Position numbers and translations under genes: made by a program. A DNA stretch of 42,583 nt from Candidatus Omnitrophota bacterium (GTDB lineage: Bacteria; Omnitrophota; Gorgyraeia; 2-01-FULL-45-10; JBDRSA01). Shown here piece by piece: positions 1 to 42,583 of this stretch. The notes below the pieces were generated by a model. The model had not been told where the DNA came from. It searched no databases and was given only the letters and a program-made list of their open reading frames with translations. The stretch covers positions 1 through 42,583 of the forward strand of contig JBDRSA010000025.1 of assembly GCA_043825275.1 (NCBI GenBank), read 5' to 3'. Positions within the stretch are counted from its first letter, which is position 1; each line of letters starts with the position of its first letter.

Positions 1-2
1 GG

Positions 3-1400
3 CTGCAGCTTGCCCGGGCGTTCCACGACAAGAGATTTTTTGAGAACTCCATGCTTGAGTCGAAAAAAGTACTTGAGGCCGAGCCGGAGAATAGCGGCGC
101 GCTGCTGATCTTAGGGGCTTCCTATTTGTCGATGGGGCAGACGAAAGAGGCGCGCGCGCAATTCGAGAAGATGGTCAGGCTCGATCCCGAAAACGCCTGG
201 GGAAATATCTATCTCGCGAAGATAGACCTCGACGAAGGGGAGGCCGAACGTTGCATTACGCGGGCGCGGAATTTTCTCGCGGGCGATCCCGATCAGCATC
301 TGCTCAGGAATATTCTCGGTACCGCGTACGCGAGAAAGAAAGATTATGACGAGGCTGAAAAAATATTCAAGAAGATCATGCGGGAGAACCCCGAATTTAC
401 CGTCGCGCGAATAAACCTGATCCAGCTCTATTATCGATCGGACCGCAGCGGCGAAGCGGTCGAAGCGGCAAAAGCGTTTTTAGAGGAACAGCCTGATTCT
501 CCCGAGGCGCGCTTTATTCTGGCGGTAAGCTATCGAAAGGACGGAAAGCTTGAGGACGCGCTGCGTGAACTCGAGGCGCTGATCGAGGCGCGGACATACA
601 ATGCCGCGGTTTTACTCGAAGCCGCGGAAACCTACCGCGGTATGGGAGACAATGAAAAAACGGAAGAATATTACAATCTGACGATCGCCGCTGAGCCGAG
701 GCTGATCAGGCCGTATGTCGGACTGGCCACGCTGTACGAAGAGATGGGCAACGAGAAAGCGGCGATGACGCAGTATGAAGTGCTCCTGCAGTTAACGAAC
801 CGGCCGCCATCGATCGTCTACAACAATCTCGCCGCTTTATACGCGAAACACCGGGAAAAACTGCGGGAAGCGCTGGATATCGCAAAACAGGCGGTTTCGC
901 TGTCGCCCGAAGACGGGCTGGTGCTCGATACGCTCGGCTGGCTTTATTATCTGAACGGTTTATACGATCAGGCGATCGAGACCCTTGAACAGGCAAAGCG
1001 GTTAGAGTCGGACCATCCCGCCGCATATTATCATCTCGGCATTGTGCAGTATGAGATAGGTGATCTCGCGAATGCGGCTCAGAATCTCGGACGGGCGATA
1101 AGCCGCGTGTCAGCCGAATTCCCCGAAGCGAATAACGCCGAGAGGATAAAAGCCGCCGTTGTGTTTGAACAGCAGGGGATGCGCGGTGAAGCGCTCGGCG
1201 AGCTTAAGGCGATCCTCGGGGACGAGCCCGAGAACGCTGTCGTGCTTCTCGCGATGGCAAAATTATACGATACCATGGGGATGAAGGAAGACGCGATCTT
1301 CTACTATGAAAAGGCGCTTATGGCCAGGCCGTCGTTAACAAAGGCCCGTGTCCGGCTCGATGAGATCTATCGGGAGCTTGGGGGGAGAAAGGCGGAGTAG
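3..1400 (+). CDS. TPR-repeat protein, probably 5'-truncated by the window edge
   Basis: The ORF track gives 51-1400. The frame stays open back to nt 3 (LQLARAFHDKRFFENS precedes the first ATG). Many 34-aa-like helical-pair repeats are present, e.g. GLVLDTLGWLYYLNGLYDQAIETLEQA and AAYYHLGIVQYEIGDLANAAQNL. Confidence 0.8.
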   Translation: MQLARAFHDKRFFENSMLESKKVLEAEPENSGALLILGASYLSMGQTKEARAQFEKMVRLDPENAWGNIYLAKIDLDEGEAERCITRARNFLAGDPDQHLLRNILGTAYARKKDYDEAEKIFKKIMRENPEFTVARINLIQLYYRSDRSGEAVEAAKAFLEEQPDSPEARFILAVSYRKDGKLEDALRELEALIEARTYNAAVLLEAAETYRGMGDNEKTEEYYNLTIAAEPRLIRPYVGLATLYEEMGNEKAAMTQYEVLLQLTNRPPSIVYNNLAALYAKHREKLREALDIAKQAVSLSPEDGLVLDTLGWLYYLNGLYDQAIETLEQAKRLESDHPAAYYHLGIVQYEIGDLANAAQNLGRAISRVSAEFPEANNAERIKAAVVFEQQGMRGEALGELKAILGDEPENAVVLLAMAKLYDTMGMKEDAIFYYEKALMARPSLTKARVRLDEIYRELGGRKAE

Positions 1401-1405
1401 GTTTT

Positions 1406-1442
1406 GGGTGCGAAGCATGAGGTGTGAGGCGTGAGGTTCGCG
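1406..1442. repeat. Degenerate heptamer array just after the TPR stop codon
   Basis: gggtgcg aagcatg aggtgtg aggcgtg aggttcg: five 7-nt units starting 6 nt after the stop at 1398-1400. Confidence 0.6.
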
Positions 1443-1456
1443 CCATTTCCCTCTTC

Positions 1457-1629
1457 GTCATTGCGAATCCCGCGTTATTCCTATCTGTCATTGCGAGGAG
1501 CGTCAGCGACGAAGCAATCTCCCGAGCGTAGTCCTGAGTTAACCGAAAGACGAAGCGAGGGCCTCTTTTATTAATTCTGACAGAGATTCGTCGTCCGCCG
1601 CCTTCGGTGTCGAGACTCCTTGCAATGAC
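1457..1629. repeat. MITE-like nested palindromic element, copy E1
   Basis: A partial gtcattgcgaa lies at 1457. The full left end gtcattgcgaggag...gacgaagcaatctcccgagcg lies at 1487. The right end is gagattcgtcgtccgccgccttcggtgtcgagactccttgcaatgac. The termini are reverse complements (GTCATTGCGAG / CTTGCAATGAC), as in the six other copies. Confidence 0.8.
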
Positions 1630-1663
1630 ATTTTAAGTAAATAGCAGATTTTAGCAAGTTTTT

Positions 1664-1698
1664 GGTGCATTTAAACGAACAAAATGCACCCATTTTTT
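1664..1698 (+). terminator. Rho-independent terminator candidate after the TPR gene
   Basis: Perfect 9-bp stem ggtgcattt (1664-1672) / aaatgcacc (1682-1690) with a 9-nt loop, followed by cattttttg. Confidence 0.65.
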
Positions 1699-1740
1699 GT
1701 GGTATATTCGTTAAAAGATAAAATATTTAGTAATTCGCCC

Positions 1741-1768
1741 TTGCATATTTAGTTATTACTATTATACT
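1741..1768 (+). promoter_or_regulatory. Sigma70-like promoter candidate for the giant-gene pair
   Basis: TTGCAT (1741-1746), 16-nt spacer, TATACT (1763-1768), in a strongly AT-rich 190-nt stretch upstream of the G1 ATG. A GAAGGA Shine-Dalgarno-like site lies 7 nt before the ATG at 1833. Confidence 0.4.
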
Positions 1769-1832
1769 TATACGGTTTACCGAAATTAAAAGAATATAAC
1801 ACTTAATCTACTGTATTTAAAGAAGGACTTGT

Positions 1833-4800
1833 ATGGGGCAAGGGCAGATACAGAAGAGAAATTCTATCTTTATGAAGGCCGTATCGTGGATACTGGTCTT
1901 CACCTTCCTTTTTTCAAACTCCCTATTTGCCGAAGTTCTCACCGAACGTACCCACACGCTCGTTCCTTTCTACGCGACATCCGACAAAAAAGATATTGAA
2001 GAGGTCTCAGACGGCGTCAGGTGGTCCCCCGCCGCCGGCGAAACGCTTCGCGATAGAAGCCAGCGTCTCCGGGAAGATTTTAATACGGCTATAGCCGCGG
2101 TGGCCGCGAGAAAACTAGAGAAAAGTCTCGGAACCCAGGACGACTCTGATCCGGTCGGCAAAGACGAAGCGCTTGATGATCTTAGATACAAGCTTGATCT
2201 CGCGCGGAGGATTGACGGGAATTCGCCTGTTCGAGTGGCGGCTCTTAATAATATCAGCAGTAGATTAGCCCATAATATCAATACTGGCGCACCTCTCCAG
2301 GACAGCTCCTCCGGAGATCTTCTCCGGGGCGCGATCGACAAAGCGATCGAAGATTCAAAAAATGCGAGCCGAGACACTGCTGCTCCTCTTTTTAAAACCA
2401 GCAAACCAGGAAACCAGCAAACCTATCAACCGATTTTTCGCCGCTCGCCGAGCGGAGAGGGCATAGCGGATAGCGCAAAGGGCAAAGCGGATAGTGTTCA
2501 GCGCCAGTCGCCTACAAGCGCGGCTTCTGGTATGCCGGCGCGCGCGAAAACGGGGTATGTCACCGTGAATTTGTCTTCTTCAGCCGATCCCAAGGAGAAG
2601 GGATATTGGGGGAATATGTCACTCATCCAAAGGTTAAGGGCGATACCGAATGCTCTTTTGCACGAGGGGCTCCATGCGGCCGCGGACCTGTTCAGGGGGG
2701 AGATCGATCTTAAAAAAGGCCGCTACATACATAAAGCTCCAAACGCTTCACTGCACGATATATTTATAACCCTCGCGGCGCCCGTGGGAGGGATTCTCAT
2801 ACCGGCTTTTGCTCTCTGGAAAAGCGCCAAAGATATTATGGCCGCGGGGTATCCGGCCGGGTCATTGCTCTACTTTTCCGTATTAGTATTCACTACCTAT
2901 ATCGTAGGGAATTACGCGAAAAATTTCATTATAGCAGGGCACAAAGGTATCGTATCGGGACGGCAAAACATTTATGCGCTCCGCCCCGGCGCGGCATTCG
3001 CGATAGGCGGCTTCTATGCTGTTACAACGGCGGTAGTCAGCGGTGTAGCCATCTATAAACTGCTTCATGAGTGGCCCGCGCTTTTGATCGGGATGATGCT
3101 CGTATTAACAACGTTCGAGATCGATTTTATCGTGAGCGGATTTTATAATCTATTTTCGCACACCATTACGGCGGATGGTCCGCGCGCGAGGAACAAGCTG
3201 CGTATTCGCCGTTACGCGAAAGAAGCCAGGGAGATCTATCTCAATGTAGATAGATCCTTTGTCGATATGATCGAAGCCAGAGGAGAGACGTTCCACGGCA
3301 GAGCAGGGGATATCCTGAACTCAATATATACTGCTGAGGATGATGAAACGATCTATGGAATGTTTGCCGAGCGCTTTACCGGCGCGGAAGAGATGGAACA
3401 GGTAAAGCGTTTCGTTGTTTTTGCGCGCGCCTGGGAGACAAACCCCAACGCCCGGAGATTGAACGAGCTGCTCGGCCGTTTTACGGCGATCGAGCTCCTC
3501 TACAAAATTCTTAATGAAGAAAATGGCGAGATACTCGAGCAGAAGATAACCGGCAGCAGAAACCCGCATATGGGCGAAGATCAGAAACCCTACTATGATC
3601 TGGCGTGCGGCTTTATTCCCTTGTTCTGTTTTCAAAAGCTTTTGCGGGATCGTGAGTATGTTTTTGTGGACAATAATCCATTCGAAGTCGCGCATCTTGA
3701 TGAGATGAAAAGACTTTTGAGGATCCCCGATAATGTAAAAATAAGAGAGAGCGAAATATCCGGCATGGATGACGTCGCCCCGGAAAGCCTCGGCACGCTC
3801 CGCCTCGGCAGCCTGGGAGGGGAAGTCGATATCGACAGCCTGCCATACGAACGTTTTGCGGGGTGGATGGCGCCCGGCGGCCAGATCATCGTGGAGTATT
3901 TTGCGGCGGAAACGCGCGGCCTCAGTAAAAATATCGAGATAGTCGACCGGCTGCGAAGCGTGATCGGCGAGGGACGGCAAAACGAATGGAGTTATACCCG
4001 CGGCTATTATGACGCTGACGATGAATTCCATGAATTCGTAGCGGGCCCGATAACCGATGAGCTCGCTTTCAGCACCGTGCATATCTTTACCAGATCTCCC
4101 GAGGCCGGCCCGCCTGCCGTATTGCCCGACGGGCCGCGTCATACCGCGCCTGATACCCCCCGCAGATCACCGAGCGCGGATACGCATGACGAATCGCGCC
4201 AGGCGCCGAGCGTAGTACATCAGCGGATATTCGAAGAAGAGCTTGTCTGGCTCATACAACACGATACCCCGGGATCGAATAAAAAAATAGAACGAACAGA
4301 AGAAATCAGGCAGCAGCGTATAAGGCGGTATCGGCCGGTATTTGATTTTCTTATGGATACGGCGCGTCTCTCAATACAGGACCTGAGAAGATACCGCGAA
4401 CTATTTAGATCAGACCCGGATATCAAATGGGACTTCCTCACCGGAAACCCGTCAGAGGTCATAGAGGTAGATGGAGTTCGCTACCCCAAGCTCGGCATAC
4501 AACCAAAAAAGATCAGGCAGGAATTGGTGCTTCTTATATTAAGCATCCCCGACAACCTCTACCCAACATGGGATTATCTCACCGGAGACCCGCCAGAGAC
4601 CATAGAGATAGATGGAATTCGCTACCCCAAGCTCGGTATGGCACCCGAAAGGATCAGAGGAGCTCCGCGAATTCTTTTGGCAAATGTCCGCAGCAGCCTC
4701 TATCCGACCTGGGCATTCCTGGTGAACCAGGCACGCATGAATAGGGGGCGAATAAGCCAAAGAGTGCTCATGTATTCGCTCGATGGCAAGAGAAGAACTC

Positions 4801-7800
4801 CCTGTTCAGGCACGAGGATGAGGGTGGCGTATTTTACTATCCACGGGATACGATATCGGGAAAGGCCGAGCATACTTACCGCTTCTCGGTTAGAGCTGCG
4901 AAATGAATACCATATTGACATAAATGACTTAGAGAAGTTTTGGCGTGATATTTGGATGCCGAGAGAAGATATGCTGCATGATATCCAAAACGCCGTAGCG
5001 TCAGGTATCCCGGGAGACCAGGTTGACACCAAGGCGCTTTCAGACGCCTTCAGGACTTTGAGGGTCCTGTCGGACGATCATCTCTATTACACAGGCCAGA
5101 GAGACCCTTTGAGCGCGCATATTACATCTACTATCGCGCCGTATTTAGAGCATATTCAGGATTCGCAACACCGAGAACAGGCGCGTACGTTCCTTGGGAA
5201 CCTTCAGGAGCTTCCGACGCATGTGCAGCCTGAAACGGCTGTCGGTGACCCCCGCCGATCTCCGAGCGCCGACAAAAGCGACCCGCGCGTCTACGGTGAG
5301 CGGGGTGCGGAGTCGGTTGCGCACATTGTAAGTTACAGGCCGCAAGAGGTTGCCTCACCCGAAGTCATGTTTATTTCGGGGGCCTACACTTGCACCGGCA
5401 TAGCGGTCTTCGACCCAAAAACCGGCCGCTATATCGGATTTCATGAATTCAATTTTAGAAGCCGGGATGTTAGCAGGATCGTAGAAGAACTGAACAGACG
5501 CTCAGTCGATATATCGACCGCTCGTTTTCTCTTTTTCGGTAATAGCCCAGGGAAGAACGAGATAACCACCTTAAAGGAAAAGAGCCTGAAAAAGGACGGA
5601 TCCTTAAACGAAGAAATGTTCAGGGAAGCGCGTCAGGCATATCTCCGCGAAATCGCCAGGAGCCGAGCGGCAATACTCAGATGCCTTGCCGAAAAAGGGG
5701 TTACCGAAGATCGGGTCACCATGCTTATGACCGATCTTGACGATCCGAACGCCGAAGGCATGAATCACGAGGCTGTTGTCGACGCGGCAACAGGAATGAT
5801 CCTGGTGTACCGCAATGAGACTGAACCCAATACGAGGTTCGGAGAAAAAGATAGTATTAAGCATCCTCCCGAAGTCGTTACGCTTGATGAGTCGGTATCG
5901 TTCGATGCTGCCGCAAGGGACGCCGGCATTGCCGATCTTGAGCGGATCATTAATCTGTACCTGGCGAAGATCAGCGTCTTAAACAAGAATCATGATGACG
6001 ATGGTCATGAAACACCGCGCGGTCCTTCGACAGGCTCAGGACGAGAGTCACCGAGCGGGGGGCGAAAAAATCTTGACGAGGTGTACCTGACAGACGCAAG
6101 ATCCCGAATCGACCGCTATCTCGAAGTCGCAAAATCGGCATGTGCCGATCAGGAAGAGGGCGAATGGCTGCTTCCAGAATATGTTGTATCCAATGAAGCG
6201 TATCCGACAGTGATGCCGCATCTTGAAAGGGCGCTTCAAGAGGGGAAGATCAAGCAGGGAGGGATATATGCCGGCGTTGGGTTTGAGCAAAATTTATCTT
6301 TTATCGGCGCCCTTAAGCCTGCGCGGGCGGTTATTATTGAAAGAAATCATTCTATAACCAAAGTTATCTTACCTGTTTTTCTTGAGTATATATCGAGATT
6401 CTCGAGCAGGGAAGCGCTTATTGATGAGCTTATGAGGGAATGGAACGGCCGGGTGCGGCGAGATCTCTGGACGATCGCGCGAGAGTCTCTTCCCGAAGAA
6501 CTGCGGCACCGTGCCTGGCAGATGTGGGGGGCGGATAGCGACTGCGCGGCGTATATACAAAGATTGATCGATCCGGCCACCTTTCTTCTCTGGCAGATGC
6601 CGGGCTGTTGGCTTTCGAATGATAGCTCCTTCGAGACCGTAAAAACTATGTGGCTTGAAGGAAAACTTTCGGCTGTTTCGGGGAACTGGGAAGGCGAAAC
6701 GCCGAAGAAGGTCGCTGAGCTTGTTGGTGAGCCGGCTGACTATATGTATCTATCGAATATTTTTCGTTTTAACGCAAAGAATAATCCGGACCTCTTCCCA
6801 AAGATCGCCTCGGACCTCTCGAATAACTTGCGTGTGCTTGCCCGTACGGGTGATCCGGTCATTTTGGAAGTAGGCAATAGCGGCAGAAACGATATTTTAG
6901 AAAGACCGCTCAGTTCAAACTTTCGGGTTAGAACGCCGGACGGGGTCGAACACGACATTTCACAAGCATGGCATGATTCTCGGCGCTCTGAAAGGCCGGT
7001 CATCGTTCGGCGTCTCAGTGTTTCGTTTTATGATTTCTTTGCCGATGTCGAAAAGGACGAAGCCGCCAAGGCGCGGACACCCGCATACGGCGCGAATGGC
7101 GAACCCTTCTATTTTTCTGAATTTATCGCGATGCATTCTCTCCTCGGCAGCATTGGAAACATCTGTATCTACGCGCCGGAGAGAAGTTCTCTTGAGGACG
7201 ACCCTGTTTCTTTGGATATTCTCTATGACCTCAGGAGCGCTTTTGACAGCAAACGATCGATCGTCCCTTTAAGCGTTACCGGCATGATGAAGTCTCATAT
7301 CGCGCGCCATTTACGGAAAGCCCAAAGGAGCGCGCTCCCCGAACACCGTGGCGTTTACGAGATGTTTATTGAGAGGATGGAGCGAGAGGGGATCATTGCG
7401 CGTGTGCCGGAAGCGGCGCCGGATTACCGCGATTCTTTAGATTCCAGGCGCGCCTCGCCGACGGCGGACGATGAAGCGTCAAGAAAGCCGTCAGCGGGTA
7501 AGCCCGAGCTTCTTCCCGCGATGTTCGGCATCTTTGCCGGCAACTACCGATCGGTGATGAGCGATGAAGAGCTTGAGAACGCTGATCTTTTTACAAGAAT
7601 GCGGCTGGTAAATGAAATGCTGCGCGATATCGGCGCGGAGTATGTCATAACGCCGCGCGCAAGGCTCGGGTTTCATCTTTTGACGTCACTTGCAGACAAT
7701 CCGATTCTTAAAGGTTTCCGGGCGAATCTCGAAACCGCTATTACCGATATCCGGCCGGAACAGACCAAAGAAGATGTTTCCCGCAAGCTTGCTTCGAGCA

Positions 7801-10800
7801 TGTCGAGATCACCCGATCTCAGCGAACAGGGTTTCGGGGCCCTATTCGTTGAGATCGCCCTGGGCATTATGCCGAGGCTTACCGGCCAGCGGGTCGCTTG
7901 GGGTATATTTTCGGGTCGGCAAGAACTTCTTTTCGCCAACACCCCGGAAGAAATATTGTGGCGGGATCTTTATCGCGCGGCGAGATTCCAGGTGTTCGGC
8001 AACAGTTTACAGGACCCGGAGATTCTCTATGACTTTATGCGGCCGCAGTGGGAAGCGCTTGAGAAGAAGTCACAGGATCCGAACCTGCCGCTTGAATTGA
8101 GCCCGGGGTATCTCTATATCGGCAGAGAGCAAGGCCTGTTCGAAGCGGCCGCAGCCGGAGAGGTAGGTCCGGAACATAACGACAAGATCGAACTTGCGAG
8201 ACTCGGCCACATTTGGGCCAATCCATTCGGTCGGGGAATGCGTTCTGAAGATCCGGCGGTATATGTTCTTCCGGCCGAAAGGTTTAATGAGCTCGCTCGG
8301 CAAGAAAAAGCGAGCATAAAGATCGTCAAAGTCGATTTGGGTAAGAGCAAAAGACATCCGCATCCTTATCTGCGGATCGCGGGTAATTTAGCTATCGACG
8401 AGTTTGTCGAGATCTGGGTGTCGCAAGATACGTATGATCGTTGCCGGGAGATGATGCGATCCGGCGGAGCGAACGAGCGTCTTGCGCGGCTTATGGATGC
8501 GGGGACGATCAAGGCAATCCCCGGCTTCCGCCACGAAAGTCTCGGGACCGGTGATGACACGAGGCTCGCCGGGAGAGTTGCCATTGGCAGCTACATGGAA
8601 GAACGCGGGCTCTTTTATAATATTCCGCTCTTCAGAGAAGCGGCGTCAATGCGGCATTCACCCACCGCGGACACGCTCGAAACGATAGAGCGCACGACAA
8701 AAGTTCTTATAGGCGGACAGCCCGAAGATATGCGGGGACTTACCGTTGCTGTGCCGGATAATCTCAAAGAAAGGATCATCGCGGCTGCCGGGAGTCTCAA
8801 GCATTTTGATCCTCTCTATTTTTCTCATGTGTTGCATCATGAGCCCGGTCTTACCGGGATCTCTACGCCGATCGATCATCTCTTTGTTAGGGCGGCAGCG
8901 GCATATTCATTGAGCGCGGTGATCCTTACCTCGCCGGATCCTCCGGCGCTCTACCGGCATTTTTACGCTGTTGTCGAAAGCGTCATGGGTACGGTACGAA
9001 ACGGCGGAGAGTGGATCGGGCGGCTGCAGACAGCAGATGCTCACGATGTCCTGCTGCGCCCACCGTTCGAAAGCCTCGGAGAGTTTAAGCGGACCGTCGA
9101 TCATGACGATATCGAGCTCGGCATCCAACATTACCCGCATCCGTCTACGTGGGAGACTCGTCAGACCTACGGCCGCGATTCATTCGTAACGGGCATGGGG
9201 ATCGAAGAGCTCAAGAATGGCGCCGAGAGTGTTTTCAACAGAAGGATATTTTTATCGATCTATGAAGACCGGGAAAAGGAGACGGTATGGGATTTTGAAG
9301 ATGAGGAGCATGCCAGATTCATCGAGCTCTTGGAGAGGATCGGCATTATCGGCGGCAACGGGATCGTGGCGGTCGTCAAAGGCGACAATAACGAAGGGCC
9401 GGCGCATCTCCTTCCGCTTCTGTGGTACTGGGGACATACGCACGGCAGGCTCCCCTTTGGCGAAGGGAATATATTTAATCCGACCGAACAGGATAAAAGG
9501 ATGGTTCAGGAGATCGGCGCTTTCTACCGGGCGCTTCCCTGGCACCATGCCGCCAGGAGATCCGGCTACTCTCTGACCGATGATCCTGTACGAAGATCAC
9601 CGTCGGCCGAGCGCGGCAAGGCTATCTGGAAAGCGATGAAGGGCAATGAAACGCGGGCAGGCGATAGTGCTGTTGAACCGTTCGTCGTCGATTGGGAGGC
9701 GCGCCCTGGAAGAGTGGTCCGCCGCCCTTCGACAGGCTCAGGGCGAGGCTCGCCGAGCGGGAGCGATGAGAAACCGACTGCCGGGGAACCCGGCAAAAAT
9801 AGAACCGTGCCCATTTCTGATATTTGTGATGGCAGCGGGACTATTGAAGAACTCCAAAATCTCGCGGAAGGTCTTCTCGCGGAGCCAAAAAATCTCGGCA
9901 CTGTCATAGAAGAATTAACAGAAACATACATTTCGCGTGACCCCATGAGCAGGGCAAAGATGAGGGCATTTTTATATGTTTTGGCGGAAACATACGGTAC
10001 CTTTAGGCAAAAGAAGAGCGTTCGGATTCCAAGCGATTATATCAAAACCTTAATACCTTTGGCTGAAGATCTCCTGAAAAAGGATATAGAAAGCGATCGT
10101 CGCGTAGTTGTGGCAGCGAACGAGGATATGACCGCGCTTCGGAAATTATATAAAGAGCTCAAACCCCGAAATCGGTTAAATTACTATTCAATAATGAAAT
10201 CCGCCATTGAGAACGGTTTCGACCTCAGCATACAGAGAGTGATAGGCGATAGAGCCATTGTTGACAAAGAGATTATCGACGATGGTAAGGGCGGCTATAA
10301 CGAAAAAGAAAAGTGGATAGCAATGAATGAGGATATAAGGGTACCCGAAAGCCAGGCAAGAGATTTTGTCGACAAGTTGAAACGCTTCGCCGAAGATACA
10401 TCAAATAAGTTATTCCATAGATTTAGAGCTTACATGATACTTTACGCCGTATTTTTAGAGGAGACAGAAGTTGACGAAAAGACCGGCGAGACCAGACTCG
10501 TCAGGCATGTTGAAACAGCGTTAGCCCCTGACAATGATAGAGCGCGCGCATACTTCGAGAAAGCCCTTGGGCCGGAAGGCGTTCAGGCAAAGGCGATACA
10601 AGAGCTTCTTAATGAAACCCTAAGGAGTGAGCTGAGAAATATATTGTCTGAAAGAATCCGGCGCCGGATAGAGGAAAGAGGCCTTGCCCTGACCATCGAT
10701 GAGTATATAGACAGAATGCTTTCTCCGAAGACCCTGAATGACTATGTGCAAAGCGTGCCGGAATCTTTGCGGAATAAGCGGATAACCGTAAAAAGCGGGG

Positions 10801-12896
10801 TGCGCGGAATGTTGTATTCAGCAGTCGGGAACGACCATGTCAATCTGGCCCTCCAGATGGGGGCGCGTCTCACCAATGTTAGCATGAAGGTGAGAAATAA
10901 GTACACGGCGGGAAAATATGAATTGCCCGTAGGAACATCTGTCCAGGTAATAGACAGCCCTGTTGTAAGACTCCATTCTTTAACCGCGGGATACAAGGGC
11001 ACGGTGGAGATAACTTCTCTATCTGATATATACGATTATTCCGAAGACAGAAGATTTACGCTCCACAAAACCTGTCTTGTCACCTCAGGAATAATACCGG
11101 AATCATTGAAAGGGGATCCTGCCATTACCTTGCGGGATATATTAGAGCGCTTCACCGGCGCCGGCGGCAGGGGTATAGAGATATCTATAGATGTAAAAGG
11201 AGTGCCGCCGCAATCCGGCCTTGGCGCGTCGAGTTCAATAGCGACAAATACCTTAGCGGCCCTCGCTAAGTTTTCCGGTCAATCAAGAAGTGATGATACG
11301 GACTTACCCTTCGATGAGATTATGCTGCTTGTCGCGAGAACCCTCTATGAAGAACAGATCAACGAGGCATTGGGAGGATGGCAGGATGCCTGCAGCATGC
11401 TCCCGGGAATAAAATTGCTCTCTACCGAGCCCGGGCAATTCTTGCCATCTTACAAGAGACTTACTGGAAGGGCGCAAAAAAAGATAGAGAAATTAGTAAA
11501 ATATGTTAGAGGCGGATTGGAGAGAGCCGCTGTATCAGGTTCTGCCTGGCAGTTCACAGGGTTATACGCCTTACGGTTAGAGCCTATAGTGAAAGGGAGA
11601 ATTAGGGCAAGACAAATAGTAAACGAGCAGATGGCGCTTATAGAAAAGGGCAAGATAGCCGATTTAGATACGCGTGAGGAGGAGAACAATAGAATATGGG
11701 CTATCGTAGCGCCTGCGGCATATAACGAATACTTTAGGATGCTTAAAGAGCGGCTTATCCGGAGGTTAGGAAAAGGCTCTTTCGTTTTCGGCGCCTGCGG
11801 CTCGACCTATGGAGCGGGTAACAAGGTAATCATAGGTAATCCAAAGGCAACAGTCCCAAAAGGTCAGCCAAATGAAGGCAGGAATATTCTGGATGTATTT
11901 GATGAGACCTTCGTAGAGGTAGCAAAAAGCGTCCAAAGCCGGATGAAAAGAGACACAAGATTTTCTCAGTACAAATTTTCTGATATACCGCCATTTGTTT
12001 ATGATTACACGATAGCTGATAAGGCATTTGAAATGGAAATAAAAGACCCGGTATCCGCGAAACAATCCTCCAGCCGAAGCTCGCCAAGCGGGGACATCAG
12101 TCGCCAGTCACCAGTCACCAGTCACCCGGGGGGAAAGGATAGACTACAGGAAATCGACCGTACACCGTTAACCGTAGACCGTAAACCGAAAGAATCCATC
12201 GATCCCGGACTTGTTGCCGATGATATCGCGAGAACAACGAGGGACCTTGAGGTCCATCAAATGCTCAATCCGGACGATGCGAAGGATCTCAGTACCTTCA
12301 CGGTGATCGCAGTAAAAGGGCTGACCGATAAAGCGGGAGAAGGGAAGGAAGCCGATCTCAATTATATCCTGTGGCGCGAGTACAAGGAAATGGCGCAGGA
12401 TGTCGAAAGGCTGATCGAAAAAGATATCGTAGAAATTGTTCCCGGAAAAACCACGCAAGAGTCCGCGAAGAGGCTTTCGGACGCGATCGAGGATATTAAA
12501 AAGAGCGATCCGAATACCAGGGTCATTATTCTCGATGACGGCAGTTTGACCGGCGAATTGTCGGAGGGCGATATTACTGCCGGTACGGAGGGCAAAGACT
12601 TCTGCGTAATATCGACAAAACTTGGAAAACACCCTAAGAATACCATAGATTTTGTAAATTTGGAAATGATGACGATCATGGGCGTCGGCGTCCTGAGCGG
12701 GGATATGGAGATATTCGATCTCGCGTACCGGGTCTTTAACGGTGAAGCGGCGCCGGCTGAGCTTCTGCGGCGGATCAAAGAGAGGAAGGATGAGCTCTGG
12801 TGGATCGTCAATGTAATTCCGCGCGCGGTGCGGTTCGATAAGAACTATCACCGGAACCAGGTCGAGCTCGCGAAGCTCTTTGCGGTCGCCGCGTAA
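1833..12896 (+). CDS. Giant mosaic protein G1 (3,687 aa): leader, membrane HExxH block, several enzyme-like modules, shared C-terminal module
   Basis: An uninterrupted 11,064-nt ORF, which cannot arise by chance at this GC content. SD-like GAAGGA lies upstream. It has a hydrophobic N-terminal leader and is paralogous to G2 at both ends. See the sub-features. Confidence 0.9.
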   Translation: MGQGQIQKRNSIFMKAVSWILVFTFLFSNSLFAEVLTERTHTLVPFYATSDKKDIEEVSDGVRWSPAAGETLRDRSQRLREDFNTAIAAVAARKLEKSLGTQDDSDPVGKDEALDDLRYKLDLARRIDGNSPVRVAALNNISSRLAHNINTGAPLQDSSSGDLLRGAIDKAIEDSKNASRDTAAPLFKTSKPGNQQTYQPIFRRSPSGEGIADSAKGKADSVQRQSPTSAASGMPARAKTGYVTVNLSSSADPKEKGYWGNMSLIQRLRAIPNALLHEGLHAAADLFRGEIDLKKGRYIHKAPNASLHDIFITLAAPVGGILIPAFALWKSAKDIMAAGYPAGSLLYFSVLVFTTYIVGNYAKNFIIAGHKGIVSGRQNIYALRPGAAFAIGGFYAVTTAVVSGVAIYKLLHEWPALLIGMMLVLTTFEIDFIVSGFYNLFSHTITADGPRARNKLRIRRYAKEAREIYLNVDRSFVDMIEARGETFHGRAGDILNSIYTAEDDETIYGMFAERFTGAEEMEQVKRFVVFARAWETNPNARRLNELLGRFTAIELLYKILNEENGEILEQKITGSRNPHMGEDQKPYYDLACGFIPLFCFQKLLRDREYVFVDNNPFEVAHLDEMKRLLRIPDNVKIRESEISGMDDVAPESLGTLRLGSLGGEVDIDSLPYERFAGWMAPGGQIIVEYFAAETRGLSKNIEIVDRLRSVIGEGRQNEWSYTRGYYDADDEFHEFVAGPITDELAFSTVHIFTRSPEAGPPAVLPDGPRHTAPDTPRRSPSADTHDESRQAPSVVHQRIFEEELVWLIQHDTPGSNKKIERTEEIRQQRIRRYRPVFDFLMDTARLSIQDLRRYRELFRSDPDIKWDFLTGNPSEVIEVDGVRYPKLGIQPKKIRQELVLLILSIPDNLYPTWDYLTGDPPETIEIDGIRYPKLGMAPERIRGAPRILLANVRSSLYPTWAFLVNQARMNRGRISQRVLMYSLDGKRRTPCSGTRMRVAYFTIHGIRYRERPSILTASRLELRNEYHIDINDLEKFWRDIWMPREDMLHDIQNAVASGIPGDQVDTKALSDAFRTLRVLSDDHLYYTGQRDPLSAHITSTIAPYLEHIQDSQHREQARTFLGNLQELPTHVQPETAVGDPRRSPSADKSDPRVYGERGAESVAHIVSYRPQEVASPEVMFISGAYTCTGIAVFDPKTGRYIGFHEFNFRSRDVSRIVEELNRRSVDISTARFLFFGNSPGKNEITTLKEKSLKKDGSLNEEMFREARQAYLREIARSRAAILRCLAEKGVTEDRVTMLMTDLDDPNAEGMNHEAVVDAATGMILVYRNETEPNTRFGEKDSIKHPPEVVTLDESVSFDAAARDAGIADLERIINLYLAKISVLNKNHDDDGHETPRGPSTGSGRESPSGGRKNLDEVYLTDARSRIDRYLEVAKSACADQEEGEWLLPEYVVSNEAYPTVMPHLERALQEGKIKQGGIYAGVGFEQNLSFIGALKPARAVIIERNHSITKVILPVFLEYISRFSSREALIDELMREWNGRVRRDLWTIARESLPEELRHRAWQMWGADSDCAAYIQRLIDPATFLLWQMPGCWLSNDSSFETVKTMWLEGKLSAVSGNWEGETPKKVAELVGEPADYMYLSNIFRFNAKNNPDLFPKIASDLSNNLRVLARTGDPVILEVGNSGRNDILERPLSSNFRVRTPDGVEHDISQAWHDSRRSERPVIVRRLSVSFYDFFADVEKDEAAKARTPAYGANGEPFYFSEFIAMHSLLGSIGNICIYAPERSSLEDDPVSLDILYDLRSAFDSKRSIVPLSVTGMMKSHIARHLRKAQRSALPEHRGVYEMFIERMEREGIIARVPEAAPDYRDSLDSRRASPTADDEASRKPSAGKPELLPAMFGIFAGNYRSVMSDEELENADLFTRMRLVNEMLRDIGAEYVITPRARLGFHLLTSLADNPILKGFRANLETAITDIRPEQTKEDVSRKLASSMSRSPDLSEQGFGALFVEIALGIMPRLTGQRVAWGIFSGRQELLFANTPEEILWRDLYRAARFQVFGNSLQDPEILYDFMRPQWEALEKKSQDPNLPLELSPGYLYIGREQGLFEAAAAGEVGPEHNDKIELARLGHIWANPFGRGMRSEDPAVYVLPAERFNELARQEKASIKIVKVDLGKSKRHPHPYLRIAGNLAIDEFVEIWVSQDTYDRCREMMRSGGANERLARLMDAGTIKAIPGFRHESLGTGDDTRLAGRVAIGSYMEERGLFYNIPLFREAASMRHSPTADTLETIERTTKVLIGGQPEDMRGLTVAVPDNLKERIIAAAGSLKHFDPLYFSHVLHHEPGLTGISTPIDHLFVRAAAAYSLSAVILTSPDPPALYRHFYAVVESVMGTVRNGGEWIGRLQTADAHDVLLRPPFESLGEFKRTVDHDDIELGIQHYPHPSTWETRQTYGRDSFVTGMGIEELKNGAESVFNRRIFLSIYEDREKETVWDFEDEEHARFIELLERIGIIGGNGIVAVVKGDNNEGPAHLLPLLWYWGHTHGRLPFGEGNIFNPTEQDKRMVQEIGAFYRALPWHHAARRSGYSLTDDPVRRSPSAERGKAIWKAMKGNETRAGDSAVEPFVVDWEARPGRVVRRPSTGSGRGSPSGSDEKPTAGEPGKNRTVPISDICDGSGTIEELQNLAEGLLAEPKNLGTVIEELTETYISRDPMSRAKMRAFLYVLAETYGTFRQKKSVRIPSDYIKTLIPLAEDLLKKDIESDRRVVVAANEDMTALRKLYKELKPRNRLNYYSIMKSAIENGFDLSIQRVIGDRAIVDKEIIDDGKGGYNEKEKWIAMNEDIRVPESQARDFVDKLKRFAEDTSNKLFHRFRAYMILYAVFLEETEVDEKTGETRLVRHVETALAPDNDRARAYFEKALGPEGVQAKAIQELLNETLRSELRNILSERIRRRIEERGLALTIDEYIDRMLSPKTLNDYVQSVPESLRNKRITVKSGVRGMLYSAVGNDHVNLALQMGARLTNVSMKVRNKYTAGKYELPVGTSVQVIDSPVVRLHSLTAGYKGTVEITSLSDIYDYSEDRRFTLHKTCLVTSGIIPESLKGDPAITLRDILERFTGAGGRGIEISIDVKGVPPQSGLGASSSIATNTLAALAKFSGQSRSDDTDLPFDEIMLLVARTLYEEQINEALGGWQDACSMLPGIKLLSTEPGQFLPSYKRLTGRAQKKIEKLVKYVRGGLERAAVSGSAWQFTGLYALRLEPIVKGRIRARQIVNEQMALIEKGKIADLDTREEENNRIWAIVAPAAYNEYFRMLKERLIRRLGKGSFVFGACGSTYGAGNKVIIGNPKATVPKGQPNEGRNILDVFDETFVEVAKSVQSRMKRDTRFSQYKFSDIPPFVYDYTIADKAFEMEIKDPVSAKQSSSRSSPSGDISRQSPVTSHPGGKDRLQEIDRTPLTVDRKPKESIDPGLVADDIARTTRDLEVHQMLNPDDAKDLSTFTVIAVKGLTDKAGEGKEADLNYILWREYKEMAQDVERLIEKDIVEIVPGKTTQESAKRLSDAIEDIKKSDPNTRVIILDDGSLTGELSEGDITAGTEGKDFCVISTKLGKHPKNTIDFVNLEMMTIMGVGVLSGDMEIFDLAYRVFNGEAAPAELLRRIKERKDELWWIVNVIPRAVRFDKNYHRNQVELAKLFAVAA
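1872..1973 (+). other. G1 N-terminal leader / signal-anchor shared with G2
   Basis: MKAVSWILVFTFLFSNSLFAEVLTERTHTLVPFY aligns with G2 IVSMILIPAFLLSNSVFAEVLIERASVATAVPYY. This is a hydrophobic helix followed by the conserved FAEVL[TI]ER. Confidence 0.7.
2394..2525 (+). repeat. G1 linker cluster 1: octamer array, RRSPSGE, heptamer-like array, RQSPTSA
   Basis: aaaccagc aaaccagg aaaccagc aaacctat has an 8-nt period. RRSPSGE is at 2439-2459. gcggatagcgcaaagggcaaagcggatag follows. RQSPTSA is at 2502-2522. Confidence 0.75.
2640..3170 (+). other. G1 membrane block with an HExxH motif (possible M50/S2P-like intramembrane metalloprotease)
   Basis: HEGLH is encoded at 2661-2675 (ALLHEGLHAAADLF). At least 4 hydrophobic helices follow (ITLAAPVGGILIPAFALW, LLYFSVLVFTTYIVG, AAFAIGGFYAVTTAVVSGVAIY, ALLIGMMLVLTTFEIDFIVSGF). 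Confidence 0.35.
3560..3910 (+). other. G1 class I SAM-methyltransferase-like module
   Basis: YYDLACGF resembles motif I (DxGCG). YVFVDNNP resembles motif II. WMAPGGQIIVEYF resembles the LkPGG motif. Spacing is Rossmann-like. Confidence 0.45.
4161..4181 (+). repeat. G1 linker motif RRSPSAD
   Basis: cgc aga tca ccg agc gcg gat, in frame. Confidence 0.8.
4428..4709 (+). repeat. Tandem 141-nt (47-aa) duplication inside G1
   Basis: Unit 1 spans 4428-4568 (WDFLTGNPSEVIEVDGVRYPKLGIQPKKIRQ...LYPT). Unit 2 spans 4569-4709 (WDYLTGDPPETIEIDGIRYPKLGMAPERIRG...LYPT). A third, decayed start WAFLVNQ follows. Confidence 0.85.
5253..5273 (+). repeat. G1 linker motif RRSPSAD
   Basis: cgc cga tct ccg agc gcc gac, in frame. 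Confidence 0.8.
6021..6062 (+). repeat. G1 linker motif GPSTGSGRESPSGG
   Basis: ccttcgacaggctcaggacgagagtcaccgagcgggg. A near-identical 40-nt copy lies at 9726-9764. Confidence 0.8.
7449..7469 (+). repeat. G1 linker motif RASPTAD
   Basis: cgc gcc tcg ccg acg gcg gac, in frame. Confidence 0.75.
8652..8672 (+). repeat. G1 linker motif RHSPTAD
   Basis: cgg cat tca ccc acc gcg gac, in frame. Confidence 0.75.
9591..9611 (+). repeat. G1 linker motif RRSPSAE
   Basis: cga aga tca ccg tcg gcc gag, in frame. Confidence 0.8.
9720..9770 (+). repeat. G1 linker motif RRPSTGSGRGSPSGSDE
   Basis: Second copy of the PSTGSGR-x-SPSG element (compare 6021-6062). Confidence 0.8.
10780..12050 (+). other. G1 GHMP-family sugar-kinase-like module
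   Basis: VPPQSGLGASSSIA (11205-11237) matches GHMP motif II (PxGSGLGSSAA). GGWQDA (11373-11390) matches the GGWQDQ motif of the fucokinase/HddA branch. GACGSTYGAGNKVI is a possible motif III. Confidence 0.6.
12072..12191 (+). repeat. G1 terminal linker cluster: SRSSPSGD plus two heptamer arrays
   Basis: SRSSPSGD is at 12072-12095. cagtcgc cagtcac cagtcac cagtcac is at 12098-12125. gaccgta caccgtt aaccgta gaccgta aaccgaa is at 12157-12191. Confidence 0.8.
12243..12893 (+). other. G1 C-terminal module shared with G2 (unknown function)
   Basis: Alignable along its whole length with G2 24943-25572. Shared blocks: RVIILDDGSLTGELSEGDITAGTEGKDFCVIS vs RVIVLDDGTLTGNLSETDIAKGTKGKHYCVIS; FVNLEMMTIMGVGVL vs FVNLNGMTLMGVGIL. 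Both end in VEL.KLF..AA-stop. Confidence 0.8.
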
Positions 12897-12900
12897 ATAG

Positions 12901-12930
12901 CTGTCAGGTTCCAGTTGTCAGTTGCCAGTA
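12901..12930. repeat. 30-nt heptamer cassette between G1 and G2
   Basis: ctgtcag gttccag ttgtcag ttgccag ta, starting 5 nt after the G1 stop (12894-12896). Confidence 0.7.
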
Positions 12931-12960
12931 AAAGAAAAGAAGAAAAAAGGAAAAAGGAAA

Positions 12961-15900
12961 ATGATGAATAAGGAACAGACGGTAATAAACAGAACGATGA
13001 GAAGAATACAAAGGATCGTGTCGATGATACTGATCCCCGCATTCCTTTTGTCCAATTCCGTCTTCGCGGAGGTGCTTATAGAACGGGCCTCTGTCGCTAC
13101 CGCTGTTCCGTATTATATCTCGGCGCTTTTAGATGAACACAAGGACGATCTTAAGGATCTGGCGAGAGGCGTTACCCCGGTCATGGACCGGAACTTTGTG
13201 GATAGAAAAGAGGATTTCGAAAAGGCGTGGGACCTGATGTGCGCCGAACGCCTGGCGCTGAAGATCGTATCGAAGATCAAACAGGACGAAGACAGGGGCT
13301 CGATGGCCGACGCCGAGCGCTGGCTCATACGGCAGATAGAGGATCGGGCGGATGAATACGGCATGTCCGCCGAGCGGAAAGCGTTTCTCGTTGAGGCGAT
13401 CACGCGGGAGTTCCGCGGTGAAGGCGCCGATGAGGATGTGATCGACGCGAAGGAAATCTTTGAGACGAGACAGGTGGAAGATGGGGGGCAGGCCTCGAAG
13501 GGCATAGAGCATAGCGCAGATGCTAGTCACCAGGCACTAGGTATCAGTCGCCAGGAAGCAGATGACAGAGAACAGAAGACAGAGGACAGAGGACGGGATT
13601 ATCGCGAGTCGCCTACAGGCGGGAAAAGTCGCCAGACGCCAGTTGCCAGTTTCCAGGAAAAGCAAAAGATAAATAGAGAACGTCGAACGACGCACGAGAG
13701 CGAAGCGTCCGCCTCGGCGAACCGAAGGCGAGACGGGGAGCGAAGCCTCCCCGGAGGGGACGCACAACGAGACGGCCGTAAACCGTACACCGTAAACCGT
13801 ACACCGGAAGCACGCCATTCCCCCTCCGAAGACTCCGATGATCCCGCCGCGGAAGAACCGGATGAAGAGATGGGTGATTTCCTTGATAGTCTTGAAGTAC
13901 CTTTGCCGCAAGACCAAGATTTCCCCATCCGGATACTGTCGTCGAGTTTTATTAAAGAATGTGAATTGATCAGGGAATTCGGCTTAAAGGAAGAGACCGG
14001 CGCGTATATTGCGCTTTATAGATATAACGGTGAACCGATCGGCGACTTGAAAACCGGTGGAGAGTTCATTTTAAAAGCTTCGATCAGGCCCATGGCCGGA
14101 ATGAACGCGCTGATAGGGCCGACCGCGGGATTTCATTCAAAAATCGGGCCGTCTGAGAACGTACCGGATCTTTACGGCGTCATCGATTTCGGGATCGAAG
14201 GCCGCACTGTCAGCGGGCACAAACTCTATGAGACCGCTATCCTGAAAGAGTTTGTCGAAGGGCCGTCATTGCGCGAGTATGTGATGGCGATGAAGACCGA
14301 AAGAAGTGATTCGGCAACTGAACAGCAGTTTCTCGATCTTGTCACGAGTGTTTTGAGGGATTACCGGGATACGTACAGGATCAACGGTTGGATGAACGGT
14401 GATCTCGACTCAAGGGATATTGTGGTGGCCCGGGCGAGATCAGGCAGCGGCTCGCGAAACGTCTTCATTGATAACGGTACCGCGACCGAATATGGATCCG
14501 ACGATCCTGCCGCAATAGCGAGGAAGCGGGTTGTTAAGGCGCTCTACTGTAGTTTTAAGCGATTTATGAGGCTCTCTGAAAGAGAGCCCGCCGAATGGTG
14601 TCTACCGCGGGATGACGGGTATTCGCTTACCATTGCGCTCCTTGATTGCCTTGGGCTGATCGCCGATACCCCGGTTGATTTCCAGGAGAGCGGCCAGCAC
14701 TATATCGATGTTGTGGAAAGCAGGGTTCTCAGCGATATCCATTCTCCGCAGCTGATAGACCGACTCAAGAGTGTTGCGGCAATGAGAGAGCATGTCTTTA
14801 CGAGGATCGTCCGCGCGCATGAGAATAACGGACGGCTCGAGGAGCTGGCGCATGTGTTAAACCATTACAGAAAACGGTTTGAAGACGAGGATGTTTTCAA
14901 CGCGCTTCTCAGGGATGTCGAGCGCATCGCCCGGGGCGAGCCGTCACTGGGTCCCGACCGGGGCTTAGAGGGTTTTGGTGGCGCGATTGAGCGAAAGTCG
15001 CCAAGCGCGGATATTAGTTCAGAGTTCATAGTTCATAGTTCACAGATAACAGATAGCAAAGAGCAAGAATTAGAAGATGACCAGGCAGACGACCGTACAC
15101 CGAAAACCGAACACCGTGAACCGAAAGAACCCCGCCGCAGCTCCCCCAGCGGGGATGATAAAACAGAAGGGCCCGAACGGGAAGACTCTATCGACGCGAT
15201 ACGGGACGCCGATACGCTCTCAAATTATGTCGACGGCCTGATAGCGGATATTAACGATACACAAAAAGACGCTCAAATATCGTTCTCCGATATACTCGCC
15301 TCTCCCGAAGGATACAACGAAAGCTTTTTTGAGCCGCTATACGAAATTCTATTCAGAAAACTCTCGCGCGACTTTTCCGGCTCCGAGGAGTTTGTCGAAT
15401 ACTGCGGAAGGGCGATCGGGCAAAAAGGCGCTGATATATTGCGCGTTGAAATGAACGGAGAGAATTTACCGCTTATCGGGCGTATCGGCGGAATACGGCG
15501 GAATAATAACACAAAGAAGGCATCTATAGAATTGTACGGCTTTTTATTCTTCCTGCTGGCTCGCGAGCCAAAGAAGTATCTTGCCCGGGTATACGACGAG
15601 TTCATGAAGACCCGCCCCGCTGAAGATATAGCCCTCGGCAGAAGGGGTATCTCGTATCACGATAGAGGCGACAGCGTTGTCCATTTTTACACAAAAGGCG
15701 TCATCTTTGAAGGTATCGTAAAACCTGTTTATAAGAAATCGCTTATGCCGATCTATGAGCATGAAAAGACTGTTCTTGAGGACAGGACGGGTTCGGATAG
15801 CGCGAAGAAGATCGGGAGGGCGTTACAGTATTGGCAGACACAAGGGTATATGCCGGGAAATGAGCGCCTTCTCGAGAGGGTAAAGAATTTCTGGAAATCC

Positions 15901-18900
15901 ACGACCGTTGTGGAGCTCGACATGAGGACGCCACTTCTTTTTTCAGACCCCGATCATAATGTTGTCAGGAGCTTCCACGCGGGGAGAACAAGGCGTGTTT
16001 TGTTCTTTTCGAAGGCCTATCTCGACAGCTTAAGTATAGACAGCGAAGCCGACATGAAGGAACTCGCTTTCTGGCTGAGCTTTGGTCAGCGGTTTATCGA
16101 CATGAAAGATGAAATGGAGGCGAAGGGTTTCGATTCGAGACAGATAGAACAGGCGCGTTCGGCCCTGAGCCTGCTCTATTTCGAAGACGTATTTATTAAG
16201 TGCCAGGAAGACGCCAGTCTCATCGATCCGCTCTACATTAAAGACAGATGCAGACGTTATATGCGGCAGGACACGTTTATTAAGTATACGACCCTATTGC
16301 GGGAGACAATAGAAAAAGAGAAAGAGGCGGATGCGCTTCTAAGGCAGGCGGATAAGACGAAGGCGCAGGAACATTACGCGCTCGCATGGTTTCTATACGG
16401 CAAACTCCTTTATAAGTATGATGGGATGGGTCTGCACTCGGAAGCCGAAAAGGCATATCAGAATATGACATCGGCGACAAGGGAATGCCAGCTCCATAAC
16501 TGGGGCCTTCTTCCATACAGGGTCTACATGTTCGATACATTTACCGCGCTGCGTTTCGGAAAGTGGCCGGAATTTGTTGAAGGGCTCGAGACATTCTTGA
16601 CAGGAAAGGGGTATAAGAGGCGCATGTGGAGAGAGGAAGCCAATTTGTTGAGAAACTGTCTGTGCGGCCATGAAGGTATTTACAGGGATTTTCGGGAGGT
16701 CATCGAGCGCGTTATACATAGCCAGATGGACGCGGCGGATACGGAAGTCCTATCCGAGATAACTCCGCACGCCGAAAGGGCATTCGATCTTTTGAAGAGG
16801 TTCTACGAGGATGGAGGGCCGGAGCGCTGTCTGGAGATCGACACACTGCCGACTTTACCCGAAGGAAATAACACCGAACCAAAACCGGACGGCTCTTCAG
16901 ATAAAAAGCGCCGCTCGCCGAGCGGGGAGGAAGATAGCCGACAGTCCACAGTCCGTAGTCCGAAGATAGAAAAACAGGATCCTCGTGAGTCGCCTACAGG
17001 CGGGGATGATAGGTCAGGGTTCATAGTTCATAGTTCAAAGTTGCCGACAGAAAAACAGGATCTTCGTGACTCGCCAACAGGCGGGAAAAGTCGCCAGACG
17101 CCAGTTGCCAGTTTCCAGAAAAAGCAAAAGATAAATAGAGAACAACGAACGACGAACGAGAGCGAAGCGAAGCGAAGCCTCCCCGGAGGGGACGCACAAC
17201 GAGACGACCGTACACCGGAACGCCGCTCCCCCAGCGCTGACCGGCATGACTCCGCAGATGCGGTCGAGGCGGCCTCGGCGGCCCCGGACTATCGAGAGTG
17301 GCTTGACCGGAAGGTGCCTTCCGAGTGGCGCGACAGACTCACTCCGAAACAGCGGGAGTTTCTTACCGTTTATTACCAAACCGATAAGGTCCTCGAAACA
17401 AAAAAGATGTCGCTCTTTACGAAAGCGCTCCTTTCCCTGGGAGTCGCCGGCGCGCTCGGATTCCCGGTCTTCGTCGTCCCTTCAGCGAGTAGCGCGCTGA
17501 CCGTCGCGGGTCTCATCTTCTTCATGTTCGTATTTATCCCGACCCACGAAGCCGGTCATTACCTCGCGGCCCGCGCGGTAAACCGGGCGTCTTTGAGAAA
17601 AACCGGCCGCCCCGTATTCAGCTCGATACGCTACGCATGGGAGGGAACGTTCCCGCAGGTGCGGATCGAATTCGCCGATGAGTTCCGCCAACCGAAGGGA
17701 TTTATCGATGTCATCGAATGGGGGCCGACCGTGTCGCTCATCACGTCGGCTGCCGCCTTCGCGATAACCGGCCTTTCGATATTCTTCGGGTGGGATATCG
17801 TCAGCTACTTCTCCTCCCCCACGGCGTATCTAACATTCGCGATGTTCCTTTTTGAGAGCTTCTGGCGTTTCGGATACAGCAACGACGGATCGCTGAGCGC
17901 CCGCACGAATAAGATCTCGCGCGCCTTTAAAAAAGCGAAGCGCTCATACTCGTTCCTCGGTGAAGATCCCATCCACTGGGGTATTGAGGCGGAGGACTTC
18001 CTTATTGATGCCGGAGACGGGATCTACTGGGCGGTCCCCGAAGAGTCATGGAACGAGACGGACCTTCTGGCCGATCGGGTCAGGGTGCGGGCGCGCGAGA
18101 GCCTTCTCAGGAACAGGGACGTACTCTTCGGCATGGGGCAGCGGCGCCCGGACGGCGCGGCCATTCCCGACGAACCGCCGGAGAATGTCTCGCACATCCC
18201 CTTCCTCTCTGACACGGTACGGATGGATTCGATACGGTATCCGATGCCGTTCGAATTGTCGGGAGAACTGGTAAAGCCCGATCAGGGGGACCGTGAAGGA
18301 AAAAGCTCCTTCATCGTCCGCTCTGTTTTTAACCCTTCGGGGAGAAGGTACGCGCTCTACAAGGTAACGGATTTTCCGAAGGAGCTCCTGCATCGGTCCA
18401 AAGGCCCTGAGCCATCCGCAGGCGAAAGCGCGCGGCGATCGCCGAGCGGGGAGGAAATTAGTCCGGAGTCCGGAGCCCGGAGTCGGGAGAAAAAAGAAGA
18501 TGGATATCGGGCAAACGACGAGATACTAGATACTAGATACAAGATACAAAATCCCCGTACCTCCCCCAGCGCGGCCATTCCTCCCGACGCTGATCCGGCA
18601 TTCTTTGAAAGCAGCTCGCCGCCGTACTGGATGATGGGGAATGATCTGATAGCGAAAGAAACGAAGCGCTTAGCCGCCAAGCTTCTGGATCAGGCATCAG
18701 CCGAACGTGCGGGGCGCCCATGGAGTTATGAGGAGATCCAGAAGCTCCTTCAGACGCATCCGGAGATTACCACCAAGCTTCAGTTCGAGAAAGCAGAGTA
18801 TTACCATATTCCTGAGATTGCCGCGTACGCGAACCTTGCGCTTGATGAAGAGTCGCGTGCTTTTTACGATGAGGCCGAGCGCATCTTCAAAAAGATTGTT

Positions 18901-21900
18901 CATGCGCGGTCAGAAGAAGAGATCCTCTCCCTGGCGCGACACCTCAAGGAGATAAATCCGCGGATCGCGGTCGTTATTTTGAAATGGCTGGCAAGCACCA
19001 CTGAAATGCATGGGTCAAAGTATGCCGCTGAAGAGCGTGCCGCCCGGCGGTTCCTACGGCGGTTCGTCAATCTCTTCTTCGGTGAGTTGGGCGGCAGAGA
19101 AGCTATCAATGATTATCTGGTGATGGCTGCCAATATGGTCCAGAAAGCGCGTCGAGAGCGGGATCTTATGCCGGATGAAGTGGCGGTCGTTCCGGTATTG
19201 ACCGGTGGAGGTACGCTGAGGGATTTTGCCAACACAAGACTCTTCTTCTCCGTACACCGCGTGCGGCCGCTTTTGTTTACCAGGGTAATGGCACAGGCAT
19301 ACGGCGTTGAGGAAGTTGATGGACGCCGACGATTTACCAGGGAGGGTGCCGAAGCCGTTTGTGAATACCTGAAACTACAGGAGATCATCGATGACAGAAT
19401 TCGGCATATCGTCTTTTTGGATGTCGGCCAGCGAGGTACGATCAGAGAGCTCCTGACGCCGATCCTCGACAAATTGTCGATCACGTCCGACCTTCCGGTG
19501 CTCTATCACGGCAAATACGCCGAAGCAGATCGGCACCTGGCGCACGGCCTGAACGATGAGCCGGCATGGCGGCCGCGCGATGAAGAGCTTTTGTGGATGG
19601 CCTATATCCTCGATGATGGATTCGAAAAGAGTATCGATGTTTCTAACTTCGTCTTAGAAGAAAAGCCACGCGGGCGCCTCCCGTTCTTTAAGCTTACAAA
19701 CAGTCTGTGGTTCTATCGATTGGTGCAGGAGAGAACGCAGATCGCCGCATCGGGATTGCCGGTATATTCAAGAAATCTGTACGATACCTGGGATTATTAT
19801 AGAGACGAGGATGAGAATGATCCCGCGTTCCGTCACTCGCCGAGCGGGGACGACGACGCAGAGCGCAAAGCGCAAAGCCTCCGGCCCTTACGGGCCTTAG
19901 GCCCGGAGGGCGCAGAGCAAAACCTTGAAGCGCGCGAAAGCGCTGTTTCCCCTAGTGCTGCGCCCGACATGGAAAAAATAAACAAAGCGGTAAAATTTGC
20001 GATCGATATCCTGAAGAGAGATGAAGAAAAGAGAGCGCTGCGCAATACCTGCAAGCAGCACGCCCCACTTCTGTGTTATCTCTTGAATCGTATGGGTATT
20101 GATGCGGAGGTCTCCCTGGTTTATTACGACAACTTTATGTTAAGAGAGGTCCACTACTGCGTGAAGATCCCGGGCCAAACACCGATCTATGTTGACTCGT
20201 TGCCTGAGGCGCATACGCACAGGATCTCACGCGATCCCGGCGTAGGCGTTATTCTCAAACCGGGAGATCCCGACTATGAGTTATATGTCGACGGCGAGAA
20301 ATTAGCGGGCCAGTATAGCGGTGGTCTTGCGAATCTGACACCAGGCGCCCGGATGCTGTTCGGCGTGAAAGAGGCGGAGAAAGAGATCGACGCGTTCATT
20401 GCGCGACTTACCGGAAGATCTTCCGGCTCCGCAGCGGGCGAGGACGAACAACCGGCAGACGACCGTACCCCGGAAACCATACACCGTAAACCGGAAGAAC
20501 CACGCCGTTCTTCGAGCGGGAGCGATGCCGCAAGGCCGGATCGTGATAAAGCGCTTCCGGATGTCCCGGATGACCTTCTCGACCGGCTGCCTGAACGCGA
20601 AGCGCTTATTCAGATAATCCGGATGGTGCTCGACGGAAGAGCCAGGGGGCCAAGAAAATTATACGGGGATCAGGATCGCAGATTTAATGTGTTGCGCCTC
20701 TGGACATTAGAGGGGGCCGCATATCAGGATATCATAGGACAAGTAGATTTTACGTACGCGGCAGCTCGGGAACATAAGAGGCGGGCGATCATTAGTCTCG
20801 CGGATTGGTTGGCTCCTTATGGCGTAACCCGTCAAGAGATCAAGGAAGTATTGAAAAGTATCCAAAAACCACAATTCTTAACAATGAAACTTGGTGATTA
20901 TCGCGCCTGGCATGTCCATTATAGCAATTGGGTCGTCGGCGAGGCGGAGGCGCCCGATCAGATACAATTCAATAAAAACGATAAAGAAGCCTGGGGACAG
21001 ATACTCGCTTTGCTCCGAGAACTCCATATAGTAGAGCCTACGTTCGACGAAGGGACGATCATCCCGCGCAAAGATGAGCACGGTTACATCATCGAGATCA
21101 GAGATCGGAATGGCGAGGCCCGGCATCAATATCTGACATGCTTTATTACGGGCAAGATGCTGAATCCGGTTTCATCCTTCGGTATTGTTATGCGGGGTTC
21201 AAGACAGAGCGAATTACGTCTTTTATTGGCAGGGTACGGCCCCGCCGATCTTCTCCCGGCGCTCGGCGATGTTAAAAAGTCTGTGTTACATTTAAAAGGA
21301 GGTGATTATCAGAGAGTTAGGCTGCTGAAAACCCCTCAAGGCAGGTCTATATATGTTACATTGTCAAAACGGTACACCTCTGATCACATAAAACCCGAGA
21401 TCTCAGGTGAAAGCCTTGCCGATTCCGCAAAAACCCGTATTACACTTTATGATCCTGATACTAACGAACCTGTATCGGACGTGATCGTGTGGACAGACAG
21501 GAAAAATTGGGAATGGGAAGATCAGAGATCAGACAAATATATTGATCCATCAGAAAATGGATATATACAGTGGTCCGCCGGGCAATGGAGAAGGTATCTT
21601 GCCGGAAGCAGGAGGACTCCTCCCAGACAGGATAAGATCGACACATATCCTACACCAATACAAAGGTCACACAGAGCAACGTCGAGAGTCGTTCGTATGT
21701 TAGAAAATGAAATAGATCTTGGGTATGAAGATGAATGTCCTTATGAACAGGTAAAGCGGTGCGCGTTGAAGATACCGGGCGATGATAGGCGTTTCATGGG
21801 ATTGTGGGCCCCCGAAGTCGATCCGGCGACAACTCCTCCGCTGGTTGTCCTCAGGCTCACAGGTAAAACATTGATCAATACCCTTACTATTCCCGCGGAA

Positions 21901-24900
21901 TACGAGATCGTTACACACGAGACTCCGGTGGAAACTGCTGAAAAAGAACCTGCCCAAGAGACCGTTTTAGAAGGTCCCGGAAAAGAGGTGCCTCCGCCAG
22001 TGGGAAGGATTCTCAAAGAGGAAGCTCCGGAAGAAGCTGCCGGTGAAGAAAAAAGCGCTCAAGAGGCCGACGCAGAGGCCCCTGGAACAGCCGGTGACGA
22101 TCTCATACATGTATCTATCGGAAACGCGATCAGATTCGACGAAGATGAGATCGAGCAAGCGCGTAACTTGACAAGAAGGGTATCTTCAAAAAAACGTTTG
22201 GCTGCTCGAAGTTTATCTGCTCAGGAACAGGATATAGTTGATATGGTCTTGCAGGGCGCAAGCGCGTCAGGGTTGACAGATCTTTATCTTGCGGCCTGGT
22301 CGGATCTACTAAAGAGCGCCATGATAAAGCTCGTGACGACAGACCTTCGCGAGCTGCCCCAGGCGTACGCGAAATACCGGAAGCTTTTTAGCGGATCAGC
22401 CGGTGCCGTGGGTAAGAAAAAACCGAAAAAGAAAACCGGCAGGAAAAAGCGCCATTCCCCGAGCGGGGAGGAAGACAGTTCGGAGTTCGGAGTCGGGAGT
22501 TCGGAGACAAAAGTGCGCCTGTCACCAGAGCACCAGAGCGCCAGCAACCAGAAAGCGAGTCGCGAATCACCCAGCGGGAAAAACAGTTCAAGGTTCAAGG
22601 TTCAAGGTTCAGAGAGCGCAGAGAGCATAGAAGAGAAAACCGGCGAACCGGTGATCCGTCGCCTGCATCGCGCTTCGGATCATTCCCTGATTCGTCGCCT
22701 TCAACACGTCTCGAATCACCCCCGGACTTTTCGTGGGGGGATCTTTCGTGGGGCTAACCGGCGAACCGGCGAACTGGCAAACCGGAAAGCCGGTCAACCG
22801 AAACGCCGCTCCCCCAGCGGGGAAAGACTGATCATCCCCGATGAGTATCGATCGGTGGGGAGTGAAAAATTCAGGGAGATATTCGGAAAAGAATTCGGCG
22901 GTCTCGCCCCCGACGCCGAACAGCTGGCGAGCCTGCTCGACCGCTTGAATCCGGCCGTTTTCGATATTCATCGCTCCGTTTGCGACAACAATGGGAGAGA
23001 GATATACCCGTATTGGTGTCATCCGATGTCCAGGGTAGTAGCGCAGGTTCTTAAAGATCGAGGATTCGATGTTGCTTCTGGCTCTTCAATCGTCGATGCG
23101 CAGGAGTTTGGATTTAATGTAGTGGTTGTCCACCATATAATAATACTTCAACTCTCGCAGGGGAACGTTCTCCTTGATTACACCGCCGACCAGTATTATA
23201 AAGACGCTGACGGCAACTGGCTCCACATCGAGCCGGTGATCATGCCTTGCGCCGAAGCCGAACGGGGAGCATTTTATGGAAGTGTGGAGAAAGGCGCAGC
23301 GATGAGATTAGATGAGAGAGACAGAAAGCTGTATGAAGCGATAAATGATGCTCTCAGCGGGAGCGAGGATAGAGCAAGAGGCGAAACTCCACGCGAGTCG
23401 CCGAGCGGGGAGAAAAGCGGTTCAGGGTTCAATGTTCAAAGTTCAAAGTTGCCGACTGCCGGGCACAAACCGTTAACCGAATACCGTAAACCGGTGCGTG
23501 AATCCCCCAGCGGGGAAGAGAATAGACTGTCTTCCAGAAGAAAGGGGACACGGAAAGAAGAACTGGCGCAGCGAAGAGTAAAACCTCTTTCAGATGTGGT
23601 TATCTCGAATATTGATAAGGGGCCTGTGGTTGCCGAAAGTGAGCTCAGAGAGTTGGTGGAGAGTACAGAAAAATTCGGCGGGGATTGGCGGAATCGAATT
23701 GTCACCGCCATGGCAGACCCGGAATCGGTAACATTGCTTGCGCGGCGTCACGGAAGAATCGTCGGGTTCATAACAGGGGTTGAGCCGGATGAGAGCGACC
23801 GGGAGCTTATCGGAAAACGTAACGCGCATTACTTGCTTGGTATTGGCGTGCGGCCTGAAGAGCAGGATCAAAGGATCGCGACGGCGCTCTTTGCGCGGTA
23901 TACTAAGACGCTCAAGAGGCTGGGGAAATACGATTCTGTAGCGCTTCACACAAGAGATGATCGGATTTTTCGAATAATTGCCCGCTATCAGGACAGAGTC
24001 ATCCGCACGCGCCGGAAACATACAGATCGTGGTATGCAGATCGTTCTCTCGCTTGGAAGCGACGGTCCGGAGAAAGCCAAGTTGCAAGAAAGAAAAGCCC
24101 CGCTTCGCCGCAGGTCGCCGAGCGCGGAGGGGGATAGTCCGGAGTTGGTAGTCCGTAGCCCTGATCGAGAGTTTCTTGTAGATAAGAGAATCTCGGCTGA
24201 GAAAGAGATCTATGAGAGGTTCAGAAGAGGTGATAACAGTTTTATCGCGTTTTTCGATTTTGATCACTCAAGGCACTATTTTACGACTTTCGGTGAGATG
24301 AAAATGAATAGAATCTTAACGGGCGGGTTTTTGCGTGCGCTTGAATTTCTGGAAGGAGAAGGAGTACTAGTATGGCCACCTCTTGGATTTGGCTGTGAGG
24401 AGATCGGGCTCTTATTCCCGGAATCTATGGAAAAAGAGGAAGTGCTTTCACTGCTCGTCTCTGCGAAGGAAGAGATCGAGAAAACCACCTTTCCACTTAA
24501 AGGGACCGCCGTGCTTCAAAAGATCCAGAAGACTGTACCCCTTTTGGGCAAAGCGAGAAGTGAATCGAATCAAAGAGTGCAGCAGGCGTGGCTTGAGAAA
24601 GAGATGAGAGACTATTTCTCGCAAATGAAGCGATGGAAGAATAAATACGGTCGGAGGACTATTGTCGATCTCGATTTAGAGCCCCCAGTAGTCTATAAAA
24701 AAATAAGCCGCAATTCCCCCAGCGCGGAAAACGGTCCAAGGTCCAACGTCCAAGGTCCAAGGCCGCCGGAAGATAGCGGAGCGCCGAAAACCGTAGACCG
24801 TAAACCGGAACGCGGATCGCCTACAGGCGATGACAACAAGATACTAGATACTAGATACCAGATACGAGATCCTCGCCGCTCATTAAACGCTGACATTGAC

Positions 24901-25575
24901 AGCCCCCAAGCCGTCGCTGCTGAGGTTGCTTCCGACATGAGGGAGCTTGAAGTCGACATGTTCCTCTCGAGCACCGAGATCGACTATAGCAAGGTCGCTA
25001 TTGTCGCCAAGCGCGGCCTCGCCCAGGACAAAGCGCGCGAGCATGAGGGCCTGATGCTTCTCGGCGAAACGCTCTGGTATGAATATAAAGTCATGAAGCA
25101 GAACCTCGTGAAGCTGATCGGTAAAGAGATCATCGAAGTCGATTCGACCGACGATCTTATCAGCGCCGTTGAAGAACTCATCGGTGACAAACCGGATGAA
25201 GGGTTCAGGGTTATCGTCCTCGATGACGGAACGTTGACCGGGAACCTGAGCGAAACAGATATCGCGAAAGGCACGAAAGGAAAACATTACTGTGTCATAT
25301 CCGCGCCGTTCGAGAAACTCGGCAAGAATTACGCGCAATTCGTCAATCTGAACGGCATGACGCTCATGGGCGTCGGCATTCTTTTCGATAAACTATCGCT
25401 ATTTGAACTGGCGTATAAAGTATTTCACGGCAAAAAACCGCCGAAGGATATTAAAGACCGATTCCTGAATAAGACCTTATGGATCATCAGCGTTCTGCCC
25501 CGAAGCGTCTGGTTCGATGCGGACGACTTCAAGAATCGGGTGGAGCTGCAGAAGCTCTTTCAAACCGCCGCGTAG
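12961..25575 (+). CDS. Giant mosaic protein G2 (about 4,204 aa from ATG 12961; the ORF track starts at TTG 12922)
   Basis: An uninterrupted 12.6-kb ORF. I prefer ATG 12961 (MMNKEQTV...), which is preceded by the purine-rich aaaaggaaaaaggaaa. The TTG-to-ATG stretch is part of the heptamer cassette and a poly-purine tract. Leader, HExxH block and C-terminal module are paralogous to G1. Confidence 0.9.
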   Translation: MMNKEQTVINRTMRRIQRIVSMILIPAFLLSNSVFAEVLIERASVATAVPYYISALLDEHKDDLKDLARGVTPVMDRNFVDRKEDFEKAWDLMCAERLALKIVSKIKQDEDRGSMADAERWLIRQIEDRADEYGMSAERKAFLVEAITREFRGEGADEDVIDAKEIFETRQVEDGGQASKGIEHSADASHQALGISRQEADDREQKTEDRGRDYRESPTGGKSRQTPVASFQEKQKINRERRTTHESEASASANRRRDGERSLPGGDAQRDGRKPYTVNRTPEARHSPSEDSDDPAAEEPDEEMGDFLDSLEVPLPQDQDFPIRILSSSFIKECELIREFGLKEETGAYIALYRYNGEPIGDLKTGGEFILKASIRPMAGMNALIGPTAGFHSKIGPSENVPDLYGVIDFGIEGRTVSGHKLYETAILKEFVEGPSLREYVMAMKTERSDSATEQQFLDLVTSVLRDYRDTYRINGWMNGDLDSRDIVVARARSGSGSRNVFIDNGTATEYGSDDPAAIARKRVVKALYCSFKRFMRLSEREPAEWCLPRDDGYSLTIALLDCLGLIADTPVDFQESGQHYIDVVESRVLSDIHSPQLIDRLKSVAAMREHVFTRIVRAHENNGRLEELAHVLNHYRKRFEDEDVFNALLRDVERIARGEPSLGPDRGLEGFGGAIERKSPSADISSEFIVHSSQITDSKEQELEDDQADDRTPKTEHREPKEPRRSSPSGDDKTEGPEREDSIDAIRDADTLSNYVDGLIADINDTQKDAQISFSDILASPEGYNESFFEPLYEILFRKLSRDFSGSEEFVEYCGRAIGQKGADILRVEMNGENLPLIGRIGGIRRNNNTKKASIELYGFLFFLLAREPKKYLARVYDEFMKTRPAEDIALGRRGISYHDRGDSVVHFYTKGVIFEGIVKPVYKKSLMPIYEHEKTVLEDRTGSDSAKKIGRALQYWQTQGYMPGNERLLERVKNFWKSTTVVELDMRTPLLFSDPDHNVVRSFHAGRTRRVLFFSKAYLDSLSIDSEADMKELAFWLSFGQRFIDMKDEMEAKGFDSRQIEQARSALSLLYFEDVFIKCQEDASLIDPLYIKDRCRRYMRQDTFIKYTTLLRETIEKEKEADALLRQADKTKAQEHYALAWFLYGKLLYKYDGMGLHSEAEKAYQNMTSATRECQLHNWGLLPYRVYMFDTFTALRFGKWPEFVEGLETFLTGKGYKRRMWREEANLLRNCLCGHEGIYRDFREVIERVIHSQMDAADTEVLSEITPHAERAFDLLKRFYEDGGPERCLEIDTLPTLPEGNNTEPKPDGSSDKKRRSPSGEEDSRQSTVRSPKIEKQDPRESPTGGDDRSGFIVHSSKLPTEKQDLRDSPTGGKSRQTPVASFQKKQKINREQRTTNESEAKRSLPGGDAQRDDRTPERRSPSADRHDSADAVEAASAAPDYREWLDRKVPSEWRDRLTPKQREFLTVYYQTDKVLETKKMSLFTKALLSLGVAGALGFPVFVVPSASSALTVAGLIFFMFVFIPTHEAGHYLAARAVNRASLRKTGRPVFSSIRYAWEGTFPQVRIEFADEFRQPKGFIDVIEWGPTVSLITSAAAFAITGLSIFFGWDIVSYFSSPTAYLTFAMFLFESFWRFGYSNDGSLSARTNKISRAFKKAKRSYSFLGEDPIHWGIEAEDFLIDAGDGIYWAVPEESWNETDLLADRVRVRARESLLRNRDVLFGMGQRRPDGAAIPDEPPENVSHIPFLSDTVRMDSIRYPMPFELSGELVKPDQGDREGKSSFIVRSVFNPSGRRYALYKVTDFPKELLHRSKGPEPSAGESARRSPSGEEISPESGARSREKKEDGYRANDEILDTRYKIQNPRTSPSAAIPPDADPAFFESSSPPYWMMGNDLIAKETKRLAAKLLDQASAERAGRPWSYEEIQKLLQTHPEITTKLQFEKAEYYHIPEIAAYANLALDEESRAFYDEAERIFKKIVHARSEEEILSLARHLKEINPRIAVVILKWLASTTEMHGSKYAAEERAARRFLRRFVNLFFGELGGREAINDYLVMAANMVQKARRERDLMPDEVAVVPVLTGGGTLRDFANTRLFFSVHRVRPLLFTRVMAQAYGVEEVDGRRRFTREGAEAVCEYLKLQEIIDDRIRHIVFLDVGQRGTIRELLTPILDKLSITSDLPVLYHGKYAEADRHLAHGLNDEPAWRPRDEELLWMAYILDDGFEKSIDVSNFVLEEKPRGRLPFFKLTNSLWFYRLVQERTQIAASGLPVYSRNLYDTWDYYRDEDENDPAFRHSPSGDDDAERKAQSLRPLRALGPEGAEQNLEARESAVSPSAAPDMEKINKAVKFAIDILKRDEEKRALRNTCKQHAPLLCYLLNRMGIDAEVSLVYYDNFMLREVHYCVKIPGQTPIYVDSLPEAHTHRISRDPGVGVILKPGDPDYELYVDGEKLAGQYSGGLANLTPGARMLFGVKEAEKEIDAFIARLTGRSSGSAAGEDEQPADDRTPETIHRKPEEPRRSSSGSDAARPDRDKALPDVPDDLLDRLPEREALIQIIRMVLDGRARGPRKLYGDQDRRFNVLRLWTLEGAAYQDIIGQVDFTYAAAREHKRRAIISLADWLAPYGVTRQEIKEVLKSIQKPQFLTMKLGDYRAWHVHYSNWVVGEAEAPDQIQFNKNDKEAWGQILALLRELHIVEPTFDEGTIIPRKDEHGYIIEIRDRNGEARHQYLTCFITGKMLNPVSSFGIVMRGSRQSELRLLLAGYGPADLLPALGDVKKSVLHLKGGDYQRVRLLKTPQGRSIYVTLSKRYTSDHIKPEISGESLADSAKTRITLYDPDTNEPVSDVIVWTDRKNWEWEDQRSDKYIDPSENGYIQWSAGQWRRYLAGSRRTPPRQDKIDTYPTPIQRSHRATSRVVRMLENEIDLGYEDECPYEQVKRCALKIPGDDRRFMGLWAPEVDPATTPPLVVLRLTGKTLINTLTIPAEYEIVTHETPVETAEKEPAQETVLEGPGKEVPPPVGRILKEEAPEEAAGEEKSAQEADAEAPGTAGDDLIHVSIGNAIRFDEDEIEQARNLTRRVSSKKRLAARSLSAQEQDIVDMVLQGASASGLTDLYLAAWSDLLKSAMIKLVTTDLRELPQAYAKYRKLFSGSAGAVGKKKPKKKTGRKKRHSPSGEEDSSEFGVGSSETKVRLSPEHQSASNQKASRESPSGKNSSRFKVQGSESAESIEEKTGEPVIRRLHRASDHSLIRRLQHVSNHPRTFRGGIFRGANRRTGELANRKAGQPKRRSPSGERLIIPDEYRSVGSEKFREIFGKEFGGLAPDAEQLASLLDRLNPAVFDIHRSVCDNNGREIYPYWCHPMSRVVAQVLKDRGFDVASGSSIVDAQEFGFNVVVVHHIIILQLSQGNVLLDYTADQYYKDADGNWLHIEPVIMPCAEAERGAFYGSVEKGAAMRLDERDRKLYEAINDALSGSEDRARGETPRESPSGEKSGSGFNVQSSKLPTAGHKPLTEYRKPVRESPSGEENRLSSRRKGTRKEELAQRRVKPLSDVVISNIDKGPVVAESELRELVESTEKFGGDWRNRIVTAMADPESVTLLARRHGRIVGFITGVEPDESDRELIGKRNAHYLLGIGVRPEEQDQRIATALFARYTKTLKRLGKYDSVALHTRDDRIFRIIARYQDRVIRTRRKHTDRGMQIVLSLGSDGPEKAKLQERKAPLRRRSPSAEGDSPELVVRSPDREFLVDKRISAEKEIYERFRRGDNSFIAFFDFDHSRHYFTTFGEMKMNRILTGGFLRALEFLEGEGVLVWPPLGFGCEEIGLLFPESMEKEEVLSLLVSAKEEIEKTTFPLKGTAVLQKIQKTVPLLGKARSESNQRVQQAWLEKEMRDYFSQMKRWKNKYGRRTIVDLDLEPPVVYKKISRNSPSAENGPRSNVQGPRPPEDSGAPKTVDRKPERGSPTGDDNKILDTRYQIRDPRRSLNADIDSPQAVAAEVASDMRELEVDMFLSSTEIDYSKVAIVAKRGLAQDKAREHEGLMLLGETLWYEYKVMKQNLVKLIGKEIIEVDSTDDLISAVEELIGDKPDEGFRVIVLDDGTLTGNLSETDIAKGTKGKHYCVISAPFEKLGKNYAQFVNLNGMTLMGVGILFDKLSLFELAYKVFHGKKPPKDIKDRFLNKTLWIISVLPRSVWFDADDFKNRVELQKLFQTAA
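13012..13115 (+). other. G2 N-terminal leader / signal-anchor
   Basis: RIVSMILIPAFLLSNSVFAEVLIERASVATAVPYY; see the G1 leader. Confidence 0.7.
13523..13833 (+). repeat. G2 linker cluster 1
   Basis: Heptamer arrays tagtcac caggcac taggtat cagtcgc and (NNacaga)x6. RESPTGG at 13603-13623. Cassette agtcgcc agacgcc agttgcc agtttcc ag at 13627-13656. ccgtaaa ccgtaca ccgtaaa ccgtaca follows. RHSPSED at 13813-13833. Confidence 0.8.
13925..14520 (+). other. G2 protein-kinase-like (RIO/Kdo-kinase-like) module
   Basis: ILKEFVEGPSL is hinge-like. GWMNGDLDSRDIVV (14395-14427) resembles the HGDLxxxNilv catalytic loop with N in place of H. VFIDNGTA (14467-14484) resembles the DFG/IDfg motif. Confidence 0.4.
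14992..15156 (+). repeat. G2 linker cluster 2
   Basis: RKSPSAD at 14992-15012. Cassette agttcag agttcat agttcat agttcac ag at 15016-15045. accgtac accgaaa accgaac accgtga accgaaa follows. RSSPSGD at 15136-15156. Confidence 0.8.
16909..17241 (+). repeat. G2 linker supercluster 3 (four motif copies)
   Basis: RRSPSGE 16909-16929, RESPTGG 16984-17004, RDSPTGG 17065-17085, RRSPSAD 17221-17241. Cassettes lie at 17011-17040 and 17089-17118. Confidence 0.85.
17390..17900 (+). other. G2 membrane block with HEAGH (M50/M50B-like intramembrane metalloprotease candidate)
   Basis: LIFFMFVFIPTHEAGHYLAARAV places HExxH (17545-17559) at the end of a TM helix, as in site-2 proteases. Further helices are LLSLGVAGALGFPVFVV, VSLITSAAAFAITGLSIFFGW and AYLTFAMFLFESFW. 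A downstream SNDGS could be the second metal-ligand motif. Confidence 0.5.
18433..18576 (+). repeat. G2 linker cluster 4
   Basis: RRSPSGE at 18433-18453. Cassette agtccgg agtccgg agcccgg agtcggg ag at 18460-18489. gatacta gatacta gatacaa gatacaa at 18522-18549. RTSPSAA at 18556-18576. Confidence 0.8.
19831..19962 (+). repeat. G2 linker cluster 5
   Basis: RHSPSGD at 19831-19851. gcagagcgcaaagcgcaaagc follows, then the near-palindrome cctccggcccttacgggccttaggcccggagg. The degenerate AVSPSAA is at 19942-19962. Confidence 0.7.
19975..20400 (+). other. G2 Cys-His-Asp module 1 (transglutaminase-like / papain-like fold candidate)
   Basis: TCKQHAPLLCYLLNRMGIDAEV (Cys codon 20050-20052), VHYCVKIP (His 20152-20154), IYVDS (Asp 20194-20196). 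Order and spacing resemble transglutaminase-like cysteine peptidases. Confidence 0.4.
20452..20523 (+). repeat. G2 linker cluster 6 (ADDRTPETIHRKPEEPRRSSSGS)
   Basis: Nucleotide-level copy of 15082-15156 (ADDRTPKTEHREPKEPRRSSPSGD). The motif is degenerate here, with the Pro lost. Confidence 0.7.
20575..20815 (+). other. G2 sigma-70 region-4-like / LuxR-like HTH segment (weak)
   Basis: LPEREALIQIIRMVL...RFNVLRLWTLEGAAYQDIIGQVDFTYAAAREHKRRAIISLADWL follows the L.erer.vl...eG.sy.eIa...s..tvk....RA...L pattern. Confidence 0.25.
22450..22824 (+). repeat. G2 linker supercluster 7
   Basis: RHSPSGE 22450-22470. Cassette 22477-22506 (agttcgg x4). RESPSGK 22561-22581. Cassette 22585-22614 (ggttcaa). 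Octamer array aaccggcg aaccggcg aactggca aaccggaa agccggtc aaccgaaa at 22756-22803. RRSPSGE 22804-22824. Confidence 0.85.
22840..23290 (+). other. G2 Cys-His-Asp module 2 (papain/transglutaminase-like candidate)
   Basis: YPYWCHPMSRVVAQVLKDRGFDVA (Cys 23017-23019), VVVHHIIILQ (His 23131-23133), VLLDYTADQY (Asp 23176-23178). The layout matches module 1. Confidence 0.4.
23392..23517 (+). repeat. G2 linker cluster 8
   Basis: RESPSGE at 23392-23412. ggttcag ggttcaa tgttcaa agttcaa ag at 23419-23448. aaaccgttaaccgaataccgtaaaccgg follows. RESPSGE at 23497-23517. Confidence 0.8.
23570..24060 (+). other. G2 GNAT-like N-acetyltransferase module
   Basis: RIVGFITGVEPD...HYLLGIGVRPEEQDQRIATALFARYTKTLKRLGKYDSVALHT fits GNAT motif A (V.P..rg.GiG..L......a...G...v.L.v). 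Confidence 0.5.
24109..24165 (+). repeat. G2 linker cluster 9
   Basis: RRSPSAE at 24109-24129, followed by gatagtccggagttggtagtccgtagcc (EGDSPELVVRSP). Confidence 0.8.
24180..24500 (+). other. G2 degenerate GGDEF-like (nucleotidyl-cyclase fold) module
   Basis: FDFDHSRHYFTTFGEMKMNRILTGGFLRALEFLEGEGVLVWPPLGFGCEEIGLLFPES aligns position for position with the DIDxFKxINDxFGHxxGDxVLxxxAxxL...RYGGEEF core as I recall it. The FG, IL and LR positions coincide. The signature is GCEEI instead of GG[DE]EF. Confidence 0.4.
24709..24894 (+). repeat. G2 terminal linker cluster 10
   Basis: RNSPSAE at 24709-24729. Cassette ggtccaa ggtccaa cgtccaa ggtccaa gg at 24733-24762. accgtagaccgtaaaccgg follows. RGSPTGD at 24811-24831. 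gatacta gatacta gatacca gatacga at 24840-24869. The degenerate RRSLNAD is at 24874-24894. Confidence 0.8.
24943..25572 (+). other. G2 C-terminal module shared with G1
   Basis: See the G1 entry at 12243-12893. It ends ...VELQKLFQTAA-stop. Confidence 0.8.
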
Positions 25576-25577
25576 TT

Positions 25578-25619
25578 TTGTCACTGACAACTGTCAACTG
25601 ACAACCGGCAACTAACAAG
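25578..25619. repeat. Six-unit heptamer array directly after the G2 stop
   Basis: ttgtcac tgacaac tgtcaac tgacaac cggcaac taacaag, starting 3 nt after the stop at 25573-25575. Confidence 0.75.
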
Positions 25620-25687
25620 AGGCCGGTAGACCGCCGCCATTGCCCTTGCCCCACAAGGAAGGCGGCCCTGCCGGCCTCTTATTTGTG
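25617..25687 (+). terminator. Long imperfect hairpin, terminator candidate for the giant-gene operon
   Basis: aagaggccgg (25617-25626) pairs perfectly with ccggcctctt (25671-25680). Inner pairs are ccgcc/ggcgg and ccttg/caagg. The T tract that follows is weak (atttgtg). Confidence 0.5.
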
Positions 25688-25832
25688 ACTTATTTGACAT
25701 AATAGGTCTGTCCTGTTTTGTCAAATAAGTCTATAACGCATGTTATCATGGCCAGTTGTGACTCATTGCCTATAACATAAGCTCGGTGACTTAGGCGACA
25801 AAACAGGACAGACCTATTATGTCGCCTAAGTT
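25685..25832. repeat. Twin 45-nt hairpin modules in inverted orientation with compensatory stem changes
   Basis: Hairpin 1: gacttatttgac (25687-25698), 21-nt loop, gtcaaataagtc (25720-25731). Hairpin 2: gacttaggcgac (25788-25799), 21-nt loop, gtcgcctaagtt (25821-25832). Loop 2 is the exact reverse complement of loop 1, giving a perfect 27-bp inverted repeat (25696-25722 / 25797-25823). Confidence 0.85.
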
Positions 25833-25911
25833 TGGTAGGAAAATGATCCTTGTGTCTGAGAGCCGGCATCTGACAGCTGGAAACTGATTCTCCTTGATTC
25901 GACGATGCCAT

Positions 25912-25940
25912 TTGTAGTATTCTATTTATGGTGATTATAG
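25912..25940 (+). promoter_or_regulatory. Weak sigma70-like promoter candidate for nagA-glmS
   Basis: TTGTAG (25912-25917), 17-nt spacer, TTATAG (25935-25940), 14 nt before the nagA ATG. No clear Shine-Dalgarno site. Confidence 0.25.
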
Positions 25941-25953
25941 CCTAAAGCCTATT

Positions 25954-27075
25954 ATGCAGCGAATCCTGATCCGGAACGGCGATATCATTCTTCCTAATGC
26001 GATCCTGCGGAAAGCGGATCTTTTGATCGAAGGCGGCAAGATCCGCTCCGTTACGCGGGCCTTTCCTTCGAGCATGCTCACGGGCAATGATCTGATCCTG
26101 AACGCGAGAGGCTCGTATGTAGCGCCCGGGTTCATCGATACGCACATTCACGGGGATCCGAAAGATATTTTTAAGAGGGAACTGAAGCGCGGGACGACAG
26201 CGATCCTTCCGGCGCTTTCCTGCTCCTCGCTGGCCGAACTTAACGCGAAAGTCGCGGCGATCGGGAATTTTATTAAAGAAGATCCGCTTGGCAGTAATGT
26301 TTTCGGGGTGCGGTTTGAAGGCGCGTTTATCAACCGGCTGAAGAGGGGGTCCCAGCGCCAGGAGTTTATTCAGCCGGCCAGCGTAAAGAGAGCCTCTTCG
26401 TTTTTGAAGCGCACGAGCGGCCTCTTAAGGGTGATCACCGTCGCTCCGGAGGTGACGAAAGCGCTGCCGGTCATCCGGTATTTCGCGAAACGGGGCGTGA
26501 TCGTCTCGCTCGGCCACACCGACGCGAATTACCGGGAGACACTGCGCGGGATCGACGCGGGAATAACGAACGTGACGCATCTTTTTAACGCGATGCGGCA
26601 GATCGACCGCCGGGAGCCGGGCGCCGCGGGAGCCGCGCTTACCGACGATCGCGTAACGGTCGAGGTTATCCTCGACGGAATCCATATTCATCCCGCGGTC
26701 TTTCGTATCGTGGTGATGAGCAAGGGCCTAAAAAATATCTGTCTGGTGACCGATTCGGTTGCCGCGGATATTCCGAGAACCGCGAAAAGAGAGGGCGCCG
26801 TTTTTCGTCTGAGGAACAGCGCGATCGCGGGCTCGGCGCTTTCGATGAACAGAGCGGTAGAGAACGCGGTTACATTCGGCAAGCTGACGATCCCTGAGGC
26901 GGTGCGGCTCGCGACGCTTAATCCCGCCAGGCACATGGGGGTCGATAAAGAGAAAGGAAGTTTATCCGTCGGCAAAGATGCCGATGTTGTCATATTCGAT
27001 AAAAAATTCAATGTAAAGACCACCATAGTACAAGGCGCCGTCGTCTATCAAAAACGCTCAACAAAGGGAGCATAA
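25954..27075 (+). CDS. nagA: N-acetylglucosamine-6-phosphate deacetylase
   Basis: 373 aa. Amidohydrolase signature APGFIDTHIHG; later GHTDA and HLFNAM motifs. Length and N-terminus (ILIRNGDIILPN...LLIEGGKI) are typical of NagA. Adjacent to glmS. Confidence 0.8.
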   Translation: MQRILIRNGDIILPNAILRKADLLIEGGKIRSVTRAFPSSMLTGNDLILNARGSYVAPGFIDTHIHGDPKDIFKRELKRGTTAILPALSCSSLAELNAKVAAIGNFIKEDPLGSNVFGVRFEGAFINRLKRGSQRQEFIQPASVKRASSFLKRTSGLLRVITVAPEVTKALPVIRYFAKRGVIVSLGHTDANYRETLRGIDAGITNVTHLFNAMRQIDRREPGAAGAALTDDRVTVEVILDGIHIHPAVFRIVVMSKGLKNICLVTDSVAADIPRTAKREGAVFRLRNSAIAGSALSMNRAVENAVTFGKLTIPEAVRLATLNPARHMGVDKEKGSLSVGKDADVVIFDKKFNVKTTIVQGAVVYQKRSTKGA

Positions 27076-27080
27076 AACGT

Positions 27081-28940
<1,860 letters not shown>

Positions 28941-28967
28941 TTAACTGGTTTACTGGTTAGCTGGTCT
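28941..28967. repeat. Octamer array directly after the glmS stop
   Basis: ttaactgg tttactgg ttagctgg, starting at the first nt after the stop (28938-28940) and running into MITE-like copy E2. Confidence 0.65.
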
Positions 28968-29112
28968 GTCATTGCGAGCCCCGCTTTGGCGGGGCGAAGC
29001 AATCTCCCGAGCGTAGCGAGGCGTTCTTTTAGTAATTCTGAACAGATTGCTTCGTCGCTCCCGGAGTTTACCCTGAACCCTACGTGGTTCAGGGGTCGCT
29101 TCTCGCAAAGAC
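28968..29112. repeat. MITE-like nested palindromic element, copy E2
   Basis: gtcattgcgag-ccccgctttggcgggg-cgaagcaatctcccgagcgtagcgaggcgttcttttagtaattctgaacagattgcttcgtcgc...ccctgaaccctacgtggttcagggg...ctcgcaaagac (degenerate right end). Confidence 0.8.
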
Positions 29113-29153
29113 GAGGCAAGTTTTACTCGATCAACATCAACCAAGAGTTTTGA

Positions 29154-29816
29154 ATGCCTGGAACATTATACATAGTAGCAACACCGATAGGAAATTTAAG
29201 CGACATAACCTTCCGCGCGGTTGAGACATTAAAGACCGCGGACCTGATCGCCTGTGAGGACACCCGCCACACGAAGATACTCCTCGATCGCTACTCGATC
29301 GACACGCCTACCGTAAGTTATTTTGAGCACAATAAGGTTAGGCGGGGCGAACAGTTGCTGCGAATGCTCAACGACGGCAAAAATATCGCTCTTGTTTCGG
29401 ACGCGGGAACACCCGGCATATCAGACCCGGGCTCGGCCATCATACGCTCCTGCATCGATCGCGGTATTCGGGTCATTCCTATTCCCGGGCCCTCGGCGCT
29501 CTTGACCGCCTTGGCCGCTTCGGGTAAGCCGACGCATAAGTTTGTCTACGAAGGGTTTCTTTCCAACAAGTCGACCGCGCGCAGAAAGCGGCTTGAGGTC
29601 CTGAAAACCGAGGAGAGGACCGTGGTCCTGTACGAATCTCCGCACCGGCTGCTCAAGCTCCTTGCGGATATCCTCGAGATCTATGGGGATGTGAAAATTG
29701 TCTGCGCCCGCGAGCTCACGAAGAAATTCGAGGAGATCAGGCGAGAGCCGGTTTCCGCGGCTTTAGAACATTTCAACTCAAACAAAGTGCGCGGCGAATT
29801 TATTATTATAATATAA
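29154..29816 (+). CDS. rsmI: 16S rRNA (cytidine1402-2'-O)-methyltransferase
   Basis: 220 aa. GTLYIVATPIGNLSDITFRAVETLKTADLIACEDTRHT and DAGTPGISDPG are characteristic of the RsmI / tetrapyrrole-methylase fold. Confidence 0.9.
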   Translation: MPGTLYIVATPIGNLSDITFRAVETLKTADLIACEDTRHTKILLDRYSIDTPTVSYFEHNKVRRGEQLLRMLNDGKNIALVSDAGTPGISDPGSAIIRSCIDRGIRVIPIPGPSALLTALAASGKPTHKFVYEGFLSNKSTARRKRLEVLKTEERTVVLYESPHRLLKLLADILEIYGDVKIVCARELTKKFEEIRREPVSAALEHFNSNKVRGEFIIII

Positions 29817-29857
29817 TATTACACAGATTCGCGCACCGTTCGCGCACTGTTTGCCAC

Positions 29858-29887
29858 TTGACAGTAGCGGGCCCTTTATGATATAGT
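29858..29887 (+). promoter_or_regulatory. Sigma70-like promoter of the pyr operon
   Basis: TTGACA (29858-29863), 18-nt spacer, TATAGT (29882-29887), with TG two nt upstream of the -10 element. Confidence 0.6.
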
Positions 29888-29906
29888 GGATCAATTGAAA
29901 CAACGA

Positions 29907-29939
29907 CCTTTTAATCCGGTCCCGAGAGGCTGGAAAAGG
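29907..29939 (+). promoter_or_regulatory. PyrR-binding loop (anti-antiterminator hairpin) in the pyr leader
   Basis: CCUUUU-AA-UCCGG-UCCCGAGAGG-CUGGA-AAAGG. The segment UCCCGAGAGGCU differs at one position from the PyrR box as I recall it (ARUCCAGAGAGGYU). The stem / internal-loop / stem layout matches, and pyrR is the first gene downstream. Confidence 0.7.
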
Positions 29940-29963
29940 AGATGCCCGAGATATGCCGAACAG

Positions 29964-30000
29964 ACCTTACTTGTCGACAAAACGATAGGTAGGGTTTTTT
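29964..30000 (+). terminator. Attenuator terminator of the pyr leader
   Basis: A 13-bp stem accttacttgtcg / cgataggtagggt (3 G-U pairs), loop acaaaa, followed by TTTTTT (29995-30000). Confidence 0.65.
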
Positions 30001-30005
30001 AATGA

Positions 30006-30058
30006 GCAGACGAGTTATATCGCAAGGCGGTATAACTCGTAGGCCGAAGGCCGTCTGC
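30006..30058 (+). other. Y-shaped structured element downstream of the attenuator
   Basis: The outer stem gcagac (30006-30011) / gtctgc (30053-30058) encloses the hairpin gagttata/tataactc (8 bp, 11-nt loop) and the hairpin ggcc-gaa-ggcc. Confidence 0.5.
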
Positions 30059-30112
30059 GAATTAATCCTGAGGAGCCGGCACGGTAGGCGTTGCGACGAA
30101 GGATCTAAAGGT

Positions 30113-30195
30113 AAAGAAAGCGAAGCGACGAGGGATCTCAACGAAGGAACAAAAAATCGAGATTGCTTCCCCCGCCAAGGCGGGGTCGCAATGAC
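30113..30195. repeat. MITE-like element, partial copy E3 (right half)
   Basis: cgaagcgacgagggatctcaacgaaggaacaaaaaatc-gagattgcttc-ccccgccaaggcgggg-tcgcaatgac. It ends 19 nt before the pyrR ATG. Confidence 0.7.
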
Positions 30196-30213
30196 AGACT
30201 ATGAGGAACACCC

Positions 30214-30759
30214 ATGAACCTGCGTGAAAAGACAAAAATACTGGACGCCGACGGCATAACGCGGTCGATCATGCGGATCGCGCATGAGATCCTGGAGAAG
30301 AACAAGAAGACCGAGCATCTCGTCATCGTCGGCATACGTAACCGCGGCGAATATATCGGCCGACGGATCGTCGACGCTATTAAGGAGATAGACGGTAAGA
30401 CGATCCCCTTCGGCATTCTCGATATCACGCTCTACCGGGACGATCTTACGGAGGTGGCGGAACAACCGGTCCTGAAACAGACGATGATCGATTTCGACAT
30501 TACCGGCAAACGCGTCATCCTGGTCGATGACGTGCTCTTTACAGGGCGGACGATCCGGTGCGCGATGGATGAATTGATCGACTTCGGGCGGCCGGCGGCG
30601 ATCCAGCTCGCCGTCCTGATCGACCGGGGGCACCGCGAGCTTCCGATCCGGGCCGACTATGTCGGCAAGAACGTGCCGACGGCGTTCAACGAAGCCGTTG
30701 AAGTTAAGCTCAAAGAGATCGACACTATCGATGAAGCGGTCATATGCGTGAAAGAGTAG
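30214..30759 (+). CDS. pyrR: Bifunctional pyrimidine operon regulator / uracil phosphoribosyltransferase
   Basis: 181 aa. [18 protein letters not shown] and the PRPP motif [19 protein letters not shown] are present. It sits first in the pyr operon behind a PyrR box. Confidence 0.9.
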
Positions 30760-31745
30760 CGAACAAACGGAATGGAAATTCAGCGAAGGGAAATCCCGTC
30801 CCATCGAGAAAGGTCCCGCTTTGGACGAAAAAAGATCTTTTGGGCCTCGAGTACCTGACGAAGGAAGAGATAACGCTCGTCCTCGATAACGCGCGTTCGT
30901 TCAAAGAAGTCCTCGCGCGGCCCTTGAGAAAAGTCCCCACCTTGCGCGGTAAGACCGTTGTGAACCTCTTCTACGAACCGTCGACGAGGACCCGTGTATC
31001 GTTCGAGCTCGCCGCGAAGCGTCTCTCCGCCGATGTTATCAACATCCTGAAAGAATCCTCGAGTATCCAGAAGGGCGAGACGCTTATTGACACCGGAAGA
31101 AATCTCGAGGCGCTCAAGACGGATATTATCGTGGTGCGCCACAACTGTTCGGGCGCGGCGATGATGCTCGCCCGTTCGGTCAATATCAGCGTCGTCAATG
31201 CCGGCGACGGCTGGCACGAACATCCGACGCAAGGATTGCTCGATATTTTTACCCTGCGTGAAAAGCGCGGCCGTATCGACGGGCTCAATGTCAGTATTAT
31301 CGGCGATATCGCGCACTCGCGTGTCGCGCGTTCGAATATATGGGGACTCACGAAGCTCGGCGCGAACGTCACCGTCTGCGCGCCCGAAAAATTGGTCCCG
31401 ACCGGCATCGAGAAGCTCGACGTGCGCGTCACCAATAGCGTCGACGAGGCGATCCGGGGCGCCGACGCGATCAACGTTCTCAGAATGCAGTTCGAGCGGG
31501 ATACCGCCGACGCGTTCCCTTCCAAGATAGAGTACTTCAAGGCCTTCGGCGTGACGGAAGCGCGCCTGGCGAAGGCGAAGAACGATATTATCGTTATGCA
31601 TCCCGGCCCGATCAACCGGGGCGTCGAGATCGCCGCCGAGGTCGCGGATAATTCGAATTCGGTAATTTTGGAACAAGTCACCAACGGTATCGCCGTGCGC
31701 ATGGCGGTGCTGTATTTAGTCGCGCACGCGAAAAAGAGTCAATAG
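30744..31745 (+). CDS. pyrB: Aspartate carbamoyltransferase catalytic subunit
   Basis: 333 aa. [13 protein letters not shown] and [10 protein letters not shown] signatures are present. It overlaps the end of pyrR by 16 nt and has a roughly 25-aa basic N-terminal extension relative to typical PyrB. Confidence 0.9.
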
Positions 31746-31807
31746 TCCACAGTCGACAATTGATAGTTTAAATTACGGTTTACGGTGTACGGTTAATGGT
31801 TTACGGT
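31746..31807. repeat. Heptamer arrays directly after the pyrB stop
   Basis: tccacag tcgacaa ttgatag at 31746-31766. ttacggt ttacggt gtacggt taatggt ttacggt at 31773-31807 (the reverse complement of the accgtaa family seen inside G1, G2 and pyrK). Confidence 0.8.
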
Positions 31808-31903
31808 CAAAAAATCGGAAAAGACAGCTAATGGGCTCAGGAGGAAATCAACGTTGAAATCACGCAGATTGCGCTACCGATCGTTTTTTAGTTTTTATTC
31901 CTT

Positions 31904-31959
31904 TACCGTACACCGTACACCGTTAACCATAAACCGTATTAGACTTTGGACTATCGACT
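31904..31959. repeat. Eight-unit heptamer array abutting the pyrC start codon
   Basis: taccgta caccgta caccgtt aaccata aaccgta ttagact ttggact atcgact, then ATG (31960). No Shine-Dalgarno-like purine run is visible. Confidence 0.8.
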
Positions 31960-33258
31960 ATGAGTAATTCCGATATTCTTATAAAGAACGGCAGAGTCGT
32001 TGATCCGGCCAACGGCCGGGACGGGGCGTTCGACGTGCTGATCACAGGAGGCCGGATCACGAAGGTCGAAAAGGGGATCACCAAGAAGAGCGCTGTCGTG
32101 ATCGACGCCTCCGGCATGATCGTAACGCCGGGCCTGATCGACATGCATGTCCATCTGCGAGAGCCCGGCAGGGAAGATATCGAAACGGTCCGCTCGGGTA
32201 CGCGCACCGCCGCCGCCGGCGGGATAACCTCGGTCTGCGCGATGCCCAACACGATGCCGCCGATCGATACCGGTCAGATGGTGCGTCATCTTGCCGGGAT
32301 CATCAAGAAAGACGCCGCGGCGAATGTCTATATCGTCGGCGCCGTCACGCGGCATCGTGAAGGCAGGGAGATCGTCGATATCGGATCGATCAAGCGGGAA
32401 GGCGCGATCGCGCTGTCCGACGACGGCAACTCCGTACAGGACGCGTCCGTGATGTCGGCGGCTCTCGAAAAAGCGCGCGATCAGGCGATGCTTATTATTT
32501 CCCACTGCGAAGATACGGCGATCTCGAAGAACGGCGTCGTGAACGAAGGGATCATCGCGACGAAGCTGGGTTTGCGGAGCATACCGAAGCGTTCCGAATA
32601 TGAGTTCGTCAAGCGGGATATCGAACTCGCGAAGAAGGCGAACGCCAGGATCCATATCGCGCACGTGAGCTGCAAAGAATCGGTCGAGATCATCCGCGCC
32701 GCCAAGAAGGACGGCGTCGCAGTCACCGCCGAGACCGCGCCGCACTATTTTACCCTGTATGACGAATACTGCTCAAAATACGATACTCGGACAAAGATGA
32801 ACCCGCCGCTCCGGTCGACTGATGACGTCAAGGCGGTCATCAGGGGGCTGGCCGATGGAACGATCGACGCGATCGCCTCCGATCACGCGCCGCACGGGAA
32901 ACACGAGAAGGAGATCGAGTTCGAATTCGCGGCGTTCGGTATCATCGGCCTCGAGACACTCCTGCCTTTGTCGATCTCCCAGCTTATTGACCATGAAGTC
33001 GTTACCTGGAGCCGGCTCGTCGAGCTCGTTGCGGCGAATCCGGCGAAGATACTGGGGCGCGTCAAAAAAGGGAGCCTTTCAGTCGGCAGCGACGCCGATA
33101 TTACGGTCATCGACCCGCATTGTCCGTGGGAATATCTGAAAGAAGATATTGTTTCTCAGAGCAAGAATTCACCGTTTATTGACTGGCAGATGTCAGCACG
33201 GGCGCGCGACGTGATCGTCGGGGGGAAGATCGTGCTTCGCAATAGTGCGTTGGTGTAA
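31960..33258 (+). CDS. pyrC: Dihydroorotase
   Basis: 432 aa. ILIKNGRVVDP...TPGLIDMHVHLREPG, then AIASDHAPH. Typical class I DHOase in pyr operon context. Confidence 0.9.
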   Translation: MSNSDILIKNGRVVDPANGRDGAFDVLITGGRITKVEKGITKKSAVVIDASGMIVTPGLIDMHVHLREPGREDIETVRSGTRTAAAGGITSVCAMPNTMPPIDTGQMVRHLAGIIKKDAAANVYIVGAVTRHREGREIVDIGSIKREGAIALSDDGNSVQDASVMSAALEKARDQAMLIISHCEDTAISKNGVVNEGIIATKLGLRSIPKRSEYEFVKRDIELAKKANARIHIAHVSCKESVEIIRAAKKDGVAVTAETAPHYFTLYDEYCSKYDTRTKMNPPLRSTDDVKAVIRGLADGTIDAIASDHAPHGKHEKEIEFEFAAFGIIGLETLLPLSISQLIDHEVVTWSRLVELVAANPAKILGRVKKGSLSVGSDADITVIDPHCPWEYLKEDIVSQSKNSPFIDWQMSARARDVIVGGKIVLRNSALV

Positions 33259-33305
33259 GGTTATTTGGTTTGTTGCGGTATAAGTTATCGAGCTAACTCC
33301 TGGAC

Positions 33306-33400
33306 GTCATTGCGAACCCCGGCGAAGTCGGGGTGAAGCAATCTCAGTCAGAATTACCAAAAAGCGAGATTGCTTCGTCGCTAGCGCTCCTCGCAATGAC
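33306..33400. repeat. MITE-like element, short copy E4
   Basis: gtcattgcgaa-ccccggcgaagtcgggg-tgaagcaatctc-agtcagaattaccaaaaagc-gagattgcttcg-tcgctagcgctc-ctcgcaatgac. Confidence 0.85.
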
Positions 33401-33422
33401 GAAGGGAGAGTAATAACAAAAT

Positions 33423-34388
33423 ATGAGTAACTCCATGAAGCAGATCAACGCGAAGATACTCAAGAACCAACAAGTCGGCGGTGATTACCGCAAGATGACC
33501 CTGGCGGCGCCGGCTATTGCCCGGAAGATCGCGCCGGGACAGTTTGTGCACGTTCTGTGTTCGAATTCCGCCGAACCGCTCCTCAGGAGGCCGTTCAGTA
33601 TGCATCGAGTAAGTCACCAGTCACCAGTCACCAGTCACCAGAAAAAGCGAAAAAATGAAAATTCCGGAACTATAGAAATACTTTATGAGATTGTGGGAAA
33701 AGGAACAGAGATCTTATCAAAAAAGAGATCCGGCGAATTTCTCGACATCATCGGTCCGCTCGGAAACGGGTTTTTTATACCGAAAACCGTTAACCGTAAA
33801 CCGGAAACCTCGATCTTGATCGCCGGCGGTATGGGTGTCGCGCCGCTCGTCGCGCTTGCGGAAGGATTAGTTCATAGTTCAAAGTTCATAGTTCATAGTA
33901 AAAAGAAGAAAAGAGAAGAAAATATTATCGTCCTGATCGGGGCGAAGACGAAAAACCATATTTTATGCGAGAAAGATTTTAAAAAGCTAGGCGCGAAAGT
34001 TCTTGTATCGACCGAGGATGGCTCGAAGGGGGGGAAAGGGCTTGTTACGACTCAGCTTGATCTTTCACTGTCAACTATGAACTATGAACTATCGACTATT
34101 TTCGCCTGCGGCCCCAACCCGATGCTTCAGGCGGTTTCGATGCTCGCCGCGAAGTACAATATCCGCTGTCAGGTATCGCTCGAAGGGCGGATGGCTTGCG
34201 GCGTCGGTGTTTGTTTAGGATGCCCGGTAAAGATTAAGTCCACAGTCGACAGTCCACAGTCGACAGAAAGAAAATTGAGAAAGCGCGATGTATCGGACGA
34301 CGGACGACGGACGACGGACGACGGATATATGATGGTCTGCAAAGACGGCCCGGTCTTTGACGCTGACCGCATCGACTGGGAGGAGTAG
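33423..34388 (+). CDS. pyrK: Dihydroorotate dehydrogenase electron-transfer (FAD / 2Fe-2S) subunit, carrying several in-frame repeat insertions
   Basis: 321 aa against about 255-260 aa for typical PyrK. The conserved core is present: PGQFVHV, LLRRPFS, GPLGNGF, IAGGMGVAPL, ACGPNPML, MACGVGVCLGC...VCKDGPVF. The extra segments coincide with the heptamer cassettes. Confidence 0.85.
   Translation: MSNSMKQINAKILKNQQVGGDYRKMTLAAPAIARKIAPGQFVHVLCSNSAEPLLRRPFSMHRVSHQSPVTSHQKKRKNENSGTIEILYEIVGKGTEILSKKRSGEFLDIIGPLGNGFFIPKTVNRKPETSILIAGGMGVAPLVALAEGLVHSSKFIVHSKKKKREENIIVLIGAKTKNHILCEKDFKKLGAKVLVSTEDGSKGGKGLVTTQLDLSLSTMNYELSTIFACGPNPMLQAVSMLAAKYNIRCQVSLEGRMACGVGVCLGCPVKIKSTVDSPQSTERKLRKRDVSDDGRRTTDDGYMMVCKDGPVFDADRIDWEE
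33612..33641 (+). repeat. 30-nt heptamer cassette inside pyrK
   Basis: agtcacc x4 (perfect) + ag; encodes SHQSPVTSHQ. Confidence 0.9.
33783..33809 (+). repeat. accgtaa-family array inside pyrK
   Basis: aaaaccgttaaccgtaaaccggaaacc; encodes KTVNRKPE. Confidence 0.7.
33869..33898 (+). repeat. 30-nt heptamer cassette inside pyrK
   Basis: agttcat agttcaa agttcat agttcat ag; encodes VHSSKFIVHS. The same family occurs in G2 at 15016 and 17011. Confidence 0.9.
34067..34101 (+). repeat. Heptamer array inside pyrK
   Basis: cactgtc aactatg aactatg aactatc gactatt. Confidence 0.75.
34237..34266 (+). repeat. 30-nt heptamer cassette inside the pyrK Fe-S loop
   Basis: agtccac agtcgac agtccac agtcgac ag; encodes STVDSPQST. 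Confidence 0.9.
34294..34325 (+). repeat. Perfect heptamer array inside the pyrK Fe-S loop
   Basis: cggacga x4 + cgga; encodes SDDGRRTTDDG. Confidence 0.9.
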
Positions 34389-34391
34389 CCG

Positions 34392-34973
34392 GTGAAACCT
34401 CTCCGCCCGACCGATATCGACGGAAAGAAGCTGAGCGTTACACTGGGAGTGCTCATGATAGCCCTTGTTGTCATGATCGGCCTGTCGGTCTTTATGGGAA
34501 GGACGCTTGAGGAATTGGACCGACAGAAAGAAGAGATCCGCAATAAGATCGATACGGGTCTTATCTTCATCTTCGTCAAGAATAAATACCGGAAGATCGG
34601 CGGCAGGAAGACGGTCTACCTCGATGAGCCGTTTGAGGCGCAGACGGTGAATACGCTCGCGCCGGCTATCTATCAGGGCAACAGGATGCCCGTCGGTATC
34701 AAGAAAGTGTATCTGACGGTCCCTCCCAATGTGGAGATATTCACCGGCGGCGAAAAGGGCAGGTTCTGGAGCCCGGTGGGCCGTCAGAACGCGAAAGAAG
34801 TGTTTGTCGTCATCAGAGAAACAATACCGCCGCGCAGCTCGATGAAGCTTCCCCTTGTTAATATGGTCTTTAAAACCGGAGGGACCTACGCGCTTCGCTA
34901 TCTGATCGTTCTTGAGAACGGAGTAACAGTAACCGACAGCGGAAATCTTCAGGTGCTTGAGAGGGAGTTGTAA
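34392..34973 (+). CDS. Hypothetical single-pass membrane protein wedged between pyrK and pyrD
   Basis: 193-aa ORF (GTG start) that exactly fills the pyrK-pyrD gap. It has one N-terminal TM helix (LSVTLGVLMIALVVMIGLSVFM). No family recognised. Confidence 0.5.
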   Translation: MKPLRPTDIDGKKLSVTLGVLMIALVVMIGLSVFMGRTLEELDRQKEEIRNKIDTGLIFIFVKNKYRKIGGRKTVYLDEPFEAQTVNTLAPAIYQGNRMPVGIKKVYLTVPPNVEIFTGGEKGRFWSPVGRQNAKEVFVVIRETIPPRSSMKLPLVNMVFKTGGTYALRYLIVLENGVTVTDSGNLQVLEREL

Positions 34974-34974
34974 G

Positions 34975-35913
34975 ATGGGCCGGACACAAGGAACCATGAA
35001 AACCGCTCTACGGGTAACAATCGGAAAACTGACATTTCCAAATCCCGTTATGGCCGCCTCCGGCACCTTTGGCGTCGGCGAAGAGTACGGCGCGTTCTTC
35101 CGTATCGGATCACTCGGCGCGATCGTTACAAAAACGATCACGCTCAAACCCCGAATCGGGAATCCGCCGGACCGCGTTGTTGAAACATCATCAGGGATGC
35201 TCAATTCGATCGGGCTTGAAAATAAAGGGCTCAGGGGGTTTCTCGAAAGTTCGCTTCCGTTCCTGAAGAAGCTCACCGTGCCGGTCATTGTCAGTATCGC
35301 CGGTGAATCGGCGCGCGAATTTGCCGAACTGACGCGGTCTCTTGACGATGTGCGGCGTGTCGCGGCCGTTGAACTGAACCTTTCGTGCCCGAATGTCGGC
35401 CATACGACGCGGATGATGGCGCAGGATGAGAAAGCGGCGTTCAGTGTTGTGCGCGCGGCGAAACAGAGCGCGCGGCGTATCGGCGTTATCGCGAAGCTCT
35501 CGCCGAAGGTGACCGATATCGGAGCGATCGCGTATGCCGCGGAGCGCGCCGGCGCCGACGCGGTCAGCCTGATCAATACGGTCCCGGGCGTCGCGATCGA
35601 TATTCATTCGAAGCGGTCGAGGCTCGGGATGCCGTCGGGCGGATTGAGCGGCCCGGCGATAAAGCCGATCGCGCTGGAAGCGGTACGGGAAGCGCGCCGG
35701 GCGGTCGATATCCCGATCATCGGCGTCGGCGGGATCATGACCGCCGAAGACGCGATCGAATTTATCCTCTGCGGCGCGAGCGCCGTTCAGGTCGGCACGG
35801 CGAGTTTCGTAAACCCGAAAGCGGCGCTTGAAGTGCTCGAGGGAATAAAGAAGTACGCGGCGAAACAGAATGTTAGAAACATTAGCGAATTGGTAGGAGC
35901 GGCGTGGGATTAG
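34975..35913 (+). CDS. pyrD: Dihydroorotate dehydrogenase B, catalytic subunit
   Basis: The ORF track starts at TTG 34957. ATG 34975 follows the upstream stop directly, and ATG 34996 is also possible. FPNPVMAASGTFG, NSIGLEN, ELNLSCPNV and GGLSGPAIKP are class 1B DHOD motifs. Confidence 0.9.
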   Translation: MGRTQGTMKTALRVTIGKLTFPNPVMAASGTFGVGEEYGAFFRIGSLGAIVTKTITLKPRIGNPPDRVVETSSGMLNSIGLENKGLRGFLESSLPFLKKLTVPVIVSIAGESAREFAELTRSLDDVRRVAAVELNLSCPNVGHTTRMMAQDEKAAFSVVRAAKQSARRIGVIAKLSPKVTDIGAIAYAAERAGADAVSLINTVPGVAIDIHSKRSRLGMPSGGLSGPAIKPIALEAVREARRAVDIPIIGVGGIMTAEDAIEFILCGASAVQVGTASFVNPKAALEVLEGIKKYAAKQNVRNISELVGAAWD

Positions 35914-36020
35914 GAGGATTACAGGCAATATCACTTGTGACTTTATAGAAGGCATCGCTCGTGTCTGAATTAGACCGTGACTATCGACGGTAAATTGATT
36001 TTGAGATTCGATTCCATATT

Positions 36021-36230
36021 GTCATTGCGAGCGAGCCCGCGATGACAATGCAATAGCATGTCTTTGCGAGGAGTGATAGCAGACGGATGAACGCATTACT
36101 TTTTTGTCATTGCGAGGAGTCGCGACACCGAAGGTGGCGGACGACGAAGCAATCTCCCGAGCGAAGCGAGGGTCTTTATTGGTAATTCTGACTGAGATTG
36201 CTTCCCCCGCCTGGGCGGGGTCGCAATGAC
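36021..36230. repeat. MITE-like element cluster E5 (mini-hairpin, partial copy and full copy)
   Basis: gtcattgcgagcgagcccgcgatgac at 36021-36046. catgtctttgcgaggagtgatagc starts at 36057 (compare E7). The full copy spans 36106-36230: gtcattgcgaggagtcgcgacaccgaaggtggcggacgac-gaagcaatctc-ccgagcgaagcgagggtctttattggtaattctgact-gagattgcttc-ccccgcctgggcgggg-tcgcaatgac. Confidence 0.85.
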
Positions 36231-36293
36231 GAAACTTTCTATTTGTTATGTGCAACGTATCTATTTTGAACAGCAGTAAAAAGGTATAAAACT

Positions 36294-37010
36294 ATGAAGC
36301 CTGAAGACAGACTCATCGTCTCCCTCGATCTCGATTCCGAAACAAAGATCCTCGAGATGGCCGGAAAGCTGCGGCCGGGCGTTACGAACGTTAAGATCGG
36401 CAGCGCCCCTTTTGTATCCTGCGGCGGCGCTATTATCGATAAACTGCGCGAAAAAGGCTGCCGGGTGTTTCTCGATCTGAAATTTCACGATATTCCGAAT
36501 ACCGTCGCGAGCGCGGTGCGCGCCGCGGTACGGCCGGGAGTTTTTATGATCAACGTGCATGCCTCGGGCGGCCTTGTCATGATGAAAGGCCTGAGAAGCA
36601 TCGCCGCGAAACGCGCGAAAGAGCTTAAGGTTCAGCGGCCGAAGATCGTAGCGGTGACGATCCTGACGAGCCTCGATCAGAAATCGCTCAAAATGCTTGG
36701 CATGCATGGTACAATACAAGATACCGTTGTGCGCCTGGCGAAGCTCGCCAAAGAGGCGGGACTCGACGGGGTGGTCTGCTCCCCGAATGAAATTACCGCC
36801 GTCAGAAAAGCTGCCGGGAGGAATTTCCTGATCGTTACGCCGGGAGTGCGGCCCGCGTGGGCAAAGGCGAATGATCAGTTGCGCGTCATGGCGCCGTCAG
36901 GCGCGCTCAAGGCGGGATCCGACTATATCGTTATCGGAAGGCCCATTATCGCCTCGGCCGATCCGAAAGCCGCCGCTTTGAGGATATTGAAGGAGATGCG
37001 CTCAGCATGA
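36294..37010 (+). CDS. pyrF: Orotidine 5'-phosphate decarboxylase
   Basis: 238 aa. LIVSLDL, FLDLKFHDIPNTV and the C-terminal IVIGRPI motifs are present. Confidence 0.9.
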   Translation: MKPEDRLIVSLDLDSETKILEMAGKLRPGVTNVKIGSAPFVSCGGAIIDKLREKGCRVFLDLKFHDIPNTVASAVRAAVRPGVFMINVHASGGLVMMKGLRSIAAKRAKELKVQRPKIVAVTILTSLDQKSLKMLGMHGTIQDTVVRLAKLAKEAGLDGVVCSPNEITAVRKAAGRNFLIVTPGVRPAWAKANDQLRVMAPSGALKAGSDYIVIGRPIIASADPKAAALRILKEMRSA

Positions 37011-37576
37011 ACGAAGAGAAGGTGTTAGATATCCTGAAAGAGAACCAGGCGCTGCTCGAAGGGCATTTCAAGCTCTCAAGCGGACTCCATAGCGACGGCT
37101 ACGTTCAATGCGCGCTCGTCCTGCAGTATCCCGACGTGGCGGAGCAATTATCGCGGCGGCTTTCGGATATGCTCAGCGATATCACCATAGACGCTGTTAT
37201 CGGCCCGGCGCTCGGCGGCGTGACTTTTGCCTATGAGGTGGCCCGGCAGCTCGGCGTGCGGGGAATATTCGCCGAGCGGAAGAATGGGGCGATGGCGCTC
37301 AGGCGCGGGTTTTCTGTCGCGAAAGATGAGCGGATCCTCGTCGTCGAGGACGTGATAACGACCGGCGGGTCGGTCAAAGAGGTGATCGCGCTTGTCAGGT
37401 CGTTCGGAGCGATTCCGGTCGCGGTCGGGTCGATCATTGACCGTTCGGAAGGCGCGTTTCAATTCGACGGAGAGTTCAAGAGCTTAGCGAAGGTCCATTT
37501 GAAAACATACGCGGAGAAAGATTGCCCTTTGTGTAAAGAGAAGATCCCGATCGCGAAACCGGGTTCGAAGGGGTAG
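37007..37576 (+). CDS. pyrE: Orotate phosphoribosyltransferase
   Basis: 189 aa. PRPP-binding loop ILVVEDVITTGGS. A 4-nt overlap with pyrF. Confidence 0.9.
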   Translation: MNEEKVLDILKENQALLEGHFKLSSGLHSDGYVQCALVLQYPDVAEQLSRRLSDMLSDITIDAVIGPALGGVTFAYEVARQLGVRGIFAERKNGAMALRRGFSVAKDERILVVEDVITTGGSVKEVIALVRSFGAIPVAVGSIIDRSEGAFQFDGEFKSLAKVHLKTYAEKDCPLCKEKIPIAKPGSKG

Positions 37577-37616
37577 GGCAGGCACGAGAGGGGAAGAAGT
37601 GGCTGAATCTTTTTTC

Positions 37617-37731
37617 GTCATTGCGAGGAGTCTCGACACCGAAGGTGGCCGACGACGAAGCAATCTCAGTCAGAATTATCAAAAAGACCCTCGCTGCGCT
37701 CGGGAGATTGCTTCGCTTCGCTCGCAATGAC
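37617..37731. repeat. MITE-like element, copy E6 (central module inverted relative to E5)
   Basis: gtcattgcgaggagtctcgacaccgaaggtggccgacgac-gaagcaatctc-agtcagaattatcaaaaagaccctcgctgcgctcgg-gagattgcttc-gcttcg-ctcgcaatgac. Confidence 0.85.
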
Positions 37732-37773
37732 AACACTTTTAAGCAGAGTACCGTAAACCACAAGGAGTTACCC

Positions 37774-38391
37774 ATGACCATGGAACTGAACACATTGATC
37801 GAAAAAATAAAATCAGACGGCGTTGCCGCCGCCGAGAAGCGGTCCGGCGATATTATCGCCGACGCCAAGCGGCAGGCGAAGGAGATCGTCGACAATGCTC
37901 ACCGCGAAAAGGCAGCCGCTGTCGAACAGGCGAAGCTTGAGGCCGAACGACTTGAAGAGAGCGCGAAGCACGCGCTCAGGCAGGCGTCGCGCGACGTGCT
38001 TTTGTCGCTGCGCGGGAAGATCATCGAGCTTTTTGACGCGGTCGTTAAAGAAGAGGTCTCAAAAGAGCTTTCAGGCGACAACCTTCACCAGGTACTCATC
38101 AAGGTCGTTGAGAGTTTCGCGAAAGAGAAGGATGTCGATCTCGAGATCCTCTTGAGCGAAAAAGATAAGGATGCGCTTGAAAAGGCCCTGATGAAGTCGC
38201 TGAAGGACACCCTGCGAAAAGGCGTTACCCTGAAAGCGGCCTCGGGCCTCGAGCAGGGATTCCGTGTGGGCGAGAAGGACAAGAACTTCTACTACGATTT
38301 TACCGACGAGGCGGTCACCGAGACATTTATACGGTTCTTAAACCCGAAGGTCGCCCGGATCATAGCGGGAGCCGCCGGCAATGGCGAATAA
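37774..38391 (+). CDS. ntpE: V-type ATP synthase subunit E
   Basis: The ORF track starts at 37621, inside the repeat. I prefer ATG 37774, which has AAGGAG 7 nt upstream. The coiled-coil N-terminus (IEKIKSDGVAAAEKRSGDIIADAKRQAKEIV) and operon context fit subunit E. Confidence 0.75.
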   Translation: MTMELNTLIEKIKSDGVAAAEKRSGDIIADAKRQAKEIVDNAHREKAAAVEQAKLEAERLEESAKHALRQASRDVLLSLRGKIIELFDAVVKEEVSKELSGDNLHQVLIKVVESFAKEKDVDLEILLSEKDKDALEKALMKSLKDTLRKGVTLKAASGLEQGFRVGEKDKNFYYDFTDEAVTETFIRFLNPKVARIIAGAAGNGE

Positions 38392-38881
38392 GTACTATTA
38401 TCTGGTCGCGTCGATGCCGTATCTGGCGTTCGCCGCGGCGAATTTTCCGTCGGAAGAAGAGTTTCTCGCCGAGTGCGAAAAGTGGCTGAGCCTTCCGGAT
38501 ATGGCTGCGCTCGCGCAGGCCCGGATGAGCGGCTTTTCGATGGAACAAGCGGCAACGGAGCTCCTTAAGGCGTGGAAAGAGTTCGACACGAACGCGCGCG
38601 CCGAGCTTGCCGACGCGCATCCGCTTCTGAAGGCGCAAAGCAAAGCGAATATATCGGAAACGGCGCGGGAGATCTACGCGAAAGAGACGCCGCTCGCGAT
38701 GGAGCGGCGTTTCGAGCGCTCGCGGTGGGATTTTTTGGACGAGAAGGAACGGGAATACCATTTTGACCTCCAGTGGCTGATCATCTATTATCTGAAGATC
38801 AAGATCCTGACGCGGTTGGCCGGATTCGAACAAACGAAGGGGATCAACGCGTTTTCAAAAGTGTGTGAGGTAGCATTATGA
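38381..38881 (+). CDS. DUF2764-like V-ATPase operon protein (occupies the subunit C position)
   Basis: 166 aa starting MANKYYYLVASMPYLAF. Its position between E and A matches the Bacteroidetes/Chlamydia-type V-ATPase operons as I remember them. Confidence 0.5.
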   Translation: MANKYYYLVASMPYLAFAAANFPSEEEFLAECEKWLSLPDMAALAQARMSGFSMEQAATELLKAWKEFDTNARAELADAHPLLKAQSKANISETAREIYAKETPLAMERRFERSRWDFLDEKEREYHFDLQWLIIYYLKIKILTRLAGFEQTKGINAFSKVCEVAL

Positions 38882-40608
38882 GTGAACGTCGCGGCAGAAT
38901 CGTATCGATCACCGGGAACATGATCAGCGTAAAGATCGACGGTGATATAATCCAGAACGAGGTCGGCTACGTCATGAAAGGCGGCCGGAAGATGAAGGCC
39001 GAGGTCATCAAGATCCGCGGCGACATCGCCTTCATGCAGGTCTTCGAATACACCAAAGGGATCAAGATCGGCGACACCGTCGAATTTACCGGCGAGATGC
39101 TCTCGGTGCAGCTGGGGCCGGGGCTTCTTTCTCAGATCTACGACGGCCTTCAGAACCCGCTGCCTGAGCTCGCCGAGGAGTTCGGGTTCTTCCTGCCAAT
39201 CGGCGTGGAGCGCGATGCCATATCCTTTGAGAAGGAGTGGGAATTCGAGCCGCTCGCGAAAATTGGCGGCATCGTCAAAGGCGGCAGCTTCCTCGGCCAG
39301 GTGCCCGAAGGGATCTTCAAGCACAAGATCATGGCGCCATTCTATTTTAAGGGGGAGCTCACCGTCGAGAATATCGTCACGAAAGGTACCTACGCGGTCA
39401 GTCACACGATCGCGGTCCTTCGCGACGGGAAAGGGAATAAGCATGACATCACGATGGCCTTCAACTGGCCGGTCAAGCTTCCGATCGACGCCTACCGGGA
39501 GAAACTCCCGCCGGCGGAACCCTTAGTGACGAAGATACGCGTCATTGATACGCTCTTTCCGATCGTAAAAGGCGGGACATACTGTATCCCCGGGCCGTTT
39601 GGCGCCGGCAAGACGGTCCTTCAGCAGATAACGAGCCGCCATGCGGAGATCGATATCGTTATCATCGCCGCCTGCGGCGAGCGCGCCGGAGAGGTCGTCG
39701 AAACCTTACGGGAATTTCCCCATATTCAGGACCCCCGTACGGGGCGCTCGCTGATGGAGCGGACGATCATCATATGCAATACCTCATCGATGCCGGTCGC
39801 CGCGCGTGAATCGTCGGTCTACACCGGTACGACGATTGCCGAATATTACCGCCAGATGGGGCTCAATATCCTTCTTCTTGCCGACTCAACGAGCCGCTGG
39901 GCGCAGGCGATGCGCGAGATATCCGGGCGCCTTGAGGAGATCCCGGGCGAGGAGGCGTACCCGGCGTACCTCGAGAGCCGGATCGCCAATTTCTACGAGC
40001 GCTCGGGAAGGGTGCTTTTGCATTCGGGAGATATCGGCAGCCTTACGATCGGCGGAACGGTCAGTCCCGCCGGTGGTAATTTCGAGGAACCGGTGACGCA
40101 AGGGACGCTGAAAGTCGTCGGCGCATTCCACGGGTTGTCGCGTGACCGTTCGAACGCGCGGAAATTCCCGTCAATATCTCCGCTTGAGAGCTGGAGCAAA
40201 TATAAAGGATTTATTGACCAGGATCTCGTCGATACGGCGCGTGATGTTCTTTTTAAAGGGGAAGAGGCCGGCCAGATGATGAAGGTTGTCGGCGAAGAGG
40301 GGACCTCGATCGATGATTTTATAGTCTATCTGAAGTCGCAGTTCCTTGACGATGTGTATCTCCAGCAGAACGGCTTCGACCCGGTCGACGCGGCGACGGT
40401 TGCTGACCGCCAGAAGTACGTCTTCAAAAAAGTCATCGATGTTCTGCGCAAAAGTTTCACGTTTCCGGAAAAGGATGACGCGCGTAAATACTTCTACAGT
40501 TTACGGCACGGTTTCATAGACTGGAACTATAAGCCGTGGGGATCGGATGAGTTTAAAAAGCAAGAGTTAAAGATCGATAACCTCCTGGGTCCCGAGGTGA
40601 TCTCATGA
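38878..40608 (+). CDS. ntpA: V-type ATP synthase catalytic subunit A
   Basis: 576 aa. Walker [16 protein letters not shown], and the non-homologous-region layout typical of A subunits. Confidence 0.95.
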
Positions 40609-41909
40609 GGAAAGTGTGCACAAAGATATTAAGTATCGTCGGTAACGTCGTCACGGTGCGCGCAAGCGGCGTGGCGTATGAAGAGCTCGCCGAGATCGCA
40701 ACGAAGCGCGAGACGTCGCTCGCCCAGGTGATCCGCATGGATGGCGACACGGTGTACCTTCAGGCGTTCGCCGGAAGCCGCGGCATCTCGACGGGTGACG
40801 AAGTACGGTTTCTAGGGCGCCCCATGATGGTCGGGTTCTCCGAGAACATGCTCGGCAGGATCTTTAACGGCAGCGGCATACCGCGCGACAAAGGCCCCGC
40901 GATCACCGAGAACATGATCGAGATCGCGGGCCCCGCGGTCAATCCCGCCAAGCGCATCATCCCCAGCAGGATGATCCGTACCAATATCCCGATGATCGAC
41001 GTTTTTAATTCGCTCGTCGAATCGCAGAAGCTTCCGATCTTCAGCGTGTCGGGTGAGCCGTACAACGAGGTCCTCGCCAGGATCGCTCTGCAGGCGGAAG
41101 TCGACCTGATCGTCCTGGGCGGCATCGGGCTCAAGTTTGACCAGTACCTCTTCTTCAAGGACGCGCTTGAAAAAGGCGGCGCCCTGAATCGGACGATTTT
41201 CTTCGTCCATACCGCAAGCGACCCCATCGTCGAAGGGCTCATGGTGCCGGATCTGGCATTGGCGGTCGCGGAGAGTTTCGCGCTGCGGGGAAAACGCGTT
41301 CTTGTCCTTCTGACCGACATGACGAACTTCGCCGACGCGCTGAAAGAGATCGCGATCACGATGGAGCAGGTTCCCTCCAACCGCGGCTATCCGGGCGATC
41401 TTTACAGCCAGCTCGCCGCGCGCTATGAGAAGGCAGTCGATTTCGAAGGGGCCGGGTCGCTCACGACGCTCGCGGTCACGACGATGCCCGGCGACGACGT
41501 AACGCATCCGGTGCCGGACAATACCGGCTATATCACCGAGGGGCAGTTCTATCTCCGCAACGGCCGTATCGAACCGTTCGGGTCTTTAAGCCGTCTCAAA
41601 CAGCTCGTCAATAAGGATTCGCGCGAGGACCACCGGGCGATCATGGACGGCATGATCCAGCTCTACGCGCAGTACCATGAAACCGAGGAGAAGCGGTCGA
41701 TGGGCTTCAGGATGAGCGAGTGGGACAAAAAACTCCTGAAGTACGGCGCGCTCTTCGAGGACCAGATGATGGACCTGAAAGTAAACATTCCGCTGGAACG
41801 AGCGCTCGATAACGGTTGGAAGATACTGGCTGATTGTTTTGACACCCATGAGACGAGTTTCCGCAGCGAGCTGATCGAAAAATTCTGGCCGAAACAGACA
41901 AAGGTGTAG
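40605..41909 (+). CDS. ntpB: V-type ATP synthase subunit B
   Basis: 434 aa. Degenerate P-loop region, [14 protein letters not shown] and [11 protein letters not shown] are present. A 4-nt overlap with ntpA. Confidence 0.9.
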
Positions 41910-41936
41910 GATAAGCAAAAGAGGGTATGCGCTATA

Positions 41937-42065
41937 CATGTCTTTGCGAGGAGCGATAGCGACGAAGCACTCAGTCAGAATTATCAAATAAGACCCTCGC
42001 TTTCCACCAGAGGCGGACATGGCGCTCGGGAGATTGCTTCGCTCTCTTTGTTCGCTCGCAATGAC
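41937..42065. repeat. MITE-like element, copy E7
   Basis: catgtctttgcgaggagcgatagcgac-gaagcactc-agtcagaattatcaaataagaccctcgc...gcgctcgg-gagattgcttc-gctctctttgttcg-ctcgcaatgac. Confidence 0.8.
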
Positions 42066-42103
42066 GGGATAGGATAGAAATTTGCAATGACAAAGTATAA
42101 GCC

Positions 42104-42583
42104 ATGGCAAAACTGAAACTCACCAAGAACGAACTGAAGAAGCAGAAGGACGCGCTGAAGCGGTTCCGGCGATACCTGCCGACATTACTTTTGAAGAAGC
42201 AGCATCTCCAGCTTGAGATCGCCAAGATCCATCACCAGATCGAAGATGTCGATTCGGAGATCGCCTCGCTTCTTACAAAGGTCAAAGAATGGGCCGGTGT
42301 CTTCGCCGAAGATATCAAGATCGGCGAGCTGATCGCGCTTAAGGAGGTCGTTACTTCAGAAGGAAATATTGCAGGCGTCGATATCCCGGTGTTTGAGCGG
42401 ATCGAGTTCAAAGAAGAAGCGTACGACGCCGTACGGTATCCGCTCTGGGCCGCTTTCGGTATACGCGCGGTGAAGGATATGATCACGCTGAAGGAACGGC
42501 GCCTTATCCTCGGAAAACAGCTTGCGGCGATCCGGGAAGAGCTGCGCGTTACGACCCAACGGGTGAACCTCTTTGAAAAAGTG
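42104..42583 (+). CDS. ntpD: V-type ATP synthase subunit D, 3'-truncated by the window edge
   Basis: Not in the ORF track because it has no stop. My hand translation from ATG 42104 is open to the last base (160 codons): MAKLKLTKNELKKQKDALKRFRRYLPTLLLKKQHL...TTQRVNLFEKV. This is the subunit D pattern. Confidence 0.85.
   Translation, partial: MAKLKLTKNELKKQKDALKRFRRYLPTLLLKKQHLQLEIAKIHHQIEDVDSEIASLLTKVKEWAGVFAEDIKIGELIALKEVVTSEGNIAGVDIPVFERIEFKEEAYDAVRYPLWAAFGIRAVKDMITLKERRLILGKQLAAIREELRVTTQRVNLFEKV

Follow-up and report, generated by a model that had tools for sequence, protein, structure and literature searches.

Two giant genes, designated here G1 and G2, lie in tandem on the same strand and cover 55.8% of the window, i.e., the whole stretch of 42,583 nucleotides from Candidatus Omnitrophota that we analyzed. 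Their sizes, their spacing of 25-64 nt and a coverage of about 56% had been announced by the original prediction, and the ORF list and the translations bore them out.

1833..12896 (+): G1, complete gene with ATG start, 3,687 aa, from the ORF list and translation (P0001 in our protein collection)
12897..12960 (+): G1-G2 spacer, with a heptamer array (12902-12929) and then an A-rich tract with the G2 ribosome-binding site
12961..25575 (+): G2, complete gene, 4,204 aa from the ATG at 12961 (P0002 in our protein collection)
25617..25685 (+): terminator-like hairpin, then a U-run, after G2 (RNA fold)

The ATG of G1 follows an AAGGA ribosome-binding site located 8 nt upstream, and that of G2 at 12961 is preceded by the ribosome-binding site AAGGAAAA. 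The G2 ORF is open from a TTG (12922-25575, + strand, 4,217 aa), the gap to G1 being 25 nt when measured to this TTG and 64 nt to the ATG. Since no terminator was found in the 64-nt spacer, G1 and G2 are probably co-transcribed. The hairpin after G2 had a folding energy of -42.8 kcal/mol (z = -6.5), with an equally good fold in none of 200 shuffles, and the genes downstream of G2 are nagA-like and glmS. A BLASTP comparison of G1 and G2 returned only two matches, a C-terminal one (G1 3400-3687 vs. G2 3916-4217 in TTG numbering, 38% identity, E = 2e-44) and an N-terminal one (G1 3-95 vs. G2 19-111 in TTG numbering, 35% identity, E = 6e-8). Homology between the two is thus limited to the leader with the N-domain and to the C-terminal domain (CTD), between which G1 carries approximately eight and G2 approximately ten cargo modules. 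G1 and G2 are complete tandem paralogues.

Repetitive linkers between the modules, a contig known from one metagenome-assembled record and exact look-ups that did not find a second assembly of G1 or G2 would be in keeping with genes that are chimeras joined at the repeated linkers or separate genes misread as one. We consider such an artefact extremely improbable. The two frames remain open over 11.1 and 12.6 kb (3,687 and 4,204 codons), with recognized domains in frame at several places and no stop at any of the approximately 29 linkers, which argues against misjoins because two out of three random ones would disrupt the frame. Exact repeats inside G1/G2 do not exceed 42 nt, the modules begin without a start codon or a ribosome-binding site, and a single leader and a single CTD are present in each gene, correctly placed. 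Moreover, relatives measuring 2.7-2.9 kaa were found again on 2-4 contigs; among the family members, P0020 and P0058 were present on four contigs each and P0006 on two.

The constant parts of both proteins were delimited as follows.

1872..1949 (+): G1 hydrophobic leader, aa 14-39, ending SNSLFA|EVLTER (hydropathy scan)
12997..13086 (+): G2 hydrophobic leader, aa 26-55 (TTG numbering), ending SNSVFA|EVLIER (hydropathy scan)
1938..2438 (+): G1 conserved N-domain, aa 36-202 (BLASTP vs. G2 E = 6e-8, vs. P0010 E = 1e-5)
13069..13605 (+): G2 conserved N-domain, aa 50-228 (BLASTP vs. P0070 E = 6e-8, P0031 2e-6, P0043 2e-5, P0010 5e-5)
12198..12893 (+): G1 CTD, last 232 aa, alpha/beta, ending ...LFAVAA-COOH
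24877..25572 (+): G2 CTD, last 232 aa, 38-44% identity to the G1 CTD

The leaders of G1 (FSNSLFAEVLTER) and G2 (LSNSVFAEVLIER) share an n/h/c layout in which positive charges precede the hydrophobic stretch and a small residue occupies position -1 (..FA|E). The G1 leader looks like a Sec-type signal peptide that would be cleaved after FA. A leader of the LIPxFLxSNxxFAE type was present in 34 of the 48 family proteins with a length of 550 aa or more, and several of those without it run off contig ends. The N-domain that follows is homologous in P0010, P0031, P0043 and P0070, with which no cargo is shared; the N-terminal part of P0010 was modeled as helices, at low confidence. The proteins end in ...QVELAKLFAVAA (G1) and ...RVELQKLFQTAA (G2), and across the family the CTD measures approximately 215-230 aa and finishes in ...LFxVAA-COOH. 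AlphaFold2 modeled the G1 CTD with high confidence (pLDDT 92.7, pTM 0.91) as a three-layer, Rossmann-like alpha/beta domain with near-invariant D113, C136, N154 and R209. This model matched no PDB or BFVD fold at E < 0.01, the CTD sequence matched no Pfam, NCBIfam or PDB profile, and known sorting or docking domains showed no detectable relation to it.

We then defined the family by searching exhaustively for the G1 CTD with HMMER, clusters being made at 50% identity. At least 80 clusters were obtained (61 at E < 1e-10), with E-values down to 1e-30 for G1 and G2 matching at 3e-38. In nearly all 80 clusters the CTD lies at the extreme C-terminus, behind cargo that varies, in proteins of 71 to 5,568 aa, and all six named genome loci carrying it belong to Candidatus Omnitrophota MAGs. 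One member, P0068 (locus L008), is a probable third paralogue; P0068 and the V-ATPase A of the window (exact) both occur in run SRR26275509, a common sample that, with the distribution of the family, points indirectly to Omnitrophota for the window. The near-identical leader and the shared C-terminal module of about 215 aa that had been noticed in the two ORFs are therefore borne out, and the notion of constant ends around swappable enzyme modules generalizes: the CTD defines the family, and most full-length members, G1 and G2 included, also have the leader and N-domain. G1 and G2 appear to belong to an undescribed family with a constant chassis, which is made of a basic-hydrophobic leader, a helical N-domain, a variable string in which unrelated modules of enzyme size follow one another, and the CTD.

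Within this variable string, only three domains were recognized in G1/G2, the other modules being Pfam-dark, and each protein has a membrane block.

6180..6770 (+): G1 DUF7790 module, aa 1450-1646 (Pfam PF25046, E = 1e-10; isolated module 5e-12)
10737..12074 (+): G1 GHMP sugar-kinase module, fucokinase-like, aa 2969-3414, motif PPQSGLGASSS
23710..23961 (+): G2 GNAT acetyltransferase module, aa 3597-3680 (Pfam PF00583, E = 5.5e-8; isolated module 1.2e-9)
2640..3152 (+): G1 membrane block, HEGLH at aa 277, then approximately four hydrophobic helices (aa 305-434), no Pfam match
17404..17841 (+): G2 membrane block, HEAGH at aa 1542 among three hydrophobic helices

The GHMP module matched GHMP_kinases_N (PF00288, E = 3e-6, 27.8 bits for a cut-off of 22.3), the NCBIfam fucokinase/GDP-fucose pyrophosphorylase profile (2.7e-14) and the fucokinases 9iip (1.4e-7) and 5yys (5.8e-7) of the PDB, and its PPQSGLGASSS corresponds to the PxGSGLGSS-type motif II of these kinases. 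The GNAT module scored 33.5 bits against Acetyltransf_1 (PF00583), above the cut-off of 20.7. These two assignments of the original prediction were confirmed, whereas its methyltransferase-like (SAM-MTase), kinase-like, HTH-like and GGDEF-like modules and two Cys-His-Asp modules found no profile support at E ≤ 5. Likewise, its shared HExxH membrane block stood only in part. Both proteins have 4-5 hydrophobic segments and exactly one HExxH (H277 in G1, H1542 in G2), within or beside 3-4 hydrophobic helices, but the two blocks have no detectable sequence similarity, lie at different positions and had no HExxH counterpart in the other family members. The G2 block weakly resembles M50/site-2 proteases, with a match to Peptidase_M50 (PF02163; E = 0.037, 13.8 bits) below the 27.2 cut-off, and a word-index search found no homologues of it.

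The cargo of the relatives was more informative. In 23 of them, Pfam identified PFK (5 members), transaldolase, transketolase, PfkB, GDH, FBPase, aldolase and the P and T proteins of glycine cleavage, so that the cargo of these relatives consists mainly of central-metabolism enzymes. Such cargo does not fit the idea, raised when the ORFs were first noticed, of a MARTX-like or polymorphic-toxin (Rhs/CDI) system whose toxic domains would be delivered to prey or host and processed by built-in cysteine proteases. G1 and G2 share with these toxins a very large, modular, secreted-type build with common ends and differing modules, the phylum has been proposed to be predatory or episymbiotic, and Cys...His...Asp spacing can be seen by eye in two segments of G2. 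However, these segments had neither Pfam support nor similarity to each other. The absence of RTX, Rhs and VENN hallmarks, already remarked upon, was upheld: at E ≤ 1, Pfam and NCBIfam gave no Gly-rich RTX repeats, C80 cysteine protease domain (CPD) or T1SS C-terminal signal for MARTX, and no Rhs/YD or hemagglutinin repeats, VENN or PT-HINT for Rhs/CDI, and PADLOC gave no matches either. The polarity of variation also differs, since the C-terminal tip is the variable part of polymorphic toxins and the constant part here. In addition, no immunity-like small ORF lies downstream, where the nagA-like gene and glmS come next. A toxin function is thus largely refuted and very unlikely.

The modules of G1 and G2 are joined by polar, disorder-prone linkers carrying the motif R-x-S-P-[ST]-[GA].

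2439..12095 (+): nine G1 motifs, R codons at 2439, 4161, 5253, 6042, 7449, 8652, 9591, 9744 and 12075
from 2502 (+): a tenth G1 copy, RQSPTS
13603..24894 (+): twenty G2 motifs, R codons at 13603, 14992, 15136, 16909, 16984, 17065, 17221, 18433, 18556, 19831 (first ten), 20503, 22450, 22561, 22804, 23392, 23497, 24109, 24709, 24811 and 24874 (last ten)

The repeated linkers perceived by the original prediction proved real and far above chance, the family having 50 copies of the motif for 1.4 expected from shuffles, and 21 for 1.2 when G1 and G2 are left aside. Of the 29 copies in G1 and G2, 26 fall in polar, disorder-prone segments; for G1 alone, this is the case for 7 of 9, in segments totaling 9.5% of the protein. 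The motif marks module boundaries. Indeed, distant members have it at aa 144-184, directly after the N-domain, and again 232-295 aa from the C-terminus, directly before the CTD. At the DNA level, the pattern TCNCCNAGCGSNGA had 23 matches for 3.2 expected, all located between 2438 and 25017; the + strand carried 21 of them, the other two, on the minus strand, being palindromic or due to chance.

Most G2 motifs are flanked by heptamer arrays. There are 34 such arrays in the window for 0-2 in shuffles, which sit in the linkers of G1/G2 and are otherwise mostly intergenic. As a separate oddity of genome biology, heptamers enter linkers and even pyrK, at places where its product has insertions compared with the solved PyrK. 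Rickettsia palindromic elements and the cyanobacterial STRR heptamer repeats are known in-frame repeat insertions. The arrays observed here are comparable in that short DNA repeats (period 7, 3-5 units) occur both between genes and in frame within genes, including the housekeeping gene pyrK, and differ by the phylum, by their unit sequences and by their concentration in the inter-module linkers of giant genes.

Such repeats raise the question of whether the linkers and their motif are selfish or slippage-generated DNA, that is, in-frame repeats (a palindromic head plus heptamer arrays) inserted at tolerant inter-domain sites, or spacer remnants of genes fused by stop-codon loss, the peptide being functionless. 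A DNA-level origin of the motif is conceivable because its DNA is partly palindromic (CCGCTCG-C-CGAGCGG) and repeat-like, forming the DNA repeat families D2 and D4. Besides the abundance of the arrays, units were found after stop codons and inside pyrK, arrays in other Omnitrophota loci fall outside long ORFs, and those within ORFs bear point changes exactly where a perfect repeat would create an in-frame stop. The codons of the motif are also constant in family: Arg is encoded by CGN and the first Ser by TCN throughout, and AGC encodes the second Ser in 21 of 22 cases, AGY making up 33-39% of Ser codons genome-wide. This constancy reflects shared descent of the motif copies. On the other hand, third codon positions are randomized (all four bases are used in the first Ser) around invariant amino acids, a pattern in keeping with common descent and purifying selection of the peptide. 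The motif is confined to a single frame and a single strand, and the remaining 19 kb of the window contain heptamer arrays but no copy of it. It is moreover retained at the N-domain and CTD boundaries despite only approximately 30% CTD identity, and is present in the P0068 ORF, which has no heptamer arrays. These features point to common descent of the motif copies with selection acting on the peptide, and we judge a purely selfish origin unlikely.

As a whole, our observations are best explained by an Omnitrophota chassis family carrying multi-enzyme cargo, with predicted roles in export, sorting and recognition, an explanation that we regard as reasonably likely. The leader would act as a Sec signal or anchor and the chain would probably be exported or tethered at the cytoplasmic membrane. 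The CTD could possibly be a common sorting, docking or assembly module for all cargo, a role likened to that of T9SS C-terminal domains or cellulosomal dockerins, whose folds are unrelated. More doubtfully, the linker motif might be recognized at module boundaries, most likely by a processing protease for which the invariant Arg would determine specificity. Cleavage at the motif would make G1 and G2 polyproteins of 8-10 enzymes each, and R-x-S-P-[ST]-[GA] would be a concrete candidate for the site. Each protein has in its single HExxH membrane block a weak candidate for the built-in protease, and no protease conserved alongside the motif was found. The repeated linkers would also provide homologous sites for module shuffling between paralogues. 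Combined, these steps would describe true polyproteins of a new export/sorting system, in which the leader and a CTD of new fold route 8-10 enzymes towards an envelope 'coat', a host or a prey, an Arg-directed protease cuts at the motif and the linkers recombine cassettes; this complete scenario is rather improbable.

Cargo that depends on ATP, SAM or acetyl-CoA (GHMP kinase, GNAT, PFK) does not sit easily with a location in the periplasm or outside the cell. The need for cytoplasmic cofactors, which extends to transketolase, would suit an uncleaved, membrane-tethered cytoplasmic metabolon. There, the leader would be an uncleaved anchor (or the HExxH/TM block would re-enter the membrane) and the enzymes would face the cytoplasm. 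The CTD would be regulatory, ligand-binding or oligomerizing; given its Rossmann-like fold and near-invariant Cys, Asp, Asn and Arg, its role could lie in catalysis or ligand binding and not in sorting. As for the motif, R-x-S and S-P are classic kinase determinants, and it would be a Ser/Thr phosphorylation site or simply a favored flexible linker. We find this arrangement fairly unlikely, as the leader layout, small -1 residue and preceding positive charges are typical of cleaved Sec signals, the second TM segment that would return the chain to the cytoplasm is absent in most family members, and the profile searches did not confirm a kinase domain in G2.

The preferred chassis reading places G1 and G2 near several known systems. 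They resemble T9SS cargo by the N-terminal signal peptide, the variable middle and the conserved extreme C-terminal domain with a short conserved site directly upstream, which in T9SS cargo is a sortase cleavage site. In contrast, the phylum differs, the CTD is an alpha/beta domain of approximately 230 aa instead of a beta-sandwich of 80-100 aa, the motif is also found between internal modules, and no T9SS CTD (Por_Secre_tail/TIGR04183) was matched in G1/G2 with Pfam and NCBIfam. As in cellulosomal dockerin enzymes, different catalytic modules are combined with one common terminal module, but the cargo is not made of CAZymes, dockerin PF00404 had no match in G1/G2 and no cohesin-like partner was identified. 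Polyproteins cut at short linker sites include the RgpA/Kgp gingipains of Porphyromonas, cleaved after Arg/Lys, and those with picornavirus-like 3C sites. G1 and G2 have in common with them domain-sized modules split by a short motif with an invariant basic residue and, possibly, a protease-like element in the chain, whereas here cleavage is a prediction, no Arg-specific protease domain was recognized and the modules are enzymes of metabolic type.

The closest parallels are found within the phylum. Very long, multi-enzyme, membrane-associated proteins of Omnitrophota have been published as 'Archaeovorins' (West-Roberts et al., 2023, bioRxiv 10.1101/2023.11.21.568195), and passages of a second preprint describe class 1 'multi-enzyme metabolic clusters' (Nielsen and Lui, 2026, bioRxiv 10.64898/2026.06.07.730766). 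The original prediction could not place the architecture in any family. This holds insofar as a term search of these two preprints found no passage on the leader/CTD chassis or the linker motif, but not for multi-enzyme giants as a general phenomenon. These giants are among the largest proteins known, with signal-peptide plus TM topologies and a speculated cleavage for which passages of the same preprints report 'no information about cleavage points'; both the occurrence and the location of cleavage are stated there to be unknown, which blocks their structural dissection. G1 and G2 offer a tractable small version, i.e., two complete genes of approximately 4 kaa with a defined chassis. The CTD (confident model, no known fold match, at least 80 clusters) and the boundary motif make it testable whether giants are polyproteins, and the motif sites allow the modules to be cut in silico. 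If the polyprotein reading were true, the motif would give the first predictable cleavage points for Omnitrophota giants. Glycolytic and pentose-phosphate enzymes behind signal-peptide-like leaders are puzzling and bear on how ultra-small episymbionts feed.

By length, G1 and G2 (3,687 and 4,204 aa; longest CTD match 5,568 aa) fall short of both groups, Archaeovorins exceeding 30,000 aa (genes > 90 kb) and class 1 clusters having at least 10 kaa, so that 3.7-4.2 kaa compare with at least 10-30 kaa. Archaeovorins also have numerous TM helices and a divergent SecA DEAD domain, unlike G1 and G2, which have few TM helices (4-5 hydrophobic segments each) and lack SecA_DEAD (E ≤ 1), C39, S8 and dockerin. 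The type of architecture is the same as in class 1, where many distinct Pfams occur and none dominates. Passages on Archaeovorins describe methyltransferase, glycosyltransferase, hydrolase, peptidase and NUDIX domains mixed in one chain (bioRxiv 10.1101/2023.11.21.568195). G1 and G2 appear to share with the giants the many unrelated enzyme domains per chain (methyltransferase, GNAT, sugar kinases, sugar metabolism), the N-terminal signal peptide and/or TM helices, a sequence that is mostly Pfam-dark and, probably, the phylum. Hence, with family cargo that is mainly central-metabolism enzymes and named genome loci that are all from Omnitrophota, G1 and G2 take their place as small relatives beside the 'multi-enzyme' giants already published for this phylum.

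Two tandem giant genes, G1 and G2, occupy most of the first 26 kb of the window:

1833-12896, + strand: G1 ORF, 3,687 aa, ATG start
12922-25575, + strand: G2 ORF, 4,217 aa counted from a TTG

Translation of G2 probably begins at the ATG at 12961, behind AAGGAAAA, for a product of 4,204 aa, the same length as in the protein collection. Depending on this choice the two genes are separated by 25 or 64 nt, and together they represent 55.8% of the window. ORF calls and lengths confirmed the original prediction of two same-strand giant ORFs, 25-64 nt apart and covering about 56% of the sequence. G1 is preceded by an AT-rich stretch and an AAGGA ribosome-binding site. A sigma-70 promoter or a terminator within the G1-G2 junction was also considered and rejected. 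We weighed whether such long frames could arise from misassembly, or from several separate genes read as one. This is unlikely, since the frames remain open through about 29 repetitive linkers, the longest exact repeat within 1833-25575 is 42 nt, and recognised domains lying far apart are in frame (DUF7790 at aa 1450-1646 and a GHMP kinase at aa 2969-3400 of G1; a GNAT domain at aa 3597-3680 of G2). Exact-sequence look-ups of G1, G2 and their relatives P0003 and P0004 returned zero records. No terminator was found in the 64-nt spacer, and G2 is followed by a hairpin (-42.8 kcal/mol, z=-6.5) and a U-run, so that from sequence G1 and G2 look like one operon. The G2 terminator is separated from a nagA-like gene by 380 nt that include a 44-nt inverted repeat (25688-25731 / 25788-25831, 86% complementary, 56-nt spacer), which may be what is left of a MITE or IS, or may act as a regulatory hairpin.

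The window corresponds to one complete NCBI contig of 42,583 bp, the remainder of which is housekeeping, with a TPR protein, a nagA-like amidohydrolase, glmS, V-type ATPase subunits and a pyrR-pyrB-pyrC-pyrK-pyrD-pyrF-pyrE set. The contig is chromosomal and is not a mobile element or a phage. PADLOC, Rfam and tRNA scans were all empty, and an identical V-ATPase A protein was found again in the Logan assembly of run SRR26275509. Between the housekeeping genes lie REP-like palindromes of the form GTCATTGCGAGGAGCG...CGACGAAGCAATCTC, about 35-55 nt long:

1486-1630, 28964-29041, 30159-30199, 33331-33400, 36100-36230, 37611-37721, 41939-42002: REP-like palindromic intergenic repeats, both orientations

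A BLASTP comparison of G1 with G2 revealed exactly two common regions. The first ~95 aa match with 35% identity (E=6e-8), a stretch spanning the leaders FSNSLFAEVLTER and LSNSVFAEVLIER, and the last ~290 aa match with 38% identity (E=2e-44), which bears out the common leader and C-terminal module predicted for the pair. Relatives sharing the C-terminal domain (CTD) were sought with the G1 tail by exhaustive HMMER scanning of 1.84 billion representatives, since the word-index search was insensitive for this family (no matches with the G1 CTD, and only four short proteins with the CTD profile A1). The HMMER scan recovered 80 clusters, with E<1e-10 for 61. Locus searches gave nothing with the close-subfamily alignment A5 on metagenomes and only six short contigs with the alignment A2, and a genome scan with a CTD alignment found six loci, each of which belongs to a MAG annotated as Candidatus Omnitrophota. 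The CTD match reaches the final residue in practically all 80 clusters, for proteins of 71-5,568 aa. Among the 48 members with 550 aa or more, 34 open with the leader (basic residues, then ..LIPxFLxSNxxFA|E), which is followed in many of them by a T-L-A-P-Y-S..L motif; several leaderless members are truncated at contig ends. The N-domains of G1 and G2, the conserved region after the leader, are homologous to those of P0010, P0031, P0043 and P0070, and no G1 or G2 cargo module matched any other family member. P0010 (460 aa) amounts to leader, N-domain and CTD with zero cargo. Some members recur on several contigs (P0020 and P0058 on four each, P0006 on two). With a terminal CTD, a recurrent leader and homologous N-domains without matching cargo, the predicted bracketing of variable cargo by constant ends holds across the family and is a property of the family as a whole. 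G1 and G2 are two complete tandem members of this family, whose named genome loci are all from Omnitrophota.

The CTD is an undescribed domain. It was modelled with AlphaFold2 from a 32-sequence alignment (pLDDT 92.7, pTM 0.91) as a three-layer alpha/beta domain with a long helix at the end, and its near-invariant residues include Y62, D113, C136, N154, Y177, W202, P208 and R209. Foldseek retrieved nothing at E<0.01 from PDB (best TM about 0.3) or BFVD, and PDB sequence and profile searches gave nothing convincing, the best profile match being a designed TIM barrel (E=0.011). Pfam scans of the CTD of 32 members had no match, and neither did whole-protein NCBIfam and Pfam scans of G1 and G2 at either end. 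Weak resemblances to caspase, vWA and EIIA-Man were dismissed (TM<=0.39, E>=0.01), the caspase reading being further opposed by the lack of a conserved His for a caspase-type dyad. In the AlphaFold2 model of the minimal member P0010, the N-part consists of low-confidence helices and no packing of the N-domain on the CTD was seen.

Modules are separated by polar, disorder-prone segments (9.5% of the G1 sequence, 19% of that of G2), and the motif R-x-S-P-[ST]-[AG] falls within them in 26 of its 29 copies in these proteins. Successive motifs are about 200-780 aa apart, approximately the size of an ordinary enzyme. At the DNA level, the pattern TCNCCNAGCGSNGA has 23 matches against 3.2 expected, every one between 2438 and 25017; 21 are on the + strand, with the listed motif copies in frame, and the two on the minus strand reflect either a site's palindromic reverse or chance. 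The motif is also present in the relatives P0003, P0004, P0019, P0023, P0026, P0043, P0068 and P0071, usually at aa 144-184, directly after the N-domain, and at 232-295 aa from the C-terminus, directly before the CTD. Across the 80 family proteins we counted 50 copies versus 1.4 in shuffles (21 versus 1.2 when G1 and G2 are left out). In all 29 copies Arg is encoded by CGN and the first Ser by TCN (TCG 14, TCC 7, TCA 6, TCT 2). AGC encodes the second Ser in 21 of 22 cases, with AGY accounting for 33-39% of the Ser codons in the genes of the window. A codon family that stays fixed while third positions vary freely is the pattern expected if the copies descend from a common source under strong peptide selection. 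We conclude that the motif is probably a functional peptide element at module boundaries. The most economical guess is a processing site, based on the invariant Arg and the boundary location, including a site just upstream of the CTD as in sorting signals. The main alternative is a phosphorylation or binding site.

One motif-bearing relative comes from run SRR26275509 as well, and its contig agrees with the window in GC content and heptamer units; this relative probably represents a third paralogue, from the genome of the window or a close one:

L008, Logan SRR26275509 contig of 8,908 bp, 1701-7013: P0068 gene, 1,770 aa, with leader, N-domain, PfkB kinase and CTD

P0068 contains six R-x-S-P-[ST]-x motifs and zero heptamer arrays inside its ORF; AGTCGCC / ACGGTTT arrays border the gene outside it. 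Both linkers of P0010 carry the variant R-G-S-T-T-G, which suggests that the boundary motif may have lineage-specific versions. Two G1 linkers also have a 42-nt element in common (6018-6059 / 9720-9761, aa ~1396-1409 and ~2630-2643, 86% identity), which encodes PSTGSGR[EG]SPSG and contains CCTTCGACAGGCTCAGG. The CCTTCGACAGGCTCAGG part, in frame in G1, resembles a widespread intergenic repeat that translates as 'FDKLRAG/LRQAQ' in many uncultured bacteria.

Mainly in G2, the motif is flanked by tandem 7-nt units in 3-5 copies each (including ACCGTAA, AGTTCAT, AGTCRCC, AGATACT, AGTYCGG and GGTCCAA). The window contains 34 such arrays, compared with 0-2 in shuffles: 19 in G2, three in G1 and six in pyrK, the remainder being intergenic and usually right behind stop codons, the G1 and G2 stops among them:

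1407-1437, 12902-12929, 25583-25618, 31773-31807, 31905-31938: arrays outside the giant genes, several unit families, sometimes inverted pairs
33423-34388: pyrK, with six in-frame arrays at 33612-33641, 33779-33809, 33868-33899, 34073-34092, 34237-34266 and 34294-34325

The array after the G1 stop (12902-12929) is an inverted copy of that after the G2 stop (25590-25617; 28 nt, 82%), so that G2 is bracketed by inverted arrays. Similar arrays occur at other Omnitrophota loci (L002, L005, L008, L010-L012), nearly all outside long ORFs. Since heptamer arrays are otherwise mostly intergenic, the G1 and G2 linkers partly consist of DNA of a kind usually found in spacers. Possibly some modules were fused by stop loss in former spacers; equally, the arrays may have expanded wherever protein structure tolerates them. 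In about half of the in-ORF arrays a perfect repeat of the unit would give an in-frame stop, and the offending copy is altered. The pyrK product is 321 aa long, versus about 260, and several of its arrays fall at insertions that solved PyrK structures lack, such as VHSSKFIVHSKKKK and a ~30-aa KSTVDSPQSTERKLRKRDVSDDGRRTTDDG segment in the Fe-S domain. These period-7 arrays recall the cyanobacterial STRR heptamers.

Recognisable cargo in G1 and G2 is limited to three modules, namely DUF7790, a GNAT domain and a GHMP kinase of fucokinase-like type, in which the PPQSGLGASSS motif is intact. Profiles supported the earlier GHMP-kinase-like (G1) and GNAT-like (G2) calls. The SAM-MTase-like, kinase-like, Cys-His-Asp, HTH-like and GGDEF-like calls found no Pfam support among 20 isolated modules (E<=5), and BLASTP detected no similarity between the two Cys-His-Asp segments of G2. 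The predicted membrane block with HExxH stood in part: each protein has one HExxH adjoining a hydrophobic-helix cluster (G1 H277, G2 H1542), but the two blocks have no similarity detectable by BLASTP. The HExxH block is absent from other family members; that of G2 had a sub-threshold Pfam M50 match (E=0.037) and no matches in the word-index search. G1 further contains a 90-nt duplication (4427-4516 / 4568-4657, aa ~866-942, 82% identity), followed by a third degenerate copy, which encodes W[DY][FY]LTG[ND]P.E.IE[VI]DG[VI]RYPKLG in an unrecognised repeat domain. In 23 other members, Pfam identified phosphofructokinase (five members), transaldolase, PfkB kinases, glutamate dehydrogenase, glycine-cleavage P and T proteins, FBPases, transketolase, class II aldolase, adenosine deaminase, PMI, Fe-ADH, radical SAM, HAD and a receiver domain. 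The cargo of the family is central metabolism and regulation, not toxins.

The family chassis combines a constant leader, N-domain and CTD with unrelated enzyme modules and conserved boundary motifs. The leader follows the n/h/c organisation of Sec signals, with Ala at -1, and most members lack a further TM segment, from which the mature chain should sit outside the cytoplasmic membrane. As the sole universally shared globular part, always terminal, the CTD would most plausibly be a module that all members use for sorting, docking or assembly, by analogy with T9SS CTDs and dockerins and not by homology. The motif would be the recognition site where modules, N-domain and CTD are separated, and the single HExxH membrane block of G1 and of G2 could provide a protease. 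The cargo requires ATP, acetyl-CoA or sugar phosphates, which favours instead a membrane-tethered metabolon with its enzymes facing the cytoplasm, unless the enzymes act in or on a host or prey cell.

The likeness to MARTX or polymorphic toxins raised in the original prediction did not survive: membership tests placed G1 and G2 in neither MARTX nor Rhs/CDI, and the family cargo is not toxin-like. A T9SS membership test was also negative for both proteins. Giant proteins of Omnitrophota have been published as 'multi-enzyme metabolic clusters' with signal-peptide and/or TM topologies (Nielsen and Lui, 2026, bioRxiv 10.64898/2026.06.07.730766), and the 'Archaeovorin' giants mix methyltransferases, glycosyltransferases, hydrolases, peptidases and NUDIX enzymes (West-Roberts et al., 2023, bioRxiv 10.1101/2023.11.21.568195). 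The CTD-family cargo agrees with both, whereas G1 and G2 are far under the published size thresholds and lack the SecA-DEAD, C39, S8 and dockerin domains of those giants. The claim that the architecture fits no known family thus needs amending: G1 and G2 belong with the known Omnitrophota long multi-enzyme proteins, but term searches of these two preprints found no passage on the chassis, the new-fold terminal domain (the CTD) or the boundary motif, and literature searches yielded nothing specific on the chassis, the motif or Omnitrophota heptamer repeats. According to West-Roberts et al. (2023), the giants could not be dissected in silico for want of known cleavage points. To the known giants our analysis adds a chassis that can be recognised in proteins of 0.5-5.6 kaa, a terminal domain with a new fold and a conserved boundary motif.

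Follow-up and report, generated by a model that had tools for sequence, protein, structure and literature searches.

Family architecture and the G1–G2 locus

Giant proteins of one family in the uncultured phylum Omnitrophota share a layout: a Sec-type signal peptide and a conserved N-module come first, a string of enzyme modules that varies between members follows, and the alpha/beta module at the C-terminus is again conserved. The motif R-x-S-P-[ST]-[GA]-[DEG] is missing from most members of this family, including multi-enzyme proteins of 2,750–5,568 aa. It occurs in only about 11 of the 86 family clusters, mostly those of the window (the whole 42,583-nt stretch of DNA analysed here) and of a single Omnitrophota MAG with locus tags ABIJ27_. 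In at least seven diverged paralogues from this MAG, R-x-S-P-[STA]-[GAS] recurs at junctions of the same kinds. Judged from its sequence distribution, the motif is lineage-specific. An earlier sequence-only reading had named absence from orthologues as a refutation of its view; the lack of the motif in most family members counts partly against that view.

Two genes of the window, G1 and G2, are tandem paralogues belonging to this family, whose multi-module proteins are exported or anchored in the membrane. G1 (1833–12896, + strand; database entry P0003) is a 3687-aa ORF with 10 motif copies. G2 (12961–25575, + strand; database entry P0001) encodes 4204 aa from the ATG at 12961 and has 22 copies; its residues are numbered here from the TTG at 12922, the start of the longest ORF (4217 aa). 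Homology between the two proteins is limited to both ends. The signal peptide (…ILVFTFLFSNSLFA/EVL) and shared N-module of G1 (1875–2117, + strand) are 38% identical to G2 aa 31–111, and the signal peptide and N-module of G2 lie at 13012–13254 (+ strand); P0002 also has the N-module. The family-defining alpha/beta domain forms the C-terminal modules at 12195–12893 in G1 and 24874–25572 in G2 (both + strand). The AF2 model of the G2 C-module has a pLDDT of 91.4; its first ~10 residues, which hold the decayed motif copy RRSLNAD, are disordered, and the first helix begins 10 residues past this last copy. Comparison of the fold with the PDB gave no match at E<0.1 and none that was protease-like. 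A transmembrane scan detected internal transmembrane helices in both G1 and G2, which makes the topology uncertain and, with it, the compartment in which each linker lies. Directly upstream, on the same strand, an ORF cut by the contig end encodes a protein that consists entirely of TPR repeats and spans at least 449 aa.

Motif copies and their position between modules

All 32 motif coordinates listed by the sequence-only reading hold the expected peptide in frame. Its tally of 10 + 19 canonical copies was slightly generous, since 24 copies match strictly (8 in G1 and 16 in G2) and five near copies deviate at position 6 or 7 only; the three decayed copies that it placed at 19942, 20503 and 24874, all in G2, are confirmed. 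Composition predicts 0.0096 strict matches and the maximum across 2000 shuffles was 1, placing the observed number ~2,500-fold above expectation. The five-residue core R.SP[ST] occurs 29 times, compared with 0.29 in shuffles. When the whole window was searched in all six frames, the strict motif turned up nowhere but in the coding frames of G1 and G2, and the remaining 14 ORFs (4,954 aa) contain no R.SP, in agreement with the proposal that the other CDSs of the window lack the motif.

All copies lie on the + strand. In G1, RRSPSGE (2439–2459) and the near copy RQSPTSA (2502–2522) precede a module (aa 256–754; 2598–4094, + strand) with an HExxH at aa 277, three hydrophobic helices and a soluble part downstream, which is 46% identical to P0092 aa 1175–1673. 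This P0092-homologous block is flanked by motif copies at aa 224 and 777, the latter being RRSPSAD (4161–4181), 23 aa past its end. Further strict copies are RRSPSAD (5253–5273), RESPSGG (6042–6062, with PSTGSG just before), RASPTAD (7449–7469), RHSPTAD (8652–8672) and RRSPSAE (9591–9611), followed by the near copy RGSPSGS (9744–9764, again with PSTGSG just before) and the strict RSSPSGD (12075–12095), which is followed by a CAGTCAC x4 array and precedes the C-module. Of all copies, RHSPTAD has the most hydrophobic surroundings, and it may be part of a folded domain.

The G2 series begins after the N-module with RESPTGG (13603–13623), the near copy RHSPSED (13813–13833, CCGTAAA x4.4 array before), RKSPSAD (14992–15012, followed by a TAGTTCA x4 array) and RSSPSGD (15136–15156). 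RRSPSGE (16909–16929), which equals the DNA consensus exactly, RESPTGG (16984–17004), RDSPTGG (17065–17085) and RRSPSAD (17221–17241) lead to a module (aa 1441–1837; 17242–18432, + strand) with an HExxH (aa 1542) within hydrophobic helices and a weak Peptidase_M50 match. Behind it stand RRSPSGE (18433–18453, followed by an AGTCCGG x4.3 array), the near copy RTSPSAA (18556–18576, AGATACT x3.9 array before), RHSPSGD (19831–19851) and the decayed copies AVSPSAA (19942–19962) and RRSSSGS (20503–20523). RHSPSGE (22450–22470) and the near copy RESPSGK (22561–22581) are followed by AGTTCGG x4.3 and GTTCAAG x3.7 arrays, respectively. After RRSPSGE (22804–22824) and RESPSGE (23392–23412), a second RESPSGE (23497–23517) precedes a GNAT module and RRSPSAE (24109–24129) follows it. 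RNSPSAE (24709–24729, followed by a GGTCCAA x4.3 array), RGSPTGD (24811–24831, followed by an AGATACT x4.6 array) and the decayed RRSLNAD (24874–24894), immediately N-terminal of the first helix of the C-module, complete the series.

The described location of the motif, in low-complexity charged stretches at inter-module junctions and directly before the shared C-terminal module in both proteins, is borne out. The motif is present in 18 of 19 low-hydrophobicity linkers and frames modules whose borders were set independently, and its copies in relatives avoid the envelopes of PfkB, transaldolase and FBPase. The suggestion that the embedded HExxH or Cys-His-Asp modules cut at these sites is not supported in that form. 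The HExxH and transmembrane module of G1 shows no homology to that of G2, and their Pfam matches are marginal (Peptidase_M50 E=0.045; Transglut_core3 E=0.028). HExxH is entirely absent from the motif-rich relatives in the other Omnitrophota MAG. In P0092, the counterpart of the G1 HExxH module stands in an entirely different order of modules and the protein has zero motif copies, and a search for a protease module common to the motif-bearing proteins found none. Since most family members and the orthologous HExxH module of P0092 do without the motif, the fused architecture works without it.

Repeat ancestry of the core and selection on the peptide

The 21-nt core of the motif is a degenerate triple heptanucleotide repeat, an origin that was absent from the sequence-only reading. 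An ancestral (CGCCGAG)x3 would encode RRAPSAE, and the lag-7 self-similarity of the core is 6.67, compared with 4.03 ± 0.36 in synonymous recodings. The linker cassettes around the core consist of tandem 7-nt arrays, a repeat type that occurs genome-wide in this organism and also as in-frame insertions in pyrK. Cassette A (13593–13820, + strand), consisting of heptamer arrays, core and heptamer arrays, lies between the N-module and the module at aa 305–690, and cassette B (17055–17241, + strand) lies between two unrelated modules, aa 746–1329 and the HExxH/TM module. The two are 91% identical over 115 nt and 91% over a further 54 nt. A cassette related to B forms the 110-aa linker at P0002 aa 2607–2723 and joins yet other modules.

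The sequence-only reading argued that the peptide is kept while codons vary. This is so for Ser3 (TCG 13, TCC 6, TCA 4 and TCT 1 in the 24 strict copies) and Pro4 (CCG 12, CCC 6, CCA 3 and CCT 3), but it overlooked that Arg1 is CGN in 24 of 24, against AGR for 42% of Arg codons in G1 and G2, and that Ser5 is AGC in 17 of 18. Together with the lag-7 excess, these fixed codons point to a strong DNA-level legacy, and part of the uniformity of the motif thus comes from common descent of copied cassettes, not from function. A search with the DNA consensus alone found 30 copies on the + strand and 4 on the − strand, compared with 3.4 in shuffles. The mismatches in the copies found in this way (n=74, not independent events because the copies form sub-families) fall on codon position 3 in 53 cases (72%), position 2 in 16 and position 1 in 5, with conservative replacements (Gly/Ala, Ser/Thr and [DE]/Gly) at position 2. 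In G1, seven of 10 copies retain the motif though the adjoining heptamer array is lost. Purifying selection has kept the peptide rather than the DNA since the copies arose, as the sequence-only reading had maintained.

A selected hinge would need no recogniser: the motif would be the surviving core of a heptamer-born cassette copied between junctions, with a charged, turn-forming R-x-S-P-S-G-E segment serving as a good, non-aggregating spacer. The degenerate heptamer core, cassettes up to 91% identical in nucleotides, the fixed CGN and AGC codons and the dispensability of the motif across most of the family all agree with this, as do the in-frame arrays in pyrK, where a signalling role is inconceivable. 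However, a generic spacer does not need five near-invariant positions, the core is held while adjoining heptamer-derived linker sequence drifts freely, third codon positions take most mismatches, and the motif outlasts the arrays in G1 linkers and persists in the diverged ABIJ27 MAG paralogues. We consider this explanation rather unlikely.

The cassettes also lend some support to the earlier suggestion of recombination joints, in which the in-frame core and cassettes are homology patches for module swaps between paralogous giant genes and the peptide is a by-product that needs only to be translatable. The same cassette at two G2 junctions of unrelated modules, the related linker in P0002, the altered surroundings of the HExxH module in P0092 and the resemblance of G1 and G2 only at their ends are in keeping with such exchange. 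Nevertheless, a DNA-level signal would not place variation mainly on third codon positions. Efficient homologous recombination would need a longer and less variable patch than the 21-nt core, and no more than two cassettes have the length and similarity for it. The core lacks stop codons in each of its three frames, so a mere need for translation would not hold the peptide constant. Such joints, distinctly improbable as the explanation of the motif, are compatible with a peptide function at the same time.

The nucleotides of S-P…G-[DE] (TCNCC NNNN GGNGA) could also form a 5-bp mRNA hairpin, for example for processing or pausing. Self-complementary sub-families exist (TCCCC-CAGC-GGGGA and TCGCC-TACA-GGCG(A/G)), and 33-nt segments have an average MFE of −8.7 kcal/mol, compared with −7.15 ± 0.56 kcal/mol for synonymous recodings. 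Yet this excess is small and expected from GC-rich repeat ancestry, the stem is broken in the largest sub-family (TCGCC-GAGC-GGGGA) and in all Ala variants, the apparent covariation can be traced to just one or two events in ancestral copies, and there is no Rfam match. An RNA or DNA structural element is scarcely credible.

Candidate recognition of the motif

R-x-S-P is a basophilic, proline-directed kinase context, and phosphorylation or glycosylation of Ser3 or Ser/Thr5 might serve to regulate the linkers or to protect them. Ser3-Pro4 does not vary, Ser or Thr occupies position 5, the motif is exposed in disordered linkers, and the gene directly upstream encodes a TPR protein. Kinase-like sequence patterns (…LKA…, EFVxG, NGDLD and IDND) are common to G2 aa 305–690 and P0002 aa 2053–2387. 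The kinase-like module proposed for G2 nonetheless found no backing: it has no Pfam match (Pkinase or other kinase family) and no PDB relative by profile, its AF2 model (pLDDT 37) is unusable, and it is missing from G1 and most motif-bearing relatives. The Sec-type signal peptides mean that many linkers may be extracytoplasmic, where there is no ATP, and this lowers the likelihood that exported linkers undergo ATP-dependent phosphorylation. Modification is unlikely.

TPR domains typically bind short extended peptides, and the ~30 copies could be multivalent short linear motifs docked by a repeat protein, such as the one encoded upstream, that organises the modules or several giant proteins. 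The copies are numerous, regularly placed, exposed and under selection. The basis for docking is purely gene neighbourhood, however, and the TPR ORF is incomplete at the contig end; we regard docking as very doubtful.

Recognition by one trans-acting factor specific to the lineage would be the simplest reading of a selected, lineage-restricted short linear motif that stands at nearly every junction in many diverged paralogues of a single genome. This factor would most likely be a site-specific endopeptidase that separates the modules after export, making G1 and G2 polyproteins. We tentatively favour the motif as a putative recognition site for a trans-acting processing protease, a possibility that we hold short of probable. 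Its over-representation, junction position, selection on the peptide and recurrence across the ABIJ27_ paralogues speak for such a protease; the lack of a common protease module, the motif-free relatives, the DNA-level legacy and the uncertain topology speak against it. The motif offers testable candidate sites for a possible cleavage of such giant proteins.

Heptapeptide copies at the module borders of G1 and G2

The two adjacent giant ORFs G1 (1833-12896, + strand, 3687 aa) and G2 (12922/12961-25575, + strand, 4217/4204 aa) carry repeated copies of the heptapeptide R-x-S-P-[ST]-[GA]-[DEG]. The 32 sites named in the sequence-only reading all encode the peptides assigned to them in frame (32/32). 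Twenty-four fit the strict consensus (8 in G1 and 16 in G2), five deviate at position 6 or 7 only, and three are decayed. Composition predicts 0.0096 strict copies, and each of 2000 shuffles gave at most one, while the five-residue core R.SP[ST] was found 29 times vs. 0.29 in shuffles. A six-frame search of the entire window confined the strict motif to the coding frames of G1 and G2, and the shorter R.SP had zero matches in the remaining 14 ORFs of the window (4,954 aa).

Nearly all copies are in the lowest percentiles of hydrophobicity (31-residue window), and 18 of the 19 low-hydrophobicity segments of G1 and G2 hold a copy. The copy at 8652 (RHSPTAD), which has a more hydrophobic context, may be located inside a domain. 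Independently defined module borders agree with the motif positions. G1 aa 256-754 shares 46% identity with aa 1175-1673 of P0092, an Omnitrophica protein with the G1-type HExxH module, and motif copies at aa 224 and 777 frame this block in G1. The decayed copy RRSLNAD is disordered in the model of the C-module (the conserved C-terminal module), the first helix of which begins 10 residues on. In related proteins, the copies are placed outside the Pfam envelopes, after the conserved N-terminal module (N-module) and before the C-module.

To avoid circularity, motif copies were also searched with a DNA consensus only (18 specified bases, up to 5 mismatches), which matched the + strand 30 times and the - strand 4 times, compared with 3.4 matches in shuffles. 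Of these matches, 24 lie in the reading frame of G1 or G2, and their mismatches at codon positions 3, 2 and 1 numbered 53, 16 and 5, respectively, counts that represent non-independent events because the copies form sub-families. Third positions vary in all six codons, changes at second positions exchange Gly/Ala, Ser/Thr and [DE]/Gly, and first positions are altered in decayed copies only. These codon-level tests cover the DNA of the window. The motif as a plain selected hinge is an unlikely reading. RNA structure as the selected feature is extremely improbable: a hairpin over the motif is not consistently possible, the energy excess over recodings is small, and there is no Rfam match. A consistent hairpin was rejected because the main motif sub-family breaks the stem. 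RNA-family and tRNA scans of the window gave no match.

Heptamer arrays and the DNA origin of the motif

Lag 7 is the sole periodicity in the window, with 62 windows above threshold vs. none for lags 3-6 and 9-12. Among the 65 TRF rows, approximately 40 show a period of 7 or 14 and contain 3-5 copies, and these arrays are located in the G1/G2 linkers, four intergenic spacers, and pyrK. Their units include ACCGTAA, TAGTTCA, AGTCACC, AGATACT, CGGACGA, and others. A strong array is present at most 60 nt away from 17 of the 32 motif copies vs. 3.4% of random positions. The typical linker is a composite cassette with a CCGTAAA-type array upstream of the motif and a GTTCATA-type array downstream.

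The pyrK gene (33423-34388) contains six tandem 7-nt arrays inserted in frame (33612-33641, 33779-33809, 33868-33899, 34073-34099, 34237-34266, and 34294-34325), which add approximately 60 extra residues and correspond to gaps against the sequence of the L. lactis PyrK structure. One of them splits the Fe-S-binding domain match of the product, and the units AGTCACC, ACCGTAA, and TAGTTCA belong to the unit families of the G1/G2 linkers. Intergenic arrays are located at 1418-1436, 12902-12961, and 25579-25618, and heptamer arrays directly follow the stop codons of both G1 and G2. In the pyrB-pyrC spacer, TTACGGT x5 and its reverse complement ACCGTAA x4.9 (31773-31807 and 31905-31938) form an inverted pair approximately 100 nt apart, upstream of pyrC. 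Within ORFs, ACCGTAA alternates with ACCGTAC at period 14 (12157-12188, 13776-13806, and 15092-15125). From the sequence, this alternation looks like selection for an open frame, because a perfect ACCGTAA array would place an in-frame TAA every seven codons.

The 21-nt core encoding the motif is a degenerate triple heptamer in its own right, as in CGCCGCT CGCCGAG CGGGGAG. Identity within the core is 0.48 at lag 7 vs. 0.18-0.33 at other lags, and the lag-7 matches number 6.67, whereas synonymous recodings of these peptides have 4.03 ± 0.36. Three perfect units, (CGCCGAG)x3, would be translated as RRAPSAE. Arg1 is CGN throughout and Ser5 is AGC nearly throughout. In seven G1 copies, the motif persists with no array left in the surrounding sequence. 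The motif carries both a DNA legacy and peptide selection.

The cassette is 91% identical at two junctions between unrelated modules, and modules are shuffled between genomes, as would be expected if the copies were recombination joints. The codon-position pattern contradicts such joints as the sole explanation, and we consider them quite unlikely.

In G1, CCTTCGACAGGCTCAGG (peptide PSTGSG) directly precedes two motif copies (6018-6059 and 9720-9761, 86% identity over 42 nt). We take it to resemble a widespread REP-type repeat that is found translated in many MAGs (FDKLRA/PSTSSG), in which case the linkers may have taken up repeats of the intergenic type. A separate REP-like inverted repeat (…GTCATTGCGAGGAGCG…CGACGAAGCAATCTC…) is present in at least six intergenic spacers (1486-1580, 28995-29041, 33300-33400, 36100-36230, 37611-37686, and 41939-41972) and has no relation to the motif.

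Heptamer repeats are known in cyanobacteria as STRR. Geobacter metallireducens has four-fold heptanucleotide repeat elements with the unit GGACCGG inside and between genes (Aklujkar et al. 2009, PMC2700814). The arrays of the window are likewise short, with approximately four tandem 7-nt units at many loci within and between genes. However, their units differ from GGACCGG, and they build insertions in frame as well as linkers that are translated, and one triple heptamer is now a selected peptide motif. We know of no description of heptanucleotide elements as translated linkers or turned into a selected peptide. Rickettsia palindromic elements are 100-150-bp palindromes inserted in frame in protein genes and tolerated in surface loops of housekeeping proteins. 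The repetitive DNA in pyrK is similarly tolerated as in-frame insertions, whereas its unit is a tandem 7-nt array of approximately 30 nt without terminal inverted repeats. Arrays of this kind, also in frame within a housekeeping enzyme, suggest how fused proteins gain linkers, and the DNA origin of the motif is directly readable, which is rarely so for a peptide motif.

A family of Omnitrophota multi-enzyme proteins and the distribution of the motif

The neighbors of G1 and G2 in the window encode a TPR protein, a nagA-like amidohydrolase, GlmS, a methylase, PyrB-PyrC-PyrK-PyrD-PyrF-PyrE, and V/A-type ATPase subunits. The window is a piece of a bacterial chromosome; a phage origin, raised by PHROG matches, was excluded because the remaining genes are the TPR, nagA-like, glmS, pyr, and V/A-ATPase genes. 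A search of phage records returned glmS-like fragments only, and IMG/VR scans with the C-module of G1 or G2 found no relative.

The similarity between G1 and G2 is limited to their ends: a Sec-type signal peptide with an N-module of approximately 80 residues (G1 aa 15-95 vs. G2 aa 31-111, 38% identity) and a C-module of approximately 230 residues. The C-module (12195-12893 in G1 and 24874-25572 in G2) is a conserved alpha/beta unit of approximately 225 aa at the extreme C-terminus, ending in …LF.[VA][AS]A, and its G2 copy is predicted as an alpha/beta domain with an AF2 pLDDT of 91.4. The C-module profile (A2) scores 450 bits in G1 and 442 bits in G2. An exhaustive HMM search placed the C-module in 86 clusters (50% identity level) of proteins up to 5,568 aa, C-terminal in 86/86. 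A PDB fold search with the C-module model gave no match at E<0.1; thus, it is not recognizable as a protease. Many members begin, like G1 and G2, with a Sec-type signal peptide (judged by eye from the sequence in G1, G2, and relatives) followed by the conserved helical N-module (TLAPY…LI), and aa 10-252 of the related protein P0002 align with G2 aa 25-238.

Between these ends are phosphofructokinase-, GluDH-, glycine-cleavage-, phosphoglucomutase-, aldolase-, PfkB-, transaldolase-, and FBPase-like parts, assigned in the relatives partly by reading the sequence by eye and partly by Pfam, the latter giving GluDH, amylase, PfkB, transaldolase, and FBPase. In G1 and G2, the Pfam matches are DUF7790, GHMP kinase, and GNAT only, with no HEAT, and the internal modules are mostly orphans. 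A whole-protein PDB sequence search matched only a stretch of G1 (GHMP, fucokinase-like) and no part of G2, and a database search with the first half of G1 returned P0092 alone. A scan of GTDB genome contigs with profile A1 found no loci. G1 also contains a 90-nt direct repeat (4427-4516/4568-4657, 82% identity; WD[FY]LTG[ND]P…IE[VI]DG[VI]RYPKLG), a small repeated domain within the module at aa 784-1140, and BLAST traces suggest more copies near aa 868-960.

Omnitrophota are characterized by giant multi-enzyme proteins. The 'Archaeovorins' (West-Roberts et al. 2023, bioRxiv 10.1101/2023.11.21.568195) have tens of thousands of residues with many unrelated enzyme domains, including glycolytic ones, and HEAT/TPR scaffolds, and a 'multi-enzyme metabolic' class has SP+TM topology (bioRxiv 10.64898/2026.06.07.730766). 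The G1/G2 family probably belongs with these known multi-enzyme large proteins. G1 and G2 have a signal peptide, internal transmembrane helices, and embedded protease-like pieces; their family has strings of unrelated enzyme modules, with sugar-metabolism enzymes in relatives, and all named relatives are from 'Candidatus Omnitrophota/Omnitrophica' MAGs. However, G1 (3687 aa) and G2 (4217 aa) are approximately 10 times smaller than the giants of these papers and fall short of their extreme length. The same question of product cleavage arises: processing is a standing hypothesis for the Omnitrophota giants, the literature states that it is not known whether the product is one chain or cut, and where, and the cleavage passages of 10.1101/2023.11.21.568195 name no site. 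Neither paper describes inter-domain linkers, a junction motif, a cleavage-site motif, a shared C-module, or heptamer-built linkers such as those of G1/G2; the word 'linker' is in neither, and 'motif' appears in one of them a single time, within the title of a reference, and never in the other.

The motif has a much narrower distribution than the family. R.SP[STA][GAS] is present in only approximately 11 of the 86 clusters, and those besides the window are almost all from one NCBI MAG (locus tags ABIJ27_), so that the motif is limited to a narrow lineage of this contig and essentially one other MAG. P0002 has 18 copies, including RESPTGGKSRQTPVASFQE.QKIN, near-identical to G2, followed by P0073 (7), P0031 (4), P0041 and P0068 (3 each), and P0034 and P0011 (2 each). 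P0088-P0090 are near-identical cluster mates of relatives from the same population and are uninformative. Large multi-enzyme members of other lineages, including P0024 (5,568 aa), P0009, P0023, and P0026, do not have the motif, and the 1,807 aa of P0092, which contains an orthologue of the HExxH module of G1, are likewise free of it. The architecture can therefore dispense with the motif, which is a lineage-specific addition. No alternative recurrent or lineage-specific linker motif was found in the motif-free members.

Contig scans gave no loci with the degenerate SPTGGKSRQTPVA pattern in GTDB genomes and no matches with the specific pattern in metagenomes, where the 120 matches of the general core pattern were single and looked random; the sole metagenome locus with two core-pattern copies (L111) was high-GC noise. 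A motif-profile search (42-residue windows) of 5.8 billion proteins gave 133 candidates, none of them significant. P0002 (5531 aa) and P0011 are encoded on a common 21,673-nt NCBI contig. P0002 ends shortly after a motif copy (RESPSGEYSPQ…*), and P0011 begins with MNKTRESPGAGGE… and has the C-module. They may be one ORF broken within a linker, by either a heptamer-array frameshift or a real split.

Candidate functions of the motif and relation to polyproteins

The motif is short, exposed, and selected, it marks almost all junctions in many diverged paralogues of a single genome, and it is absent in sister lineages, which argues for a lineage-specific trans-acting factor that would read it. Such a factor could be a site-specific endopeptidase, the motif being its site in polyprotein processing. 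We put this possibility forward tentatively, as the likeliest of the readings considered but at clearly less than even chance; it agrees with the position of the motif at junctions, with how long and stringent the motif is, with the export signal, and with the hypothesis of giant-protein processing that already stands. The earlier proposal that protease-like modules within the chain cut the motif in cis is not borne out. The module with HExxH and transmembrane helices in G1 has no relation to that in G2, both are only marginally protease-like, the HExxH modules are missing from the ABIJ27 proteins, and P0092 has the G1 module and no motif. Among the motif-bearing proteins, HExxH is present in G1 and G2 only, with sub-threshold Pfam matches, and no protease module is found in every one of them.

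The invariant Ser3-Pro4 gives an S/T-P core in low-hydrophobicity linkers, as proline-directed Ser/Thr phosphorylation needs, and the module of G2 aa 305-690 (P0002 aa 2053-2387) shows kinase-like sequence patterns. This G2 module has no Pfam match and no PDB relative, and its AF2 pLDDT is 37. Phosphorylation or another modification of the motif is unlikely. TPR proteins bind short linear peptides, and the ORF upstream of G1 (3-1400), which is made up of TPR repeats along its whole length and extends past the start of the contig, is therefore a candidate partner. Docking of the motif, for instance to this protein, has a low probability in our view. A SecM/RAPP-type translation-arrest motif was dropped because the motif varies fully at position 2, whereas Ala is critical in arrest peptides of this type.

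MARTX toxins are very large secreted proteins in which conserved N- and C-terminal regions surround variable, shuffled effector modules that are freed by cleavage at short conserved inter-domain sites (PMC2900308, PMC6315884). Their ends are glycine-rich repeats, and an embedded InsP6-activated cysteine protease domain cuts after Leu (PMC2900308, PMC6315884). The G1/G2 family is similarly large, with conserved ends, variable modules, and a short conserved site at the junctions. In contrast to MARTX, its modules look metabolic rather than toxic, cleavage is a hypothesis only, and the ends are a signal peptide with a helical module and an alpha/beta module. No Pfam family for the C80 cysteine protease domain or glycine-rich repeats was found at E<=0.5 in any G1/G2 module. 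In viral polyproteins, such as those with picornaviral 3C and potyviral NIa sites, a 5-7-residue consensus is located at every junction in exposed linkers, and to our knowledge, these polyproteins always encode their own protease. The G1/G2 motif is likewise repeated at the junctions of a multi-module product in exposed linkers, whereas the motif-bearing proteins have no common protease module, and G1 and G2 are cellular chromosomal genes near glmS and the pyr operon. These viral proteins and the MARTX toxins are the nearest functional analogues, by resemblance rather than membership because their defining protease domains are absent from G1/G2.

A combined scenario, which we regard as improbable, would join the two halves of this analysis: heptamer-array insertion would drive the building of translatable linkers and the fusion of neighboring enzyme genes into giant ORFs in this Omnitrophota lineage, and one triple heptamer, (CGCCGAG)x3, having evolved into R-x-S-P-S-G-E, would later have been co-opted as a lineage-specific cleavage code by which the modules are separated again once exported. 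If this were true, G1 and G2 would be true cellular polyproteins with a sequence-defined processing site. With its narrow distribution and a function that is a candidate only, the motif, of unusual DNA-to-peptide origin, is a concrete handle on the open question of the giant proteins. A selected heptapeptide at 18 of 19 junctions provides concrete, searchable candidate cut sites for these proteins, usable as semi-specific termini in metaproteomes and as split points before structure prediction.

Follow-up and report, generated by a model that had tools for sequence, protein, structure and literature searches.

Short heptanucleotide tandem arrays set in frame within pyrK and giant genes of an Omnitrophota-like genome

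What are the short, degenerate tandem arrays of 7-nt units that recur within genes and directly after stop codons across the window, i.e. the whole 42,583-nt stretch of DNA analysed here, and how could they have come to lie in frame inside conserved genes? Under one scoring rule, 27 period-7 arrays were found in the window against 0.03 per dinucleotide-preserving shuffle, an excess of about 900-fold that bears out the enrichment on which the initial annotation had staked its claim. The same rule gave 18 arrays of period 14 (the same arrays as period 7), four of period 8 and zero to two for each of the remaining periods between 3 and 15. The eight 30-nt (AGNNNNN)x4-AG arrays reported in that annotation (at 33612, 33869, 34237, 13627, 15016, 17089, 18460 and 22477) were all recovered, as were their relatives (17011, 22585, 23419 and 24733) and the other units it named (ACCGTAA, AGATACT, CGGACGA, ACAGAGG and the octamers AAACCAGC and GGCGAACC). 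About eight unit families recur across G1, G2, pyrK and the spacers, and 30 of the 36 window arrays lie in frame within coding sequence, in pyrK loops and in linkers of the giant proteins, with about 20 arrays in G2 (Table 1). The same phenomenon is seen in independent assemblies of many studies, and IMG/VR contigs are rich in arrays of the AGTY type, which frequently form inverted pairs. An A-rich tract (51% A vs a background of 27%) comes after AGTY arrays.

Table 1. Positions of the tandem arrays in the window
Location	Array	Coordinates	Strand	Remarks
Intergenic	GGTGYGA, period 7/14	1407..1437	+	starts 6 nt past TPR stop
G1	octamer AAACCAGC x3.6	2395..2423	+	in frame
G1	degenerate AGCGGAT	2451..2494	+	two potential in-frame TAG stops patched
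G1, C-terminal linker	AGTCACC	12098..12126	+	directly 3' of RSSPSGD motif
G1	ACCGTAA	12157..12188	+	in-frame TAA patched
Intergenic	TGTCAGT/TGCCAGT	12902..12929	+	5 nt past G1 stop, then A-rich G2 leader
G2	ACAGAGG, 30 nt	13565..13594	+	
G2	AGTCGCC-type, 30 nt	13627..13656	+	inside 115-nt segment duplicated at 17055-17169
G2	ACCGTAA	13776..13806	+	
G2	AGTTCAT, 30 nt	15016..15045	+	both in-frame TAG positions changed to GAG/CAG
G2	ACCGAAA/ACCGTAC	15092..15126	+	
G2	AGTCCAC/AGTCCGT, three units	16942..16966	+	
G2	AGTTCAT-type	17011..17042	+	
G2	AGTCGCC-type, 30 nt	17089..17118	+	copy of 13627 array
G2	GAACGAC	17140..17159	+	
G2	AGTCCGG, 30 nt	18460..18489	+	
G2	AGATACT	18521..18549	+	in-frame TAG patched
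G2	CGCAAAG	19857..19878	+	
G2	AGTTCGG, 30 nt	22477..22506	+	
G2	AGTTCAA/GGTTCAA	22585..22614	+	
G2	octamer GGCGAACC x4.2	22752..22785	+	
G2	GGTTCAA	23419..23450	+	
G2	AAACCGT	23467..23493	+	ACCGTAA family
G2	degenerate AGTCCGG	24136..24163	+	
G2	GGTCCAA, 30 nt	24733..24762	+	
G2	CCGTAAA	24784..24807	+	
G2	AGATACT	24839..24870	+	within 22-27-aa segment missing from G1 paralogue
Intergenic	TGTCAAC/TGACAAC	25579..25618	+	3 nt past G2 stop
glmS stop	octamer GTTAACTG	28940..28965	+	overlaps last base of stop; adjoins GTCATTGCGAG element
pyrB-pyrC hairpin, 5' arm	AGTCCAC/AGTCGAC stretch, then TTACGGT x5	31746..31815	-	TTACGGT is complement of ACCGTAA
pyrB-pyrC hairpin, 3' arm	ACCGTAA x4.9, then NNNGACT x3	31897..31959	+	ends at pyrC ATG
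pyrK site 1	perfect (AGTCACC)x4AG + A-rich tail	33612..33641	+	16-aa insertion vs orthologues; modelled coil
pyrK site 2	ACCGTAA-type	33779..33809	+	two in-frame TAA stops patched
pyrK site 3	TAGTTCA	33868..33903	+	in-frame TAG changed to AAG; pairs with site 4
pyrK site 4	AACTATG	34063..34099	-	reverse complement of site 3 (36 nt, 83%); immediately 5' of conserved ACGP motif
pyrK site 5a	AGTCCAC/AGTCGAC, 30 nt	34237..34266	+	in loop of Fe-S domain
pyrK site 5b	perfect CGGACGA x4.6	34294..34325	+	

In 1.2 Mb comprising the window and 80 loci, the lengths of period-7 arrays in coding sequences (CDSs) peak at 29-33 nt (11, 7 and 11 arrays of 30, 31 and 32 nt, respectively), counts for periods 5, 6 and 8-11 fall monotonically from the shortest length, and the 29-34 nt class is enriched in CDS arrays (40/87) relative to intergenic ones (12/57). 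The proposed 30-nt size class therefore stands as a peak, its true extent being 30-32 nt, or about 4.3-4.6 units, rather than strictly 30. Frame selection accounts for much of the 30-nt length, though not for all of it, because the peak near 31 nt recurs in a set compiled without coding filter, in which lengths peak at about 26, 31 and 38 nt (25-27, 30-33 and 38-39 nt). The array units within CDSs are read in all three frames and, since a 7-nt period cannot arise from protein-level selection, the arrays are objects of the DNA level, frame-neutral within CDSs as originally described. Each in-frame stop that a perfect array would contain is patched by a point variant: the consensus units of 30 CDS arrays predict 16 such stops, all of which are removed, by 17 of 77 unit variants. 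Comparison of alleles revealed the arrays to be polymorphic, and no other part of near-identical alleles varies more. In fact, where flanks are 99.6-99.8% identical, nearly all differences fall within arrays, all in frame, and among alleles of 97-100% identity the array differences are 3-nt indels, substitutions or replacement. In the two aligned allele clusters (7 and 9 sequences), every full-length member is an open reading frame with array length differences of whole codons, and no variant of a whole unit (+/-7 nt) was seen among them. A 78-nt in-frame insert with an AAATC direct repeat was also observed at the start of pyrK in L285 and L287, being absent from L286; in L285 it is separate from the arrays and has a MITE-like look.

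The arrays display concerted evolution, with units alike within an array and a unit sequence that drifts between lineages, and each genome holds its own small unit set, reused across unrelated genes and spacers. They also cluster, 93 arrays lying no more than 500 nt from another one where 41 +/- 7 would be expected, and neighbours have a common unit in direct or inverted orientation: among arrays at most 500 nt apart, 13% of pairs agree at six or more of the seven unit bases in direct and 12% in inverted orientation, compared with 1.7% and 1.4%, respectively, for arrays from different loci. Sites 2 and 4 of L003 match at 31/31 nt, three array copies of L015 at 29/30, and GCT[A/C/T]CAC occurs at three sites of L089; the related arrays of these three loci and of cluster 2 stand in direct orientation and are unable to pair. 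AGTCACC is found in G1, G2 and pyrK at 96% identity, and the stop-containing ACCGTAA unit occupies 9-10 sites in three genes and one spacer, which looks more like cassette dispersal than local birth.

The most affected of the pyr genes is pyrK, with 55 arrays across 141 pyrK genes. Its array density of 0.50/kb, against 0.00-0.03 in pyrD, pyrC, pyrB, pyrF, pyrE, pyrR and glmS of the same loci, makes it a 15- to 100-fold hot spot relative to the neighbouring pyr genes. Sites 1, 2, 3 and 5 of the modelled protein fall in coil or low-pLDDT segments (61-78, 110-124, 149-163 and 256-294), and some of these, site 1 and part of site 5 in particular, represent insertions relative to orthologues. Array positions at the pyrK loops are common to most Omnitrophota-type homologues, the unit sequence varying by lineage. 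Accordingly, an i/i+7 peptide signature, scored as present at no fewer than two of five matches, was detected in 109 pyrK homologues 85 times at site 4, 63 times at site 3 and 65 times at site 2, against 6 in control segments. The arrays of sites 3 and 4 are able to form a stem of about 30 bp in the window and are likewise complementary in L002, L044, L162 and L164, each with different units, with pairing energies of -20 to -35 kcal/mol vs -9.8 for non-cognate pairs. Units inferred from peptides are complementary in 13/26 homologues vs 12% of non-cognate pairs, and the pair is present in the minimum-free-energy fold (z = -3.6). This pairing was not found in L007, L035, L089, L091 and L032.

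Outside genes, arrays had been described as beginning 0-6 nt after stop codons. This holds for the TPR gene (+6), G1 (+5) and G2 (+3), the glmS array starts at -1 nt, and past the pyrB stop only a two-unit AGTCCAC/AGTCGAC stretch lies at about +1, the main array starting at +27. The positional bias itself is sustained, as 20 of 50 intergenic arrays in 161 loci lie within 30 nt past the stop of an open reading frame, compared with 13% under random placement, an enrichment of about three times. The array said to run into pyrC does so, as two arrays (31905-31959, ACCGTAA x4.9 and NNNGACT x3) that end exactly at the ATG (31960), and the RNA fold of this spacer hairpin (31740-31965) reaches -68.6 kcal/mol (z = -5.3). 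Comparison of the window with Rfam covariance models returned no match at the gathering threshold. The GTCATTGCGAG elements of the window have a MITE-like look.

Based on these observations, we consider the best explanation, to which we would give about even chances, to be a DNA-level self-homogenising repeat that spreads by slippage and template switching, with selection keeping only the in-frame, stop-free copies. Errors of replication or repair would give rise to arrays of about four units, keep their units uniform and duplicate them. The copying probably proceeds by slipped-strand or template-switch synthesis that holds to a 7-nt register and can jump to another array close by on either strand, so that existing arrays would seed further ones in their vicinity. 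Within genes, arrays persist only at positions where some 10 additional residues can be accommodated by the protein, only in frame and with all in-frame stops patched; the encoded peptides are likely to be by-products, and the 30-nt CDS class may mainly represent the shortest in-frame state, four units plus the start of a fifth. Of the three origins contemplated in the initial annotation, a templated insertion fits best, given the common units of neighbouring arrays in either orientation. The notion of stop-proximal signals later absorbed into ORFs is weakly favoured by the G1-G2 junction, whose AGTY array and A-rich tract resemble the copies within CDSs. Nevertheless, something sets the copy number, because peaked lengths (about 26, 31 and 38 nt; 30-32 nt in CDSs) contradict the monotonic prediction of simple slippage. 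The enrichment just past stops also counts against slippage, as does the retention of arrays in the same pyrK loops over about 50% protein divergence, which is long for neutral microsatellites, and tolerance of the loops alone may be insufficient to account for the pyrK hot spot.

A possible, if rather doubtful, alternative is that the arrays are cis-acting elements. They would either be read single-stranded by a protein of the cold-shock, S1 or KH type that advances by about 7 nt with each subunit or domain, or serve as arms of long stems, and would adjust mRNA stability, processing or the coupling of translation, both at operon junctions and in pyrK, the in-gene copies being functional and selected. 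A copy number peaked at about 4-5 cores, the bias towards stops with one array abutting the pyrC ATG, the pyrB-pyrC hairpin, the strength of the pyrK hot spot, and pyrK sites 2-4 that keep their position while units turn over, with sites 3 and 4 complementary through four different unit pairs and paired in the predicted fold, would all be expected of such elements. In Nostoc, the expression of a reporter changed on deletion of heptamer repeats, and the authors postulated a binding partner (bioRxiv 10.1101/2022.06.06.494920); S1, Csp or CsrA were suggested by MacGregor to read such repeats. On the other hand, 67 distinct units among 87 CDS arrays leave no common recognition sequence, several loci lack the site 3:site 4 pairing, the direct-orientation arrays cannot pair, the roughly 20 G2 arrays have no partners, no Rfam family is matched in the window, and template switching also yields complementarity. 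An unlikely reading is that of mobile cassettes of about 30 nt, sometimes A-tailed, copy-pasted by a trans-acting enzyme (transposase, integrase or reverse transcriptase) from a template set per genome, only in-frame landings in loops surviving. It would account for the reuse of genome-specific units in unrelated genes (ACCGTAA, AGTCACC), for stop-containing units in CDSs despite their cost, for a size class constant for 7- and 8-nt units and for the A-rich tract after AGTY arrays, and small in-frame insertions such as that at the pyrK start are indeed polymorphic in relatives. Mobile repeats of 21-27 nt, often within heptamer arrays, were reportedly described in Nostoc by Elhai et al. in 2008. 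However, the arrays themselves show neither target-site duplication nor defined ends, the window contains no candidate enzyme gene, arrays at orthologous positions look inherited with units changing in small steps, and the site 1 array of L035 takes in the native HRVS codons, which argues for local expansion.

It is very improbable that the arrays are contingency loci in which gain or loss of 7-nt units switches a gene on or off. Heptanucleotide repeats within a CDS do cause phase variation of neuO in E. coli K1 (PMC13001214 and PMC8653822), and in a phylum that is possibly predatory or parasitic, giant proteins of surface type would be plausible targets. The arrays nevertheless have only about four units and are interrupted, up to six lie in one housekeeping gene in addition to those of G2, and alleles differ by whole codons and never by 7 nt in the 7 + 9 full-length sequences. 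Chance, assembly artefacts or protein-level repeats have practically no credibility left: beyond the origin of the sequence in a metagenome assembly nothing speaks for them, and they are refuted by the excess over shuffles, by the recurrence of the arrays in independent assemblies, by the allele comparison in which every reading frame is intact and by a period that is not a multiple of 3.

The initial annotation was right in setting the arrays apart from CRISPR, REP/BIME, RPE and MITE layouts. They are contiguous 7-mers with no spacers, whereas CRISPRs consist of 24-48-nt repeats with unique spacers of similar length, and the terminal inverted repeats and target-site duplications of MITEs were not seen. 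Rickettsia palindromic elements resemble them as selfish DNA inserted in frame at surface positions of conserved protein genes, but are palindromes of 100-150 nt with conserved sequence, neither tandem nor 7-nt periodic, while the arrays are tandem, variable and about 30 nt long. REP/REPIN sequences also form genome-specific families; their units, some 30 nt long, are frequently arranged as inverted pairs with 10-70 nt between them and give hairpins in spacers. Each REP, however, is imperfectly palindromic with a GTAG or CGTC head, extragenic and dependent on a RAYT transposase, whereas the arrays are direct repeats that lack self-complementarity, are complementary only as pairs and are mostly intragenic. 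No RAYT gene was found within the 42.6-kb window. The (AAGACTC)n VNTR of NeuO shares the 7-nt repeat in a CDS translated in all three frames, the frame being kept at certain lengths only, but is one long, perfect, copy-number-variable on/off array instead of many short interrupted ones.

The initial annotation knew of no described element class that matches, yet one does: heptanucleotide tandem repeats are known as STRR of Calothrix/Nostoc/Anabaena, LSSR5-11 (Mrazek 2007), GGGAATC of Xanthomonas and TAACTGA of Beggiatoaceae (PMC4679880 and PMC4692102). In many bacteria, long SSRs are most often heptamer repeats, and these have been ascribed to polymerase slippage (PMC4679880, citing Mrazek 2007; PMC4692102). 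The TAACTGA direct repeats of marine Beggiatoaceae, cyanobacteria and Bacteroidetes (MacGregor 2015, PMC4679880) are likewise arrays of 2-6 copies adjoining start and stop codons, with few copies within ORFs, mostly at protein ends, and a suspected horizontal spread whose mechanism is left without explanation; the CAACTGA/TTAACTGG arrays found here at 25579 and 28940 are similar to their unit. They differ in having one dominant unit per genome, which in forward orientation gives stops in all frames, whereas the window arrays use many units, are mostly ORF-internal and have their stops patched. The closest likeness is to STRR/LSSR5-11, i.e. tandem 7-nt units of several families per genome at many dispersed loci, in short arrays of few units, frequently as inverted pairs, near gene ends and without known function, with the non-monotonic lengths and lack of excess short precursor arrays also seen here. 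The STRR units CCCCAGT, TTGGTCA and CAACAGT are rotations of AGTCCCC, GGTCATT and AGTCAAC, of the same AGTC/GGTC family as the window arrays. In contrast to those repeats, described as mainly intergenic, 30/36 arrays here lie in CDSs, including that of a conserved enzyme, at loop positions conserved across the phylum, and the host is Omnitrophota-like, with related arrays in Methylomirabilota-, Desulfobacterota- and Nitrospirota-labelled MAGs. The arrays are thus tandem heptanucleotide repeats of the STRR/LSSR kind, a known though unexplained class, and what is new is their setting in frame inside conserved genes, in pyrK loops and giant-protein linkers, which was not previously described.

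The arrays, tandem runs of about four heptamer (in places octamer) units, are real and occur far above chance. All eight 30-nt arrays described in the initial annotation were found where it had placed them, as were the related arrays and those built on other units, and an excess over dinucleotide-shuffled expectation was borne out, with 27 period-7 arrays in the window against 0.03 per shuffle. Under the same scoring rule period 8 gave 4 arrays and the remaining periods 0-2; an artefactual reading of the arrays is effectively excluded. The curated set for the window comprises 36 arrays, 30 of them within coding sequences (CDSs). Array length in CDSs peaks at 30-32 nt, and octamer arrays reach a total length similar to that of heptamer arrays. 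The proposed placement just past stop codons also held: arrays begin 6, 5, 3 and -1 nt from the stops of the TPR gene, the giant genes G1 and G2, and glmS, respectively, the pyrB-pyrC spacer opens with an AGTCCAC/AGTCGAC stretch and closes with arrays reaching the pyrC ATG, and over 161 loci 40% of the intergenic arrays lie no more than 30 nt past an ORF stop versus 13% at random.

The genes of the window form a single co-oriented block, in an order common to L162, one of the loci used for comparison. The nearest relatives by pyrD and pyrK are Omnitrophota MAGs, some labelled Planctomycetia, with a protein identity of only 50-63%. The source is thus an Omnitrophota-like genome, and the collections contained no close relatives in which presence or absence of arrays could be compared, the best pyrK match being 53% identical, and a metagenome scan returned only relatives 32-45% identical, few of them bearing arrays. 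What G1 and G2 have in common is confined to a signal-like region at the N-terminus and a ~290-aa domain at the C-terminus (38% identity), and Pfam recognised almost nothing in them (1833-25575) besides DUF7790, GHMP kinase N and GNAT. Between pyrK and pyrD lies a 193-aa ORF (34392-34973) that matches no Pfam family and has a single predicted membrane helix. The two genes abut or overlap in most relatives; L164 carries a 104-aa ORF in between.

Coordinates of genes, pyrD arrays and dispersed repeats; L035, L089 and L095 are loci from other genomes
Feature	Sequence	Coordinates	Strand	Remark
TPR gene	window	51-1400	+	
G1, giant gene	window	1833-12896	+	3687 aa
G2, giant gene	window	about 12961-25575	+	about 4200 aa
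amidohydrolase, glmS, methylase	window		+	members of co-oriented block
operon pyrR-pyrB-pyrC-pyrK-(orfX)-pyrD-pyrF-pyrE	window		+	
V-type ATPase genes	window		+	members of co-oriented block
heptamer array in pyrD (or pyrD-sized ORF adjoining pyrK)	L035	10390-10421		relative position ~0.42
heptamer array in pyrD (or pyrD-sized ORF adjoining pyrK)	L089	4612-4642		relative position ~0.42
heptamer array in pyrD (or pyrD-sized ORF adjoining pyrK)	L095	5693-5728		relative position ~0.42
R-x-S-P-[ST]-[GA]-[DE] motif, examples	window	2439, 4161, 12075, 13603, 16909, 18433, 22450, 24709		
second repeat family	window	1487-1629, 28968-29053, 30161-30195, 33306-33400, 36021-36230, 37617-37731, 41940-42065		

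Within the pyrimidine genes the arrays are concentrated in pyrK, with 0.50 arrays per kb over all 141 pyrK genes and 2.9 per kb in the 23 array-bearing ones, against 0.03 in pyrD, 0.02 in pyrC and 0 in pyrB, pyrF, pyrE and pyrR, as well as in glmS. The minor pyrD site lies at relative position 0.42 and is occupied in three genomes, which makes the gene of the partner subunit a further hot spot, weaker than pyrK. Alignment with orthologues places the six arrays of the window pyrK (33423-34388) at five variable positions, sites 1 to 5. The encoded protein is longer than most orthologues at site 1 (+16 aa), site 3 (~+12-13) and site 5 (~+28), and the loops that carry the arrays of sites 2 and 4 are of roughly the usual length. 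An AlphaFold model (mean pLDDT 79) puts site 4 at the end of a helix and the start of a strand, and each of the other four sites in a segment that is coil or modelled with low confidence. A translated heptamer array leaves identity at residues i and i+7, and among 109 Omnitrophota-type homologues this signature was present at site 4 in 85, at site 2 in 65 and at site 3 in 63, compared with 6 for control segments. The peptides differ by lineage, both at site 4 (LSTINYELSTI, LSTIDYRLSTI, LNAKRYPLNA, LRTTNDERRTT) and at site 3 (VHSSKFIVHS, AYSVERIAYR, VHGPRSMVHG); what is kept across lineages is a 7-nt period at a fixed position and not the sequence itself. Arrays of like kind also occur in the pyrK genes of other MAGs, among them ones labelled Methylomirabilota (L015) and Deltaproteobacteria (L032, L071). 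An apparent stop in the pyrK of L007 proved to be the terminal stop codon.

The coding setting exposes how units vary. Perfect consensus units would introduce 16 in-frame stops into the 30 CDS arrays of the window, and point variants remove all 16 (for instance, in ACCGTAA arrays the codon reads TAC, TTA or GAA, and in AGTTCAT arrays TAG becomes AAG, GAG or CAG); coding is thus not what determines the ideal unit. The stop-containing unit ACCGTAA is reused at 9-10 sites. Units are alike inside one array and homologous arrays are unlike, both among the G2 arrays of the AGTY (AGTC/AGTT) family that begin 24-27 nt past the RxSPSG motif and at pyrK sites across lineages, a case of concerted evolution, and they differ by small steps (AGTCGCC, AGTCACC, AGTCCAC, AGTCCGG, AGTTCGG, AGTTCAT, GGTTCAA, GGTCCAA). 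A universal consensus is ruled out, 87 CDS arrays holding 67 distinct units. Arrays are clustered, 93 having a neighbour within 500 nt when 41 +/- 7 are expected, and sharing of at least 6 of 7 unit bases is about eightfold commoner between neighbours than between loci, in both orientations. Sites 2 and 4 are identical in L003, L015 holds three near-identical array copies, and L089 carries GCT[A/C/T]CAC at three sites, each perfect and 31 nt long. AGTY-type arrays are preceded by purines and followed by an A-rich tract (51% A versus 27%), flanks that other arrays lack, and the G1-G2 junction has the same layout.

Some neighbouring arrays are inverted partners. Those at pyrK sites 3 (33868-33903) and 4 (34063-34098) of the window are reverse complements over 36 nt (83%) and are paired in the minimum-free-energy fold (z = -3.6). 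Strong cognate duplexes of -20 to -35 kcal/mol, resting on four different unit pairs, are formed in the window, L002, L044, L162 and L164. The duplex is absent from L007, L035, L089, L091 and L032, and with pairing missing in these 5 of the 11 genomes with DNA a strictly conserved stem is ruled out. When units were deduced from peptides, 13 of 26 homologues had complementary units at sites 3 and 4, and 2 had the same unit at both in direct orientation. The pyrB-pyrC spacer is likewise a long hairpin (z = -5.3) with mirrored arrays as its arms. Its loop (31840-31880) contains AGGAGG followed by TTG, and the pyrC ATG has no obvious Shine-Dalgarno sequence upstream; this could represent a leader ORF or a regulated start. 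Another inverted pair, 3' of G2 (25688-25731 and 25788-25831, 44 nt, 86% complementary, 56 nt apart), has arms that are each a hairpin, with a further hairpin at 25611-25686. A search of the window against Rfam gave zero matches to known RNA families, and terminator- or promoter-like sites near arrays were not above shuffle expectation.

Population variation is focused on the arrays, which hold almost every difference in an Omnitrophica WOR_2 allele cluster with flanks 99.6-99.8% identical. Site 1 of pyrK shows a 3-nt indel, and site 3 is an octamer array, (GTCACCAC)x4, in L285 and L287 versus a heptamer array, (GTCACAG)x4GT, in L286. The next 21 nt carry six synonymous changes between L285 and L286, so that an instant rewriting of the site was dropped, and these changes suggest a recombination patch from a diverged lineage. 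At site 4, L287 differs from both L285 and L286 in an otherwise near-identical allele: the interior of (ATCCCGT)x4 (~1355-1371) is replaced by sequence with a perfect palindrome, CCTGCCGGCAGG, for a net gain of 3 nt. No 7-nt variants were seen in this cluster or in a Desantisbacteria cluster, and phase variation is effectively excluded. L285 (3009-3086) and L287 also share a 78-nt in-frame insertion just past pyrK codon 3, missing in L286, which is flanked by the direct repeat AAATC and contains an AAATCCA-like periodic stretch and a palindromic core, TCCCGAcaaaaaTCGGGATCCCGAttttaTCGGGA.

Further repeats occur in the window. The peptide motif R-x-S-P-[ST]-[GA]-[DE] occurs in 27 copies in the linkers of G1 and G2, and in 12 cases an AGTY array starts 24-27 nt from the motif start. 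An origin as a translated DNA or RNA hairpin (TCCCC-N4-GGGGA) was rejected, cognate pairing (3.89 of 5) being equal to that of shuffled halves (3.87, p = 0.51), and the motif is treated as a peptide or sequence repeat. A 115-nt internal duplication of G2 (13593-13707 and 17055-17169, 91% identity) contains the motif, an AGTCGCC array and an A-rich tract, which indicates block-wise duplication of linker modules. Almost all intergenic spacers of the window contain members of a second dispersed family, whose elements measure about 115-145 nt and have inverted repeats nested within them, GTCATTGCGAGG...GAAGCAATC...GATTGCTTC...CCTCGCAATGAC; GTCATTGCGAGS has 14 matches versus 0.44 expected. The stop-proximal arrays at 28940-28965 and 1407-1437 lie 2 nt and about 50 nt, respectively, upstream of such elements.

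These observations show that the arrays are DNA-level, fast-changing and self-homogenising, with local exchange of sequence either way round, and that they are filtered by selection for reading frame, absence of stops and structural tolerance. We infer, with about an even chance of being right, an engine of slipped-strand and template-switch synthesis in a 7-nt register, the 30-nt class in CDSs being largely the shortest viable in-frame state. Such synthesis would homogenise units and, with switches also reaching nearby arrays on either strand, would render inverted partners complementary without selection; it would also let arrays seed others in their vicinity and so account for their clusters in pyrK and G2. 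Several observations are poorly explained by this engine: copy number is peaked outside CDSs too, arrays have persisted for very long at fixed positions of pyrK, the preference for pyrK is strong, placement is biased towards stop codons, and ACCGTAA recurs at its 9-10 sites. With these points two rivals stay alive: a cis-acting RNA or single-stranded DNA element with a periodic reader or a stem function, which we consider rather improbable, and, quite unlikely as well, a mobile cassette that an enzyme acting in trans would write.

We may also hypothesize, as an unlikely reading, that a dedicated and possibly enzyme-driven process installs and rewrites ~30-nt cassettes in transcribed DNA, each made of four units of 7 or 8 nt from a set specific to the genome. 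Housekeeping genes such as pyrK would keep them at fixed loop positions because they act as RNA or single-stranded DNA, at operon junctions and inside CDSs, either by forming the arms of long-range stems or by offering a landing pad to a reader that steps by 7 nt. If true, an unrecognised class of cis-elements would be embedded in the CDSs of several candidate phyla. Slippage and template switching remain our preferred explanation, and Omnitrophota pyrK offers a natural system for telling mutational from functional explanations. The interest lies in position-conserved, in-frame arrays and in the evolutionary rules that coding constraints make visible, namely joint unit change, exchange in either orientation, a copy number of about four and patched stops. 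The arrays also represent a route from DNA-level repeats to protein loops and giant-protein linkers and, in practice, distort alignments, gene calls and homology searches in metagenome-assembled genomes.

Heptanucleotide repeats have been on record since 1990 and, to our knowledge, their function and mechanism have never been established. Mrazek 2007, as summarised in PMC4679880, found that in most genomes no other long SSR is as abundant, and put forward polymerase slippage. TAACTGA arrays adjoin start and stop codons (MacGregor, PMC4679880), heptamers are over-represented in Xanthomonas and Nostoc and form inverted pairs, with a detailed study still wanting (Rehm et al., PMC4692102), and a Nostoc preprint reports that heptamer repeats affect expression and proposes a binding partner. 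Our scan of IMG/VR with the pattern AGTYNNN x4 AG returned at least 120 loci with 305 period-7 arrays, many of them inverted pairs 20-60 nt apart; their lengths have maxima near 26, 31 and 38 nt, each 3-5 nt above a whole number of units. Because all of these fit, the statement of the initial annotation that no described class matches was wrong: the arrays belong to the heptanucleotide STRR/LSSR class, known from cyanobacteria and others, on each defining feature tested save its mainly intergenic location, the window arrays being mostly intragenic. What is new is the setting: the arrays sit in frame and at conserved positions in a housekeeping enzyme and in the linkers of giant proteins, which extends the class to uncultivated phyla and to the CDS of a conserved enzyme. 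On the defining test for each, the arrays are not CRISPRs, MITEs, NeuO-type contingency loci, REP/REPIN elements or RPEs, but paired arrays resemble REPINs in geometry, and in effect the arrays are like RPEs, in-frame selfish DNA within protein loops.

Follow-up and report, generated by a model that had tools for sequence, protein, structure and literature searches.

Two adjacent open reading frames, G1 and G2, of an uncultured groundwater bacterium (Candidatus Omnitrophota; 2 Mb genome, MAG of 153 contigs) join gene-sized modules by short repetitive linkers, and the question raised by this locus is how such giant ORFs were assembled and what the linkers are. The window analysed is a stretch of 42,583 nucleotides containing both ORFs, for which an earlier note had proposed either read-through fusion of neighbouring genes or exchange of modules at the linkers. 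Giant multi-domain proteins of Omnitrophota have been described (West-Roberts et al. 2023, bioRxiv 10.1101/2023.11.21.568195; bioRxiv 10.64898/2026.06.07.730766); whether they are cleaved was left as an open question, missing information on the cleavage points having blocked the analysis (bioRxiv 10.1101/2023.11.21.568195). Linker, fusion, disordered, polyprotein and tandem repeat or heptamer are unmentioned in the full texts of both reports. G1 and G2 resemble those proteins in their length of thousands of residues, their membrane leaders, their SecA-like, methyltransferase and GNAT modules and their phylum, the relatives of the C-terminal domain found with a 4-sequence alignment being Candidatus Omnitrophota as well; they differ in belonging to a family set by a leader together with a C-terminal alpha/beta domain of about 230 aa.

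Architecture of the giant ORFs

G1 was found to carry a hydrophobic N-terminal leader, nine copies of the motif R-x-S-P-[ST]-[GA] and the family C-terminal domain, with DUF7790 and a GHMP-kinase block among its cargo. Besides its leader and the family C-terminal domain, G2 contains about nine cargo modules, 18 junction motifs and 21 period-7 arrays; its cargo includes GNAT and, as module M3, a weak M50-like module with the string HEAGH and a Peptidase_M50 match below threshold (E = 0.04; 13.6 bits against a cut-off of 27.2). The frames of G1 and G2 differ, and all motif copies of both sit at linkers. Cargo types of the giant ORFs are GDH, class V FBPase, GHMP kinase, GNAT and SecA-like modules, which are normally free-standing enzymes.

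Every complete family member has the leader at the N-terminus and the family domain at the extreme C-terminus, and in nine of nine in-genome paralogues neither was found at any other place. Profile and sequence searches with the C-terminal domain returned neither a Pfam nor a PDB match, and its AF2 model reached a pLDDT of 78. The domain was considered as a processing protease and this was rejected, since the model matched no PDB fold significantly and the profile no PDB sequence.

Linker L3 and the copying of linker DNA

The linker L3 is one of about ten inter-module junctions in G2 and is built of four junction motifs (16909, 16984, 17065 and 17221), four to five short-period arrays and the spacers IEKQDP and EKQDL (Table 1). 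In its AGTTCAT-family array an AAG replaces the in-frame TAG expected from one unit. The RNA fold of 16900-17245 was not more stable than those of shuffles (z = +1.12) and no inverted repeats of at least 10 nt were found in three G2 linkers tested, on which grounds a hairpin or palindrome reading of the linkers was rejected.

Table 1. Features of the window, with positions in the whole stretch.
Feature	Positions	Strand	Remarks
G1, giant modular ORF	1833-12896	+	3687 aa
G1 PSTGSGR.SPSG, copy 1	6018-6059	+	
G1 PSTGSGR.SPSG, copy 2	9720-9761	+	86% nt identity to copy 1
Post-stop heptamer array, G1-G2 spacer	12902-12929	+	tgtcagg ttccagt tgtcagt tgccagt
G2, giant modular ORF	12922-25575	+	4217 aa from TTG; 4204 aa from ATG at 12961
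Linker L1, copy of L3 segment	13593-13785	+	30-nt insertion relative to L3
Linker L2	14985-15161	+	RKSPSAD, AGTTCAT array, ACCGWAC array, RRSSPSG
Linker L3	16909-17241	+	111 codons between cargo M2 and M3
Motif copy RRSPSG	16909-16926	+	CGC CGC TCG CCG AGC GGG
30-nt cassette	16936-16965	+	agccgac agtccac agtccgt agtccga ag; translated SRQSTVRSPK
Motif copy RESPTG	16984-17001	+	TCG CCT ACA GGC subfamily
AGTTCAT-family array, 5 units	17011-17045	+	translated RSGFIVHSSKLP
Copied linker segment within L3	17055-17217	+	paralogous to 13593-13785
Motif copy RDSPTG	17065-17082	+	
30-nt cassette	17089-17118	+	agtcgcc agacgcc agttgcc agtttcc ag; translated SRQTPVASFQ
GAACGAC heptamer array, then AGCGA pentamer array	17140-17178	+	translated ..QRTTNESEAKRS
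Motif copy RRSPSA	17221-17238	+	TCC CCC AGC GCT subfamily
Linker L4	18427-18579	+	RRSPSGEEIS, AGTCCGG cassette, AGATACT array (ILDTRY), RTSPSA
ADDRTP.T.HR.P.EPRRSS module copy	20443-20507	+	ACCGTAC-type array; motif decayed to RRSSSG
Linker L6	22444-22829	+	three motifs; AGTTCGG, GTTCAAG and octamer arrays
Linker L7	23388-23522	+	RESPSGEKS, GTTCAAA array (FNVQSSKLPT), AAACCGT array, RESPSGEEN
Linker L8	24103-24171	+	RRSPSAEGDS, AGTCCGG-type cassette
Linker L9, final junction ahead of C-terminal domain	24708-24897	+	RNSPSAE, GGTCCAA array, CCGTAAA array, RGSPTGDD, AGATACT array
Post-stop heptamer array abutting G2 TAG	25579-25618	+	
pyrK	33423-34388	+	321 aa; six in-frame heptamer arrays, both orientations

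Alignment of the copied segment of L3 with that of L1 revealed two gap-free blocks at 91% nucleotide identity, or 78% over 193 aligned columns when the 30-nt indel is counted, while positions 17046-17194 of L3 were 87% identical to positions 12193-12052 (minus strand) of contig C125. The longest exact runs were 42 nt between L1 and L3, 38 nt between L3 and C125 and 27 nt between L1 and C125. The C125 copy carries a 7-nt deletion, so that its downstream part is translated in a different frame, and an 88-nt piece of L6 (22651-22738) recurs reverse-complemented and is read in the giant ORF of contig C7. Over 130-159 nt, L2 was 75-82% identical to linkers of the C110 and C56 ORFs, and a C7 linker matched it at 73% over 131 nt.

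The five short DNA modules that the earlier note had named as recurring were all recovered at its positions: SPSGEEDS with its cassette in copies starting at 16903, 18427, 22444 and 24103, FIVHSSK at 14985, 16980 and 23388, ILDTRY at 18515 and 24833, ADDRTP at 15073 and 20443 (82% identity) and PSTGSGR.SPSG at 6018 and 9720. This recurrence is far beyond chance, with blastn E values down to 1e-45 to 1e-47 against the 2-Mb genome. The pattern CGNNNNTCNCCNAGCGGNGA gave 34 matches in this genome and none for the reversed control, and was found in 0 of 43 other genomes of the order.

G2 linkers have pieces of 40-190 nt in common with one another and with other giant ORFs at 70-96% nucleotide identity, and the modules that flank these pieces are unrelated; 46 linker-linker matches within this identity range adjoin unrelated modules. 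Whole pieces made of motif plus filler are probably copied between linkers by duplication or gene conversion, and this copying within and between giant genes would give the linkers of each gene their own flavour. Copies within one gene are more alike than the modules they separate and are also common to different genes.

The junction motif

The genome has 131 copies of the motif R-x-S-P-[ST]-[GA], and ORFs of at least 1200 aa account for 125 of these where composition predicts 0.35, an enrichment of about 350-fold. In its DNA form, 122 of 151 matches were in sense frame 0, three were antisense and six lay in spacers; the spacer and antisense matches look mostly like chance. Essentially all copies keep to the sense coding frame, and spacers are essentially free of the motif, by which a generic mobile DNA element is ruled out. 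Two of the spacer matches, both on contig C65, belong to another intergenic repeat that flanks an ordinary operon.

The motif draws on all six Arg codons and on the full sets of TCN, CCN and ACN codons, and its x position varies freely; the use of all six Arg codons together with the free x position indicates that the peptide is conserved. Codon usage is strongly biased nevertheless, towards the nucleotide consensus CGC NNN TCG CCG AGC GGG GA, with CGC at 63% against a background of 18%, GGG at 57% against 22% and, for the serine at position 5, AGC at 90% against 25%. Gene-specific subfamilies were also seen (for example CGC GCC TCG CCG A.. in C21 and C89), and this founder codon signature with its subfamilies argues that the motif spread by copying.

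In all paralogues the motif follows the leader and precedes the C-terminal domain. Sister families have R-x-S-T-[ST]-G at the equivalent junctions: proteins of family f2 carry five to seven copies each, with TCG ACG AGC GG as the dominant codons (its SPSG copies are written TCC CCT TCG GGG), and the junction after the GHMP module reads SRSSPSG in G1 and TRASTTG in contig C82 of the relative G001. In family f3, strings resembling R-x-S-[SA]-[SA]-[GS] stand immediately ahead of the C-terminal domain. Across three families the motif keeps its R, S and G core and its place, although the adjoining linker sequence cannot be aligned.

Heptamer arrays in spacers, linkers and pyrK

Period-7 arrays were counted 538 times genome-wide (TRF returned 553 period-7 rows among 1489, with a median of 4.1 copies and a modal length of 29-32 nt), at densities per kb of 1.38 in non-coding DNA, 0.26 in giant ORFs and 0.065 in other ORFs. 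They comprise 135 canonical units, the commonest being AAACCGT, ACTAGAT, AACTATG and AACTGGC. Of the non-coding arrays measured, 115 of 351 begin within 30 nt after a stop codon, and about a third of all arrays are translated in long open frames, concentrated at the motif-marked junctions of giant proteins. An array starts no more than 8 aa downstream of 31 of the 131 motif copies, most commonly at an offset of +2 aa; this adjacency is in part expected because both are confined to short linkers. The likeness between linkers and post-stop spacers, remarked on from the letters alone, was borne out: heptamer arrays follow the stops of G1, G2, glmS and pyrB, and 50 of 78 giant-ORF arrays have a unit also found in non-coding arrays.

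Comparison of pyrK, taken as a control, with the solved PyrK 5ksw_B (262 aa) showed that five of its six arrays lie at or beside gaps or in an unaligned stretch. The arrays are insertions relative to solved homologues and carry stop-avoiding substitutions, which indicates that arrays enter ORFs without any gene fusion. ACCGTAA and AGATACT arrays stand in ORFs in the orientation opposite to that found after stops (14:0 against 0:33). Avoidance of stops is ruled out as the reason, ORFs favouring the stop-containing orientation of ACCGTAA; that hydrophilic peptides are selected for is conjecture.

Origin of the giant ORFs

An origin by read-through from one gene into the next, with the spacers becoming linkers, was not supported: the modules tested (among them G2 753-1296, G1 2748-3402 and the GDH block of C125) had no close stand-alone homologue in this genome and 40 relatives. 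Open frames of about 900-11,160 aa contained the module matches in the relatives, apart from one module that was split across two contigs, and the first half of G1 had no matches there. The sole stand-alone GDH is a paralogue at 28-32%; the embedded type has a counterpart at 77% identity within a G001 ORF of 8960 aa. The multi-module ORFs of the relatives, which belong to sister families, are without the SP motif and nearly free of heptamer arrays, so that the multi-module state predates the arrays. No internal relics of leader or C-terminal domain were found across nine paralogues, and the fixed position of the two at opposite ends indicates that growth was internal and not run-on.

On C125, ORFs of 5543 aa and 661 aa are separated by a TAG that lies in a CGCATAG array and is followed by further arrays. 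The leader is on one piece and the C-terminal domain on the other, which points to a split and not to a pre-fusion state, and the arrangement is best read as the split of a once single gene. Comparison of G2 with 5.8e9 proteins returned G2 itself, its in-genome paralogue on C125 and one distant match; no genomes closer than another family were found.

Probable cargo exchange at linkers

Two orthologous pairs, G2 with C4 of G001 and C80 with C74 of G001, are nearest relatives at both ends. In both pairs homology runs from the leader to about the first motif and covers the C-terminal domain from beyond the last motif, with nothing else homologous, and the cargo in between is wholly different. 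Residues 17-175 of C80 correspond to 33-182 of C74 (first motifs at 167 and 174) and residues 1192-1412 to 1389-1595 (last motifs at 1160 and 1368). The trees of both domains group C80 with C74 (91/96 and 96/96). The leader and C-terminal domain trees showed no conflict, by which shuffling of the ends between paralogues is rejected; because the trees agree, cargo in the tested pairs was replaced between ends that stay together. The M2 homology block in ten relatives (753-1296) fills the interval from L2 to L3.

These sequence comparisons support the linkers as putative places of cargo swapping in evolution. The idea of linkers as exchange joints stood as far as the positions of the breakpoints are concerned; the homology of linker DNA may have driven the exchange. 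The nucleotide identity of linkers, with exact tracts up to 42 nt, is long enough for homologous recombination. No recent exchange was seen, the sole in-genome pair of cargo paralogues being 30% identical, and the joints listed in the only public run with G2 DNA have short sides (21-33 nt) and derive from other repeat copies.

Alternative explanations

Chimeric joins caused by repeats, which would make the module order or the linkers unreal, are barely credible. The MAG is fragmented into 153 contigs, and the unitigs of the public run break exactly at the duplicated pieces of L1 and L3, but copy-specific unitigs (13627-13768 and 17089-17186) bridge both pieces with 0 differences, the 4217-codon frame is open across every linker and the architecture recurs on other contigs and in other genomes. 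Contigs of a second assembler from that run, which may be the source sample and so are not independent data, tile all of G2 with 0 differences at an even depth of about 10-11x; the RNA run of the same study gave no G2 coverage, its matches being restricted to arrays and carrying mismatches. A fused operon, in which read-through into stand-alone neighbours turned intergenic heptamer spacers into linkers, is very improbable, and for the tested modules this origin is already largely refuted. It would account for the units common to post-stop spacers and linkers and for cargo made of whole, normally free-standing enzymes, and the C125 stop within an array shows that linker and spacer can interconvert. 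Against it are the missing close stand-alone homologues, the near absence of arrays from the giant ORFs of relatives, leader and C-terminal domain fixed at the ends with no internal relics in frames that differ between G1 and G2, spacers essentially without the motif, the entry of the pyrK arrays by insertion and the division of leader and C-terminal domain over the two C125 pieces.

The motif might be primarily a nucleotide-level signal with an incidental peptide, either for mRNA processing or pausing or as the site of a recombinase that inserts in-frame cassettes. Synonymous positions with a bias much above the background of their ORFs, around a free x codon, the dominance of the TCG ... AGC pair in f2 too and the cargo-replacement breakpoints at the motif are in its favour. 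We nevertheless consider such a signal decidedly unlikely, given the AGR codons and the full TCN, CCN and ACN sets, the subfamilies with a conserved x codon (which suggest copying rather than constraint), the differently written SPSG copies of f2 and the persistence of the peptide pattern alone in f3; the tested linkers had no inverted repeat, the L3 fold was unremarkable (z = +1.1) and no recombinase was identified. It is also unlikely, if less so, that the linkers are simply tolerant low-complexity stretches in which motif and arrays are neutral hitch-hikers, homogenised by gene conversion and with no role in processing or exchange. Filler DNA read in any frame and on either strand, arrays that invade tolerant loops as in pyrK, a likeness that is concerted and gene-specific and linkers tested without detectable nucleic-acid structure would all suit neutrality, but neutral drift is hard to reconcile with an R, S and G core kept in place across three families despite unalignable linkers, with the roughly 350-fold and essentially frame-specific enrichment, and with orthologue breakpoints that coincide with motifs.

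Proposed explanation

We favour, at a probability of about 0.6, a two-layer linker made of a translated motif and DNA filler, with cargo replaced at linkers and not assembled by recent run-on fusion. The first layer, R-x-S-P-[ST]-[GA], would be a selected, translated mark and the variant, in this lineage, of an older R-x-S-x-[ST]-G, which would follow the leader, separate cargo blocks and immediately precede the C-terminal domain in leader-bearing multi-module Omnitrophota proteins. The motif is most likely a recognition site, and its leading candidate role would be that of a proteolytic processing site. The second layer would consist of imperfect-heptamer arrays of about 30 nt, from the repertoire that fills non-coding DNA; these would have colonised tolerant disordered linkers and loops of housekeeping genes and would change through 7-nt and 30-nt indels, their peptides being presumably largely unconstrained, as one DNA can be read in different frames and on either strand. 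Linkers would then be the sites of cargo insertion, loss or replacement between the conserved leader and C-terminal domain, and since the motif is essentially always in frame 0, recombination from linker to linker would keep the reading frame.

A bolder reading, which we regard as doubtful, takes R-x-S-[PT]-[ST]-[GA] as the punctuation of a bacterial polyprotein system that combines a carrier, enzymes freed by a protease and a frame-preserving recombination site. If true, leader and C-terminal domain would be a carrier loaded with whole enzymes (GDH, FBPase, kinases, acetyl- and methyltransferases), a dedicated protease would free these at the motif, and the motif, being in frame 0 and set in repeat DNA common to several genes, would double as the recombination site; cargo could then be shuffled like cassettes, giving stop-less, reshufflable operons.

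A junction motif with a position conserved from family to family provides concrete candidate cut sites and module boundaries, and the boundaries can be used to divide giant ORFs for structure prediction. Orthologous end frames with entirely different cargo and breakpoints at the motif show a mode of diversification, and the translation of heptamer arrays in different frames and from either strand is a clear example of repeat DNA as a source of disordered linkers.

Comparison with known systems

MARTX-type proteins carry effector modules between conserved ends; recombination swaps these modules and autoprocessing releases them. Likenesses to G1 and G2 are the conserved N- and C-terminal parts around variable gene-sized modules and the orthologous frames with different cargo. 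Unlike in MARTX proteins, the cargo here resembles metabolic enzymes and not toxins, and processing here we infer; no sequence or fold relation was seen, and no cysteine-protease domain was identified in the G1/G2 family, the C-terminal domain of which has no significant fold match. Intragenic repeats, such as those of repeat-bearing bacterial surface proteins, evolve in concert through gene conversion or unequal crossing-over. The within-gene likeness of linker copies and their gene-specific flavour recall this situation, but in G1 and G2 what is repeated is the linker at the junction of non-homologous modules and not a domain, and such linkers are also common to different genes.

Rickettsia palindromic elements are selfish repeats that lie in frame within genes as copies of a 100-150-bp palindromic consensus. 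They share with the arrays the presence of a repeat of non-coding type in frame within protein genes, housekeeping genes included, at structurally tolerant sites, and differ in that the arrays are short, direct, without hairpin potential in the linkers tested, and made of many unrelated units that evolve by unit indels. Cyanobacterial STRR are comparable heptanucleotide repeat arrays. TAACTGA heptanucleotide direct repeats occur in Beggiatoaceae, Cyanobacteria and Bacteroidetes (PMC4679880). The arrays described here resemble both in having two to six tandem 7-nt units, hundreds of occurrences per genome, a mostly intergenic location and a sporadic phylogenetic distribution. They differ from TAACTGA in that no single one of the 135 canonical units dominates and from both in the translated third at motif-marked junctions; TAACTGA arrays precede start codons, whereas the arrays here directly follow stop codons. 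Since a change of one 7-nt unit shifts the frame, and since a TAG stands within an array of C125, the repeats make the giant genes fragile, a property that is relevant to the annotation of MAGs.

Architecture of the giant proteins

Analysis of the MAG (2.0 Mb, 153 contigs, 52% GC), in which the window is contig C25, revealed 32 open frames of at least 1200 aa, the biggest exceeding 10,850 aa. G1 and G2 are the giant frames of the window. The only public run containing the window DNA is a groundwater metagenome, which may be the source sample; contigs of an independent assembler from this run tiled G2 without any difference and broke only at two duplicated linker pieces, both spanned by copy-specific unitigs.

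In these proteins the leader is always N-terminal and a family C-terminal domain (C-domain), also present in proteins of Omnitrophota relatives, always stands at the protein end. Its hosts in Omnitrophota range from 265 to >4000 aa and the conserved elements are VI[IV]LDDG, DYC, FVNL, PR and LF..AA-stop. The model predicted an alpha/beta fold (pLDDT 78), and searches of Pfam, PDB sequences and PDB folds returned no significant match.

Features of the window and composition of linker L3, between modules M2 and M3 of G2
Feature	Position	Detail
G1 and G2, same strand	together fill 1833-25575	G1 3687 aa; G2 4217 aa
Ordinary chromosomal genes after G2		nagA-like, glmS, pyrB, pyrC, pyrK, pyrD, V-type ATPase genes
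Family C-domain copies	24880-25572 and 12192-12893	about 230 aa
L3, 1	within 16909-17241	RRSPSGEED
L3, 2	within 16909-17241	30-nt cassette agccgac agtccac agtccgt agtccga ag
L3, 3	within 16909-17241	IEKQDP
L3, 4	within 16909-17241	RESPTGGDD
L3, 5	within 16909-17241	five AGTTCAT-type units, read FIVHSSKLP
L3, 6	within 16909-17241	EKQDL
L3, 7	within 16909-17241	RDSPTGGK
L3, 8	within 16909-17241	30-nt cassette agtcgcc agacgcc agttgcc agtttccag
L3, 9	within 16909-17241	spacer rich in Lys/Gln
L3, 10	within 16909-17241	GAACGAC array and AGCGA array
L3, 11	within 16909-17241	LPGGD
L3, 12	within 16909-17241	remnant of ACCGTAC
L3, 13	within 16909-17241	RRSPSAD
pyrB-pyrC spacer	31745-31960	AGTCCAC-type, TTACGGT x5, ~100 nt, ACCGTAA x5, reversed AGTCNNN-type
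Second intergenic repeat family	~1470-1560, 28975-29100, 30150-30200, 33300-33400
Octamer-period arrays	2395-2423, 12930-12961, 22523-22544, 22752-22785, 28940-28965

The junction motif

The peptide R-x-S-P-[ST]-[GA] occurs in 131 copies, 125 of them within ORFs of at least 1200 aa, against 0.35 predicted from composition; the richest ORFs are those of contigs C7 (20 copies), C125 (15) and C21 (14), together with G2 (18) and G1 (9). Among 151 matches to the DNA form, 122 lie in sense frame 0, three are antisense, six fall in spacers and the 20 in frame 1 are chance I-A-E-R-type strings of ordinary genes. The use of all six Arg codons and the unconstrained x codon show that conservation acts on the peptide. 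Codon usage is biased relative to background (CGC 63% versus 18%; GGG 57% versus 22%), TCN accounts for 98% at the first Ser and AGC for 90% of the Ser codons at the second, and gene-specific subfamilies have a fixed x codon, e.g. CCC CGC GCC TCG CCG A.. in C21 and C89. The pattern CGNNNNTCNCCNAGCGGNGA gave 34 matches in the MAG and none in 43 other genomes of the order. On the simplest reading, founder copies of the motif would have multiplied, with selection acting on the peptide.

The junction mark is evidently older than the SP form found in this genome. In proteins of the same architecture from one sister family R-x-S-T-[ST]-G is found in 5-7 copies, and after the GHMP block G1 reads SRSSPSG whereas contig C82 of the relative G001 reads TRASTTG. 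In the other sister family R-P-S-S-S-G, R-A-S-S-S-S, R-E-S-S-A-G or R-E-S-A-S-G lies directly upstream of the C-terminal domain. Among nine paralogues of the MAG the first motif is located 117-270 residues from the N-terminus, past the leader, and the C-terminal domain starts within ~100 residues past a motif, usually 20-60. We infer that processing is the favoured function of the motif. Term searches of two preprints on Omnitrophota giant genes (bioRxiv 10.1101/2023.11.21.568195; 10.64898/2026.06.07.730766) returned nothing on linkers, on junction motifs or on heptamers; the former describes the lack of cleavage points as having been an obstacle.

With an HEAGH motif and a sub-threshold match to Peptidase_M50 (E = 0.04), the membrane module M3 of G2 (17254-18429) is a weak candidate for a protease that would process the very protein containing it.

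Linker DNA copied between sites

Each of the short linker modules listed in the earlier note was recovered as recurrent where it had been placed (sub-module families D1-D3, D7, D10 and D12), and linker pieces searched against the whole genome gave blastn E-values down to 1e-45 to 1e-47. Comparison of 22 motif-bearing ORFs yielded 46 linker-linker matches with 70-96% nucleotide identity over 39-336 nt, of which two or three (C133/C145, C66/C110) reflect alleles or overlapping contig ends instead of linkers, while the modules flanking matching linkers are unrelated to each other. Judged from the alignments, the filler is propagated as DNA. The L3 segment 17055-17217 is paralogous to 13593-13785, with two gap-free blocks that are 91% identical (78% over 193 aligned columns when a 30-nt indel is counted). 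Segment 17046-17194 is 87% identical to C125:12193-12052, and the C125 copy is one heptamer short, which shifts the frame of the following gagcgaagcgaagcctccccggagggga, giving ESEAKRSLPGGD in G2 and RAKRSEASPEGT in C125. Positions 22651-22738 of linker L6 (88 nt) recur reverse-complemented in the C7 ORF (cds 13785-13872; 81% identity) and are thus translated there from the opposite strand; this piece was found in just these two places, both inside giant ORFs and both translated. No inverted repeats were detected in the linkers tested, and RNA folding of these linkers did not surpass that of shuffles.

Heptamer arrays

Tandem repeat analysis (TRF) identified 538 merged period-7 arrays in the genome (median 4.1 copies, modal length 29-32 nt), with densities per kb of 1.38 outside ORFs, 0.26 in giant ORFs and 0.065 in ordinary ORFs. 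Of the non-coding arrays measured, about one third begin at most 30 nt from a stop codon. In giant ORFs the arrays follow the motif: they start at most eight residues downstream of 31 of the 131 copies, most commonly at +2, and end at most eight residues upstream of 24. A unit is shared with non-coding arrays in 50 of 78 giant-ORF arrays. Because 3 x 7 = 21, an in-frame array is read in all three phases, and the recurrence of FIVHSSK, TVNRKPE and ILDTRY follows automatically from the DNA. Units with a would-be in-frame stop are altered at that very codon (TAG to AAG or CAG). ACCGTAA x 3, allowing up to three mismatches, gave 217 matches in the MAG versus 0-20 in other genomes of the order, and giant-ORF regions of ten relatives contained 0-2 period-7 arrays per 12-20 kb fetched.

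The ordinary gene pyrK (33423-34388) is a control for in-frame arrays without any fusion. It reads six arrays in frame, in both orientations (AGTCACC, ACCGTAA, TAGTTCA, AACTATG [the reverse of AGTTCAT], AGTCCAC and CGGACGA); five of the six lie at or beside gaps, or within an unaligned stretch, relative to solved PyrK, and two sit between the Fe-S cluster cysteines and the C-terminal CxDGPVF.

TAACTGA repeats of Beggiatoaceae and Cyanobacteria (PMC4679880) are similar, but the arrays here differ from them in unit diversity, position after stops and translation. Rickettsia RPEs are likewise in-frame repeat DNA, but the filler here is not palindromic.

Genome-wide, ACCGTAA and AGATACT arrays have one orientation after stops (33:0) and the opposite one in giant ORFs (14:0). 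In the pyrB-pyrC spacer the arrays are nested and inverted relative to each other. The second repeat family found between genes, GTCATTGCGAR ... GAAGCAATCTC together with the inverse form, numbers 173 core copies genome-wide, and octamer-period arrays (AAACCAGC, CACCAGAG, GGCGAACC, GTTAACTG) occur beside heptamer arrays, both in ORFs and after stops.

Origin of the modular frames

The earlier note offered two readings, growth of the giant ORFs by read-through fusion of neighbouring genes and linkers as homology for exchanging modules. A blastp search of both giant proteins, G1 and G2, against every ORF of the MAG retrieved no stand-alone cargo copy, matches being confined to leader, C-domain, linkers and one cargo paralogue (G2 359-670 versus C125 2098-2385, 30%) which is motif-bounded in both proteins. 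Across 40 relatives the modules tested, namely G2 753-1296 (34-42% identity), G1 2748-3402 (58% in G001) and the glutamate-dehydrogenase-type GDH block of C125 (77% in G001), were embedded in open frames of ~900-11,160 aa, with the single exception of one module split over two contigs; one ORF of the relative G016 combines homologues of a G1 module and a G2 module, and the 450-aa GDH ordinarily found in relatives matches the C125 block at only 28-32% identity. With the leader always N-terminal and the family domain always last, growth must be internal, and read-through of neighbouring genes is unsupported. The cargo modules are indeed enzymes that occur elsewhere in free-standing form (GDH, class V FBPase, SecA-like, methyltransferases, GHMP kinase, GNAT), so that fusion in a broad, ancient sense is real, but it is older than the arrays. 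A pre-fusion state was considered for C125 (1664-20211), where the TAG that ends a leader-bearing 5543-aa ORF belongs to a CGCATAG array and lies 28 residues past RESPSGEYS, and the next ORF (661 aa, other frame) bears the C-domain; with the leader on the first and the C-domain on the second this was rejected, and the pair reflects the splitting of one gene at a linker, a site of frameshifting or misassembly of the repeat.

The proposed exchange at linkers fared better, in that breakpoints lie where it places them. G2 is nearest to G001:C4 at both ends, as is C80 to G001:C74, the latter pairing in both domain trees (91/96 and 96/96). N-side homology spans C80 17-175 (first motif 167) and C74 33-182 (first motif 174), and that of G2 with C4 ends just before the first motif of C4; C-side homology restarts past the last motif, at C80 1192 (motif 1160) and C74 1389 (motif 1368). 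Thus in two pairs homology ends near the first motif and restarts past the last, and the 1000-3800 residues between the conserved ends are unrelated. Crossing-over between linkers would keep the frame, given the identical stretches of 27-42 nt that they have in common and a motif that never leaves frame 0. MARTX-type proteins follow a similar frame-plus-cargo logic but show no homology.

The 467-aa ORF G001:C81 comprises little besides its leader, two R-G-S-T-T-G motifs and the C-domain; nearly devoid of cargo, it could be an empty carrier. Leader-bearing multi-module proteins contain the sole GDH and the sole class V FBPase found in the 90%-complete MAG (C125, aa 301-765, and C80, aa 816-1087, respectively). 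A separate ~450-aa GDH is present in most relatives and absent from this assembly, and the 77% identical embedded type in G001 lies inside an 8960-aa ORF.

Follow-up and report, generated by a model that had tools for sequence, protein, structure and literature searches.

The pyrK gene of this Omnitrophota genome, as found in the stretch of DNA analysed here (42,583 nt, below called the window), is likely to be an intact, probably working gene that has been colonised by six copies of the genome's own heptamer-array cassettes at five permissive positions. The arrays are not gene damage but local representatives of a DNA repeat class that occurs genome-wide and fills tolerant loops. An earlier note on this DNA had proposed that pyrK carries five or six in-frame repeats, two of them within the 2Fe-2S cysteine loop. 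We found the ORF at 33423-34388 and, with TRF, six period-7 tandem arrays of ~30 nt each at five sites within it; two of the arrays (sites 5a and 5b) fall between C267 and C306, the third and fourth cysteines of the cluster. The features are listed below, with the source of each assignment in brackets.

33423..34388, + strand: pyrK CDS, 321 aa, of the DHOD B electron-transfer subunit type (ORF, Pfam, NCBIfam ranking, model)
33612..33641, + strand: site 1 array, unit AGTCACC, 4.3 copies, 100% identity (TRF)
33642..33665, + strand: A-rich tail of the site 1 cassette, coding for KKRKNENS (sequence)
33776..33809 (TRF 33779-33809), + strand: site 2 array, unit ACCGTAA, ~4.4 copies, after GNGF (TRF)
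33868..33899, + strand: site 3 array, unit TAGTTCA, 4.6 copies (TRF)
33900..33923 (TRF row 33900-33922), + strand: A-rich tail of site 3, coding for KKKKREEN (TRF)
34067..34099 (TRF 34073-34099), + strand: site 4 array, unit AACTATG / TGAACTA (TRF, family consensus)
34197..34223, + strand: codons of cluster cysteines C259, C264 and C267, in MACGVGVCLGC (alignment with 1EP3_B/5KSW_B; invariant columns)
34237..34266, + strand: site 5a array, (AGTCCAC AGTCGAC)x2 + AG, 4.3 copies (TRF, period 7 and 14)
34267..34293, + strand: A-rich spacer between the site 5a and 5b arrays, coding for ERKLRKRDV (sequence)
34294..34325, + strand: site 5b array, unit CGGACGA, 4.6 copies, 100% identity (TRF)
34338..34340, + strand: codon of the fourth cluster cysteine, C306, in VCKDGPVF (alignment)
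34957..35913, + strand: pyrD (DHO_dh), catalytic partner of PyrK (PF01180, 251.7 bits)

The site 1 array, with a unit that contains no stop triplet, shows zero deviations and codes for SHQSPVTSHQ (S64-Q73); no target-site duplication was visible at its junctions. Two in-frame TAA triplets were patched in the site 2 array, a member of the ACCGTAA family (31+29 exact arrays in the genome). At site 3 the in-frame TAG junction was altered to AAG, the array coding for VHSSKFIVHS; the TGAACTA family of site 4 is the reverse complement of the site 3 unit, and there two in-frame TGA triplets were patched to TCA and TCG, giving LSTMNYELSTI. The site 5a array, also built of units without stop triplets, codes for STVDSPQST; the site 5b array has zero deviations and codes for SDDGRRTTDDG. 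Every insert peptide quoted in the earlier note is present in the translation, and the A-rich, Lys/Arg-coding flanks that it described are seen as tails after three of the arrays (KKRKNENS, KKKKREEN and ERKLRKRD).

In comparison with the PyrK of Lactococcus lactis (1EP3_B) the protein has ~14 extra residues after HRV, 2 at the GNGF loop, 12 after the LAEGL helix, 4 before ACGP, and 24 between CLGC and VCKDGP. The last number, which agrees with the ~24 residues reported before, places the last two arrays between Cys267 and Cys306. Comparison with Omnitrophota orthologues gave a more selective picture, with net insertions at sites 1, 3 and 5 only: the site 1 array plus tail spans 21 residues versus a median of 5; on the other hand, the site 2 loop (13 residues, median 13) and the site 4 segment (19 residues, equal to the median) are length-neutral. 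Thus, the notion that all the segments are insertions is true for sites 1, 3 and 5, while at sites 2 and 4 the arrays are replacements, and STMNYELS at site 4 can no longer be counted as a further insertion.

The assignment of the gene to pyrK rests on several profile matches. The 321-aa ORF matched PF10418 (DHODB_Fe-S_bind) with 49.4 bits (cut-off 23.9), in two stretches interrupted by the site 5 insert, and PF00175 with 38.3 bits. In NCBIfam the PyrK equivalogs NF000798 and NF000799 were the top-ranked families, yet both scores were below cut-off (161.7 bits versus 219 and 168.2 versus 314, respectively). Four array-poor Omnitrophota orthologues, with 198-218 bits versus the cut-off of 219, had a smaller shortfall; as these orthologues were also under the cut-off, the shortfall of the PyrK in question is due in part to lineage divergence and in part to the inserts. 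The conserved blocks are intact, as had been stated earlier: all 34 of the 34 columns invariant across 119 homologues are retained, C259, C264, C267 and C306 among them, and the RRPFS and GGxGxAP motifs are conserved. The closest orthologues, all from outside the genus and family of this genome, are ~53-63% identical.

The AlphaFold2 model (pLDDT 84.9, pTM 0.85) had as its top PDB matches 5ksw_B and 1ep1_B, with TM of 0.86 and 0.82 normalised to target. Model confidence was low only at sites 1, 2, 3 and 5, including residues 61-80 at site 1 and the site 5a array; the site 5 spacer was predicted as a helix (residues 278-286, pLDDT 55-68). The expectation that the repeats sit in tolerated surface loops is in line with the low confidence at these four sites; it does not extend to site 4, where the array segment forms a confidently predicted helix-turn-strand (pLDDT ≥90).

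The likeness to L. lactis PyrK (1EP1/1EP3, 5KSW) includes both Pfam domains, the four-cysteine motif, the predicted fold (TM 0.82-0.86, as above) and an adjacent class 1B pyrD. As to differences, the two proteins are 28% identical, the Omnitrophota protein is 59 residues longer (321 versus 262 aa), its gap between the third and fourth cysteines is 38 residues versus 14, and a conserved ORF without an assigned family is present between pyrK and pyrD, which starts 570 nt downstream of pyrK.

Both pyrK and pyrD are single-copy and belong to a complete pyrR-B-C-K-D-F-E cluster, with pyrB, pyrC, pyrF and pyrE also flanking the pair and with pyrR as a candidate identified by PF00156 only. As PF01180 had one match above cut-off in the genome, pyrD is its only DHOD gene; the search for a second pyrK or another DHOD that had been proposed as a check found, at the level of profiles, no such back-up in the genome. 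Two other ORFs with PF10418 matches (contigs C40 and C93) were considered as back-up pyrK genes and rejected, one being NfnA/GltD-partner-like and the other hydrogenase-gamma-like; these paralogues of the same fold contain zero arrays. With the core fold, the invariant residues and the operon context intact, pyrK looks functional, and its product is probably an intact, working electron-transfer subunit of a class 1B DHOD. The earlier suggestion that this pyrK might be compromised does not agree with its open frame and single-copy position in a complete cluster. We infer that the cassettes are neutral for enzyme function.

The arrays of pyrK belong to an abundant class. A first, stricter detector found 64 arrays, and TRF was used instead; it gave 463 non-overlapping period-7 arrays in the 2.02-Mb genome, most of them 27-34 nt long. 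Array length is tightly fixed near 30 nt, intergenic copies included, and period 7 is predominant (190 strict arrays versus no more than 10 at periods 5, 6, 8 and 9). Four unit families (GTATCTA, GGTTTAC, AGTTGCC and GTTCATA) account for 303 of the 463 arrays. A common form is (AGTNNNN)x4+AG, in some cases followed by an A-rich 3′ tail; genome-wide, such tails 3′ of AGT-type arrays number 25 versus 1. A GGG tract is absent from all pyrK units and from all four main families. About 65% of arrays lie outside crude ORFs, though these ORFs make up 91% of the genome, and 164 of the 463 lie within them. Inverted partners no more than 600 nt apart are frequent (86 versus 15 expected). With 6 arrays in 966 nt against a genome mean of 0.23 per kb, pyrK is the 1-kb stretch with the highest array density in the 2.0-Mb genome.

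A similar pattern was observed in pyrK genes across the phylum. We saw 53 period-7 runs in 44 Omnitrophota pyrK genes versus none in 69 pyrK genes from outside Omnitrophota. In 41 Omnitrophota pyrK genes arrays were confined to the five loop sites, with 6-15 genes per site; none of 234 conserved-block windows contained an array. Relatives thus show repeats at the same loops rather than ordinary loops free of repeats. All 44 orthologues examined have pyrK in frame, and in 52 of 118 PyrK homologues the third and fourth cysteines are separated by 20 residues or more. At any one site the units and peptides differ completely between orthologues; at the position of site 5b, for instance, the P0007 orthologue carries (CGAACGA)n.

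The arrays also have a distinctive relation to stop codons. Two pyrK arrays with stop-triplet-free units are perfect; if the remaining ones are idealised, five in-frame stops appear, all five of which are removed in the actual sequence, and 6 of the 11 deviations of the pyrK arrays fall in these idealised stops. Genome-wide, the deviation rate is 0.34 per position at in-frame ideal stops versus 0.078 elsewhere, with 0.14 and 0.06 at stop triplets in the two wrong frames.

At nucleotide level the arrays are conserved beyond synonymous sites. At sites 3 and 4, 27-30 of 30-33 nt of the array are identical in orthologues (at site 3, 28-29 of 30 nt for P0002, P0013 and L085), whereas in the same comparison only 0.39-0.43 of third positions are identical at flanking codons with identical amino acids. 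Within arrays, conservation at third codon positions is no weaker than at the first two. Furthermore, the cassette (AGTCACC)x4+AG with its A-rich tail is present at site 1 in the window and in orthologues L083 and L087 from distant genomes, and again at site 5 of L087. The exact word of this cassette occurs in 7 of 201 Omnitrophota genomes, including those of L083 and L087 (G009 and G019, respectively). A common vocabulary of the whole phylum was considered as the reason for nucleotide conservation and rejected, as the distribution is patchy: (AGTCACC)x3 was found in 7/201 and (AGTTCAT)x3 in 2/201 genomes. Given the stop patching, the conservation above synonymous sites and the presence of one cassette at different sites, we conclude that pyrK arrays act as DNA-level elements and not as selected peptides. 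Direct selection on the DNA or RNA, which a purely selfish or neutral view would not predict, is an equally good explanation of the conservation.

One could speculate that the arrays are functional RNA or DNA cis-elements, with sites 3 and 4 forming a ~30-bp stem around 175 nt of coding sequence; such a stem could act in mRNA stability or processing (e.g. as an RNase III substrate) or in translation of the pyr operon. The region from site 3 to site 4 does fold well (z = -4.26; 0/200 shuffles fold as well), and duplexes between the two sites of -30 kcal/mol or lower were present in 8 of 44 orthologues versus 1.96 expected (cross-genome permutation, 0/5,000 reaching the observed number). Four complementary unit pairs were involved, AGTTCAT:ATGAACT, AGTCCAC:ATGGACC, AGCGCAT:ATGCGCT and AGCGTAT:ATACGCT; conservation exceeding that of synonymous sites is in favour of a stem, and intergenic arrays are typically found as inverted pairs. 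However, the excess was not significant under a stricter null made of other arrays of the same loci (5/12 versus 4/20, P = 0.18). Also, the chance that two random arrays of the genome are complementary is 6% and, by our estimate, 20-30% if both are of AGT type. Due to this P-value and to the frequent chance matches that a small unit vocabulary allows, we consider the complementary arms of sites 3 and 4 as no stronger than suggestive of a conserved intragenic hairpin. In many orthologues only one of the two sites carries an array, or the units are non-complementary, and stop patching weakens the pairing. The site 5 insert folds in an ordinary way (z = 0.08), a value that led us to reject a hairpin inside it, and there were zero Rfam matches at gathering score anywhere in the window. 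We regard an explanation by cis-elements as unlikely.

It is still less probable, in our opinion, that the inserted peptides were selected as protein features, Lys/Arg-rich loops with a seven-residue period providing new interaction or regulation, with the DNA periodicity as a by-product. Extra segments do occur in the same loops of many orthologues, a K-rich run is present at site 3 in most orthologues, array or not, and the site 5 spacer is predicted to be a short helix. Yet the complete difference of units and peptides between orthologues at one site is hard to expect from peptide selection; the same DNA units occur mainly outside genes, on both strands, and deviations follow stop avoidance rather than a peptide consensus. 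The equal conservation of third codon positions and the low model confidence of the inserts point in the same direction.

A role of short-unit repeats in phase variation is known (PMC4692102), and 7 is not a multiple of three, so gain or loss of one unit would shift the frame and could switch pyrK off or on; two of the arrays are perfect tracts of 4.3-4.6 units. Nevertheless, we find it highly improbable that the arrays are contingency tracts of this kind: the tracts are short (~4 units) and located mid-gene in a housekeeping enzyme, 44 of 44 orthologues are in frame, and the ~30-nt length is kept between genes too. Moreover, the parts covered by metagenome contigs showed zero length variants, though such contigs lose rare variants.

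Metagenome contigs from two studies match 33754-33968, 33867-34133 and 34297-34500; a contig of run X2 matches the site 2 array exactly, the site 3 array is covered by contigs of runs X1 and X2, and the right junction of the site 5b array by an X1 contig, with the junctions of site 1 and of the first site 5 array uncovered. Metagenome (Logan) contigs break at the arrays. An origin of the cassettes in assembly or polishing errors, or decay of pyrK into a pseudogene, is hardly credible: contig breaks, uncovered flanks of sites 1 and 5a and an NCBIfam score under the equivalog cut-off may be cited in favour, but exact contigs from two studies bridge site 2 to site 3 and site 3 to site 4, arrays are present at the same loops in independent assemblies of dozens of other Omnitrophota, and a gene with an open frame, all invariant residues, a confident AlphaFold2 fold and array-poor orthologues likewise just under the cut-off does not look like a pseudogene.

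The reading we prefer, with pyrK as a host of cassettes of the genome's own repeat class, may be compared with known systems. Among the closest are the heptameric SSR or STRR-type repeats, GGGNATC in Xanthomonas and GGGGAYT in Nostoc, along with the Calothrix STRR (Rehm et al. 2015, PMC4692102); heptameric SSRs show a marked preference for about four units (PMC4692102). The Omnitrophota arrays are similar in having tandem 7-nt units in about four copies, hundreds of them per genome, over-represented between genes and near ORF ends; a mostly intergenic location was indeed found (~65% of arrays in the ~9% of the genome outside ORFs), pyrK being an exception. They differ from the Xanthomonas and Nostoc repeats in that the units (AGTCACC, AGTTCAT, ACCGTAA, CGGACGA) have no G-tracts although the four-unit length is retained; also, there are several families per genome, and many copies lie in frame in core enzymes at positions common across the phylum. 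In the literature library that was searched, zero papers linked Omnitrophota with heptamer repeats.

The analogy with Rickettsia palindromic elements, drawn earlier, is correct in part. These elements, as summarised in PMC10969869, are ~100-150 bp long and palindromic, with a family-specific conserved peptide. Both are multi-copy DNA repeat families inserted in frame in unrelated metabolic genes, adding a tolerated peptide compatible with the fold; on the other hand, the pyrK elements, tandem arrays of 30 nt, have no internal palindrome, stems arise only between two arrays, the peptide is set by unit and frame, and some copies replace native sequence with length unchanged. Bacterial tandem repeats of constant size and variable sequence, 20-21 nt and 52 nt, have also been described (Subirana & Messeguer 2021, PMC8161180). 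These share with the heptamer arrays a single repeat size with several species-specific sequence families, implying that it is the size that is constrained rather than the sequence; they differ in repeat size (20-21 or 52 nt versus 7-nt units), are non-coding and longer, and were found in Bacillus and other groups, not Omnitrophota.

The cassettes would then be ~30-nt DNA-level elements of four to four and a half 7-nt units, of few families per genome, mainly intergenic and often in inverted pairs able to form hairpins. We infer that new copies arise by copying from existing ones, possibly by gene conversion, by template switching or by a putative dedicated activity. Inside genes, selection would retain copies (i) with length a multiple of three, (ii) located in loops or tolerant segments and (iii) with in-frame stop triplets removed by point changes. 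Sites 1, 3 and 5 would thus have become disordered surface excursions, that of site 5 between the third and fourth Fe-S ligands, and at sites 2 and 4 segments of the native protein would now be encoded by array DNA.

It is a doubtful but possible extension that Omnitrophota have an active, family-specific process that copies ~30-nt heptamer cassettes into defined positions, interiors of essential genes included. If so, this process could overwrite native coding sequence with an array of the same length (pyrK sites 2 and 4 being examples) and would hold copies near family consensus across genomes with saturated synonymous sites. The cassette families might then be exchanged horizontally among members of a community, and might be tied to small mobile units with heptamer arrays as inverted ends; on contig C128, arrays of the CGGACGA family, the family of pyrK site 5b, flank a PF05635 gene, a possible example of such a unit. 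To test a process of this kind, pyrK with its six cassettes would offer the highest density of natural targets. G-quadruplexes, the published explanation for the preference of bacterial heptamer repeats for four units, fit poorly with units that lack G-tracts. Heptamer arrays break short-read assemblies and lower family-model scores, and they can mislead annotation of Omnitrophota genomes. A single-copy protein of core metabolism carries six repeat-derived segments with its predicted fold kept, and the 24-residue excursion between two Fe-S ligands is a natural experiment on tolerance of Fe-S loops to insertions; pyrK is thus a compact, testable example of phylum-wide 7-nt arrays acting at DNA level.

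The pyrK gene lies in a pyrimidine cluster with the order phosphoribosyltransferase-domain gene (candidate pyrR), pyrB, pyrC, pyrK, 193-aa ORF, pyrD, pyrF, pyrE. The database proteins nearest to its product (45–54% identical) come from Candidatus Omnitrophota and bear the annotation dihydroorotate dehydrogenase electron-transfer subunit. An earlier note had described repeat insertions in this gene; Tandem Repeats Finder (TRF) called six arrays in it, all with period 7.

The pyrK ORF and its period-7 arrays
33423–34388, + strand: pyrK ORF, 321 residues, with PF10418 (PyrK-type iron-sulfur domain) and PF00175 (NAD-binding domain)
33612–33641: site 1 array, AGTCACC, 4.3 copies, perfect
33779–33809: site 2 array, ACCGTAA, 4.4 copies
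33868–33899: site 3 array, TAGTTCA, 4.6 copies
34073–34099: site 4 array, TGAACTA
34237–34266: site 5a array, AGTCCAC/AGTCGAC, 4.3 copies
34294–34325: site 5b array, CGGACGA, 4.6 copies, perfect

A-rich stretches located 3′ of the first, third and fifth arrays encode KKRKNENS, KKKKREEN and ERKLRKRD, respectively. In alignment with L. lactis PyrK (1EP3_B) the product has about 14, 2, 12, 4 and 24 extra residues at sites 1 to 5, the last of these sites being situated between CLGC (C264, C267) and VCKDGP (C306). As the TRF arrays and this length comparison agree with it, the description made in the earlier note is correct, including the placement of two arrays (5a and 5b, between C267 and C306) within the iron-sulfur cysteine loop.

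Repeat structure was looked for at the pyrK loops of relatives (DNA of 41–44 Omnitrophota genes), and period-7 arrays were found at the same five sites only, in 6–15 genes per site, with none in 234 conserved-block windows; 53 period-7 runs were present in 44 Omnitrophota pyrK genes versus none in 69 pyrK genes from other phyla. Loop lengths in the query, compared with the medians of 118 homologues, were 21 versus 5 residues at site 1, 13 versus 13 at site 2, 20 versus 14 at site 3, 19 versus 19 at site 4 and 38 versus 16 at site 5 (at least 20 residues in 52 of the 118). Therefore, there is net insertion at sites 1, 3 and 5, with the query pyrK near the upper extreme, while sites 2 and 4, also called insertions in the earlier note, are length-neutral. 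Array units at any one site vary widely between orthologues; the site 4 peptides include LSTMNYELST, LSTIDYRLST, LSRTPYAVRRT and LASRNPQPATR.

In one orthologue, P0007 (L116:586-1473), site 3 holds an 8-nt variant, (GTCACCAG)x4, and (CGAACGA)n is present at site 4 and again at site 5b. The P0007 site 5a array is the reverse complement of these arrays; its iron-sulfur loop insert is thus a hairpin pair, unlike that of the window. The 193-aa ORF between pyrK and pyrD of the window (34392–34973, + strand) has a membrane helix at the N-terminus and matches no Pfam family. Since a similar ORF (34% identity over 116 aa, E = 4e-19) adjoins P0007 pyrK in the same place (L116:1504-2235), it is a conserved gene within the pyr cluster of some Omnitrophota.

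Period 7 is prominent throughout the 2.02-Mb genome: a strict detector found 190 arrays, versus at most 10 at periods 5, 6, 8 and 9. Whole-genome TRF produced 553 period-7 rows, equivalent to 463 non-overlapping arrays, mostly 27–34 nt long; 303 of the 463 came from four unit families (GTATCTA, GGTTTAC, AGTTGCC and GTTCATA), and the unit families of all six pyrK arrays are common ones in the genome. About 65% of arrays were located outside crude ORFs, though such ORFs make up 91% of the genome; arrays inside ORFs cluster in linkers of giant proteins. No other 1-kb stretch is as dense in arrays as pyrK, which has six versus a genome mean of 0.23 per kb. Reverse-complement array pairs, often 0–150 nt apart, were observed 86 times (15 expected with shuffled units); AGT or ACT was present within the unit in 204 of 463 arrays (20% expected), and, with reference to the AGT strand, 25 A-rich tails were 3′ and one was 5′.

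Several such elements were seen at other locations. The pyrB–pyrC spacer (31745–31960) is a nested hairpin element that extends as far as the start codon of pyrC; (TTACGGT)x5 at 31773–31807 and (ACCGTAA)x4.9 at 31905–31938 make up the inner arms, and the outer ones consist of AGTCCAC/AGTCGAC-type repeats, a unit shared with pyrK site 5a. Two giant ORFs upstream of pyrK (1833–25575 of the window) carry many pyrK-type heptamer cassettes in linkers, 19 arrays being in the ORF at 12900–25575 by itself. The only PF05635 (‘23S rRNA intervening sequence protein’) gene of the genome (contig C128:4664-5024) lies between inverted arrays of the CGGACGA/CGGTATA family, the unit of pyrK site 5b (C128:4619-5068). 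A second repeat family, not related to the heptamers and very widespread, is represented just 5′ of pyrK (33300–33420) by two GC-rich palindromic repeats, GTCATTGCGA...GAAGCAATCTC and GAGATTGCTTCG...CGCAATGAC; their summed contig depth was 2,000–9,000 in three groundwater metagenomes.

Stop patching, nucleotide conservation, presence of the same cassette elsewhere and architecture are evidence that the pyrK arrays are DNA-level elements. Since 7 and 3 share no common factor, any stop triplet that a 7-nt unit contains comes into every reading frame within three tandem units. Units without stop triplets (sites 1 and 5b) form perfect arrays; idealised consensus copies of the remaining pyrK arrays would have five stops in frame (two TAA at site 2, one TAG at site 3 and two TGA at site 4). 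Point changes remove all five, and 6 of 11 deviations fall in those codons. For in-ORF arrays genome-wide, deviation from the array's own consensus per position was 0.34 at in-frame ideal stops; it was 0.14 and 0.06 at stop triplets of the two wrong frames and 0.078 elsewhere. In comparison with the orthologues P0002, P0013 and L085, 28–29 of 30 nt were identical in the site 3 array and 27–30 of 33 nt in the site 4 array; third positions within these arrays matched in 7–9 of 10–11 cases, whereas third-position identity in flanking conserved blocks was merely 0.39–0.43 at aa-identical codons. The cassette (AGTCACC)x4+AG with an A-rich tail is present at site 1 of the window and of two other loci, L083 and L087, as well as at site 5 of L087; exact (AGTCACC)x3 was found in only 7 of 201 phylum genomes, scattered over classes, among them G009 and G019, from which L083 and L087 come. 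In metagenome run X1, with the source organism at ∼10x, summed depth was ∼19,000 for perfect (AGTCACC)n 31-mers (site 1) and ∼500 for perfect (CGGACGA)n 31-mers (site 5b); therefore, the same arrays must occur at many other loci or in many other members of the community. The AGT-type cassette is in forward orientation at site 3 and in reverse at site 4.

One could alternatively think of a selected RNA or DNA structure. The site 3 and site 4 arrays of the window are reverse complements, able to form a long-range stem with 175 nt of conserved coding sequence in its loop (z = −4.26). Site 3:site 4 duplexes of −30 kcal/mol or below were present in 8 of 44 orthologues, against an expectation of 1.96 when arrays were permuted across genomes (5,000 such permutations never gave as many), with four different complementary unit pairs. 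However, two random arrays of the window genome are complementary 6% of the time, and the excess over other arrays of the same loci was not significant (5/12 versus 4/20, P = 0.18); for these reasons the stem stays a live but unproven rival. We found no unusual fold in the site 5 insert and no match to Rfam families in the window.

The interpretation offered in the earlier note, tolerated surface loops or a compromised gene, was supported in part; no sign of gene decay was found. The AlphaFold2 model (119 sequences) had mean pLDDT 84.9 and pTM 0.85, with low confidence limited to residues 61–80, 121–130, 151–170 and 251–300, i.e. sites 1, 2, 3 and 5; site 4 was modelled as helix-turn-strand with pLDDT of at least 90. 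Among structural matches, chains of L. lactis PyrK came first (target-normalised TM 0.86 and 0.82), and the product retains the residues of all 34 columns, four cysteines included, that are invariant in the alignment of 119 sequences. NCBIfam PyrK equivalogs were the best matches, yet below cut-offs (162 versus 219 bits); as array-poor orthologues score 198–218 bits, the shortfall is partly due to lineage divergence and partly to the inserts. A search for a second copy showed that the genome carries one pyrK and one DHOD gene; two further PF10418 ORFs belong to other subfamilies and both lack arrays. PyrK function itself we infer.

Dozens of independent assemblies have arrays at these same loops, which argues strongly against an assembly artefact. 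Support for each cassette was tested on assembled contigs of public runs, groundwater metagenomes containing parts of the pyrK region. One 215-nt contig, which comes from another study, is an exact match to 33754–33968 (sites 2 and 3), and contigs of the probable source study match 33867–34133 (sites 3 and 4) and 34297–34500. Contigs stop at arrays; coverage includes sites 2, 3 and 4 but not the unique sequence flanking sites 1 and 5a.

Heptameric repeats are over-represented in some bacteria, with four units preferred; in Xanthomonas and Nostoc this preference has been connected with G-quadruplexes, and the repeats lie mostly between genes (PMC4692102). The units of the genome studied here have no G-tracts and are often coding. 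Rickettsia palindromic elements, as described in PMC10969869, are repeat elements inserted in frame into metabolic genes; they differ in being ∼150 bp long with conserved peptides. Tandem repeats with constant size and variable sequence have been described with 20–21-nt and 52-nt units (PMC8161180). In the library searched, no paper joined ‘Omnitrophota’ with ‘heptamer’.

This pyrK is best read as a probably working PyrK in which a lineage-wide class of heptamer-cassette repeats is present in six copies. To the description of this class pyrK contributes the highest local array density in the genome, an iron-sulfur loop tolerating two cassettes, a clear case of stop patching, arrays more conserved than synonymous sites, and a suggestive pair of complementary arms (sites 3 and 4).
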